The notes under the pieces are model-generated. The model worked only from the letters and a program-made list of their open reading frames with translations. It did not search any database and was not told the origin of the DNA. 64,000 bases of DNA from Blepharisma stoltei ATCC 30299. Taxonomy: Eukaryota > Protista > Ciliophora. Below are positions 1 through 64,000 of the stretch, one piece after another. Position numbers and translations under genes: made by a program. The first letter of the stretch is position 1; each line of letters begins with the position of its first letter. The stretch is from NCBI GenBank assembly GCA_965603825.1, contig CBFDEM010000026.1:1-64000 (forward strand), read 5' to 3'.

Positions 1-554
1 TAACACCCTAACACCCTAACACCCTAACACCCTAACACCCTAACACCCTAACACCCTAACACCCTAACACCCTAACACCCTAACACCCTAACACCCTAAC
101 ACCCTAACACCCTAACACCCTAACACCCTAACACCCTAACACCCTAACACCCTAACACCCTAACACCCTAACACCCTAACACCCTAACACCCTAACACCC
201 TAACACCCTAACACCCTAACACCCTAACACCCTAACACCCTAACACCCTAACACCCTAACACCCTAACACCCTAACACCCTAACACCCTAACACCCTAAC
301 ACCCTAACACCCTAACACCCTAACACCCTAACACCCTAACACCCTAACACCCTAACACCCTAACACCCTAACACCCTAACACCCTAACACCCTAACACCC
401 TAACACCCTAACACCCTAACACCCTAACACCCTAACACCCTAACACCCTAACACCCTAACACCCCTAACACCCTAACACCCTAACACCCTAACACCCTAA
501 CACCCTAACACCCTAACACCCTAACACCCTAACACCCTAACACCCTAACACCCT
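1..554 (+). repeat. Telomeric tract (CCCTAACA)n, about 69 units; chromosome end
   Basis: Perfect 8-nt repeat from position 1 to 554 with one variant unit (extra C at ~462-465). CCCTAACA is the known Stentor/Blepharisma telomere repeat. Confidence 0.98.
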
Positions 555-1143
555 TTCTTTTATAGAATAAAGATTTTTAACCTTGGAAGAGATTTGCTTA
601 ATTTTTGAGCTAAAAGTAAATTAATTTGGCTTTGACTTATTGCAGCTTTTCTTTTATAATAACTGGTTTTATATATCATATTTATTAATGAAAAATAGAT
701 GATTATCTTTATCTAATTTATCAGCATCAAGGTGCTTATGGTTTAAATATTCTTAGCTTGATGCATTAGAAATAATTATTTCGATTAGATTTTTTTCTAT
801 TTTTCTTGTTTGAAACCAAAAATCCACTGTGATTGAATTCTTGTTTTAGAATTTCTGATTTATTTTTTGATTGAAGGAGTGAACCTTATTTTAGTAGCTA
901 TCAAGGAGAGAATGCTTATATTTCATTTAAAGATTAGAATAACACTTGAGTAGCAAAAAATCAAAGAATAGAAACTTTACAATAACCGCACAGCAATCAT
1001 TATGATGCTCTTATTGATAATAATTACTCAATGATGATACACATTCTTTATGTCTATATATGTTTCCTAAATATACTAAAATTGAGCCTATATTTCAGAA
1101 AATTATATATACTGCATTAGTAAAAAGGGCATTTTTAGTATAA

Positions 1144-1405
1144 ACAGCACATTTAATCATATTTCTGCACGAGAGAAGCAACAGTGGATTATATAGAAAA
1201 GAATATATGATGATCTGTCATATTTGAAGAGTGCAGAAATTGTTCAAAAATACATAGTTTGCACAGCTGAAATGGGAAGACTAAAAAAATCCCTGTACAA
1301 GCAAGAATAGTCTCTGCCAAACCACTAGAAAGATTCCAAATCGATTTATTCAAGTTATGTATTCGAAAAATTGAATTTAACAGTGAAGCTTATTTTGGCT
1401 CATAG
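1144..1405 (+). mobile_element. Degenerate retroviral-type integrase fragment (HHCC zinc-binding region plus start of rve core)
   Basis: Manual translation (TGA=W) across frameshifts gives TAHLIIFLH / REATVDYIEKNIWWSVIFEEC / EIVQKYIVCTAEMGRLKK / PVQARIVSAKPLERFQIDL. This matches the H..H..T..YWW..CxxC..PFERxQIDL integrase pattern. Confidence 0.55.
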
Positions 1406-2582
1406 TCAATAAAGAAATTCAAGCAGCTTATAATAAATATTTAAGGAAGTATAAAATATACATTGACTAAAAACCCTGTTATTAACAATGCAGCTACATT
1501 GGAGCTAAATATCAATAAATTATAAGAAAATTTCTAATTTTATAAAAATATAAAAATTTTGCTATTAAAATTTAACGGAAATTATAAACATTTAAAACAA
1601 AATATAACAATTATTGTATTAGTCAAGCATAGCATCTTTTCTTGAAGCCTGAACTTAAATAGCTAAAAACAATTGAATTCTAGCACAATCCTTGGATCTT
1701 TCTAACTAGAAAATAATTTGCTCATGTTTCTCGTTTAAGAAAAAGAAAGAAATACCAGAAGATGTTTTTCATTGTGTTATTATTGGATATTTTTAGCAAA
1801 CAGCTGACAGCAAACAGCTAATAAATTTGAAGATCTTGTTTTCTTGTAAGACAAAAACATTACAGAAATCTAACACAGGAGAAATATTGTTTTGGTGACT
1901 TAAAATTTTAAAAAAATATTTTACTTTGAAATACATTTCAGGAGTAATAGTTCGACGTACCAATATTTTTGTTGACTGGTCTTTACCTATAAATAACTAT
2001 TTCTTGATAAAACATACAAATAAAGCAATAAATAAGAAAAAACAATTACTACCTCTTAAAACACAGAGAAAAAAACTATTCTAAATAGTGATTTAAATTT
2101 ATTTGATTTGACGGAAATTTCGTAAGCAATGGCAAATACTGTAATGAAAGAAGAATCAACTTTTAGATAAGCATTTTTCCAATTGAGATTCTTATCAAAA
2201 CTTTCTTTTCTAGTAGCTCCTATATCCAGAAAAAAGCAAAGCATGAGCAATTGGAAAGATTAATGACACTGCCAGACAAATTATAAGTATTATTAATAGA
2301 AAATACGGAATTCTTCATCACAAGAGAATATCTAGTCTTAAAAGTATTTCTTCTTAAGCCTAAATAAAAATGTTACCATAAGAAAACCAGTTACTATGTG
2401 CCATTTTAAACGAGAAAAGTGATAACAGTATAATATATTAAAAAATAGCTATTTGCATTATAGAAAGCTCAAATTATTTTAGCTATTTATTAAATTGTCA
2501 TAATTACAGCTGATATATTTTGTAAAACATTTAAAATTGAATTTAATTCTTTTTAAATCATAGAAGAAAACATAAACAATAA

Positions 2583-4301
2583 TTATAAAGATCTTCTATC
2601 TTCAAAATTGAAAACATCAGGAGTTTTTGACTCACCAGTACGGTCTAAACGTGGCGGAGAAAGCTTTAGAGGACCTTTAGGATTCTTATTTGTGCTTCGC
2701 TTACTTAATGCTGTAGCTGCTCCTTCTATTACTTTTAGCCATATTGGAACCCCTCTAAAAACTTCTTGGGTTTTTTCATGCTCAAGACTTTGTGTTACAT
2801 CTATTTCAGGGTCAATATTTGCTAATAAAATTTGCAAATCTTTGGTTGGGATTTTGTATTTTTTTGAAAGTCTCATAATAAGCCTTTTAATTCTGGAAAA
2901 TTTTATATGAAAAGCTTGCATAGTGTCACAAAACGACCCAAGCTGACAAAATGCCACATTTTCTATATGCAAACTTGTATCTTTTTCTTTTTTTATATAC
3001 TTTTGACAATCCTTCATTTCGTTTTCTATCGAAAACTGTATCAAGGAACTCCATAATTCCAAATTTTCTCATATTGGGTGGCTGCACAGATTTTCCTTCA
3101 AAAATACCTTCCCATCACTATTTTCTTTATAAAAAGACTGTAAAAATGTTAAGCACTCTTTTATTGATAATAAATCCCCATCTCTTTCACATTCATTCAA
3201 AAAAGAGCTTAAAAGTTCAGTCACTAATAAAAATCCATCTTCTGTCAGCACAAAGCTGCCTTTATTTTTATACCCATTCATGCATAGACATCAGCATTTT
3301 CTCCCAACGTTTTCTTTTATTATACAATTAAATTGTTGATAGTCCTCTGCATTTAATTTGATTCCTTGGTACGCTCTATTTAAAATTTTATCTAAATCTC
3401 GCTTATATAAGCTGCCTATTTTTCCTAAGCCTTCAATATGAAAATTGCTTGTGATTTTTTCTTTTGTGGCAAGGCTTTTGAAAAATGGGTGGGATCCTGC
3501 ATAAGGCTCATAAGAAAGTTCTTGGGAGTTTTCGCTGGAACTGTCAATCGTTAGCAAATCTAAATTTTCTTTTAGCTCGAGGTTTTGAATTATTTGGGAA
3601 AAAGTCTCAATATCATATTGAAGGTTTCTTAATGCAGAAGTTTCGTATACGATAAATTTGGTAAGAGAGTCTTTGCAGGAGTCAAAAAGATTTGAGTTTT
3701 CGATTTGAAGCTCTTTTGCGAATTTTGAGGAAGCTTCATAACAAGCTGTAGTCAGATTATTATAATTTTCTATTGCATCTATATAAAGTTTTAGCTGTTT
3801 TTCTACTTCTTTTTTGCTTTTATTTGAGATTATTTTGCTTTGGTCATTATTTGGGTCTAATTTTAATAAAATTTGTTCACAATTCGAGCAGGTTTTTCAA
3901 TATTTTACTTTAGAATTTTCTGCCTCTTCCAGCTGCCTTTGTTTTTCTTTGGAAATTTTATTACAATCTCCATAAAGTTTCTTTAATGAATAATTGTAAT
4001 TTTTCAGCATCATCTGCAAGGGTGGGATCACATCTGAATCTAAATTCTCAGCAAATTGCTGGGACTGATGCGCTTTATTCAGAAAATATTTATTCATAGC
4101 TGCCCAAGCCTCATTTAAGGATCCTGACAGCTGACCGAAAGCAACCTGATTTATAATATTTTCTAGATTGTAAGAATATGTATTCTGAAGATTCGAAATT
4201 TCTTGGAAAAGATTGATTATGCTTTCACATTCTTTTTTTCGCTCTGTGAACTGGTAGAAAAGAGAGTTTTGAGAGATGTTGTCGAGAAGATTCAAATTCA
4301 T
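2583..4301 (-). CDS. F-BAR/FCH-like coiled-coil protein with possible SBF2-like C-terminal segment, 572 aa
   Basis: Four track ORFs are in one frame and separated only by TGA (3897, 3291, 3069); the gene ends at TAA. N-terminal pattern GSLNEAW..HQSQQFAENLDSDVIPPL resembles F-BAR; HPIWENLELWSSLI resembles SBF1/2-domain motifs. Confidence 0.75.
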
Positions 4302-5737
4302 ATTTTGGAAATTTTATTCTGGCGAAATATCAATTATGAAAGAATTAATTAAGAAATTTTGTATAGAGAAAGTAAAGAAAATTATTGGGTAGAAAATTAA
4401 AATAATTTGGCTGTTTGAGAAATATGATTATTTTTTGTGAAAAAGAAGGAGATAAGTGCCAAAGATGATTTGACTATAAGAAGATGATGAATAGATAGTG
4501 CAACAAGATAGTGATATTGAAATAATTATGGCTCAGAATCATCATTACAGGTATAAGGTGCAGGAAACTCATGAAAAAACTCATGCACATAAAGAAAAAT
4601 GCTAATATTTGTTTAAAGCAATAATTTAATTACTTTAAAATTTCTATAAAAATATAATATTTAATCGAAATTGCAGTTAATCTTATCTTAAAAGCTATTT
4701 AAATGATGAAAAGAAATATCTATTGTGCTATAAGAAAGCCTAATAATATATTTATGCAGGACAAGAAATTTCATGAAAATACCAACAATTCATATTTTTA
4801 TGCTTACCCGACTTTTTTAGTTTAAAAGACTTAGCTCCAGTCGCTTCTCATAAAGTAAAAGCAGTTTCTAATGAGAAACTTAGCCCAAAGGAAAAGTTTC
4901 ATAATTGTCTAAGAGGCTTTGCAGCAAATAGGGAAGAGACCAAGAGAAAAATAGTCAGTCTGTCAGAAAATGAGAACAAAGAAGATGCTACTCTGTGATG
5001 TGCTAAAAGCGAGAGACAAGGTACAAATGAAGCCATTAAACTCTAAAATAAAGCTAGTCGGAATAATCGCAGATTTGATGCAGCTATACTGATTGGCTGA
5101 TACTATTGAGCTTGCAGATAACTTTTAGAGGCAAGATTTTGTGGTGAACCTGCTATTGATATTGCTAAGAGAAAGGAATGCACTATCTAATGCTCTCTAC
5201 TTAACGTGGAAAATTTGTATAACTGAAGAAGAATCAAAATAACCTTCATCATATGACTAATTAACTTGTGGCTTTTTAATAAAAATGCCTTGCTATTAAT
5301 TATTCTCTTAATATTGATATTAGAGAATATGCCTCTGAATTAGATTTATGTATATATAGCTTTATCATTGCATGTGCTAGCTAAGGCGAAGGAAATCTCA
5401 GAAAACCGCCCAACATGAAAAAGACAGCATTTCCGTACATCGACCATCCTAGGAAGTCCAACATAGTAATCTAGTAATTGCAGTCAATATCAAGCAAAAG
5501 CTTGAAACTCAGCAAGATTGGCAGCTAAATGGCATATTTTTCCTAAATATTTTTTTTTTCTTGCTCTATTCAGTTAATGCCCATATAATTATAAGACTCC
5601 GATCTCTTCACAGCATCCGCAAAAATAAACTTGCCTTCTTCCTATAATCTAAAATTTCTGCTAAATCTGCAAAATAATCACATATTCGTTTTGCATTCAC
5701 ACAAATTACATTTTTAAACACCAAAAATAAAATTAAT

Positions 5738-6772
5738 ATGGGAAGTGCGAAGTCTAAAGCAGTAAAATCAAAAAGTTTCAAAAAAAGTAGCTCAGTCAAA
5801 AACCCTCTCCCCAAAATAACTTTAGACGACTTCCAAGTTACCCGCTTTATAGGCTCTGGCTATTACGGAAAAGTCTATGTAGTCCGATGTGTTCTAGATG
5901 ACAAAACCTATGCAATGAAAATTATGAAAAAATCAAAAATTCATGAAGAAAATAAAATCTCTCATATAAAAACTGAAAGAAAAATCCTTGGGACAGTCAA
6001 AAGCCCTTTCATATCTCCTTTAAGGTACGCATTTCAATCGAAATCCCACCTTTTTCTGGTATTAGAGTACTACAAAGGTGGAGAATTATTTTGCCATCTA
6101 AAGGAAATGAAAAGGTTCCCTGAGGAATGAATTAAATTTTACGCTGCTGAAATTGTGCTAGGCCTTCAGTCACTACATGAGCGTGGAATTGTATATCGTG
6201 ACATAAAGCCTGAAAATATATTATTTGATGCCTTTGGGCATATAGCATTAATTGACTTTGGCTTAGCAAAGCAATTTATGAAGCAGTTCTCCGGAGCAGC
6301 CACATTTTGTGGGACAAGTGAATATCTGGCGCCTGAAGTTATAACTGGTGACGAATATGGTCTATCAGTCGATATCTGGAGCCTTGGAATTTTACTATAT
6401 GAACTCGCGACAGGCCAAACACCGTTTTACGATATCAACGACAATACAATGTACAGAAAAGCTATTCATGATGACTTAAAATTCCCTGAAGGGTTTTCAG
6501 CTGATTTTAAAGCTTTAATTTCTGGCTGCCTCGAAAAAAACCCTTCGCAGCGACTTACTATAAACCAAATTAAATGTCACCAATTTTTCAGCGACACCAG
6601 TTGGGACGCTATGTGGACTAAACGCATTAAGCCACCTTACGACCCCATTTCTAAAGCAATTTCTATATCAAAAATGGTAAATCTAGAGCCAAATTTTAAG
6701 GTGACAGAGTCTACGCCTCATTCGACAGCTCAGAATTTTTCAAATTTTACTTATTCGGGCACTGCATCATAA
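5738..6772 (+). CDS. AGC-family Ser/Thr protein kinase (SGK/Akt/S6K-like), 344 aa, probable N-myristoylation
   Basis: Motifs GSGYYGKV, YAMK, YRDIKPEN, DFG, TFCGTSEYLAPE and the C-terminal hydrophobic motif FSNFTY. One TGA (6128-6130) reads FPEEWIKFYAAE. MGSAKS plus a basic patch at the N-terminus. Confidence 0.95.
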
Positions 6773-6783
6773 TTTAATATATT

Positions 6784-9700
6784 TTAATTATCCTGGTCAA
6801 GAATATTAACTGTCTCTATCACGAGGTCTTCTAGCACCATATCAGCCAGGTCAAGTTTTACTTGTACTTCTTCAAATTCGTACTCTACCCAGATATTGTC
6901 TTTTTCTATTATATCGTCAGCCAGCATACTTGCTAGTCTTTCTTCTCTCATTTGTTGGACATATTCTTCGTCGAAATTCCCGCCTGTGAGGACCATGTCT
7001 TGAGTTGGCACTTTTCCAGCTTGGACGAGGCTTCATTTTTCGATGAGTGTTTTTATTTCTGAAATCATGATACTAGGGTTTTTGTGTAGATTTACGAGCT
7101 GGCGACTTGAAGTGCTCCAAGGAAGAGGAACGCCTTTAAGACCATATGGCCTATATTTTTGCAATGCTTCATTTGTAGCATCAAAAATCATCTTATTATG
7201 GATATGCTCACATTCTGATATCATCTGTATAGTATTCGGACTCAAACATCTTTGTGAATGAGCTGCTTCACGTGGGTGCTCCAAATTAAGATAATAATTT
7301 ACATTTAATACAGCTGGCGGCATTACAAATTCAGTTTCTATAGGAGTCCCTATTTTTGCTGCCTGCATTCTTGATAATACTTCTAATGCGTTTCTTTTTA
7401 ATGGTTTTTTCAAATTTATAAGAAAATCATCAATATTTTTTAAAGCAAGGTCAAAAATTTCGTCAACGTATTTTTGGACTGATAAATGGTCAGTTTGAAT
7501 GGCTGGCCCTGAATATAAACTTGGCTCAGGTTTGACCTCTTCTTTTAAATTTGGATCTTCTGGGAAGGATGGTTTTGGGATTATGTCTTCACTTATAAGC
7601 ATTTGTAAAATAGATTCTGATATAATAGAGATAAGCTCAGGCGTGATTTCACGGAAAAGGTCAGGAGGCAAATGGATTTTTGCTTCAGAAGCTTCGAGTT
7701 TTAGCTCAGGAAGAGGGGTTAAAGGCTTTGATTTGTCGTCTTCGCTGTCACTGCTTAAAAATGGAGCTGAAGGTCGATCTATAAGAGACTCTGGAGTTTG
7801 TGAGGATGGCTCTGGTGTAAGCATTTGAAGCTCGTCAAGAGAATCATTATCATGTTTTACAAAGGCGGAGGCTTCTGGGGATTTTCCTTCTTCTATAAAG
7901 ATTTCAGCTTGCTGGAGGCTGAGGATATTTTTTGGGAGCTCAAAAGATGTAATTGAAGGACCTTCACTTACCTGTGGAGAACCCATAGGAGGATTTGGTG
8001 GGGACCTAGGGCTTTCTTCTTCAAGACTTTCAGAATCATATAAATTTCCTATTTCATTGTCTGTTTCTTTTATTATTTCGTCTGATTTAGTCTCAATTTC
8101 TACCAAACTTTCATTTTTTTTAATTGAGCTCGCTGAAGATTCATTTAAAAAACTCGTTTTCTGCTCCTGGGAAACTTCTTTAAGCTCCTCCAGTTCACTT
8201 ATACACTCAAAGCTGTTTTTTGGTTCTTGGAAGCTTTCTTTATTTTCCTCACTTTTTAATGATTCATTTTCACTACTTTTATATGACTCATTGCTCATAA
8301 TTTTTTGAATAATTTCGTCACATTCGTCAGTTTCTGTTCCAGTTTGGCCAAAGGTAGGGGATTTTATTTTTTGGGGAATTTCTGCACTGATATTGCTTAA
8401 ATAAGAAGGAGCGTCACTGAATTGTTTATCTTCATCATTTTCTGGCGCGTTTTTCATTTCTCTGACTGTTTTCAGTTTTAATAAATCCTCGCTTTCTTCG
8501 AAATTTTTGTTTTTATTTAATTCTCTCATAAGTTTTTCAAGCTCGTCAGGTCTTAAGCTATCACTATCAGACTCAATATTTTTTTGAATTTTCTTGCTGA
8601 ATAGTTCCATAAACTTATCAGATCCTTGAGACTCAAAATAGCTGCCCTCACTAGAGCTATCCCCGGTATATTCCCTCATATTCTGCTCTTCATTTTGCTT
8701 TAAATTTTGCTCTTTTGTCAATGCTTCTTGGACATTTGCAATATTTTCTACTATCAAATTTGTCAAATGCAAATACCGGTTTTCTATTATTTCTGCTAAC
8801 ATTTTTTCTAGCTCTTTTCCTTGGCCTAGTTTTTTTGTAACTTCTTTAAGCTCTCTCAATTCTTTTTCTTTTAATTTTTGTAAATTTTGTTTTTGATTTT
8901 CTTGCCAGATTAATTGGTCTTTCAAAATGTCTTTAAATTCGTCTTTTTGATGCTTGATTTCTTCAATGTTTTTTAATTCTTCTATTAAGCGGTCTTCTAG
9001 ATTTGTGGTACTTGTTTTTGGGCTTAAAATATTCATTAAATTTTCTGGAGGAATTTCTGAGCTGGTGTCTGATGGAGAATAAGGAGACTCCTCAATTTGG
9101 ATTTCAAGATTTTTTTTGAATTTTGATGGGTCTTTTGATAAAATTTTCTGGACTTCTTCGTCTTCATCAGCAAAATCCTTTGTGAGCCTTTTTTGGGTAA
9201 GAAATCGGCGTATATTTGCTTGGATTTTTGTCGCTGCTTGATTTTGAGTATTTGGAGAGGCTTCGCGGAGATTTTCTTTGACTTTTCCAATTCTGTATCG
9301 TAGGTCATCAAGTCTTTTTTTAATATCATTTTTGCGAAACTCAATAGATGTGTTTGATTCGTTAATTATTTTCCCATTAGATGAAGAGCTTTCTAACAGA
9401 TTTTGGTCATTTATTGTTGAATCCTGAAAGTCAATGTTTCCGCTCTGATTATTTTGTTCTAAATTTGTATATTTGATATGTTTCTTCAAAATATCTTGCG
9501 TTTTAAATTCCTCCTTTCCTTTATTTATAGCTGGACTGATAAAATACTCCTGAAACGACTCTTTACTATCTGAGCGCTCATTAATCATCCTTCTGCTACT
9601 CAATGGCTGATAAGACTGCTCTTCAGACCCACTTATAGGCGAATCTTCCATCCATGTTTTTGTCGGCTTTTTTTTATTATTTTTCTTTTTGCTTAATTTT

Positions 9701-10866
9701 CTCTTTTTTTTCTTTTTCAAATTAATTTGTGATTTTGCAAAAATATCTAGCTGTTTTAACTGTGTAAGTCTTTTAGCTTCTTCTGCTTGGTGATGTAACA
9801 TTTCTTGCTCTTTTGACTCTTTTCTTGACTGCTTTTTTACTTTTATAAATGCTTTCAACTTTGGGTCTGATTTTTTGGAGGCTTTAAATGGCTTAATTAT
9901 TTCTTGGCTGACACTTTTGCTTCGTGATATAGTTCCCAGCTCTATTCTTAGCTCTGCTAGAGTTTCTAACCCAAGTCTATCCTTTTCAGCTGATTTTGTG
10001 CGGGCGCGAATTTCTCGTTGGTGTCTTCTTTCTTCTTCAATTTCTTTTTGCAGTTTTATTGTATCTAAGCCCAGGATTTTTTTTCCATTTGCACCCCATG
10101 CTATTTTTGGGTGAAATTTTTCTTGTCTAAATTTCACTGAATTTTCTTGTCGAATTTGATTATTGTGGATTTTCTGCTCAAATTTTCGAAGCTCATTTTC
10201 TGCTTTCTGCTTTTGCTCAGCCTTGATTTTTTTAACTTTTTTTACTTTTTCCTGTATCAGTGTATTTTTGACAATGTCATCAATTCTTATTACGCTTCGA
10301 GGTTCTTTGTCTTCAGTGGTTTTTGTCATTTCAGGCTTGATTTCAGTTTCTCTTATTTTGATTTCTGGGATTGAAAATGATTTGCTAGGTGACTTTTTAT
10401 TTTCTGTCATTTTTTTCTGTGACTTACTCTGCACAAGATGCTTATTTAAAATCAAAGTTTTACTCATCTTGGTAGTCTCTTTAGCTAATTTTGCTTTAGA
10501 AGGATGAATAGGTGGCTTTGGCTGAATTTTTCCCAGAGATTTTCTTTCAGTTTTTGATCTGGATAAATGTTTTTGTGACAGATTCGAATTATCCTCATTT
10601 TGCAAATCCAACGTTTTGCGAGGCTTCTTGGGTTTTTTAAAAACCTGAACGGGAACAGGATATTTGCTAGAATTGTCGTTTTCTGGTCTATATAAAGCGC
10701 TTTGTGATAAAATTCTTTTTCCAGTCACAGAAGAGGAGCCTACTCGTGCCCCTATGAATGAGCGATATGTGGTGCTTACTTCTAAGAACCCTGTGCTTTG
10801 GCCTAAGAAAGAGCCTGGAGAGTGCAATTGGCTTTGGTCAACTGAAAAGTTAATTACTTGAGTCAT
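6784..10866 (-). CDS. Large coiled-coil protein with IQ motif and C-terminal DUF4378/CAP350-like domain, 1360 aa
   Basis: ORFs 7033-10866 and 6784-7011 join in frame through TGA at 7033. IQ motif AATKIQANIRRFLTQKR; C-terminal HNKMIFDATNEAL..W..EEVQVKLDLADMVLEDLVIETV. Confidence 0.8.
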
Positions 10867-12472
10867 ATTTAAATAGCAATTTTTGGAGTTGTTTATAAAG
10901 AAACAATAATAAAGGATTAAAAAATAGAGGGAAAAGACAGTGATATTTTGAAGGGTTAATTATAAAAAATAGTCCCAATAATTATTGTAAATATTGTAAA
11001 AGATGAAATTAGAAATTCTTGAATTATCAATCAACTGCTCTTTAAAAATGTTAGCCCAATACTATTATTTGAAAGAAAAATTTCAATTGCAGGTCATAAA
11101 CTTGGAAGCATATTAAAATACGACAATTACAAAGATTCTTATAAAAGCCTGTTTGAGATTAGCCCAATTAGTCAAAAATACTTTATACGAGAGGTGCTAT
11201 GATGTTACAAATGATCTTCAATGCTATATTTCAGAAATAAAATATTGAAAAATCTGAAATTATCATGAGATAATTGACGGAATAATATTTCCTTGCTTTA
11301 ACGTTTGTCATTACAATAAAGCTTTTATTTATTGTAATCAGCATTTAGAAATACGAACATTTGATGTCAAGAAATTAGCATTCACTTATATTGGGATAAC
11401 TTCGATACTCATAGCTATAATAATAAATCAAATCAGCATAATGACTTGGACAATAATAATAAAAATTAAGATATAAGTTATTCTCAACTTTTCTTCGAAA
11501 TAATCAAAAAAGGAAGCTTAAAAAATTGCCTTTCATTGAAGAAGGAACCAATATTTAGACATTTTTGTATTCAAATTATCTATTTATTCAAGATGCTTAC
11601 AACATATAAATAGCAAAAAGCTTTTGCAAAATTTAAATGCCCTATTTTAATAAAGCAACTTTTATGAGATTTGTTTAAATGAAGAAATATAGTTGGCTTC
11701 CTTGCTTCTGCAGCTCAAACCTCAAGAAAAAAATTAATTAAAGGCCTTAAGCTGTGAATATATAAAATATACTATTTATAAAAATTTCCTAAATTAATCT
11801 AGCCTTGCATATTTTTTCAAGTTTAAGGATAAGTGCGATGCTGCAGCAAATAATTTTGCAAGCGTATAATAGATTAAAACTCGAGCATCATTATATGACT
11901 ATAGATGGGATATAATTTGCATTTTAGCCTTATTATGCTTCATTTCATAATTTTTAAATTCATTCACAAATTTATTTCAGGATGACCTTTATGGAGATTA
12001 CTATTCATAAATAGATTTTATTCAGAAATTTTTGCGTTTAATTGAGATGATAGTTAAAATTAGTCAACTCAATATTAATTATTTCTAGTTTTTCGAAAGA
12101 ATTGATCTAAGCTTCTATTTAGGCTATTTGTGCTGCCTTAACTTAAGAGCTAAAACTTATAAATTGTTTGAATTAAAAAGCTACTCTATAAAAGCAGTGA
12201 TTGACTTACTTTTTTAGTTTAGGCTAAGTCACTGGCTTTTAATTTTTCAGTGCTCTTTAATTGATTCGTAATTTTCATTGTCTTTTTTGAAGAAACTACC
12301 TAACTCGAAACATAAAAAATTGAAGATCTATTTTCTATTAACCGTGCTTTCGCGTGCTTTTATTTAAAATTATTAATTTTTAAAAGTCTTTTTCAAATCC
12401 CTTTTTAGTTATATCCGTTTTTTAAAATTTATTTCGATAATTCATTTTTATTTATACGGATATAATTATTAA

Positions 12473-13827
12473 ATGGGAAGGTCGACCCGACTGAAGGCAT
12501 GCTTTATATTTTTTTGTCTTTCCTTTGGTATTGGTGCTTATTCTCCTTTTGCAAAATGGGTTTTTACCCCAAACAATCTAGTAGATGGGAAAATCAAAGA
12601 TTTATCAACTAGTAGCAATATGCCTTTCACATGAAGTGGTAAACTAATTCCTACATCAGATGTAACTTGTAAAGGTCTTCATATCACTACTGATAAAATT
12701 TTACTTACTCAGGAAATGCAAGAGCTATTTACTCGTCCACAGTAGAGTATGGGGTAAGTATTTGAATGAACTTGCAAGGAAATGGAATCGCAGTTGATAT
12801 AGGATTTTCTATTTATACTACTTCTTTTTATCGAACCGAATTTAAGGATCACACAACCTTGATCTTTAGTCCACCTCATGGCCAAAAAAAAGAAGTTCCT
12901 ATTTCTCAAGGTATGTTTTAGATAGGAAAATGAATATTTTTAGTCTTTTATTTTGTGAAAATTCAATCCATTTGGACTTGGACAGTTATTTCTCCAGAGT
13001 TTTCCACTGTTACTTTAACTGATACCTACAACCCATGGAATACAATTATAATTGGAAAGTATATAGATGCAGACTATTATGAGATTCAATTCTTCAAAAA
13101 AGCTACTATAAACTCGTCTATTGTCACTTTATATGACAACTCTGATGCTACTTATGATGCTACAACTTCGACTTGTTCAGCTTCTTGCAATACTTATTGT
13201 CACTCCGATGTGGGATGCTTGAGCTCAACACCTTGCCCATGTCCGGCACTTTGCACATGCTCTGCAAATGATGGAGTGTGCTCATATTGTAACGATCAAA
13301 ATGGTGACCTTGCAAATAAGTGTCAATGCAAAACTAATTATGCTCTCGAAGGACTTAGTTGTGTCTTAAGTAATTTTTATGCAGATTCTCCTCTCAATTG
13401 TGCATTATGAACAGCAGAAAAGGTATGCACTCAATGCAATCCAAGCTTTTTCCTCTATAATAGCGGCTCTTCTACAAGCTGCTTAGGTAACTTTTATTTA
13501 GCTTGTGACTCATGCACTTCTTGCAATGCTAGTCCTACTTGCTTTAAATGTGCTGATGTAATTTCTCAATCTGGAAACTCCTGCAGAGTTTACTCAGTTG
13601 GGTACAAGTTTAGCTTTGTCTCTCCAAACATTATTGTTGACTTCGCCTATCCGTTGGCAAAGACTCTAAAAATTAGCAACTTAAAAGCAACAACTGATAG
13701 CCAGGATATCGCGACCACTACTTGGCAAATACACTCACAAACTGCAAGCCAGCTACAGATTAGAACTGATCTTATTCTAAGCCAGCTCCCAATCAAGCTT
13801 AAATTCAGCTTTGAGCAGGAGTCTTAG
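12473..13827 (+). pseudogene. Array copy 1, frameshifted near 12700
   Basis: GATAAAATTTTACTTACTCAGGA puts the conserved YSG out of frame with the ATG and leads to a TAG near 12742. The downstream part is intact in another frame. Confidence 0.75.
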
Positions 13828-14256
13828 AAGGATAATTAATTCTTCTTTCTTAAGTTCGACTTCGAATTTAATTTTTATCAATAATAGATGAGCATGCTAA
13901 AATATATTTCCTTTTCATAACGCGCCAAAATTCTAATCTCTTAAAAATTGCTTTTATTAAAATTTAAAGAAAAAATCTAAATCACTATTGCAAGAAAAGC
14001 TATATTTATTATATTAGCGATAGGAATTTTCCTAAAATACTTAATAAATGAAATCAGATTAAAGCCACCCAAAACTCCTATAATCACATTACTTTGGCTA
14101 TCAACTACACTTTGTAAATTCTAACCAATTTCATTGCTTAGCCTATTAAAGCTCAAATCTAAGTCGCTTATAGCTAGTAAAATGGTGCCTGCCTAAGAAA
14201 ACTCCAAAAATCAATCTAGTTATATTTCGAGTTATCAAAAGTTTCATAAAAAGCCC

Positions 14257-14602
14257 TAGAAGAATGAATAGGTGAATTTTCCCCAGAGATTTTCTTTCAG
14301 TTTTTGATCTGGATAAATGTTGTTGTGACAGATTTGAATTATTCTCATTTTGCAAATCCAATGTGTGAGGCTTTTTGGGTTTTTTAAAAACCTGAATGGG
14401 AGCAGGATATTTGCTAGAATTGTGGTTTTCTGGCCTATATAAAGTGCTTTGTGAAAATATTCTTTTTCCAGTCACAGAAGAGGAGCCTACTCGTGCCCCT
14501 GTGAATGAGCGATATGTGGTGGTTACTTCTAAGAACCCTGTGCTTTGGCCTATGAAAGTGCAATTGGCTTTGGTCAACTGAAAAATTAATTACTTGAGTC
14601 AT
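14257..14602 (-). pseudogene. Duplicated 5' fragment of the DUF4378 gene (copy of ~10497-10866) fused to a TM-gene 3' remnant
   Basis: Near-identical to 10497-10866 with an 11-nt deletion shortly after the ATG (frameshift). The upstream intergenic region is also duplicated (14603-16157 ~ 10867-12472). Confidence 0.9.
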
Positions 14603-15879
14603 ATTTAAATAGCAATTTTTGGAGTTGTTTATAAAGAAACAATAGAAGGATTAAAAAATAGAGGGAAAAGAAGTGATATTTTGAAGGGTTATTTATAAAA
14701 AATAGTCTCAACGATTGTTGTAAATGATAATAGTAAAGGTTTTTGATTGTAAAAGATGAAATTAGAAATTCTTGAATTATCAATCAACTGCTCTTTAAAA
14801 ATGTTAGCCCAATGCTATTTGAAAGTAAATTTCAATTGCAGGTCATAAACTTGGAAGCATATTAAAATACGACCATTACAAAAATTCTTAAAAAGTCTGT
14901 TTGATTTAGCCCAATTCGTGAAAAATACTTTTTACGCTTAAAGAGAGGTGCTATGCTATGTTGCTAAAAATGATTTCTATGTTTCAGAAATAAAATATTG
15001 AAAAATCTGAAATTATCATGAGATAAGTAAATTTGATGTCACAAAATTAGCATTCAACTATTTCGATACTCAGAGCTATAATAATAAATCAAATCAGCAT
15101 AATGACTTGGAAAATAATAATAAAAAATAAGATTTAAGTTATTCTCAACTTTTCTTCGAAATAATCAAAGAAGTAAGCTTAAAGGTTTCCTTTCATTGAA
15201 GAAGGAACAAATATTTCATTCGATTTTAGACATTTTTGTATTCGAAATATCTATTATTCAAGATGCTTAAAATAGCAAAAGCTTTTGCAAAATTTAAATG
15301 CCCTATTTTAATAAAGCAACTGAATGAGATTTGTTTAAATAAAAAAGTATAATTGGCTTGCTTACTCCTGTAGCTCAAACCTCAATATTGCTATTTGAAA
15401 AAAAAATTAATTAAAGGCCTTAAGCTGTGAGTGTATTAAAATACAATCTTTATAAAAATTTCCTAAAATTAATCAACCTTGCATATTTTTCAAGTTTAAG
15501 GATAGGTGCGATACTGCAACAAATAATTTTGTAAGTGTATAAAAGATTAAAAATCGAGCATCATTATGTGACTATAGATTGGATATAATTTGCATTTTAG
15601 CCTTATTATGCTTCATTTCATAATTTTTAGATCCATTCACAAATTTATTTCGGAATGACCTTATGGAGATTACTATTCACAAATAGATTTGATTCAGAAA
15701 GTTTTTGCGTTTAATTGAGATGATAGTTAAAATAAGTCAACTCAATATTATTTACTTCAAGTTTTTCGAATTTATTGATCTAAATTTCCATTTAAGCGTT
15801 TTGTGCTGCCTTAACTTAGAGCTAAAACTTATTGATTGTTGATTTAAAATACCATTCTATTATAGCAGTGCTGACTTAT

Positions 15880-16157
15880 TTTTAGTTTAGGCTAAGTCAC
15901 TGCTTTTGATTTTTAGTGCTCTTTAATAGATTCGTAATTTTCATTGTCTTTTTCGAAGAAGTTACCTACACTCGAAACATAAAAAATTGAAGATCTATTT
16001 TCGATAAAATTGGCTTACGCGTACTTTTATTTAAAATTATTAATTTTTAAAAGTCTTTTTCAAATCCCTTTTTAGAGTTCTAAGAACTCGCTTTTATATC
16101 CGTTTTTCAAAATTTATTTCGATAATTCATTTTTATTTATACGGATATAATTATTAA
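15880..16157 (+). promoter_or_regulatory. Conserved upstream block shared by all nine array copies (representative copy)
   Basis: About 280 bp (TTTAGTTTAGGCTAAGTCACT...GAAGATCTATTTTCGATAAA...ATTTATACGGATATAATTATTAA-ATG) is retained almost unchanged before every copy, whatever the spacer type. A promoter function is inferred only. Confidence 0.55.
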
Positions 16158-17513
16158 ATGGGAAGGTCGACCCGACTGAAGGCATGCTTTATATTTTTTT
16201 GTTTTTCCTTTGGTATTGCTGCTTATTCTCCTTTTGCAAAATGGGTTTTTACCCCAAACAATCTAGTAAATGGGAAGATCAATGACTTATCATCTAATAA
16301 CAATCAGCCTTTCGCATTAAATGGTGAACTAATTGCTACATCAGCAGTAACTTGCAAAGGACTTCATACAGCTTCTTCCGATACTTATTACTCAGGAACT
16401 GCTAGTGCTATTCCCTCGTCCGCAGAAGAGCTTGGGGTAAGTATATGAATGAGCTTGCAAGATAATGGAAGGCCAGTTTATGTATCAATTCGTGGTCCAG
16501 ACATGTCACTTTATGGAGTCGAATTTAAATATCACACAACTTTGATGTTTTTTGCACCTTCAGACAGTATAAAAGAAGTTCCTATTTCCGAAGGTATGTT
16601 TTAGATAGGAAAATGAATATTTTTGGTATTTTATTTTGTTAAAATTCAATCCCTTTGGACTTTGACAGTTATTTCTCCAGAGTTTTCCACTGTTACTTTA
16701 ACTGATACTACCGGCCCAGGGAATAAAATTATGATTGGAAACTATATAGATACATACTATTATGAGATTCAATTCTTCAAAAAAGCTACTATGGACTCGT
16801 CTATTGTCACTTTATATGACAACTCTGATGCTACTTATGATGCTACAACTTCGACTTGTCCAGTTTCTTGCAATACTTATTGTCACTCCGATGTGGGATG
16901 CTTGAGCTCAACAGCCTGCCCATGCGCGGGACTTTGCATGTGCTCTGCAAATGATGGTGTGTGCTCATCTTGCAATGATCCAAATGGTGACCTTGCAAAT
17001 AAGTGTCAGTGTAAAACTGGTTATGATCTCCAAGGAAACATATGTGTCTTAAGTAATTTTTATACAGAATCCCCTCCTAATTGTGCATTATGAACAGCAG
17101 AAAAGGTATGCACTCAATGCAATCCAAGCTTTTTTCTCTATAATAGCGGCTCTTCTACAAGCTGCTTAGGTAACTTTTATTTAGCTTGTGACTCATGCAC
17201 TTCTTGCAATGCTAGTCCTACTTGCTTTAAATGTACCGATGTAATTTCTCAAGCTGGAAATTCCTGTAAAGTTGACTCTGTTGGCTACAAGTTTAGCTTT
17301 GTCTCTCCAAACATTATTGTTGACTTCGCCTATCCTTTGGCAAAGACTCTAAAAATCAGCAACTTAAAAGCAACAACTACTGATAACCAGGCTATCTCGA
17401 CCACTACTTGGGAAATCCACTCACAAACTGCAAGCCAGCTACAGATTAGAACTGATCTTATTCTAAGCCAGCTCCCAATCAAGCTTAAATTCAGCTTTGA
17501 GCAGGATCTTTAG
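16158..17513 (+). CDS. Array copy 2, intact, 441 aa: signal peptide, LamG/ConA-like domain, Cys-rich (furin/EGF-like) region, beta-rich C-terminal domain
   Basis: Open frame with TGA=W after removing introns 16594-16608 and 17170-17184. Hydrophobic N-terminus ACFIFFCFSFGIAA; no TM helix or GPI tail visible. Confidence 0.9.
16594..16608 (+). other. 15-nt spliceosomal intron GTATGTTTTAGATAG (intron 1 of array genes; representative)
   Basis: GT..AG, A at position 10, contains an in-frame TAG. Splicing gives ISEGKWIFLVF. Present in all nine copies with minor variants. Confidence 0.92.
17170..17184 (+). other. 15-nt intron GTAACTTTTATTTAG (intron 2 of array genes; representative)
   Basis: GT..AG with A at position 10. 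Splicing gives SCLACDSCTSC. The intron is in frame and has no stop, so splicing is inferred rather than forced. Confidence 0.8.
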
Positions 17514-17559
17514 AAGGATAATTAAGATCGACTTCATGGAAATTAATTTTTGCAATAAT

Positions 17560-18640
17560 AGATGAAGTGCGATGCAATATACTTCTTTTTCATAATGAGT
17601 TAAAAATTATGAGCTCTCTAAATATTACTATTATTGATATTTAAAGAAAAAATATAATTCACTAATATAGGAAAAATATATTTATAATACTTATTATATT
17701 GGGGAATGGAATTATTTGCATCAAAGAATTAATTTTCCTAAAATACTTTTTTCCTCTAATTAAAAAAGCAAATAAATCTCAAAGTGCATAATAAACGAAT
17801 TCTCAATAAAAACATCCAAAACTCCTATAATCACATTCATTTGGCCATCAACCACACTTTGTGAATACTGATCAATCTGGATGATTAGCCCATTAAATCT
17901 CAACTTTCAGTCGTTTATAAATAGATTAAATCGCTCCAGCTGAAACTCCGAAAATAAATCTAATATAATCAGCTTGAAATAAAGCCATTTCTCCAGTTGA
18001 ATTAAGCCCATTGCCAATTCATCTCAAGTCGAATCGTCAGCTTTTTCGAAAAATATTTTGAAAAAATGTGGGAATATTTGGAATTTCTTATGACAGATTG
18101 CGAACGTTTAATTCTTTGCATGGTGTCTTTTATTGAAACTAAACTATTTCTGAAAGCATATGAGTAAGGCATTTGATTTTGAAGAGAAATCCCAACAGTC
18201 TCACCTCCACTTTCTGTTGCTCATATTCCTAAGCTGACATATAAAATTGCATGCTTATTAGTTGATTATTTCAGGCCGATTAAGAGTTTGGGCACAATTT
18301 TCATATAGATAAGCTATTTACAATAGAAAACAGCAATATCGATAAGTTATAGGGAAAATCTTCATAGGTATTTTGGAGTTAAATGGAATTTTTGAAGGAT
18401 TTCTAATTACTTGTCTATGATATTGAGAAAACTTAATACCAAAGCCTTATGACTTTTTGTTTCAAGTGTCAAAGGGCTTCTACAAGAATTCAAGAGCTCT
18501 AAAATGCATATTTGGCGACCCTAAAATGGCCGTAACAAGAGTGGGCTTGGAGGTATATATTTTTAGCATATCCAGTTTATTTCGAAAATTTGTAATAATT
18601 TTCGAAATCCTTTAAGACCAAAGAGAGAGCATGCTACTAG
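17560..18640 (-). pseudogene. Degenerate remnant of a membrane-protein gene in spacer type B (repeated at ~29740-30840)
   Basis: An open stretch reads LGIWATESGGETVGISLQNQMPYSYAFRNSLVSIKDTMQRIKR on the minus strand. Its left part is homologous to 37400-37730. Confidence 0.45.
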
Positions 18641-19658
18641 CGATAAGTTTAGCTTAAGCAAAATAAGTATAACTGGCTTGCTTAATCCTGTAGCTCAACT
18701 TCAATAGTGCTATTTGAAGAAAAAAACTAATCAAAGACCATAAGCTGGGAGCATATTAAAATGTACATATTTTTAAGTTTAAGGATAGGCGTGATACTGT
18801 TACAAATAATTTTCTAAGACTTATCTTAATAATTTAAACTTTACGAATAAATTGAAGTCTTTATTAGGATTATAATTATAAGCTTAAGTTCGTAAATTAA
18901 CTCATTTCGTAGCTTGCTATCAGAATTTCTTCCATTTAAGCTATTTGTGCAGCCTTAACTTAAGAGCTTAACTTAAAATAACTATTAAAATTATAGCATT
19001 ATAGAAGAATCCGCTTCATGAATTTCCCTAACCCAACTTTTATTATAGGGCTAAGTTTTGTACATAATTTATGTCTGATAGTCTGATGAAGTCAAGACTA
19101 CTTAGCATCTTTCATTTTCGTGCTTTACCTCTTCCTGTGCTTGATACTGTAAGACCATTAGACCAAACAGGTGCTAGTAGATAAGGTGATAGCAAGGCCG
19201 CTTGAATTTTCAGAGCTTCTGGATTATTAAATAACTAATTGAAGCTAAAATCGAGTCAAAGGTGTATGAGCAATCTAGGGTAGCGAGAAAAATGCCCCTC
19301 ATTGAACTGGTATTTAGAGGCTAGATTATCGGATAAGAAAATTAAGTTATTACATATTTATAGCAATGACTAAATTATTTTTTAGTTTAGGCTAAGTCAC
19401 TGACTTTTAATTTTTCAGTGATCTTTAATAGATTTATAATTTTCATTTTCTTTTTCGAAGAAGTTACCTGCACTCGAAACATAAAAAATTGAAGATCTAT
19501 TTTCGATAAAACGTGCTTACACGTGCTTTTATTTAAAATTATTAATTTTTAAAAGTCTTTTTCAAATCCCTTTTTAGAGTTCTAAGAGCTGGCTTTTATA
19601 TCCTTTTTTAAAATTTATTTCGATAATTCATTTTTATTTATACGGATATAATTACTAA

Positions 19659-20993
19659 ATGGGAAGGTCGACCCGACTGAAGGCATGCTTTATAATTTTT
19701 TGTTTTTCCTTTGGTATTGCTGCTTATTCTCCTTTTGCAAAATGGGTTTTTACCCCAAACAATCTAGTAGATGGGAAGATCAAAGACTTATCATCATATA
19801 GCAATATGCCTTTCAGAGCATCAGGAGCTGGTGAAATAATTGCTACATCAGATGTAACTTGTAAAGGTTTTCATACCTATTCTCAAAATGGTTACTACTC
19901 AGGAATTGCAAGTGCCATTTCCTGGTCCACAGCAGAGCTTGGGGTAAGTATATGAATGAGCTTGCAAGGCAATGGAATCCCAGTTTCACTATATCCTTAT
20001 TTAACCACATTTAAGGATCAAATTTTGATCTTTAAGACACCTTATAATAAAATAAAAGAAGTTCCTATTTCTCAAGGTATGTTTTAGATAGGAAAGTGAA
20101 TATTTTTGGTATTTTATTTTATTAAAATTCAAACCCTTTGGACTTGGACAGTTATTTCTCCAGAGTTTTCCGCTTTTAGTTTAACTGATATCACCAGCCC
20201 AGGGAATACAATTATAATTGGCTGAAATATAGATGCAGACTATTATGAGATTCAAGTCTTCAAAAAAGCTACTATAAACTCGTCTATTGTCACTTTATAT
20301 GACATCTCTGATGCTACTTATGATGCTACAACTTCGACTTGTCCAGCTTCTTGCGCCAGTTATTGTCAACCCGAAATGGGATGTTTAAGCTCAACAACTT
20401 GCCCATGCCCGGCACTTTGCACATGCTCTACAAATGATGGAGTGTGCTCATCTTGTAACGATCCAAATGGTGACCTTGCAAATAAGTGTCAATGCAAAAC
20501 TAATTATGCTCTCGAAGGACTTACTTGTGTCTTAAGTAATTTTTATGCAGATTCTCCTCTCAATTGTGCATTATGAACAGCAGAAAAGGTATGCACTCAA
20601 TGCAATCCAAACTTTTTCCTCTATAATAGCGGCTCTTCTACAAGCTGCTTAGGTAACTTTTATTTAGCTTGTGACTCATGCACTTCTTGCAATGCTAGTC
20701 CTACTTGCTTTAAATGTGCTGATGTAATTTCTCAATCTGGAAACTCCTGCAGAGTTTACTCAGTTGGGTACAAGTTTAGCTTTGTCTCTCCAAACATTAT
20801 TGTTGACTTCGCCTATCCGTTGGCAAAGACTCTAAAAATTAGCAACTTAAAAGCAACAACTGATAGCCAGGATATCGCGACCACTACTTGGCAAATACAC
20901 TCACAAACTGCAAGCCAGCTACAGATTAGAACTGATCTTGTTCTAAGCCAGCTCCCAATCAAGCTTAAATTCAGCTTTGAGCAGGAGTCTTAG
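19659..20993 (+). CDS. Array copy 3, intact
   Basis: ATG to TAG in frame (1335 nt including two 15-nt introns); only TGA codons inside the exons. Confidence 0.88.
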
Positions 20994-21468
20994 AAGGATA
21001 ATTAATTCTTCTTTCTTAAGTTCGACTTCGAATTTAATTTTTATCAATAATAGATGAGCATGCTAAAATATATTTCCTTTTCTAACTCGCGCCAAAATTC
21101 TAATCTCTTAAAAATTGCTTTTATTAAAATTTAAAGAAAAAATCTAAATCACTATTGCAGGAAAAGCTATATTTATTATATTAGCGATAGGAATTATTTT
21201 CATCAAAGATTTAATTTTCCTAAAATACTTCCCTAACAGAATCAAAAGTATATAATAAATGAAATCAGATTAAAGCCACCCAAAACTCCTATAATCACAT
21301 TACTTTGGCTATCAACTACACTTTGTAAATTCTGATCAATTTCATTGCTTAGCCTATTAAAGCTCAAATCTAAGTCGCTTATAGCTAGTATAAATGGTGC
21401 CTGCCTAAGAAAACTCCAAAAATCAATCTAGTTATATTTCGAGTTATCAAAAGTTTCATAAAAAGCCC

Positions 21469-21814
21469 TAGAAGGATGAATAGGTGAATTTTCCCCAGAG
21501 ATTTTCTTTCAGTTTTTGATCTGGATAAATGTTGTTGTGACAGATTCGAATTATTCTCATTTTGCAAATCCAATGTGTGAGGCTTTTTGGGTTTTTTAAA
21601 AACCTGAACGGGAACAGGATATTTGCTAGAATTGTGGTTTTCTGGCCTATATAAAGTGCTTTGTGAAAATATTCTTTTTCCAGTCACAGAAGAGTAGCCT
21701 ACTCGTGCCCCTATGAATGAGCGATATGTGGTGGTTACTTCTAAGAACCCTGTGCTTTGGCCTATGAGAGTGCAATTGGCTTTGGTCAACTGAAAAGTTA
21801 ATTACTTGAGTCAT
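21469..21814 (-). pseudogene. Second duplicated 5' fragment of the DUF4378 gene
   Basis: Same junction and same deletions as 14257-14602. Confidence 0.9.
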
Positions 21815-23266
21815 ATTTAAATAGCAATTATTTGAGTTGTTTATAAAGAAACAATAGAAGGATTAAAAAATAGAGGAAAAAGACGGTGATATTTTGAAGG
21901 GTTATTTATAAAAAATAGTCTCAACGATTGTTGTAAAGGATAATAGTAAAAGTTTCTTATTGTAAAAGATGAAATTCGAAATTCTTGAATTATCAATCAA
22001 CTGCTCTTTAACAATGTTAGCCCAATGCTATTTGAAAGTAAATTTCAATTGCAGGTCATAAACTTGGAAGCATATTAAAATACGACCATTACAAAAATTC
22101 TTAAAAAGTCTGTTTGATTTAGCCCAATTCGTGAAAAATCCTTTTTACGCTTAAAGAGAGGTGCTATGCTATGCTGCTAAAAATGATTTCTATGTTTCAG
22201 AAATAAAAATTGAAAAATCTGAAATTATCATGAGATAGTTTACGGAATAATATTTCCTTAGCATTCAGCTATTCCGATACTCAGAGCTATAATAATAAAT
22301 CAAATCAGCATAATGACTTGGAAAATAATAATAATAAAAATTAAGATTTAAGTTATTCTCAACTTTTCTTCGAAATAATCAAAGAAAAAAGCTTAAAAAG
22401 TTTCCTTTCATTGAAGAAGGAACCAATATTCCATTCTATTTTAGACATTTTTGTATTCAAAATATCTATTATTCAAGATGCTTACAGCATTTAAAATAGC
22501 AAAAGCTTTGCAAAATTTAAATGCCCTATTTTAATGAAGCAACTTAATGAGATTTGTTTAAATGATAAAATATAGTTGGCTTGCTTACTCCTGCAGCTCA
22601 AACTTCAATATTGCTATTTGAAAAAAAAAATTTAATTAAAGGCCATATGCTGTGAGTGTATTAAAATACAATCTTTATAAAAATTTTCTAAAATTAATCT
22701 AGACTTGTGTATTTTTTCAAGTTTAAGGATAGGTGCGATATTGCAACAAATAATTTTGTAAGCGTATAAAAGATTAAAAATCGAGCATCATTATGTGACT
22801 ATAGATTGGATGTAATTTGCATTTTAGCCTTATATGGTTCAATTCATAATTTTTAAATCCATTCACATTTTCGAAAGAATTGATCTAAGCTTCTATTTAA
22901 GCTATTTGTGCTGCCTTAACTTAAGAGCTAAAACTTATTGATTGTTGACTTAAAAAGCCACCCTATTATAGCAGTGGCTGACTTATTTTTTAGTTTAGGC
23001 TAAGTCACTGGCTTTTAATTTTTCAGTGCTCTTTAATTGATTCGTAATTTTTATTGTCGTTTTCCAAGAAGTTATCTACACCGAAACATAAAAAATTGAA
23101 GATCTATTTTCGATAAAACGGGCTTATGCGTGCTTTTATTTAAAATTATTAATTTTTAAAAGTCTTTTTCAAATCCCTTTTTAGAGTTCTAAGAACTCGC
23201 TTTTATACCCGTTTTTCAAAATTTATTTCGATAATTCATTTTTATTTATACGGATATAATTATTAA

Positions 23267-24617
23267 ATGGGAAGGTGACCCGACTGAAGGCATGCTTTAT
23301 AATTTTTTGTTTTTCCTTTGGTATTGCTGCTTATTCTCCTCTTGCAAAATGGGTTTTTACCCCAAACAATCTAGTAAATGGGAAGATCAAAGACTTATCA
23401 TCTAATAGCAATGAGCCTTTCGCAGGAGATGGTAAAATAATTGCTACATCAGATGTAACTTGTAAAGGTCTTCATACCGCTTCTTCCAATAGCGATTACT
23501 GAGGAACTGCAAGTGCTATTCCCTCGTCCACAGTAGAGTATGGGGTAAGTATATGAATGAGCTTGCAAGGCAATGGAGATCCAGTTTATATAAAACGCTA
23601 TTATAACGCCATGAAACTTCATCAAGCCACATTTAAGGACCAAATCTTGATCTTTAGTCTATCTTATGGCCAAAAGGAAGAAGTTCCTATTTCCGAAGGT
23701 ATGTTTTAGATAGGAAAATGAATATTTTTGGTATATTATTTTGTTAAAATTCAATCCATTTGGGTTTGGACAGTTATTTCTCCAGAGTTTTCCACTGTTA
23801 CTTTATTTGATGACTACGAACCAGGGAATACAATTATAATTGGAAATTATATAGATGCAGACTATTATGAGATTCAATTCTTCAAAAAAGCTACTATAAA
23901 CTCGTCTATTGTCACTTTATATGACATCTCTGATGCTACTTATGATGCTACAACTTCGACTTGTCCAGCCTCTTGCGCCAGTTATTGTCACCCCGAAATG
24001 GGATGCTGAGCTCAACAGCTTGCCCGTGTCCGACAATTTGCACATGCTCTGCAAATGATGGAGTGTGCTCATCTTGCAACGATCCAAATGGTGACCTTGC
24101 AAATAAGTGTCAATGCAAAACTAATTATGCTCTCGAAGGACTTACTTGTGTCTTAAGTAATTTTTATGCAGATTCTCCTCTCAATTGTGCATTATGAACA
24201 GCAGAAAAGGTATGCACTCAATGCGATCCAAACTTTTTTCTCTATAATAGCGGCTCTTCTACAAGCTGCTTAGGTAACTTTTATTTAGCTTGTGACTCAT
24301 GCACTTCTTGCAATGCTAGTCCTACTTGCTTTAAATGTGCTGATGTAATTTCTCAATCTGGAAACTCTTGCAGAGTTTACTCAGTTGGGTACAAGTTTAG
24401 CTTTGTCTCTCCAAACATTATTGTTGACTTCGCCTATCCTTTGGCAAAGACTCTAAAAATTAGCAACTTAAAAGCAACAACTAAGGATAGCCAGGCTATC
24501 GCGACAACTACTTGGCAAATACACTCACAAACTGCAAGCCAGCTACAGATTAGAACTGATCTTATTCTAAGCCAGCTCCCAATCAAGCTTAAATTCAGCT
24601 TTGAGCAGGAGTCTTAG
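23267..24617 (+). pseudogene. Array copy 4, two 1-nt deletions
   Basis: AGGTGACC instead of AGGTCGACC at ~23275, and TGCTGAGC instead of TGCTTGAGC at ~24006. Confidence 0.75.
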
Positions 24618-26316
24618 AAGGATAATTAATTCTTCTTTCTTAAGTTCGACTTCGAATTTAATTTTTATCAATAATAGATGAGCATGCTAAAATATATTTC
24701 CTTTTCTAACTCGCACCAAAATTCTAATCTCTTAAAAATTGCTATTATTAAAATTTAAAGAAAAAATCTAAATCACTATTGCAGGAAAAGCTATATTTAT
24801 TATATTAACGATAGGAATTATTTTCATCAAAGATTTAATTTTCCTAAAATAAAAGTATATAATAAATGAAATCAAATTACTTTGGCCATCAACTACACTT
24901 TGTGAATTCTGATCAATTTCATTGCTTAGCCCATTAAAGCTCAAATCTAAGTCGCTTATAGCTAGTATAAATGGTGCCAGCTTAAGAAAACTCTGAAAAT
25001 AAATCTAGTTATATTTCGAGTTATCAAAAGTTTCATAAAAAGCCCTAAATAAAAATGTTTCGCTTGAAAACGATAAGTAAAACCCTAATGCATTTTGCTA
25101 TTTTCTTAAAACTTGATTGGTCTACGCTCTTGAAGCAATCGGCTAGACAATTAGAGAATTATGAATTAGGCACCATCAATTTATTGATAAAAATTATATG
25201 TTTAAGTTCATTTCAATACCAAATTTTCAGAATTAATTCATTTTTATCTAGCTAAATCATATTTGTTGATAGATTATATTAATAATTCCTTGATATGAAC
25301 AACAATAGATGGGCACATAGTTAAAATAATTTTAAATAAAATAATAGAAGAGCTATTTATTTTGAGCGCATAAAACTGTAAACCTAAATATTGTAAATTC
25401 TAGATTACCTCTTGACCATTTGAGAAACATTGAGAAAAATCTGGTTTTATTAAAGCAACTAGGTCATTAAATAATGTTTTCAAAGGGATTCCTACCAAGC
25501 TGTCGCCTTTATTTTTTGTGAATTTTCTGTATAAGACGAAATTTCAAAAATTTCTGTTAAAATTGCGATCTCGTGCTTTGTTGGCTTGAAAGTTAAAATG
25601 CTGACGATACTATGATTAACAGAAGTTATGAGACTTTTCTTATAAACTCTAATATAAAATAGAAGGAAGATTCAAGAAAATCCTTCTTTTAAATCAATAT
25701 TTGGATTCGAACTAAATTGCAGTCAAATATAAATTCCTTTGCAAGCTCTTCTTATAATAGGAAATATAAAGATTCGCTAAATTATTTCCTACAAGGAAAT
25801 TTAAAGGAGTTTATAAGATTTCTGAAGCTTTTTTGTTAGCAAAAATAATTGTCCCAAAACTCTCTTCTTTATATGAGATGATAAAAATTCCATTAATATC
25901 GATTAAAAGCTGAAATCTTGGCTTCATCAATATAATTTTTGTAAATTCTATCGAATTATTGCAATTTGTTATCAATTCGGATGAATATCGGATAAGAAAA
26001 TTAAGTTATTACATATTTATAGCAATGACTAAATTATTTTTTAGTTTAGGTAAGTCACTGACTTTTAATTTTTCAGTGCTCTTTAATAGATTCATAATTT
26101 GTTATTGTTTTTTCGAAGAAGTTACCTACACTCGAAATATAAAAAATTGAAGATCTATTTTCGATAAAATATGCTTACGCGTGCTTTTATTTAAAATTAT
26201 TAATTTTTAAAAGTCTTTTTGAATCCCTTTTTAGAGTTCTAAGAACTCGCTTTTATATCCGTTTTTCAAAATTTATTTCGATAATTCATTTTTATTTATA
26301 CGGATATAATTATTAA

Positions 26317-27655
26317 ATGGGAAGGTCGACCCGACTGAAGGCATGCTTTATAATTTTTTGTTTTTCCTTTGGTATTGCTGCTTATTCTCCTTTTGCAAAA
26401 TGGGTTTTTACCCCAAACAATCTAGTAGATGGGAAGATCAAAGACTTATCATCTAATAGCAATATGCCTTTCAGAGCATTAGAAGATCATGAAATAATTG
26501 CTACATCAGATGTAACTTGTAAAGGTTTTCATACCTATTCTCATCTATGGAACTGCAAGTGCTATTTCCTCGTCCACAGTAGAGCTTGGGGTAAGTATAT
26601 GAATGAGCCTGCAAGGCAATGGATACCCAGTTTCAATATGACCTTCTTATGGAGAAAATCTACCTTATTCAACCACATTTAAGGATCACACAATCTTGAC
26701 CTTTAAGACACCTTCAGATGAAATAAAAGAAGTTCCTATTTCCGAAGGTATGTTTTAGATAGGAAAATGAATATTTTTGGTATTTTATTTTGTTAAAATT
26801 CAAACCCTTTGGACTTGGACAGTTATTTCTCCAGAGTTCTCCGCTTTTAGTTTAACTGATACCACCGGCCCAGGGGATGAAATTATAATTGGAAATTATA
26901 TAGATGCAGACTATTATGAGATTCAATTCTTCAAAAAAGCTACTATAAATTCTTCTATTGTCACTTTATATGACATCTCTGATGCTACTTATGATGCTAC
27001 AACTTCGACTTGTCCAGCTTCTTGCAATACTTATTGTCACTCCGATGTGGGATGCTTGAGCTCAACAGCTTGCCCATGCCCGGCACTTTGCACATGCTCT
27101 GCAAATGATGGAATGTGCTCATCTTGCAACAATCCAAATGGTGACCTTGCAAATAAGTGTCAATGCAAAACTAATTATGCTCTCGAAGGACTTACTTGTG
27201 TCTTAAGTAATTTTTATGCAGATTCTCCTCTCAATTGTGCATTATGAACACCAGAAAAGGTATGCACTCAATGCAATCCAAACTTTTTTCTCTATAATAG
27301 CGGCTGCATAGGTAACTTTTATTTAGCTTGTGACTCATGTACTTCTTGCAATGCTAGTCCTATTTGCTTTACATGTGCTGATGTAATTTCTCAATCTGGA
27401 AACTCTTGCAGAGTAGACTCAGTTGGGTACAAGTTTAGCTTTGTCTCTCCAAACATTATTGTTGACTTCACCTATCCTTTGGCAAAGACTCTAAAAATCA
27501 GCAATTTAAAAGCAACAACTACGGATAACCAGGCTATCTCGACCACTACTTGGCAAATCCACTCACAAACGGCAAGCCAGCTACAGATTAGAACTGATCT
27601 TATTCTAAGCCAGCTCCCAATCAAACTTGACTTCAGCTTTGAGCAGGACCCTTAG
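26317..27655 (+). pseudogene. Array copy 5, frameshifting deletion near 26543
   Basis: TCTCATCTATGGAACTGCA shifts the frame inside hypervariable segment 2; the downstream ORF at 26777 is out of frame with the ATG. There is also an in-frame 12-nt deletion at ~27303. Confidence 0.8.
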
Positions 27656-28337
27656 AAGGATAATTAATTGTTTTTATTATTCGTTTGCATAAGTTTGACT
27701 TCATGGAAATAATTTTTACCAATAATGGATGAAGCACGCTGCAATATATTTCCTTTTCATAGCACGTGTGAAAATTTTAAGCTCTCTAAATATTGGAATT
27801 TAAACAAAAACTCTAAATCACTATTTTAGGTAAAGCTATATGGAGATTACTCTTAACAAATAAATTTTATTTAGAAAGTTTTACGTTTAATTGAGATGAT
27901 AGTTAAATTAAGTCAACTCAATATTAATTATTTCTAGTTTTTCTGAATAATTGATCTAAGCTTCCATTTAAGTTATTTGTGCTGCCTTAACTTAAGAGCT
28001 AAAACTTATAATTGTTGATTTATAAAATCTATTAAATATTAAAGCAGTGACTGACTTATTTTTTTAGTTTAGGCTAAGTCACTGGCTTTTAATTTTTTAG
28101 TGCTCTCTAATAGACTCGTAATTTTTATTGTCGTTTCGAAAAGTTGCCTATACTCGAAACATAAAAAATTGAAGATCTATTTTCGATAAAACGGGCTTAC
28201 GCGTGCTTTTATTTAAAATTATTAATTTTTAAAAGTCTTTTTGAATCCCTTTTTAGAGTTCTAAGAACTCGCTTTTATATCCTTTTTTAAAATTTATTTC
28301 GATAATTCATTTTTATTTATACGGATATAATTATTAA

Positions 28338-29690
28338 ATGGGAAGGTCGACCCGACTGAAGGCATGCTTTATAATTTTTTGTCTTTCCTTTGGTATTGCT
28401 GCTTATTCTCCTTTTGCAAAATGGGTTTTTACCCCAAACAATCTAGTAGATGGGAAGATCAAAAACTTATCATCTAATAGCAATGAGCCTTTCGCAGGAA
28501 ATGGTGAACTAATTTCTACATCAGATGTAACTTGTAAAGGTCTTCATATCGCTTCTTCCGAAGCTGCTTACTCAGGAACTGCAAGTGCTATTTCCTCGTC
28601 CACAGTAGAGTTTGGGATAAGTATATGAACGAGCTTGCAAGGCAATGGAGATCCAGGTTATATAGCACGTTATTTAATAAGCATGTCACTTTATCAAACC
28701 GCATTAAAGGATCAAATCTTGGTCTTTAAGACACCTTCATATGAATTAAAAAAATTTCCTATTTCTCAAGGTATGTTTTAGAAAGGAAAATGAATATTTT
28801 TTATCTTTTATTTTGTTAAAATTCAATTCCTTTGGACTTGGACAGTTATTTCTCCAGAGTTTTCCACTGTTACTTTAACTGATGCCTACGACCCAGGGAA
28901 TATAATTATAATTGGCTGAAATATAGATGCAGACTATTATGAGATTCAAGTCTTCAAAAAAGCTACTATAAACTCGTCTATTGTCACTTTATATGACATC
29001 TCTGATGCTACTTATGATGCTACAACTTCGACTTGTCCAGCCTCTTGCGCCAGTTATTGTCACCCCGAAATGGGATGCTTGAGCTCAACAGCTTGCCCAT
29101 GTCCGACAATTTGCACATGCTCTGCAAATGATGGAGTGTGCTCATCTTGCAACGATCCAAATGGTGACCTTGCAAATAAGTGTCAATGTAAGACTAATTA
29201 TGCTCTCGAAGGACTTATTTGTGTCTTAAGTAATTTTTATATAGAATCCCCTCCAAATTGTGCATTATGAACAGCAGAAAAGGTATGCACTCAATGCGAT
29301 CCAAACTTTTTCCTCTATAATAGCGGCTCTTCTACAAGCTGCTTAGGTAACTTTTATTTAGCTTGTGACTCATGCACTTCTTGCAATGCTAGTCCTACTT
29401 GCTTTAAATGTGCTGATGTAATTTCTCAATCTGGAAACTCTTGCAGAGTTTACTCAGTTGGGTACAAGTTTAGCTTTGTCTCTCCAAACATTATTGTTGA
29501 CTTCGCCTATCCGTTAGCAAAGACTCTAAAAATCAGCAACTTAAAAGCAACAACTACCGATAACCAGGCTATCTCGACCACTACTTGGCAAATTCACTCA
29601 CAAACGGCAAGCCAGCTACAGATTAGAACTGATCTTATTCTAAGCCAGCTCCCAATCAAGCTTAAATTCAGCTTTGAGCAGGACCCTTAG
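28338..29690 (+). CDS. Array copy 6, intact
   Basis: In frame from ATG to TAG. Intron 1 variant is GTATGTTTTAGAAAG. Confidence 0.87.
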
Positions 29691-31869
29691 AAGGATAATT
29701 AATTCTTCTTTCTTAAGATCGACTTCATGGAATTTAATTTTTTACCAATAATGGATGAAGGGCTGCAACATATTTCTTTTTCATATTGAACTAAAATTCT
29801 GAGCTCTCTAAATATTACTATTATTGATATTTAAAGAAAAAATATAATTCACTAATGCAGGAAAGCTATATTTATAAATACTTATTATATTCGGGATATG
29901 GAATTATTTTAATCAAAGAATTAATTTTCCTCAAATAATTTTTTCCTCTAATTAAAAAAGAGAATAAATCCCAAAGTGCATAATAAACGAAATCTCAATA
30001 AAAACATCCAAAACTCGTATAATCACATTCATTTGGCCATCAACCACACTTTATGAATACTGATCAACCTCGATGATTAGCCCATTAAAGCTCAACTTTC
30101 AGTCGTTTATAAATAGATTAAATCGCTCCAGCTGAAACTCCGAAAATGAATCTAATATAATCAGCTTGAAACAAAGCCATTTCTCCAGCTGAATTAAGTC
30201 CATTGCCAATTCATCTCAAGTCGAATCGTCAGCTTTTTCGAAAAATATTTTGAAAAAATGTGGGAATATTTGGAATTTCTTATGACAGATTGCGAACGTT
30301 TAATTCTATGCATGGTGTCTTTTATTGAAACTAAACTATTTCTGAAAGCATATGAGTAAGGCATTTGATTTTGAAGAGAAATCCCAACAGTCTCACCTCC
30401 ACTTTCTGTTGCTCATATTCCTAAGCTGACATATAAAATTGCATGCTTATTAGTTGATTATTTCAGACCGATATAGAGTTTGGGCACAATTTTCATATAG
30501 ATAAGCTATTTACAATAGAAAACAGCAATATGACGATAAGTTATAGCGAAAATCTTCATAGGTATTTTCAATATATTTTGGAGTTAAATGGAATTTTTGA
30601 AGGATTTCTAATTACTTGTCTATGATATTGAGAATACTTAAATATCCAAGCCTTATGACTTTTTGTTTCAAGTGTCAAAGGGCTTCTACAAGAATTCAAG
30701 AGCTCTAAAATGCATATTTGGGGACCCTAAAATGGCTGCAACAAGAGTGGGCTTGGAGGTCATAGATTTTTAGCATATCCAGTTTATTTCGAAAATTTGT
30801 AATAATTTTCGAAATCCTTCAAGACCAAAGAGAGAGCATGCTACTAGCGATAAGTTTAGCTTAAGCAAAATAAGTATAACTGGCTTGCTTAATCCTGTAG
30901 CTCAAACTTCAATAGTGCTATTTGAAGAAAAAAACTAATCAAAGACCATAAGCTGGGAGCATATTAAAATGTACATATTTTTAAGTTTAAGGATAGGCGT
31001 GATACTGTTACAAATAATTTTCTAAGACTTATCTTAATAATTTAAACTTTACGAAAAAATTGAAGTCTTTATTAGGATTATAATTATAAGCTTAAGTTCG
31101 TAAATTAACTCATTTTGTAGCTTGCTATCAGAATTTCTTCCATTTAAGCTATTTGTGCAGCCTTAACTTAAGAGCTTAACTTAAAATAATTATTAAAATT
31201 ATAGCATTATAGAAGAATCCGCTTCATGAATTTCCCTAACCTAACTGTTATTATAGGGCTAAGTTTTTGTACATAATTTATGTCTGGTAGTCTGATAAAG
31301 GCAAGACTACTTAGCATCTTTCATTTTCGTACTTTACCTCTTCCTGTGCTTGATACTGCAAGACCATTAGACCAAACAGGTGTTAGAAGATAAGGTGATA
31401 ACCATGCCGCTTGAATTTTTAGAACTTCTGGGTTATTAAATAACCTAATTGAAGCTAAAATCGAGTCAAAGGTGTATGAGCAATCTAGGGTAGCGAAAAA
31501 ATTGCCCCTCATTGAACTGGTATTTAGAGGCTAGATTATCGGATAAGAAAATTAAGTTATTATATATTTATAGCAATGACTAAATTATTTTTTAGTTTAG
31601 GCTAAGTCACTGGCTTTTAATTTTTCAGTGCTCTTTAATTGATTCGTAATTTTTATTGTCGTTTTCCAAGAAGCTACCTACACTAGAAACATAAAAAATT
31701 GAAGATCTATTTTCGATAAAACGTGCTTATGCGTGCTTTTATTTGAAATTATTAATTTTTAAAAGTCTTTTTCAAATCCCTTTTTAGATTTCTAAGAACT
31801 CGCTTTTATATCCGTTTTTTAAAATTTATTTCGATAATTCATTTTTATTTATACGGATATAATTATTAA

Positions 31870-33231
31870 ATGGGAAGGTCGACCCGACTGAAGGCATGCT
31901 TTATAATTTTTTGTTTTTCCTTTGGTATTGATGCTTATTCTCCTTTTGCAAAATGGGTTTTTACCCCAAACAATCTAGTAAATGGGAAGATCAATGACTC
32001 ATCATCATATAGCAATATGCCTTTCGGAGCATTAGATGGTTATAAAATAATTGCTACATCAGATGTAACTTGTAAAGGTTTTCATACCTATTCTGTTCCT
32101 GCTTACTACTTTGCAACTGCAAGTGCTATTTCCTCGTCCACAGTAGAGCTTGGGGTAAGTATATGAATGAGCTTGCAAGGCAATGGATACCCAGTTTCAG
32201 TATGACCTTCTTATGGAGAAGATCCACCTTATACAACCACATTTAAGGATCACACAATCTTGGTCTTTAAGACACCTTCAGATGAAATAAAAGAAGTTCC
32301 TATTTCCGAAGGTATGCTTTAGATAGGAAAATGAATATTTTTGGTATTTTATTTTGTTAAAATTCAAACCCTTTGGACTTTGACAGTTATTTCTCCAGAG
32401 TTTTCCGCTTTTAGTTTAACTGATACCTACGGCCCAGGGGATGAAATTATAATTGGAAATTATATAGATGCATACTATTATGAGATTCAATATTTCAAAA
32501 AAGCTACTATAAACTCGTCTATTGTCACTTTATATGACAACCTTGATGCTACTTATGATGCTACAACTTCGACTTGTCCAGCTTCTTGCAATACTTATTG
32601 TCACTCCGATGTGGGATGCTTAAGCTCAACAGCTTGCCCATGCCCGGCACTTTGCACATGCTCTGCAAATGATGGAGTGTGCTCATCTTGTAACGATCCA
32701 AATGGTGACCTTGCAAATAAGTGTCAATGCAAAACTAATTATGCTCTCGAAGGACTTACTTGTGTCTTAAGTAATTTTTATGCAGATTCTCCTCTCAATT
32801 GTGCATTATGAACAGCAGAAAAGGTATGCACTCAATGCAATCCATACTTTTTCCTCTATAATAGCGGCACTTCTGCAAGCTGCTTAGGTAACTTTTATTT
32901 AGCTTGTGACTCATGCACTTCTTGCAATGCTAGTCCTACTTGCTTTAAATGTACTGATGTAATTTCTCAAGCTGGAAACTCCTGTAGAGTTGACTCAGTT
33001 GGGTACAAACTTAGCTTTGCTTCTCCAAACATTGTTTTTGACTTCGCCTATCCGTTAGCAAAGACTCTAAAAATTAGCAACTTAAAAGCAGCAACAACTG
33101 ATAGCCAGGCTATCTCGACCACTACTTGGCAAATCCACTCACAAACTGCAAGCCAGCTACAGATTAGAACTGATCTTGTCCTAAGCCAGCTCCCAATCAA
33201 ACTTGACTTCAGCTTTGAGCAGGACCCTTAG
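31870..33231 (+). CDS. Array copy 7, intact
   Basis: In frame from ATG to TAG with two 15-nt introns. Confidence 0.88.
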
Positions 33232-33906
33232 AAGGATAATTAATTCTTTTTTCTTAAGTTTGACTTCATGGAAATAATTTTTACCAATAATGGATGAAGC
33301 ACGCTGCAATATATTTCCTTTTGATAGCACGTGTGAAAATTTTAAGCTCTCTAAATATTGCAATTTAAAAAAAAATCTAAATCACTATTTTAGGTAAAGC
33401 TATATGGAGATTACTCTTAACAAATAAATTTTATTTAGAAAGTTTTACGTTTAATTCAGATGATAGTTAAAATAAGTGAACCCAATATTAATTATTTCTA
33501 GTTTTTCTGAATAATTGATCTAAGCTTCCATTTAAGCTATTTGTGCTGCCTTAACTTAAGAGCTAAAACTTATTGATTGTTGATTTATAAAGTCTATTAA
33601 ATATTAAAGCAGTGACTGAATTACTTTTTTAGTTTAGATTAAGTCACTGGCTTTTAATTTTTTAATGCTCTCTAATAGATTCGTAATTTTCATTGTCGTT
33701 TTCCAAGAAGTTACCTACACTCGAAACATAAAAAATTGAAGATCTATTTTCGATAAAACGTGCTTATGCGTGCTTTTATTTAAAATTATTAAATTTTAAA
33801 AGTCTTTTTTAAATCCCTTTTTAGAGTTCTAAGAACTCGCTTTTATATCCGTTTTTCACAATTTATTTCGATAATTCATTTTTATTTATACGGATATAAT
33901 TATTAA

Positions 33907-35264
33907 ATGGGAAGGTCGACCCGACTGAAGGCATGCTTTATAATTTTTTGTTTTTCCTTTGGTATTGTTGCTTATTCTCCTCTTGCAAAATGGGTTTTTA
34001 CCCCAAACAATCTAGTAGATGGGAAGATCAAAGACTCATCATCTAATAGCAATGAGCCTTTCGCAGAAGATACTTATGGAATAATTGCTACATCAGATGT
34101 AACTTGTAAAGGTTTTCATACCTATTCTCGTACTGCTTACTACTATGGAACTGCAAGTGCTATTTCCTCGTCCACAGTAGAGCTTGGGGTAAGTATATGA
34201 ATGAGCTTGCAAGGCAATGGATACCCAGTTTCAATAGGACCTTCTAATGAATATAGTCTACCTTATTCAACCACATTTAAGGATCACACAATCTTGGTCT
34301 TTAAGACACCTTCAGATGAAATAAAAGAAGTTCCTATTTCCGAAGGTATGTTTTAGATAGGAAAATGAATATTTTTGGTATTTTATTTTGTTAAAATTCA
34401 AACCCTTTGGACTTTGACAGTTATTTCTCCAGAGTTTTCCGCTTTTAGTTTAACTGATACCTACGGCCCAGGGGATAAAATTATAATTGGAATGTATATA
34501 GATGCAGACTATTATGAGATTCAAGTCTTCAAAAAAGCTACTATAAACTCGTCTATTGTCACTTTATATGACAACCTTGATGCTACTTATGATGCTACAA
34601 CTTCGACTTGTCCAGCTTCTTGCAATACTTATTGTCACTCCGATGTGGGATGCTTAAGCTCAACAGCTTGCCCATGCCCGGCACTTTGCACATGCTCTGC
34701 AAATGATGGAGTGTGCTCATCTTGTAACGATCCAAATGGTGACCTTGCAAATAAGTGTCAATGCAAAACTAATTATGCTCTCGAAGGACTTACTTGTGTC
34801 TTAAGTAATTTTTATGCAGATTCTCCTCTCAATTGTGCATTATGAACAGCAGAAAAGGTATGCACTCAATGCAATCCATACTTTTTCCTCTATAATAGCG
34901 GCACTTCTACAAGCTGCTTAGGTAACTTTTATTTAGCTTGTGACTCATGCACTTCTTGCAATGCTAGTCCTACTTGCTTTAAATGTACTGATGTAATTTC
35001 TCAAGTTGGAAACTCCTGTAGAGTTGACTCAGTTGGGTACAAACTTAGCTTTGCTTCTCCAAACATTGTTGTCGACTTCGCCTATCCGTTAGCAAAGACT
35101 CTAAAAATCAGCAACTAAAAGCAGCAACTACTGATAACCAGGCTATCGCGACCACTACTTGGCAAATCCACTCACAAACTGCAAGTCAGTTACAGGTTAG
35201 AACTGATCTAATTCTAAGCCAACTCCCAATCAAACTTGACTTCAGCTTTGAGCAGGACCCTTAG
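33907..35264 (+). pseudogene. Array copy 8, 1-nt deletion giving premature TAA at 35116-35118 (loses about 48 C-terminal aa)
   Basis: AGCAACTAAAAGCA versus AGCAACTTAAAAGCA in the other copies. It could still encode a truncated protein, or be a consensus error. Confidence 0.65.
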
Positions 35265-35939
35265 AAGGATAATTAATTCTTTTTTCTTAAGTTTGACTTC
35301 ATGGAAATAATTTTTACCAATAATGGATGAAGCACGCTGCAATATATTTCCTTTTCATAGCTCGTGTGAAAATTTTAAGCTCTCTAAATATTGCAATTTA
35401 AAAAAAAATCTAAAACACTATTTTAGGAAAAGCTATATGGAGATTACTCTTAACAAATAAATTTTATTCAGAAAGTTTTACGTTTAATTCAGATGATAGT
35501 TAAAATAAGCCAACCCAATATTAATTATTTCTAGTTTTTCTGAATAATTGATCTAAGCTTCCATTTAAGTTATTTGTGCTGCCTTAACTTAAGAGCTAAA
35601 ACTTATTGATTGTTGATTTATAAAATCTATTAAATATTAAAGCAGTGGCTGAGTTAGTTTTTTAGTTTAGGCTAAGTCACTGGCTTTTAATTTTTCAATG
35701 CTCTCTAATAGATTCGTAATTTTCATTGTCGTTTTCCAAGAAGTTACCTACACTCGAAACATCAAAAATTGAAGATCTATTTTCGATAAAATGGGCTTAT
35801 GCGTGCTTTTATTTAAAATTATTAATTTTTAAAAGTCTTTTTCAAATCCCTTTTTATAGTTCTAAGAACTCGCTTTTATGCCCGTTTTTTAAAATTTATT
35901 TCGATAATTCATTTTTATTTATACGGATATAATTATTAA

Positions 35940-37292
35940 ATGGGAAGGTCGACCCGACTGAAGGCATGCTTTATAATTTTTTGTCTTTCCTTTGTTATTG
36001 CTACTTATTCTCCTTTTGCAAAATGGGTTTTTACCCCAAACAATCTAGTAGATGGGAAGATCAAAGACTTATCATCTAATAGCAATGAGCCTTTCGCAGG
36101 AGATGGTAACATAATTGCTACATCAGATGTAACTTGTAAAGGTTTTCATATCTATTCTCGTACTGCTTTCTACTGAGGAACTGCAAGTGCTATTCCCTCG
36201 TCCACAGTAGAGTTTGGGGTAAGTATATGAATGAGCTTACAAGGCAATGGATACCCAGTTTATATAGCACGTTTATATTCAGACATGACATCTTATTACA
36301 CCGAATTTAAGGATCAAATCTTGATTTTTAGAACAACTGAAGACGAAAAAAAAGAAGTTCCTATTTCCGAAGGTATGTTTTAGATAGGAAAATGAATATT
36401 TTTGGTATATTATTTTGTTAAAATTCAATCCCTTTGGACTTTGTCAGTTATTTCTCCAGAGTTTTCCACTGTTACTTTAACTGATGCCTACGAACCAGGG
36501 AAATTAATTATGATTGGAAATATTATAGATGCATATTATTATGAGATTCAATTCTTCAAAAAAGCTACTATAAACTCGTCTATTGTCACTTTATATGACA
36601 ACCTTGATGCTACTTATGATGCTACAACTTCGACTTGTTCAGCTTCTTGTAATACTTATTGTCACCCCGATGTGGGATGCTTAAGCTCAACACCTTGCCC
36701 ATGTCCGACACTTTGCACGTGCTCTGCAAATGATGGAGTGTGCTCATCTTGCAACGATCCAAATGGTGACCTTGCAAATAAGTGTCAATGCAAAACTAAT
36801 TATGCTCTCGAAGGACTTACTTGTGTCTTAAGTAATTTTTATGCAGATTCTCCTCTCAATTGTGCATTATGAACAGCAGAAAAGGTATGCACTCAATGCA
36901 ATCCAAGCTTTTTCCTCTATAATAGCGGCTCTATTACAAGCTGCTTAGGTAACTTTTATTTAGCTTGTGACTCATGCACTTCTTGCAATGCTAGTCCTAC
37001 TTGCTTTAAATGTACTGATGTAATTTCTCAAGTTGGAAACTCCTGTATTGTTGACTCAGTTGGGTACAAACTTAGCTTTGCTTCTCCAAACATTGTTTTT
37101 GACTTCGCCTATCCGTTAGCAAAGACTCTAAAAATTAGCAACTTAAAAGCAACAACTGCTGATAACCAGGCTATCGCGACCACTACTTGGCAAATCCACT
37201 CACAAACTGCAAGCCAGTTACAGATTAGAACTGATCTAATTCTAAGCCAACTCCCAATCAAACTTGACTTCAGCTTTGAGCAGGACCCTTAG
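35940..37292 (+). CDS. Array copy 9, intact
   Basis: In frame from ATG to TAG with two 15-nt introns. Confidence 0.88.
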
Positions 37293-37447
37293 AAGGATAA
37301 TTAATTCTTCTTTCTTAAGCTCGACTTCATGGAATTTAATTTTTATCAATAATAGATATAGCATGCTAAAATATATTTCCTTTTCATAGCCCGCGTGAAA
37401 ATTCTGAGCTCTTAAATATTGCTATTATTAAAATTTAAAGAAAAAAT

Positions 37448-38630
37448 CTAAACCACTATTGTAGGAAAAGCTATATTTATTATATCAGCGATAGGGATTA
37501 TTTTTATCAAAGATTTAATTTTCCTAAAATAAAAGTATATAATAAATGAAATCAAATTAAAACCACCCAAAATTCCTATAATCACATTAATTTGGCCATC
37601 AACCGCACTTTGCAAATACTGATTATTTTCACTGATTAGCCCATTAAAGCTCAAATATAAGTCGTTTATAGCTAGCATAAATGCTGCCAGCCTAAGAAAG
37701 CTCCGAAAATGAATCTAGTTATATTTCGAGCTATTAAAGTGCCATGAAAAAGCCCTAAATAAAAATGTTTCACTTAAAAACGATAAGAAAAACCCTAATG
37801 TATTTTCCCATTTTTTAAAATTCTTCTTGGTTTGGTCTACGCTCTTGAGGCAATCGGCTTAACAATTAGAGAATTATTCATTAGGCAGCAAATATAATTT
37901 TGGTAAATTCTATCGAAATATTGTAATTTGTTATCAATTTTGGTTGAATTTTTTATGTCATAGAGGATATTCCTTGTATATGATGCATAAAGGGCTAAAG
38001 ATTCTCTTGAGTTTGGAAATGTGCCGGCTATTTGTTTATATTGATTATTGAGGAATGCAATATATTCATCAATTTCTTTACTAATTTGCTCAGGCTTGGC
38101 TTTTCTGGTATTACTTCTTTTCAAAATTCCAATAAATTCACACACAATTCAGGTCTTTTTTCTAATTTTTTCGAATTGTGTAAAATATTCTAAAAATTCG
38201 TAACTTCACTACAATTCTTGAGTATTTTTTTAGCATAAATAAGCCTGATAATTTGTCTTCAACCCTCAATCTTGAATTTTTTTGATTTTGCTTAATTTAA
38301 TTCTTGCCAAAGAATTGTCTTCTAGTGCATATAAACAATAATTTGCTACCCAAATAGCTTGAAGTTTGCTTCCATTCAAGCTTTTTTCTATAAAGAAATT
38401 TTCAAAAATGTGAATAATTTTTCTATATTGTTAGAACATAATAAATCTCTAGCCCTTTTTTCAAGCTCTGAATTTATATCGATAAGCCGGTTCGGAATAG
38501 ATGGAACTGATTTTCTCCATGACTTGTGTATAAATTGGATAGCTTGTTCACAATATCCACTTCACAACGGAGCAGAATTGAGCTATGCGAACCTACACAT
38601 CAATGATCTATCCATATATAAAAAGTGACC
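37448..38630 (-). pseudogene. Deleted remnant of a ciliate TmcB-like multi-TM protein gene; its 3' end is carried into several array spacers
   Basis: Fragments FPNSRESLALYASYTRNILYD and a C-terminal TM segment INVIIGILGGFNLISFIIYFYFRKIKSLIKIIP are separated by stops and frameshifts. Homologous pieces lie at ~13900-14258, 21050-21470 and 24680-25200. Confidence 0.55.
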
Positions 38631-38929
38631 CTTTAGGTGAGTAAGGAGTGAACAGAGATTCTGAGGCATGGTGGATTTAGTGTCTAGGAGTGTTTCACTA
38701 TTTTGATAAAAGAAGGTCTGTGAAACACTAGTTCTGAGATAAAATGGGAGGTGTAATTATGATATCACGCAGAACGGAAGACATCCTAAACACTAATTAA
38801 GTAAGTAATGATAGATAGTACAAATTCAATACTCGAGATCTTTATTTTCTTGAAATTCACCCCAGAAGCCAAATTCAAATAATTTCCTAAGCAGTTTACC
38901 ATATTGATTATATTCAAATCCTAACTCAA

Positions 38930-39266
38930 ATGTAAGCCGCTATGTAGGAACAAAATCAATAAGGCCAGTCTTATCTCCCCCAAACCTTCACGGGTGTGTC
39001 TCCCACAAATCAAAGCTCCGCAAAACCCGTTCTTTCCTAACAGGAATTCGAAAAAAGAGCACGAAGAAGCAGCTCTAAAAGATCAAATTGTTAGGGATGA
39101 GATAAAGCACATTCTGGCTCTGCCACAAATTAAAAGAAAGAATAAGTCTGCAGTTCTTGAATGGGCTCCAGCTCGATGTAAAATCAACCCAATTATTAAA
39201 GATTCAAAGTTTCAAGAATCTGATAGCCTATCTGAGGCTTCGACATGCGATTTCTCGCAGCTATAA
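38930..39266 (+). CDS. Small hypothetical protein, 106 aa (MNKINKASLISPKPSRVCLPQIK...), start codon split by a 16-nt intron (38932-38947)
   Basis: AT|GTAAGCCGCTATGTAG|G: removing the intron gives an ATG in frame with track ORF 38994-39266, which otherwise has no ATG. Confidence 0.6.
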
Positions 39267-39813
39267 ATAGTGTTATTATAACTTATATTTGAAAGATTGT
39301 TTTAATTTTTCTTAGCGGAATCCGAGTAAAATAAGTAGGGATGAAATGGGATTTTATATGAGATATTATAATGTAAATATGATGCAATTTTCAGATTTGA
39401 CCAATATGGATTCAATATCAAAAATTTGAGAAAAATCGTTGAAATGTTTAAGTAGAAAGAAGATAAAAATTCGATAAAAAATAAAATTGAGTTTGACTGT
39501 TTAAATAATAATTATATATATAAAATTATTTATGCTTAAATCGTCAAAAATTTAGTCTTAACACTTTTTCATCAAAAAATATAGAATATTAATAAAAAAC
39601 ATTTAATTATTTCAAATCTCAATTTGAAGGTTTATTTAAGAACAAACTTAAACACTGAAACAAATCATTTTAATTTTTGATAAAAAATTATAGATCTGAA
39701 TAAGGATAATTTAGAGCTCATCTTAAACAATTACAATTTTTATCGGCAAAATTATTATTTAACTATTTCTTTCTAAAAACCCTGTTTTATAGAATAATAA
39801 ATTATTATAAATA

Positions 39814-41061
39814 ATGCAAGATTCAATATCAACATATCAAGATACCCTTAATTATCTTTACAGCCTCCATGCATCCCGCCACCACAACCCAATCCCTGTA
39901 ATCCGCTCCTTATTACAAAAAATCGATAATCCCCATTTGTCCTACAAAGTCATCCACATCACAGGAACCAAAGGTAAAGGAACCGTGGCAACTCAATGTG
40001 CAGCAGTTCTTAGATCTGCAGGCTATAAAGTAGGCTTGATGACTTCTCCTCATTTAGTAGACTTTTGTGAGCGTTTCCAAGTGGATTTTCAATACATACC
40101 TCAGTCTTATGTAGCAGAGAACATCCCGATAATTCGCAATATCATTATCGAAAATAAAGGACCTCTCAGCTTCGCCCTTATGGCATATTCATTAGGCTTT
40201 AAATATTTCAGAGACCAAAACTGTGACTGAGCCGTAATTGAAGTTGGCTGCGGCGCCACCCACGACTACACAAATGTTGTCGAGCCTGAGATTTCTGTTA
40301 TAACTTCTATAGGCCTCGACCATTGCCACATCTTTGGAAATACTTATGAAGACATCGCCCTAGAAAAGTCTGGGATCATAAAATTCCACAAACCTTGTGT
40401 AGTTGGCCCAAGTTGCCCAACAAAAGAATTTTTAAGAAAAGTCGCAGAAGAAAAAGAAGCTGAAATTTATTTTGTCGAAAAAGGAGATAGCTACGAAACA
40501 TTTGACCAAGAAAATTCTAATATCACAAGGCAAATTTTTAAGGCTTTAAACCAAAAAGAACAAATTGTAAGGGAAAGTGATATAGAAAAAGGGGTAAGAT
40601 GGAGACCACCGTGCAGGAAACAAGTGATTAATGCAAATGGGAAGACAGTGATTTTAGATGTAGGGCATAATCCTATGGCTTTGGAAAGGCTTTTTGCTGA
40701 CTTAAATTTAAGTTTTGCTGGGAAAAGGATTAGGGTTGTCTTTGGGATGGGAAAAAAGAGAGATGATCGTGAGTTGTTGGAAATTGTCTGTAGACATGCG
40801 AGCTGTTTGCATTTAATTACAGCTAATAATGAGCTGTTGTTTGGGTATCAGGAGCTTGAAAATACTGCAAGAAGTATTAATGCAGAAATTGTGTCGATTT
40901 CTGGACATATTAGTAGTGTTTTGCCGACGGCGATTGAGGAGATGGATCAGGAGAATGAAATTTTGTTGGTTGTTGGGTCGTGCTTCATTATGGAAGGAGC
41001 TAAATCAGCGTTAGAACTGATTGGAGCTGAGGTTAATCTTAGTTTAGATAGAGAATTTTAA
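39814..41061 (+). CDS. folC: Folylpolyglutamate synthase / dihydrofolate synthase, 415 aa
   Basis: Motifs HITGTKGKGT, TSPHL..ERF, DWAVIEVG (W=TGA at 40228), ITSIGLDH, EKSGIIK, ILDVGHNP and VVGSCF in one continuous frame. Confidence 0.95.
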
Positions 41062-41144
41062 TTCATTTATTGCTTAATTTAACTAAAGTAATATTCTCTT
41101 TATATGTATATTATTTAGAGTAGTGATTGCATAAAAATACTTAT

Positions 41145-42200
41145 ATGCTGGTTTTTCTTTTTAAAGTGGCTTATGCTTTAAAATCTCGATTGCAACCCTA
41201 ACGCTAGAGCACAGCATAATTTAAATTCAGATAAGATGTTTTATCCGCTCGCCTTCATGCATAACTGGGCTATGCAATTATTATTCTTTAGAATCCAACC
41301 CCAAAAGAAAATAACTAATGAAATTTAGCGAATTACTACGAATTTTGCATTTTATCAGGATGTACCTTTTGCTTATTAAATGTGATAGATCTAGAAAAAT
41401 GCAGATTTTGTGCAAAAAATTGTCACGAAGATATTCTTTGGAATGGAAATTGTGATGAAGAATGTAAAACGGCTAAATGCAGGTAGATTTAAATGATTGT
41501 GGATAATGCGCTATAAACTGTAAGCTGAGGCAAATTAATAAAAAATTGCGATCCTGAGTGTAATAATCCTAATTGCGGGTAAGATGGAAATGATTGTGAA
41601 TGTGTCCCTAATTAGATTATGGAAAATACAAGCTAGAATGACTGATTTTAGATTGTAATTACTACTCGATAGGGGCTCAATGCATTTATTAAGATCTTAG
41701 AGAATTTTATCTGCCTTGGCAATTTTTAAATTAATGTATCATGCCTTTTTTCCCAGCATAAATCACCTGGAAACAGGTATTTGCTGCTATTTTTCGATCA
41801 AGTGTCTATTGATTATAAAGTTTCAGCCAAATGATCTCAAGGAAATGCTTGCAAGAGGTTATATTCAGAAAAATAGATATATAGCTTAAATAAGCTTTTC
41901 TGCCATGGCAAATTGTTTTCAAATTTTAAAGAAAATCTCTTTTTTATGAATTAATTAATTTATATAAAATTATTCACAAAAAATTGCAATTCTGGCTGCA
42001 TGAATAAACTATTTTGATAAAAGCGTTAAAAGCTGTCCTCAAAGCTATTCTAATAATCCAATTACCCATTCAACTTGCTATATTAATTAATAAAAAGGAA
42101 ACCAAAATCCATCAAAATTTATCTTGACCATAATGCTACTAATAGTATTGCTGATGGGTCACAAAATAATCCTTGCAAAACCCTCGAAACAAAATTATTA
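41145..42200 (+). pseudogene. Degenerate tandem copy of the 5' (LNR) part of the downstream gene
   Basis: Starts ATGCTGGTTTTTCTT like 42540. Retains GNCDEECK, CDPECNNPNC and DGSQNNPCKTL traces amid many stops and frameshifts. Confidence 0.8.
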
Positions 42201-42539
42201 GAATCCTCAATGCTCTAATCAATTTAGATTGCTTAAGTAAGGGTCTCCTTCATTTGGAAATGCAAGAGTGAGTCATATATCCATTATATATGCTAAAGTC
42301 CCAGAGTAGTTATTTTTATAAATTTTTCCCAAGTCTTGATAAAGATTTGCTAAATTTAATAATATCAAGTTACCAAAGGAGACCATCTTCACTTTGTTCA
42401 AGTTGCATTATCAAAAAAATTTTATTCTTAATTTAAACAATAAACTATTTAAATATATGTTTAGTATTTATCATCGAAAAAAATGATTAAAATCTATCAT
42501 TTTATCTGCAATTTTTCTTCAATTGTATAAAAAATATCC

Positions 42540-45500
42540 ATGCTGGTTTTTCTTATTCATATATCTCATGCTTTGCATCTAGACTGCAATCCTAATATTT
42601 GCGAAAAATACAATGTAATCTAGACTCAGATAGGAGATAATATTTGCTCACCTTCATGTATGATTGAGCCTTGCAATTATGATTCCTCAGAAAATAATTT
42701 TCCTGATAAAATCACTATTATAAAATCCAGTGATTGCTATGAATTCTGCATTTCATCTGGCTGCACTCTTGAGCTATTAGAAAACGATAAATGTGACGAT
42801 GGTAATATATATATAAGAATGCAAAATACAAGAATGCGCTTGAGATTTAGGACAATGTGGATTTTGTGCTAAAAATTGCTATGAAGATATGCTTAATGAT
42901 GGAAATTGCGATGAAGAATGCAATACAGCTGAATGCCGATATGATTTAAATGATTGTGGATGATGTGCAAAAGACTGTAAATTGGAAATGATTAATAATG
43001 GAATTTGTGATCCTGAGTGTAATAATGCTGAGTGCGAATATGATGGAAAAGACTGTAAATGTGCTCCTAACTGTAAGTTTGAGGACTATGGGAAATGCAA
43101 GCCAGAATGTATGGTTCCAGACTGTAACTATGACTCTATATGAATGACATGTCAAAATGAAAATCTTAGGAAATTTTATCTATATTGGCAATTATTAAAT
43201 TACGATTTTTTATCTACACAAAACATCGATTTCTCAAACTGCACTTCGAGCCTCAATGATAATTTTATTAGCTGTCAAATTTATAATTTGTATGAAACTG
43301 GTGAGCTATTAACAGACAATTGCGAATCAAGCTGCCTTAAATGCACAAATAGTTCAGACTGCGTCGAATGCGATTGTTCGAAAGGGTATATAAACTTTTT
43401 TGACAAATGCGTTATGAGCTGCCCTCAAGGCTATTCTCCTCATCCTCTAATCCCTTCAATTTGCTATAGTAATTAATAATAAGGAGGCGAAGATTCAGTT
43501 AAAATTTATGTCGATTATAATGCAACTAGTAGCATCTTTGATGGCTCTAAAAAATATCCTTATAAAACTCTTTATGATGCAGTTACTAACGCTAAAAATC
43601 CATATATTGAAATTTTACTGAAGCCTGGAATACACAAAATTAACTATGAAATACCTATAAATCCAATAATCATGTCTTTGACATTAAAATCTGACTGTGA
43701 TAATGACTGTTCTGAATATGCATTTCTCAATATAACAAGTAGCAAATTTTCATTCCCAACAGCAGGAGCTTTATATGTAAATTTCTATAATTTAATAATT
43801 GACAGAAAAACTGTCAATGGCCCGTATATGGTTTATGCTACTGATGATGCATCAGAATCATCTATTTGTCCACAATTAGATTTTTTGAATTTAATTGAAA
43901 TTAAAAAGAAGGCAAAATTTAAAGTTGAAAATTCAACTTTTCAAAATATAAGATATAATGTGCGGCATGTTATCAGTGCTGAGGGTACGATAAACCTTTA
44001 TAATACAAACTTTACAAATATAAATACCTTTTTTTGTCCAGGCTGATTCTCTGTAATTATGCTTTCATGCAGCTCTTCGTGCTACAGCAGTTCATTTATA
44101 TATGAATCAGGTTATGTTTCTTTAAAAAATGGGTATTTTAGCACCCTCATAAGTTTTGCTTCAAGTTTTCTTGTATCAGAAGGCTTCAAAAATATTGAAT
44201 TTAATCATGTCGACTTTTCAAATATTTTAGTCTTAGGAGAGTGAGAAATTTCTTCTTTATCCTTTGAAGGCTGCAAGTCATTATTATGCATTAAAGACTG
44301 TAAGCAAGCTGTAATTACCAATAATAAATTCAGTCATATTTTTACAGAAAATGATTTAATCTTTATTAGCATTGAAAAAGATTATATGAGATGATTTTCA
44401 ATAGTTATATTTGATAATAATCAATTCAATTATACGTCTTCTGGGAATAATTTTTTTTCCATAAAATCTCAATCTGAATCTTCCAGTATTTTTATAAAAA
44501 ATTATGAAATATCAAACAGCCTATGCTCTTTAAATATAATCAATATAGAAGGAACAGGGAAAAATATTGAAGCTGACATTGAAAATATTTCAATAAAATA
44601 TTCATTGTTTGATCATATTATAAACTCAAAGGAAACTAAAGTCCTGAAAATAGCTTCAGTGCATACTGATACTTTGCTAACTCAGGCGGAACCAGAAATA
44701 GCTGAAAATATAAGCTATTCTAATAATCTTATAAGATTTGGGTTGAAACTGTATCATGAGCCAATCGTTTCTTTTATAAATGCATCTAATGGTGATATTT
44801 CAATCTGAAACATCACAATAAACAGCACAACATTTATTGACAGCCTAACTGAATTGCATTTTGCTGATCTAAGAGACTTAGATGATCTTTCAATTGAAAA
44901 TATTGAATTAGAATGCTTTATAGTTACAGATGATTTTACTTTATCAATAGAAAATAGCAAAAAAAGTATCTTTAGCAATATACATATCACAGACTGCAAA
45001 ATACTTGCTCATAATATACTATCAGCACATTTTTTAAATATCAAGCTTGATATGAATAATTATAACAGAGCTTTGCTTCATTTAAGAGAATGCAGAAACG
45101 CAACAATTGATTCTTCTTATTTCAATTCTAGCTTGATTAGCACTGAATCTCAATATAAAGATTATTCATTTTTCGGAGTTTATGATACAATATTTGTAGA
45201 CAGCAATCTTTATTTAAATGATTCTTCAAACTTCGGTGACTACCATTTCATAGAGTGCTCATTTTTAAATGCATCTTTGAATAATGGCAGTGTAATTACA
45301 GCTTACTTTATAAGTGAAAATATGTCAATTTTAACCAAGAAATGCGATTTTCTATTAAATGGGCAATACCAATTATATATAATAGGCGGAAACTACCATG
45401 ATATTGATAGCAGTTTTAAAGAAAACCATTCAGTTTTTTACGCCTATCAAAAAAATGACAATTTTAATAGTACTTATTCATTTCAAGCTTTTATTTTTTC

Positions 45501-48500
45501 AGTCAATATGGAATCCTACGCAAGTAGCTTTGATTCTTGTGATGAATATGATTCATATAATGACGAATCATTTTTTGATGCAGATATAGATGATGCTATC
45601 GCAGAAGTAGAGACTTGGGAAGAAGAAATTCGCATGATGGAAATAGAGGGAGAAGATGAAGTCTCATATTGCCAAGGAAATTGGGAGGAAGAGCTAGCTT
45701 CCAGCCTGGGAAGTAGCGGATTTAATTAGATTCTGCTCTGGGCAGCTAAACGAGAGGAGGACGTTGATGTTCGCCACATGATTTAGGGCGACACCCTATG
45801 ACTTAGAAGTAAGCCAGCAGAGAGAAATTAAAAGGCAAAAGAGGAAGAGGTAAAGGAGAAGGAAGGAGAAATTGAAAAGGCGCAAAAAGCTGGAAAGTCC
45901 GGGAAAGCAGGGACTGCAAAAGCCCAACAACAATCCCAAAAAACCCAACAAACTCCGCAAAGAAGTCAGCAGGAACTGAAGAAATCCTTGAAAAAGGCGA
46001 AGAAACTCTTGAAGGAGCTGGAAAGATCCTTGAGAAAGCTGAGAAAACCCTTGTAGGAACTGGAGGAGTCCCTAAAGGGGCTTGAAAAACTGATGAACTT
46101 GGTGGTATGCCTGAAGAAGATGTCGAAGGCACTGAAGAAGAATCCGAAGGAAGAGAAAAAAAAGAAGACCATAAGGCCTTTTCGGTCACCTTGACACTTA
46201 ACCTATTCATTTCAAGGCACTGAATTTTACGATAGTTGAGGAAATGGCAATTCATTTGAAGTTGGTAATGGAACATTGAATTTCACTGATTGCACATTTC
46301 TAGAAAATAAAGCTTTCTCAATTGAAACTGAATCCTCTCTTTTTATAAATAATTGCAGCTTCACTAAGAATTATCAATATAGTTCTCTTATACGAGCAAA
46401 CGGCCCATACAGTATCATTAAGAACAGCTACTTTGCAAATAATGAGATAGATGTAAATTCTTCAAGCTTGATCCTTGAGATATATAACTCAACTTTTTAT
46501 CGTAATATTGACAACGGATGAAATGATAACATTATTACTTTTAAGCATGGAGAAGATTTCAAAATTTGAAATTCAAAATTTATAGTATCAGTCTCATCAA
46601 TAGCAATTTATGCTTATGGAAATAGTACTAAAATACAAAATTGCTATTTTAAAGTGTTGCAACCTTCAAATTTCGGAAGCATTAGTTTTGAGGGAGATTA
46701 CCTATATATATCAAATATCACGATGATTGGAATAAATAACCCTGACCCAAATAGTTTTGATCATCCATCGTTTATATATGTGTATTATTCCCAAATTATG
46801 GATATAGAGGATTCTTATTTTGAAGGATATTATAATGCTGCAGCAAATTTACTAGAAATAGATTATATAAACATAAAACGAAGCTTATTTAAAAATGGGT
46901 CAAAGAGCAGGGCATTAGAAATTAGCAAATATTATGAATGCTATCTATCTGACTTAAAATTTATTAATAACACCAATAGTGACACAGGAGGCTCTATAAA
47001 ATCTGTCAATGATAACAATTATAGATATTATTCACAATCCAATATTATTATTGTTGATAATTGTGAATTTGATAATAATCAGGCAACAAATTTTGGAGGA
47101 GCAATAGTACTAGATGGATGTGATGCCATAATAAAAAACTCGAAATTCACTAATAATACATCAGATATCGGAGGGGCCATTGTATCTTTATGCCAGAAAA
47201 ACAATAGGACTAACTATTTGGTAAATAATACTTTTTATCATAATAAGGCTTTAATTGGAGGAGCAGTATATTGAGAAGGCAGCTATCAAAATACATCAGG
47301 GAATACTTTTATTGCTAATTACGCAGAATATGGGAATAATACAGCTTCTCAACCAGTAAAATTGTTAATAACAAAGCCGCCTTATAATATGTTGAGTGGA
47401 AGCGAAATTATTGAAAAAAAAATAGTGTGTGGATCAGACTATATTATATCCTTTCAAGCTGCTCTCATCGATATAGACAATCAGACTGTCTCTTATGGGT
47501 ACGACGACTCTTTAGCCTTTTTAAATTGTGAAACCAATGGAGCAAAAATTATTGGAACCTACAAAGAGTACCCAAAATGAGGAATGATCAATTTTGATAG
47601 TTTCTCATTATCTTGTCCCCCAGGAATAGAAATAGTTTTAAGCCTAAGCTATTCTGGAAAAGTATATTATTATTTCAACAATAGTAAGTTTTATAATCTC
47701 CCAGAAGCCAAAATTATTATAGATACCAGATCCTGTGAAAAAGGAGAATATAGGGATAATGATAGATGTGAGTTTTGCGAAATTGGAACATTTAGCTTAA
47801 ATTATTGAGATAAATGCGAAACATGCCCTAATCATGCTTTTTGCTATGGAGGATATCAAATTGCGCCATATAAAGGCTACTGGCATGGTAGTAATGAGTC
47901 CAGTACAATTTACCCCTGTCCAAACCCTGATGCCTGTAGAGGTGGATTAGATTGAGAAGTTAACTATACATCCTTAATTGGAATATGTGCAGAAGGGTAT
48001 AGAGGAAATAAGTGCCAGCCATGCGATTTCGGCTATTCATCATCAGGGAGAAACAAGTGTGAAAAATGTCCTTCTGATCAAGATACAAATGCAGCTAAAA
48101 TAATTTTTATATTTACAGCTGCAGCTATATCACTCACTTGCATAGTATATTTCTCATTAAAAACAGCCTATGAGCCAAAATCTACAATTTCTGTATACTT
48201 CCGTATTTTAATCAATTATTTACAAATGATTACTCTTGTAGCTAGACTTAAGCTGAATTGACCATTTTATATAGAATATTGATTAGCTAATCAAGGGTAT
48301 CCTGGTGAAGTCCCTACACATTGGATATCTTTAGACTGCTATTTAATGGACGAAAGAGACCCAGATTCATATAAAACTATCTATTTCAAAAAATTGATTA
48401 CTATAGTTGCACTTCCAGCCATTCTAGGCTTTGCTGCATTTATTTTTTGGTCTTTTATTGCGATATTTCAAAGAAATTGAAAAATGATGAAAAACGAATT

Positions 48501-49440
48501 AATAGCGACTATATGTATTTTATTATTTTTGATTTTGCCGTCAATTACTGACTATATGTTTTCGATTTTTAGCTGCACTTATATTTATGATAAATTATAT
48601 TTAGTAAGCAACCTTGATATTAAGTGCTGAAATGATGATCATTATTTCTATGCTGTCACTATAGCTTTACCTGGAATTATTGTATGATCTATAGGAATTC
48701 CTGCATGCGTTTTTCTATTTTTACGAAAAAGAAAGTTCAAATTGCACAGACTTGACACAAAGCTTAAATTTGGGTTTTTATATAACGGATATCGAGAATC
48801 TACCTATTACTGGGAATTTATCATAACGATAAGAAAATTAATGATCATTTGTTTAACTGTATTTTTGACAACTGAGACCATTGAAATTCAAACAGCATCA
48901 TGTGCTTCTGTTTTTGCTGTGTTTTATTATATCCAGAAAACATATTATCCATTTGAGTACGAGAATCTCAATAAAGCTGAGTTAGGCAGCAATTTTGTAG
49001 TACTAATTACAACCTGGTGTGGGCTATTTTATACAGGCAGCGGCTTAAACATATTTGCTAATATTATTTTCTTTTTTTTTATATTATTAGCAAATGCTTA
49101 TTTTGTCTTCATGTGGACTCGAACTATGATTATTGAATTAAAGCTATTAGCAATTGAAATTTTCCCAATTTTTAAGAATTATTTTGATGCTGATGAGCTG
49201 AAAATAAAGAAAAACAGCGAAATGAGGCCTGTTTTTTCTTTAATAAATCAGGATGAAGACTCAGCAATTGAAATAAAATTGGATAAAAGAATAAAAAATA
49301 GCGTTGATTTATCTATTTTGAAAATTAAAGAAAATATTAATATAATAGAAGAACAAAAGGATCAGTCGAATGATGAGTCGAGCGGAGAGTTAAGCGTCTT
49401 TGGGCCATTTGCTTGCCAAGATGTTGAAGAAGGCACTTAA
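42540..49440 (+). CDS. Surface membrane protein: LNR (Lin12/Notch) repeats, pectin-lyase-like beta-helix (GGAI/FxxN), Cys-rich region, multi-TM C-terminus; about 2041 aa once the insertion is removed
   Basis: Introns at 42615-42629 (15 nt), 42802-42817 (16 nt) and 43469-43483 (15 nt). LNR motifs GNCDEECNTAECRYDLNDC and NGICDPECNNAECEYDGKDC; TM region ILINYLQM..LDC..GFLYNGY..YYWEFII. The only exonic TAA/TAG stops lie inside the 45488-46203 insert. Confidence 0.85.
45488..46203. mobile_element. 716-bp insertion flanked by a 13-bp direct repeat TATTCATTTCAAG (45475-45487 and 46204-46216)
   Basis: Exact direct repeat, abrupt shift to purine/GC-richer sequence, and no obvious terminal inverted repeats. 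Removing the insert plus one repeat restores NSTYSFQGTEFYDSWGNG in the host gene. Confidence 0.85.
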
Positions 49441-49696
49441 AACGATTAATTAAATAATTAATGGTTAAAAAAATATTAGGGGCAAAGGAGTAGTATTAAT
49501 AAACGATGGGTCATGCTAGAAATTAACTTTATTTGGGCCATTTATGCCAGACTATCAAAGAAATACTGGATCTAATTAATAATTAAGACTTTTCAAAACT
49601 ACTATCTAAATTTTGTTTTTACTATATATTTCTAAATTTGACGAAAAATATTGCTTATAACAACCACTAGCAACTTATATAAAATGAATTAACTAC

Positions 49697-52600
49697 TTAT
49701 AAATGAGTCTCTCTTTTATGCTGCACATATGCAACAATCACTTTAATAATCTGAACAAGTGCCATATCACATAGCAGAGAAATAATAATCATCACCATCC
49801 ACATCATATCTCCATTCCCATCAACCTTCTGAGTAATCCAATAAGCAGCCACCACAACAAGTCCAATCACCACTAAGCATAACAAATATCCTGCAAGCCT
49901 CAATATTCTATTAATTTTTTCTTGTTTTGCAGCTTCTTTCATATCAGTTCTTATCTTTATTCTGCGTTTAATTAAAATCCAGCCGATTGCTATTGCTAAA
50001 AGATTGGAAAATACTGGGGAGAAAATGGCGAAAATTATGTGGAGATAATCAATGTCTTGGAATATCCCTGTAAATTCATAATCTTTTGAGGAAGAGATGC
50101 CTGACTCGTAGAGCGCAATGAAAATTCCGTTGAAAAATGCTTGAAGAAGTAGGGAAAAAATAAGCAAAGTGCTTCTGGAGAGTCTTGAGTAGAATGGCAT
50201 ATAGAAAAAGAATGGAGAAATAAAGTAATAAGCTGTAAGCGGGTTTGAAGGAGTCTTTAGATACGTATCATTACTGGTTTCTTTTGCTTTTTGAGAGCCT
50301 GCTATTAAGTTATAATCAGGATTTCCCCTCTCCAATTCCTCATTTTTTTCTTTGCTCTTCACAATAATATCCGGCACTATTTTTTTCTTATTCAAATACG
50401 AAACCTGCCCCAGATTTTCAGGCGATCCAGGCAGAGTTTCATTAATATTTTCATTACTTCTCTTATAAAACATCGGCCTATCACTTTCAATCTCAATGCT
50501 TTCATTTCTATTCATAGGCTTCACCAAATTATCAAGCTCCGTATTTGTTGTTCCTTTATAAATTTTGTTATGTAGCTTAATAGCACTCATTTTTTCATTG
50601 GATAATTTTTTCTTTTCTTTGGAGTCAATAAAGATAAATATAAAAGCCATGATTACATAAGCCCCAGCTAAGGAGCAGACATAATAAAATGTCCCTTCCC
50701 ATGCGTCTTTTGATGGGGCGTCTACATTGGTATTGTTTGGAGTGACGATGGCTAGGTTCATGCCAGCTGAGAATAAGGAAGTATGGGAACACCTGCAGGA
50801 GACTTCAGGGTAGGTGTAGCTTACATATTCGCAGCCTGATGTAGACCATGCGTTATTATCATAATATACACATTGAATAGTGTCTCCTTTGTTGACTGTT
50901 GAATAGTAAGGAATAGTCAGATTGGCGTAGCTTGGAGAAAAATTCAAGGTGAGAGTTATATTTCCACTAGGCAAAATTTCGATTATTTTGAACTCTACAC
51001 CTCTTGAATATGATTCTGCAGAATTATCTTTTGCGTTGTCATAAACTATAAAGATCGTCAGCATTGATTTAACTCCGTCAATAATAACTGATGCATTTGT
51101 AGGGAATGTAAAACTGCCGTAATAGTTTGAGCTTGAGGTGGTCTTGTAGCCCGTCAAATCGGATGGATTCAGCATCTGCACAGTCGCGTGGACATATGTG
51201 GATTCACTTGTAATAGTCTGACCTAACGACATTGAGTTAGCCCCAGCCACATATAAATCAGTCAAAACTTGGTTTGTGCTGGCTAGCACACTAGGATTAT
51301 CTTTAACTGATGTAGAATTAACCCCAGCCGCCTGAGCAATTGTACTGGTACAGGTCTGTATCTGAGAAGTCGTCAATTTTACATTATATTTGATAATTTT
51401 CCCTAATAGCGTAGTTGTAGTAGAAAACAGTGTCTGCCGATTTGCATCATTAAGAACCGTCGTCTCAGATGACGTGACACCTTTTAATAAATTCAAAATA
51501 GTCTGTGAGTTCTGAGCATCTATTGTAGGCAGCGAACTCATAATTTTTGATATCGTAGTCAAGCTTGTAGATGCAGCAGTTTGTATGTCACTAGCTGAAG
51601 ATGATGAATTCGATATAATAAAAGAGTTTAAGGAGTTCACAAGCATAATAAGGGTAGAGGAATCTGTATAGGAATTAGAAAGAGTGCTTTGGGCTGTCGA
51701 TAAAAGTGAAGACGTTGTTGTAGAACTCCCAAGAGAAATGGTAGCGGTTGAGCTGACAAGGGTGTAGCTTCCATAGTTATCATAGACTTTTACAAATAAA
51801 GTCATAGGGGTTATATAAGGTAAAGTTGCATATAAAAATGAGCTTTCGTTTTTGACGTTTAATGGGATTTCTGAAGTGCCGTTATAGAAGCCAAACTGAT
51901 AGTTTAGAGGAAAAACGCTGCTTGAACTAGACCAGCTTGGGGCGTCTAAATAGAAAACAGTAGAATATGCTGTACCTTGGCCTGGGGATACTGAAAAAGA
52001 CCCACCGGACGGAGGCTGAATTGCAGTAAAAGAAATCTTGAATTTAGACACAACGGTCGAGGTGGTCACAGAAAACAGAAATTCATAGGTCGCCCCGGGT
52101 GTTAGGGTGTTAGCCAAAAGCCCAATACTTGTAGAATCTGTCGACCCCATCAGTGTATAAGTCCCTCCACTTGTCATCGTCCACAAGCAGGTATAGTCTT
52201 CCGTCATGACTGGATAAGCCCAAATAACAAAATTCTCCTGATAATTCACATATTTTGGTATGCTTGAAAACGTCACTGTTGCTGGGGTATAAGAAACGAC
52301 GTTTACATTGATTGCTGTACTGGTGCTTCTAGTAGATTTACTTGCAGTAAATGTAAAAATATAATAATTTCCTGATTGTAAGGTGTTTCCTGATATAGAT
52401 AATGATAAAGAGGTAGGGGACGATATCAAGGACGTACAGTCATTACTATTTAAACTGCAAGTCCAGGAATAGGATAAGGTGCCTTGTTGGTTGTCTGGGT
52501 CTGTAACTGTAGGAGAAACTGATAAGTTATCAGACGATTTTAGAGTAATTAAAGGATTGGAAACTGTTACTATTAAATCTGAAGCCACATAAGTCAAGCT

Positions 52601-55600
52601 AAATTGGGTTTTTCCTGTCAAAGAATTCATCTGGTCTGTCACAGACACCTCAAAAGTATAAGTCCCAGGTGCAAAAGTATTGGCTGGACAAAATAGTGTA
52701 GAAGCAATACTTTGGACGCCCCAAAGGTAGCTTTCACTGACACTGCCGGTAGAATCAGTTAATTTTCATTCATATAATAGCTGATCTGACATCTGGCAGC
52801 CACTTATAGCTTTTACATTAATTGATTTGCTTTGGCTTGTCTTCAGCACATACTTTATACTGGTATCAAATATCAGCTTAAGCCCTTTCCCATATATCAA
52901 TGATAAGGATGTTGTCGTAGATGCTGAAAACCCAAGCCAATTTTGCACAGTCAAAGTTATATTTACTGATGAAGCTATTAAATTTGCCTTAGAAATGGCT
53001 ATATACTCTGTAGTATAGCTATAGCTCCCATACCCATCTAAAGCTGGGACATCAGGACTTGCAGAGATCGTCCACTTATATTGCAAAGGCCTGTTATACC
53101 CTCCACTAGAAGAAGTCGCGTCTAAGCTTAAATCATTGCACTCAATATACAGCTCTATAGGTGCTATAAGTGAAGCTATAGGCACAATATTCGGCTTTGT
53201 GTACGTAGACTGTACACTTACACTAACAGGACTTGGCAAAGCTCCACAAATGACTGTATTCGTATATAGCGTCATTGCCTTAAACACCAATGGTCCTGTC
53301 GTCACAGTCGCGTTTACACCCAAAGTTACAGTCAACGACAGCATATCAGTCGCCCATGCACAGGCAGGGGAAACCCCTAGACTGTTATATGAAGAACTGT
53401 CAAACAAGCTTGTACAAGCTGACGGCATAGATGTCTGAACTGCTTGTGACATAGTAAAAAGAATCCCTTGATATGTAGAAGTAAACGCCGCTGATATATC
53501 AGAAGCTTGTAAATGGTAATAACAAGGCGTACATTGGGTTAAATACTGCATATAGTTAGTAGAGCACACACAAGTATCTGTAGACGAATCATAAGTAGAA
53601 TGTTCAGCACAAGAGCACTGAGACCCCGCGCCTGAAGCTAAATTGACACATGCTGTACATTCAGCTGCTGTAAAACCAGTCAAGGTAGAATCGCCACATA
53701 AGGAGTCAAGATTAAGCTTACAGTTGCCATTGCGGACACAGCCAGTTGTACAAGATGCGTCACAGTTTATACAGGTCCCTGAATAGTATTGCAAATAGGT
53801 GCAGGAGGTTAAACAGTCGTTGTCAGATGTGCAAGCAGTGCAGCCACATGCAAAAGTAGGTGTTGAAGGGGTAATGGCATAGTTGTAGATTTTTATTTCG
53901 TAGAGGTAACCTTTAAAAGACTGGGTTAATGATACACTTTTGCCGACTGTGAAGGTGTCTGATGTAAGGTCATCTAGAAAAGAATTGGCTATTGAAGAAA
54001 TGGTCCCACTTGTCCCATCTACGTATACAACTGCTTGTGTAGCATAGCCTATACGTTGGACGACGACTGCAAAATTGTGCCAGACATCCCAAGCAGAAAT
54101 GGCGGTCGCTGTAGCTGATAAAGTGCTAGCGCTTGATGTTTGGTCATCATATATTCTGTATTTAGAAGTAAGAACTTTAGTAGATTTGTCTATATAAAGC
54201 CCTGCTTTTATATTCCCACTTCCTTCTTTGGCGAATAGGTAAAGGTTTTGGGTGTTTGATAGAGGTCTTGCCCATATAAAAATACTATGGGTGTTCCCAA
54301 GCTGTATTGAGGACGAGTCTGCTGAGTTTGGAGGGAGCTTCACATAGCTAGACCCAGTAAAATACAGCCCTAAATACAAAATCGGATATGGGTCATTTGA
54401 GTCAAAACTTCCCAAATAGCTACTAGTCGACCCCATATACGCAATTTTCCCACTCACAAGATCCGCGACACTATTACTAATTTTTTTGAATTTATAATGC
54501 ACAATCAAAGAGCTCGCTTTATTTGCTGTACAAGTCCCTGAAGACGCTGTATAGCCTATAGGGCATGAACTTGTACACAGTTTTCCTTCAGGATTTATAT
54601 AATACCCTGAATTACACGTAGAGCAGTCTCCATTATGTTTATTAGTGCACGACGCACAGTTAGAAAAGCATGCTGTACATGACAAAGAAGCAGTATCATA
54701 AAAAGCTGACCCTATGCATTGGCAGACTCCCATAGAGTTCATAGATGCATTTGTAATGCACTGGGTGCAGGTTGATGCTGCAAAGTCTGTACATTTGTAG
54801 CATAAAGAGTCATTGCAGAGGTTACAGTCACTATTTCTGACACAGCCTTTGGTACAGGAACCGGAACATGACAAGCACCCTGAGCTGTAATAAGTGGAAA
54901 TAGGACAGTTTACAATGCAAGATTTAGTCGTGGATGGACAAACACTGCAGCCTGAGCAAGAAGTCCAGACTTCTGAGGTAAGGGACTGAGAGGTGCTTCA
55001 GACTTTCATTTCGAAGATAAAGCCTTTGTAGTAGGAACCTAAAGTACTAGGAGCTGTATTTTGGGCACCAAGGGTGAAGGTGTAGGAGGATTGGAGATCT
55101 TCAAAGAACCCAGTGCCAAGGTCGCCTTGACTTGAGTCTTGGTGACTGTTTACCGTGCATTGAATATAGCTGTTTAGTCCTGAAATTGTGACGGTAAACC
55201 CAAAGAAATTCCATGCAGTTGTAGATAAGGCATTCCCACATGTATAAGTAGCACTGCCAACCCCTTTGACATAAATAGAAATCACGGGGTATCCAGACCC
55301 ATTTATAGTGGCATCAAGATAACTTGTTGCAGTCGAACTATCCTGCTTAGAAAAAATCGTCCCTGAGTTTTGTGATGGATTTATCCACATTCCTATTGTA
55401 GATTTCGGGCTAAAAACCAGCTGCAAATTATTATTCGAATTCGTCACAAAATTCATCACAGAATTTACCCCATTAAAATAATATCCTCTATATTGAGAAG
55501 GATAAGGGTCATCTGAGTCATAAGTCGGGTAAAACGCTGAGCTTGACCCTGTAGTTATCGAAATCCCTTTCACAGAATCCGTGATCGTCCCTTGTATCTT

Positions 55601-58600
55601 TACAAATATCGCATCAAAAACTAGTCCAACTGCCCCATTACAAGTCCCAGAGCCTGCTGTAAACCCAGTAGGACAAAATGACATACAAACAGTCTGTATC
55701 ATATAAGCCCCTGATGCACACGTGGTACACCCTGTTGTTACTGTTGATGTACAGCTGCTACACAAGCTAGGACACTGTAAGCAAGACTGACTTGCTGAAT
55801 CATAAATATACCCTGCCACACATTCACAAGTACTTCCAGTACCTGACGAAAACTGGGCATTTGTAACACAAGCAGTGCAGCCTGTGCTTGTATAGTCTGT
55901 ACAAGTATAGCATAAAATATCATAACAAAGGTTGCAGGTCGTCCCTTTTACACAAGTATTGCTGCTACAGCCACTGCAGCTTTGGCAGGCTGAGCCGTCC
56001 CAGTATTCGTTATAGGCACAGTTTACTATACAAGAGGTAGAGGCTAAACAGACTGAGCAGCCACTGCAGCCACTTGTGGTCATTTCTGAGGAATAGCTGG
56101 TGACCACGTTTTGTCATATTTTTAGTGTATAGAGAAAGCCTGTGAAAAAGGTGCCTAAGGTTCCTGCACTTACGTATTCTGCACCTAATGCAATGGTAAA
56201 TGCCCCATTATTGTCAATAAAATAGTCAACTGCGGCGTTAACAGTGGCGTCTGTAGCGCCATTTAATATAAATGCAGCTGCAGTGTTGCCGTCTGAGAGA
56301 ATTGTAATTTGGACTGCAACATGCCACCATGTAGATGTAGTGAGAGTTGAGGAAGATGAAACTGAATAAGTAGTCCCTGATGTCAAGGTTATTGAAACAC
56401 TCATTGCTCCACTGGCTATTGCCAGAAGGATAGAAGTGTCGACTGTACTTTGGTCTTGCTTAGAAAAAATTGCACCGTCACTGCTTGGGTTAACCCACAT
56501 AGAAAATGTTATTTTTGAAGGGAAAGTTAGGGTGTTACCAGCAGAGTTAGCATTTATATTGACCACGGAAGCGCCATTAAAATAATACCCACGAACATCA
56601 GCTGCTAAGGGGTCGTCACTGTCATAAGTAGGATAAAAAGAAGTTGAAGACCCAGTTACCAGCTTAAAGCCACTGACAGAATCTGTCAAGGATCCTAAAA
56701 TTTTATTAGTAAAATCAATTGCAAAAATCTGCCCTATCCCACTATTACAAAGCCAATTGGTAGAATCAGCAGTAAACCCATATGGGCAAAAATCTAAGCA
56801 TTCTCCAAGTGTCATATAATAATTAGACATACATTGTGTGCAAGAATTATGTATCTGTGTCGTACACACCTGACAGCCAGCCGTACACACCAAACATGTC
56901 TCTGAGCTTGTATCAAAAAAATAAGGATTCCCACACACACAGGACCCAGAAGTACTTGTAGCATGAGTCTTGCAGGTCGTGCACGAGGTCGAGCTAAAAT
57001 CAGTACAAATCGAACACACTGGGTCATAGCACAAATTGCAATAATTCGCATTTAGACACCCTGTCGTGCAAGATGCTTTGCAGGTTCCACATGACGGTGT
57101 TGTAGGGTCATAATAGTCCCCAATATTGCATTCAGGAAGACAGATTGATGCAGCAGAAGGGCAATACGTACAAGAGGTCGGATTTGAGATGCAGAGTGAA
57201 TTAGTAATTCCCCAGTCTGTGTCTGTATTTATGATATTGTTCCAGATTTTTAGCTCATATATAAAGCCTTCATAGAAATTTGTACGAGTGGTTTGGTCAC
57301 TCCAAGCAGCGCCTATAGTAAATAAATAGTTAGAAGTGGCGTCTAAGAAATAGTCATCAGATTCAGTATAGGTTTTAACAGGGGATGCATTTATATAGGA
57401 TATTATTTCAGTGCCGACAGAGGTTTGGATATTTAGGGTATAAGAAATATGGCTTCATGTGTCTAGAGTTAGTGTTGTCCCTGAAGAGTCGACTGTGACT
57501 GTAGCCCCTAGATTTATGAAATAAACCGTCAATTTTGGCTCAGAACTTACAATTTCATACACAAAAGAAATAGGGACAGAGGCAGAATCCCCTTGTTTAG
57601 CTATCAAAGTGCCGTCAGCAGCTGGCCTTATTCATATCGCAATAGTAAAATCTGACCCCAGCGTCAGCTGGGGCGTATTATATTCTGTAAAAGGCGACAG
57701 AATCACATAAGAATTAGCAGTTGCTGAAAAGTAATAGCCTCTTTTATAAGTCGCCCAAGGGTCATCAGAGTCATAAGTAGGATAAAATCCTGTCGTAGAC
57801 CCACCCCTCATCTGTATATTAAATGAGCTTTGGTCAGTCACAGTGCCACTTATAGTGTCAAAATTATAGCTTAAGACCAAGTCATTGGTCACATCACAAT
57901 AATGGTTTATATTATTTGTGGTATAGCCTGTAGGGCAGCTTGACAAACATATAGAATGGAACCAATAATAAGGACTGGCACATGCGGTACAGTCTAAATA
58001 ATTAACCCCATTGCACGCAGAACAGTGGGCTTCACAAGATGCACAGGTATCTGTAGTAGAGTCCCACGTATAGCCTGTATTACATACACAGTCAGTTCCT
58101 GAAAATCCTGCATTCGTGATACACTGTGTGCAGGTATTTGCGATAAAATCTGTACATTTATTGCATTGTTGGTCATAACATAAATTACATACGACATCTG
58201 CTCTTACACAAGGGACTGAGCCGCAGCCACAAGTTTGGCATGCAGATCCATCCCACCATTCGTTAAATGCACAGGTATTTATACAGGTTGCGGTGCTTGC
58301 TGGGCATTTTGAACATGTAAAACCACCACTTGTACAGGAAGATGTCAGGTCAGTGCATGAAGATTTATATTCGTTATAAAATTTCAGCTCATATAAAATC
58401 CCAGTCCAATAATTTCCTAATGTCCCTGAGCTTACATATTGGCCGCCTATTAAAAATTTAAAGCTGCTGGTTAGGTCTAAATAAAAACCAGTCCCCATGG
58501 TCTCAGCAGAAGAATCAGCGACTGCATTGATCCTGCATAACATATTAAGATCTCCATTAGACTGCAGATCTATTGTGAATTCTATTAAGTTTCAATTAGA

Positions 58601-61600
58601 GGATAAAGAATTTGAGCAGGTATGGGTCACAGAGCCAGCTTGTTGGAGGTAGATGGCTAGTGAAGGGGTAGAAGCAATAGTCATTTTTATATAAGAAGTC
58701 AAGGATGAAGAGTCCTGCTTGGACACTAAAACTCCTGAGGCTGAATGACTAACCCACGCTGCTATTGTAAACTCATTTCCAAATAAAAATAAAGGTGTAG
58801 AAGTCGCTGTATATGGAGGAAGACTCATAATGGACTGCCCTCTGAAGTAGTAGCCTCTATTTTGTATAGGATAAGGGTCATAGCTGTCATAGTTTGGATA
58901 GAAATTCATAGTATTCCCAGTCAGCACGGTCACACTATCCCCACTTGTATCAGTCACAACTGCTTGTATACCTACAGAATAGAATTTGACCTCAAAAGCT
59001 GGACTATGACTCAACGTACAAGTTCCGCTCCCAGCTGTATACCCAGTCGGACAAAAAGGGTGGCAAGCTCCATTTAGCGAATAATAGCTACTTGCACAGC
59101 TAGAACAATACATAAACCCAACTGCTGTGCATGCAGCACATGAGGAGTCACAAGCTGTACAAACCTCATTGGTAGAATCCCATGTATAGCCTGTACTACA
59201 GGCACAGCTAGAAGTAGTACTTGCATTAGTTATACACTGAGTGCAAGCACTGCTGGTATAGTCTGTACAAATTTTGCATTGTTGGTCATTACAAAGGTTA
59301 CATTTGTTATCAGTTCTGACACAGCCTATCGTGGCGCATGAAGATGCACAAGAAGTGCAGCCTGTCGCTGAAGGGCCTGTCCAGTATTTAGAAATAGGGC
59401 AGTTTGGGATGCAGGTGCCTGAGGATGGACAAACAGAACACCCTGAGGAGCAGCCAGAGGTAAGAATGCTTGATGTAGCTGAGTTTGCAGCGTTATCTGT
59501 GGTGATTTCGTAGATAAAGCCTGTAAAATAAGAAGAAAAATAGCCTGCACTTACATGTTTAGCACCTATAGTCACTGCGATGTTAGAAGTAATGTCATCA
59601 AAATAGCTGAACCCCATATCAGTGGCTGAGCTATCAGCGACTCCATTTACATAGCAAGTGACCAATGTATTTCCTGAGCCATTTATAGTTATTTTAAACC
59701 CAATATGATTCCACGAATTTAATGCCACTGTATTTCCACAGGTCATTGATTTACTGTTTACCAATTGTAAATAAATAGTCATTTTTGGGTAGCTAGAAGC
59801 CAGCTGGACACTGAAAATTTCATTATAGTTATTCGAAGAATCGTGCTTGGATAACAAATACCCAGTAGAAGCTTCTGGGTTTATCCAAATAGTAAATGTA
59901 AATTGGGGCGCTATGACGTAGTTAGGAGTGGTATAAGAGCTAAAAGACGGCAAATGCATAATAGAGCTGGTCCCATCAAAGTGGTAGCCTCGCAAATATG
60001 CTGGATATGGGTCATCTGAATCAAAAGAAGGATAAAAAGCAGACGAAGTCCCCGTAACTGCAGGAATTGAACTTTGGCTGTCATATACGACACCTTGGAT
60101 TTTGGTCAGCTGTAAGTCGAAAAATAGAGTAGGACTATTTGGGCTGCAAGTTTGGCCACTTATAGAGTAGCCTAATGGGCAATAATTTCTACAGAGCCCT
60201 GAAAGCTTGTAATAGCCAGTCAAGCAGGATGAGCAGCCTATATGAGTAGCATCTGTACACTGAGCACAGCCCGTCGGACATTTCGTGCACTCTTCTTTAG
60301 TCGTTGAAAAATAATACCCAGAATCACAAGCACATGGCGACGGTGACGCATTCGTAATACAAGAATCTAAGGCAGTGGGACACGATGTAAAATCTGTGCA
60401 TTTATAGCAAATTTGGCTTGCACAGAGATTGCAGGACTTGTCATACCTTACACATCCTTTTGTATAGCAGTTAGTATGGCAGGATTTACATGATGAAGAA
60501 GTAGTGTCCCAGTACTGGCTTAAGGTGCACAAGCTAAGACATGTCGCACTTCCTGGGCATTGGGTGCATCCTGCTTGTCCTGTGCAGCTTGTCAGTCTAT
60601 CCACAGTGGTAGGATTACTCACTATAGTCTTTCACAACTTGATGCTATATATAAATGCTCTTATAAAGTTTCCAAAAGTTGACTGATCTGTATGTGCAGC
60701 CCCTATATCATTAAGATAATTAGTCTGAGAGTCTCTTAAGCTTCCTGCCGCCACAAATTGGCTTGATGACACTGTAGAACTGTCTATATAACAGTTTGCA
60801 TAAGTTTTTTTGGCGCTGCTAGAATAAGTGGTCTGAATAACAATATAATACCATCTGTCGTTAGTTATGGCTGAAGGACATACATAACTTCCCGTAATTG
60901 TAGAGCCTCCACTGCCACTCTTGTAGACGTTAAGAGTTATCATAGGATAGTAGCCTGATAAGGTAATTGTATAATAACTGTCGACTGATGCAGAGTTTTT
61001 TTGCTTTGAAAAAATAGTCCCAGCTGGTGCAGTAGGCCATATTCAGGTACAGAAGGTGTTATCAGTGCCTATATATAGTTGAGCTGTAGCACTGCCTGAG
61101 TATGGAGGGAGCTGGATATAAGTGCTGCCTGAAAAATAGTAGCCTCTATCATAAGCAGCTAGAGGATCATAAGTCCCATAGGAAGGGTAAAAGCTATTGC
61201 TATTTCCGGTTAGTGCAACAATAGATTGTGCCGAGTCTGTAATTGTATCTTGTATTTTATCAAAAGTATATGCCAAAATCAAGCTTACGCTGGATACACA
61301 ACTAGTCCCACTTCCTGTATATCCATTTGGACACGTAGTATAGCATACTCCATTTAAATAATAAGAGCCTGTGCAAGACAAACAATCAGAGCTCGTTCCA
61401 CCATCACAGGTTGCACATGACGATTGGCAAGGCGTGCATACCTGATTTGTGCTGTCCCAATAATACGAATCATTGCATGTACATTGGCTGCTCACTAGTG
61501 CTGCATTTGACAAGCATGTAGTGCAGACTGCAGAATAATCAGAACAGACAGAACAAATTATATCGTCACAGAGATTGCAGATTGGCCCATCATCTCTGCA

Positions 61601-64000
61601 GCCTTTGGCTAAACAGTTAGAATGGCATGAGGAACAAGAGTTATAGTTGCTGCTAGTCCAATATTCGCCTATAGGGCAGGCTATTAGGCAGGTAGATGAA
61701 GCTGCTGGACAGGTGGAGCAGCCTCCTGAACAAGAAGTAGTCTGATAGTCACTTGTGGCTGACGAATAGGAGTTATCAATTAGGATTTTGTATATAAATC
61801 CAGTATAATAAGTGCTGTAGCTTGAGCTCGCAGTTTGCAAAGCAGCAATTGTGGAATAAAACCCACTGGCAGTATCCATAAAATAGTCAACCCCAAAATC
61901 AGTGCTTGCTGTATCAGAGATACCATTTACTGTACAGACTAACTCTGTATTTTGCCCTGAGGAGACTAATTGCATAGAAATCCCTATATGATTCCAGCTG
62001 GACGTTGTTATAGTATTTTCACAGGTAAAAGTTTTCTGTCCGTTAGTTTTCATATTTATATATATAGTCGGTTTTGAGCTTACTATAGAAAAAGTAAAAA
62101 TATTCGCAAAAGAGGAGTCAACTTTACTTATCAAAGTCCCATCAGAAGAAGGGTTTACCCAAGCTTGGATCGTCAGTTCTGGGGCTAAGGTTAACAAAGG
62201 TGTTGTATAAGAGCTATAAGGTGCAAGATGCATAAGGGAAGCTGAGCCGTCAAAATAATACCCTCTCTTATAAGCTGCTTTGGGATCATTAGTTTCATAG
62301 CCAGGATAAAAAGTAGAAGAAGTCCCAGTGATCACATTTAAAGAATTAGCAGACTCTGTGATTACTCCACTAAGAGAGCTAATCACAAGATTTAACGCAA
62401 CAGTTGAGGTATTAGCATCACAGATATTAGTCCCACTATTTGCTGTATATCCTAAAGGGCAAAAACTGCTGCAAACTCCTCCTGCTATCAGATATGTCCC
62501 GCTGCCGCAAGCAGTACAGTAAAAGATGCAGCCACTGCAAACTTCATTTGTGGTGTCCCATAAATATCCTGTACCACACGAAGTACAAGGCGCAGTCGCT
62601 GAATTTGCATTAGAAATGCAATCTATACAGCTGCTCCAGTTATCACAAGTTTTACAGTATTGGGTTGCACATAAATTGCAATTCTTATCATTCCTTACAC
62701 AGCCTTTAGAAGTGCAGGCTGAGTCACAAGTTAACCATGAAGACGTCCCACTGTCATAGTATTTATCAATCCCATAAGCAGCTAGGCATGCCCCGTCAGG
62801 AGGACAATAGCCGCAAGAAGAAGTGCAACCCGATGTCAAGTAATCATAGGAAGTTAGGTCGGCATTTGTATTTCAGATCCTTAAACTATATATAAAAGTA
62901 TCTATTAAGGAATTAGTAGGGGAAAATGAACTGTCATAATCAGCTCCAATTCATATCTTATAGCCAGAATAGTTGTCATTGAAATAATCACTATAAATAC
63001 CAGTAGAAACTTGAGCTCCATTAATATAAAAATATACATCTGATTGCACTGAAACAGTATATGAAACTGAAGCACCTATGTTATACCATTGTGAGGTACC
63101 AATTGCTGTAGCACCACTTTTTGCTTCTACATTATTTGAAGAACCTATATTTAATGTTAGGTATGGAGTATTGCCACTTAGGCCGTAATAAAGATAATAA
63201 GTGGAAGTGCTAGAGCTGCTTTTTTTAACTAAAATATTTCCACTTGTTGAGGAATGAGTGTAAATCCATACTGAAATGGCAAAGTCAGGCGCAAAATTAA
63301 TTGAGTTACCTGAATCAAGGTTGTTAGGAGGAAGCTGCATATATTTTGACCCAGCGAAATAATAGCCACGGCCCTCAGAGGGATAAGGATCATATGTATC
63401 GTAGGTTGGGTAAAATGTGCCGCCTGTGCTTCCTACAGCGACTTTTATGGAATTCATAGAATCAGTTACTGGATCTTCAATGTTTTTTAAAACAATGTTA
63501 AAAACTTCACTTCCTGGTATTTGGCAATTACAAGAACTATCTGCGGTAATTCCTGTAGGGCATTGGTCCATTGTTATCGCAGAATTATAAGTATAAGGCC
63601 CACAAGCTAAATTTCTTTTTTTATGGGCACATGCATCATGAAGCAGCCATGGCGCGCAGCTTTTCTCACAATTTTTACAGTCATTTTTAGCTTGGTCTGG
63701 GATTTCAACACACGAAATTTCTGATGGAAAATTTTCGATTGCAATTTCTATATAAATAAATCCTTTAAAGGAATTTTGATTTTCAGAGAAACTCCCGATT
63801 AGCCAAATTAAGAGAGGATTTTCAGTTTCTCTTGGTTTTAGCAATAATCCGAGGCTTTGCCAGCCATCTGGAAAATAGCTAGATAAACAACTAAGTTCGT
63901 CGGATTCTTTCAGTTTTTCCTTATCATGAATTCAAAATTCCGCTGACAAGCTTTTGGTTTCTTGGCTGAATTTAATATATATTTCTTTCTGATCTGATGG
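49697..64000 (-). CDS. Giant polycystin-1/REJ-like surface protein (5' end beyond window), >=4,767 aa: at least nine LamG-like + Cys-rich units, REJ-like region, GPS motif, several TM helices
   Basis: Nine track ORFs share one frame and are separated only by TGA. I checked the gaps by hand and found no TAA/TAG; the frame is open to 64000. Repeat motif GxxxxFYPxYDxxDPxxxxxRGYYF; REJ-like LSLDATSSSGG..LQYKW and PPSGGSFSVSP; GPS CVYYDNNAWSTSGC..CRCSHTSLFS. Confidence 0.9.

Follow-up and report, generated by a model that had tools for sequence, protein, structure and literature searches.

A tandem family of putatively secreted proteins with predicted LamG-like heads under strong diversifying selection in the ciliate Blepharisma stoltei

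Introduction

FREPs and VCBPs are secreted, tandemly expanded proteins in which a variable recognition domain is joined to a constant part. The SPRYSECs of cyst nematodes are also secreted and multigenic (PMC5071358). Among ciliates, variable multigene families have been described as the Ser genes (i-antigens) of Tetrahymena and the SAg genes of Paramecium, and the 90-bp-exon LRR genes of Tetrahymena are a further family, for which a role in recognising bacteria has been proposed (PMC6564038). The molecular basis of prey, pathogen and kin discrimination by phagotrophic protists is largely open.

Here a stretch of 64,000 nucleotides (the window) of B. stoltei macronuclear DNA, in which UGA encodes Trp and introns are 15 nt long, was analysed. 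An earlier note on this DNA had proposed a subtelomeric array of secreted lectin-fold proteins with antibody-like hypervariable segments, and knew of no description of it. Our literature search also found no description of the array family, but the concept is less unprecedented than first thought, because variable multigene surface families (Ser, SAg, LRR) are already known in ciliates.

Results

Organization of the array

Nine paralogues, five intact and four frameshifted, lie in tandem between positions 12473 and 37292, downstream of a telomere array.

1..554, + strand: telomere array, CCCTAACA permutation, 69 copies (repeat matches PMC9942806)
12473..13827, + strand: copy 1, frameshifted, +2 nt in HV2
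16158..17513, + strand: copy 2, intact, 15-nt introns at 16594-16608, 17053-17067 and 17170-17184
19659..20993, + strand: copy 3, intact, HV3 with a 7-codon deletion, CAG9320629.1
23267..24617, + strand: copy 4, frameshifted, two 1-nt deletions near 23276 and 24009
26317..27655, + strand: copy 5, frameshifted, 11-nt deletion in HV2
28338..29690, + strand: copy 6, intact, CAG9320634.1
31870..33231, + strand: copy 7, intact, CAG9320636.1
33907..35264, + strand: copy 8, frameshifted, 1-nt deletion in the tail
35940..37292, + strand: copy 9, intact, CAG9320638.1

The contig is subtelomeric in the literal sense, but the term is a weak descriptor of this position, since telomere addition occurs genome-wide in B. 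stoltei (PMC9942806). The units are not an assembly of allelic reads, because the strain is virtually homozygous (PMC9942806) and both spacer length and germline IES content differ between units. For alignment, local tblastn and dN/dS, joined gene models were used with frame breaks masked as N, while database searches were run with stop-free pieces and retrieved proteins.

Protein architecture and variable segments

Each paralogue encodes a signal peptide, a predicted ConA-like/LamG beta-sandwich head, a Cys-rich stalk and a beta-rich tail of ~85 amino acids, as laid out below for copy 9.

35940..36005, + strand: predicted signal peptide (hydropathy peak at residue 9, cleavage site inferred)
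36006..36602, + strand: predicted ConA-like/LamG beta-sandwich head, split by intron 1 at 36373-36387
36087..36113, + strand: HV1
36150..36179, + strand: HV2
36246..36320, + strand: HV3, hairpin and flanking strands
36324..36359, + strand: HV3b, fifth variable segment, just 5' of intron 1
36480..36524, + strand: HV4
36603..37031, + strand: Cys-rich stalk, ~22 Cys, containing introns 2 and 3
37032..37292, + strand: C-terminal beta-rich domain of ~85 amino acids

The copies are alike outside the variable segments, as the earlier note had stated: mean pairwise protein identity is 88% in the head framework, 90% in the Cys stalk and 91% in both tail and signal peptide, vs 52% in the HV segments, and the upstream DNA of the nine copies is near-identical. 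All the HV1-HV4 peptides that it quoted are present when UGA is read as Trp, although the fifth segment, HV3b, had been overlooked. Its description of the segments as rich in Tyr, Trp, Ser and Gly holds for Tyr, at 9.8% against 5.1%, and for Gly, at 9.7% against 4.0%, but not for Trp (1.3% against 3.8%) or for Ser (7.3% against 13.5%).

Outside residues ~228-357, the only cysteines are two in the signal peptide and a single one in the head. The array proteins contain no transmembrane segment or GPI signal and finish in a polar end (mean hydropathy of the last 25 residues about -0.15). Continuation of the array genes into a membrane receptor was ruled out because spliced homologues end after the tail, among them a spliced poly(A) homologue that terminates directly behind it. 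About 65 genes in the genome have the tail in common. Searched alone, the tail matched one B. stoltei fragment in a length-limited search; an atlas score of 0.76 for the tail serves as a lead only.

Fold of the head

The AF2 model of the head (pLDDT 73, pTM 0.76) includes a poorly predicted part with HV1 and HV2 (pLDDT 35-56). Fold searches placed the head at Z 11-12 to galectins, sialidase lectin domains and LamG, with 5-15% identity in the structural alignments, and the full model reached Z up to 14.9. The two-sheet antiparallel jelly-roll of the ConA-like lectin/glucanase (LamG) superfamily was found in the model (Z 11-15, 130-170 residues aligned), and every language-model match was to Laminin_G_3, with a score of 0.97. 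Model, fold searches and language-model matches thus agree on the lectin-type fold proposed earlier, and we assign the head to the ConA-like/LamG beta-sandwich fold on these predictions.

Searches of Pfam with array pieces and full proteins gave nothing above cut-off. The array proteins had no match to Laminin_G_3 (PF13385), which distant paralogues matched weakly, at 10-16 bits, below its gathering cut-off of 27.6. The PDB sequence search returned chance matches only, none with E<1, and no sequence-level homology that would place the heads among galectins, pentraxins or legume lectins. The SPRY/B30.2 domain had no Pfam match and was absent from the top fold matches. The head also matched botulinum binding domains, but a relationship to clostridial neurotoxins was rejected: what they have in common is the widespread jelly-roll fold, at 10-15% identity, and the protease/translocation/HCC architecture is missing. 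Carbohydrate binding is not implied by a ConA-like fold, because LamG and SPRY domains bind proteins.

A phmmer search with the head over 1.84 billion representatives gave three matches, all from B. stoltei, and hence no head from Stentor or another ciliate at E<0.001, and a scan of metagenome contigs confirmed none. The window also holds a LamG-Cys receptor gene at 49700-64000, and contig 64 carries a second LamG-type array, with a further array on contig 21. Between the array heads and the neighbouring giant receptor, which has nine LamG units, no sequence homology was detected (hhalign 0.4%).

Diversifying selection on the head

The dN/dS above 1 that the earlier note had predicted for the variable segments was found: 2.35 in the HV segments, near 0.9 in the framework, 0.55-0.60 in the stalk (0.60 in this comparison) and 0.25 in the tail. 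The whole head, with no picking of sites, gave 1.57 (bootstrap P=0.003). In the HV segments dN (0.41) exceeded the pooled HV dS (0.17), and dS was 0.07-0.19 in framework, stalk and tail. pN was larger than pS in 35 of 36 pairs for the head and in one of 36 for the tail.

Model M2a was favoured over M1a in the head (2dL=179, w2=9.6 on 21% of sites), while the same comparison was not significant in stalk or tail. The head signal persisted when each segment was given its own tree, when the five intact copies were used and when columns with gaps were dropped, and 20 neutral simulations with recombination on segment-specific trees reached a 2dL of at most 26.6, vs the 179 observed. The same columns were variable between two independent contig 35 paralogues (P=1e-6). 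Together, these tests show strong diversifying selection confined to the head, in line with the proposed constant scaffold with a variable surface.

The selected strand positions appear to fall on one sheet: 9/34 vs 1/59 on the other (P=4e-4), by a strand assignment taken from DSSP and known LamG topology, with HV1 and HV2 at low confidence. By this assignment, the clustering on one face that the earlier note expected is probable. The selected strand positions partly alternate (Y120/E122, I129/R131), and Tyr is doubled.

Recombination and germline insertions

The array copies are recombinant mosaics (PHI-type test P<0.001). The span contains 13 IESs, only two of them inside genes; these two and one that follows copy 1 are listed here.

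13853..13854, strand not applicable: junction of a 326-bp germline IES, after copy 1
after 26863: germline insertion in copy 5, located where HV4 starts, 1319 bp, with a 17-bp direct repeat
after 36947: germline IES in copy 9, 408 bp, in the constant region

IESs homologous to the 326-bp one occur at the same place after copy 4 (24643) and copy 6 (29716), and a 76-bp relative follows copy 8 (35289). Since IESs are shared between units, the copies arose by germline duplication. IESs were rejected as builders of HV diversity, as one of the two within genes is in a constant region. The only one touching an HV edge is in broken copy 5, and the RNA contigs show no joints. Nothing indicates somatic, antibody-like diversification, and because the repertoire is also small (five intact copies here, ~8 close ones in the genome), the term antibody-like stands as an analogy only.

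Transcription

Transcription of intact copies was seen in RNA contigs. These contigs come from bulk samples, with RNA status presumed and two strains perhaps mixed, and the runs probably belong to the sole public study, in which a conjugation series was included. HV1-HV3 of copy 7 were present in contigs of all four runs. Copies 7 and 9 occurred together in the same bulk runs, and copy 2 was weakly represented, with a 13-nt RNA loose end that fits spliced copy 2 only. The HV1-HV2 of copy 8 were absent from the RNA contigs. Copy-specific contigs matched at 100% identity.

Discussion

We favour, with a probability of roughly 0.55, a germline-encoded family of variable recognition proteins directed at foreign surfaces. 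The family would evolve by birth-and-death and supply secreted proteins made of a variable head, a stalk and a constant tail; gene conversion or unequal crossing-over swaps segments between copies and so reshuffles combinations of HV1-HV4. The strands of one putative sheet and the rim loops diversify under strong positive selection, whereas conservation holds for the opposite sheet and the Cys stalk and is strongest in the tail. The variable sheet could be the concave ligand-binding face, and each paralogue might bind a different glycan or protein on prey, microbes or parasites, whose surfaces would keep changing. The constant tail, which ~65 genes with other heads share, may dock the protein on a common partner, such as the cell coat, a receptor in the oral or food-vacuole membrane or a second copy, and through such docking the proteins would act as opsonin- or agglutinin-like adaptors.

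The same selection would be expected equally if the variable face were a target, on decoys, receptors or constituents of the coat or mucus that escape predators, parasites, viruses or toxins. The exposed part of ciliate Cys-rich variable surface proteins does show high nonsynonymous rates (PMC4235209, PMC4136848), and the array is 12-37 kb from the telomere. Escape is nevertheless an unlikely explanation, given that variation is limited to one putative sheet and its loops while the other exposed parts (back sheet, stalk and tail) are conserved, that a GPI signal is missing, and that copies 7 and 9 occur in the same samples.

Recognition of self or mates among Blepharisma cells, as in kin discrimination during cannibalism or species barriers in conjugation, seems less probable again. 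Blepharisma forms cannibal giants, ciliate mating-type proteins also have Cys-rich furin-like stalks, and the RNA runs probably derive from a study with a conjugation series. However, allorecognition usually relies on allelic polymorphism at few loci and not on co-expressed paralogues, and the array proteins have no transmembrane segment. Moreover, Blepharisma mating types are set by gamones 1 and 2 (PMC9942806).

A digestive or inhibitory role, in which secreted proteins would degrade glycans or inhibit enzymes through diversified substrate clefts, would fit a fold that is also found in GH16, PL7 and GH131 enzymes and in a legume-lectin amylase inhibitor. We hold this to be improbable: an invariant set of acidic or aromatic catalytic residues is missing from the variable sheet, and the invariant Glu197 is on what appears to be the conserved sheet, at the usual structural LamG position.

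Marginally more doubtful is a broader proposal, in which the ~65-gene superfamily would be a modular innate recognition system with interchangeable heads on a constant, Fc-like tail, and the array would in addition gain diversity somatically, either because its copies recombine in the polyploid macronucleus or because excision varies at HV edges, giving each clone its own head repertoire. A neutral pattern or artefact, with conversion homogenising the framework while loops drift, or with a misassembled array, would accommodate the four broken copies of nine, the evident gene conversion and the framework dN/dS, but is already largely refuted and hardly credible in view of the HV dN above every dS, the selection-free simulations far below the observed signal, the homozygous strain with unit-specific IESs and the perfectly matching copy-specific RNA contigs.

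For the question of how phagotrophic protists discriminate, the array is a small test case in a host that is culturable and sequenced: about eight secreted proteins are nearly identical, and their differences lie mainly at ~30 positively selected positions. Specificity could therefore be mapped in vitro, through expressed heads and exchanged segments.

Compared with described systems, Tetrahymena Ser and Paramecium SAg are similar in having a signal peptide, Cys-rich sequence, tandem arrays, a variable region with nonsynonymous excess and germline duplication with shared IESs (PMC4136848, PMC4235209). Unlike them, the array proteins do not have a C-terminal GPI signal or Cys repeats at regular intervals along their full length, the Cys part being a conserved stalk only, and their variation is in a separate globular head of predicted lectin fold. 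Ser and SAg expression is mutually exclusive, of which the array shows no sign at culture level. The missing GPI signal and the Cys largely confined to the stalk rule out that these are Ser/SAg surface antigens. The Tetrahymena LRR genes are likewise a rapidly evolving ciliate family with ectopic recombination, but they have a different fold, and their diversity comes from exon number and shuffling with purifying selection reported (PMC6564038), whereas array diversity comes from point substitution (w near 10) and segment exchange.

C1qDC proteins are secreted and tandemly expanded with a variable recognition domain and a constant part, like the array (PMC6835236). FREPs, C1qDC proteins and VCBPs differ in their unrelated domains, and the array belongs to a unicellular host, with no sign of somatic diversification. 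In the same genome, OG0000019 and other giant LamG3 receptors also have Laminin_G_3 domains and clustered genes (PMC9942806), but they are multi-LamG membrane proteins, while the array proteins have no anchor.

The SPRYSECs and the B30.2/SPRY domain of TRIM5alpha resemble the array in presenting a hypervariable, positively selected surface on a beta-sandwich, and the SPRYSECs are, as here, secreted and multigenic (PMC5071358); by analogy, the array family may work as they do. The array head differs in resembling LamG3, galectin and CBM40 with no SPRY match, its proteins add a Cys stalk and a constant tail, and its organism is free-living and not a parasite. This suggests that a constant beta-sandwich with a hypervariable face arose independently in this ciliate, with LamG instead of SPRY or Ig as the type of scaffold.

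Organization of the array

An 8-bp telomere repeat, present 69 times, opens the window; the genome comprises 41,464,486 bases in 64 contigs. The ATCC 30299 genome has been described as 41 Mbp in 64 contigs, virtually homozygous, with CCCTAACA telomeres, UGA read as Trp and introns of 15-16 nt (PMC9942806). The database proteins that match the array are Blepharisma stoltei entries, annotated as uncharacterised, EGF-like or TNFR-Cys. The array and its frameshifted copies, as assembled, are:

12473-37292, + strand: nine-copy array, spacers of 675-2330 nt
Copy 1: frameshift, 2 nt gained in HV2
Copy 4: frameshift, two single deletions
Copy 5: frameshift, 11-nt deletion in HV2
Copy 8: frameshift, single deletion in the tail

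Copies 2, 3, 6, 7 and 9 are intact and encode 429-438 aa once all three introns are removed. In most copies intron 1 contains an in-frame stop. Within the array, introns 2 and 3 preserve the reading frame, but their counterparts in relatives elsewhere shift it, and both are missing from a spliced homologue. Intron 1 measures 17 nt in one contig 35 paralogue (L023:2766-2782) versus 15 nt in the array copies. The peptides that the earlier note quoted for the variable segments HV1 to HV4 are all present in the sequence, and a fifth segment, HV3b, lies directly before intron 1. The HV segments average 52% identity, compared with 88-91% in the other regions.

A spacer block of ~800 bp is repeated (window 10497-11273, 14257-15026 and 21469-22259), indicating that some duplication units exceeded one gene. 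The spacers also hold several MITE-like IESs (germline-limited inserts) with terminal inverted repeats. A Mur-ligase-family (folylpolyglutamate synthase-like) gene adjoins the array (39811-41058, + strand), followed by a Notch-repeat-containing gene (~42.8-49.4 kb). On the - strand, one open frame (UGA as Trp) occupies 49700-64000 and runs past the window end, encoding at least 4767 aa. It combines nine units of LamG plus Cys-rich sequence (22-43% alike) with a region resembling polycystin/REJ, a GPS-like motif and several TM segments.

Germline duplication and recombination among copies

The germline-containing record GCA_914767885.1 is a somatic assembly with IESs inserted (PMC9942856), and is therefore blind to somatic sequence changes. 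Homologous IESs (96% and 72% alike) occupy one shared site downstream of copies 1, 4 and 6, with a remnant after copy 8, while the other array IESs are unit-specific. It follows that duplication of the units took place in the germline; they are not alleles, which removes the concern that the array was assembled from allelic reads. Only two IESs lie within genes. The shorter (408 bp) interrupts the constant region of copy 9; the longer (1319 bp, with a 17-bp direct repeat) sits where HV4 begins in the broken copy 5. The latter (after window 26863; L043:7208-8526) is germline-limited, has 41% GC, is unlike the usual TA-bound IESs and may be what is left of a retroelement with a target-site duplication. 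IES positions in the array genes of this record gave no sign that excision builds the variable segments, and no evidence was found for an antibody-like somatic process.

A PHI-type test (P<0.001) and nearest neighbours that switch along the gene (copies 4/9 in HV1; 5, 7 and 8 in HV3; 1/3 in the tail) indicate that segment exchange recombines HV modules over evolutionary time.

Protein anatomy, fold and expression

The protein comprises a hydrophobic N-terminus, a ~195-aa head, a stalk with ~22 Cys and an ~85-aa tail. No C-terminal hydrophobic stretch was found in the array proteins, and a relative's poly(A) transcript, which likewise reads UGA as Trp, ends directly after the tail. The predicted head model (pLDDT 73, pTM 0.76; residues 11-43 poorly predicted) matched galectins, sialidase lectin domains, LamG/LNS and pentraxin-like domains with Z of 10-12. 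The full-protein model reached 14.9 in the same region, and a protein language model assigned Laminin_G_3 clusters (0.97). The lectin-type fold thus stands at the level of superfamily, not family or function, since identity to all matches is 5-15%. The top Foldseek matches, botulinum binding-domain and NTNH chains, share only the jelly-roll. About eight strands were predicted for the tail (pLDDT 55-69).

Contigs of four runs, taken as RNA by guess, span genes but leave out spacers, and break off at intron 1. For copy 7, all four runs have contigs matching HV1-HV3 at 100%; for copy 9, three runs have HV3 or HV4. Loose ends fit spliced copy 2 (13 nt only) and a spliced head-only contig 35 copy. 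HV1-HV2 of the broken copy 8 were absent from these contigs, which are weak as proof of absence. Expression of intact copies is thereby supported for bulk cultures, possibly of two strains, in which copies co-occur; this is not a single-cell result.

Selection on the head

Among the nine copies, dN/dS for the whole head, with no choice of segments, was 1.57 (Nei-Gojobori, bootstrap P=0.003). It was 2.35 in the HV segments, where the earlier note had expected a value above 1, 0.85 in the head framework, 0.60 in the stalk and 0.25 in the tail. Pooled HV segments showed dN of 0.41 and dS of 0.17; because this dS is not above that of the tail (0.19), the high dN is not explained by escape from gene conversion. 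In our own implementation of GY94 (code 4; multi-nucleotide changes fall outside the model), M2a was preferred to M1a with 2dL=179, assigning w=9.6 to 21% of sites, a result common to two frequency schemes; neither the stalk nor the tail reached significance. The signal persisted in four segments each fitted on its own tree, in the five intact copies alone and without columns near gaps. Differences between two contig 35 paralogues concentrate in the nine-copy HV columns (38/71 vs 23/122, P=1e-6); in this older pair, however, pN was not above pS.

Assignment to the two sheets used the strands of the predicted model together with standard LamG topology rather than 3D coordinates. On this assignment, 9/34 positions on the six strands of one sheet were selected versus 1/59 on the other (P=4e-4), which points to the one-face clustering that the earlier note wished to test. 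Several selected strand positions alternate, the remaining selected sites lie in loops joining those strands, and selected sites show a twofold excess of Tyr. The concave sheet is the binding face in galectins, pentraxins and CBM40, and the selected sheet would correspond to it.

The wider family

Close paralogues occur on contig 35 (two intact, one inversion-broken), contig 26 (3' half) and contig 6. The broken one (L024:4801-6176; contig 35, ~556.8-558.2 kb) carries an internal ~225-bp inversion, and its spliced transcript encodes only the head, as a protein of 229 aa (P0009). A tail search gave 73 matches, roughly 65 genes once fragments were merged. About 20 further tail genes have divergent LamG-type heads, including a cluster on contig 64. 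Clusters of such genes with the array-type tail lie at 297-386 kb on contig 64 and at 864-898 kb on contig 21. Others bear long Cys-rich heads; their arrays (L030-L033 and L037-L040, on contigs 64, 48 and 35) share the array-type tail and the same two intron positions, and some of these genes have an acidic pro-region ending in a basic KERK-like site.

The description of the array as subtelomeric fits the telomere repeats, and 7/16 clusters on contigs of known length lie within 50 kb of a contig end, but telomeres are added throughout this genome and such clusters may themselves cause assembly breaks (PMC9942806). Beyond the B. stoltei genome the searches yielded just two transcripts, one for an MMETSP protein with 69% identity to the contig 16 member and one for a metatranscriptome protein. 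At present sensitivity, the family seems confined to Blepharisma or its close relatives.

Proposed function and comparison with known systems

We favour, at a probability of about 0.55, a role as secreted adaptors: the variable head would bind foreign surfaces, the rigid stalk would present it, and the constant tail may dock on a shared host partner. A coat or decoy that varies as a means of escape is a less probable reading, mainly because the selected sites sit on the inferred concave sheet. Kin or mate recognition seems rather improbable, and an enzyme or inhibitor more so. A neutral pattern or artefact is very improbable, as twenty simulations without positive selection, using segment-specific trees and rates, gave 2dL of at most 26.6 (M0 w at most 0.82) against the observed 179.

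Discussion in the genome paper's supplement is limited to membrane-protein clusters (PMC9942806). The putative adaptors differ from Ser/SAg antigens, failing both the GPI and the whole-length Cys tests. Among ciliates, the closest proposed recognition repertoire is that of the Tetrahymena LRR genes (PMC6564038). Like SPRYSEC and TRIM5-SPRY, the array head pairs a stable sandwich scaffold with a surface that is hypervariable and under selection (PMC5071358), although it does not belong to a SPRY protein. The array, a secreted lectin-fold family, gives a solid and undescribed example of strong diversifying selection in a free-living protist.
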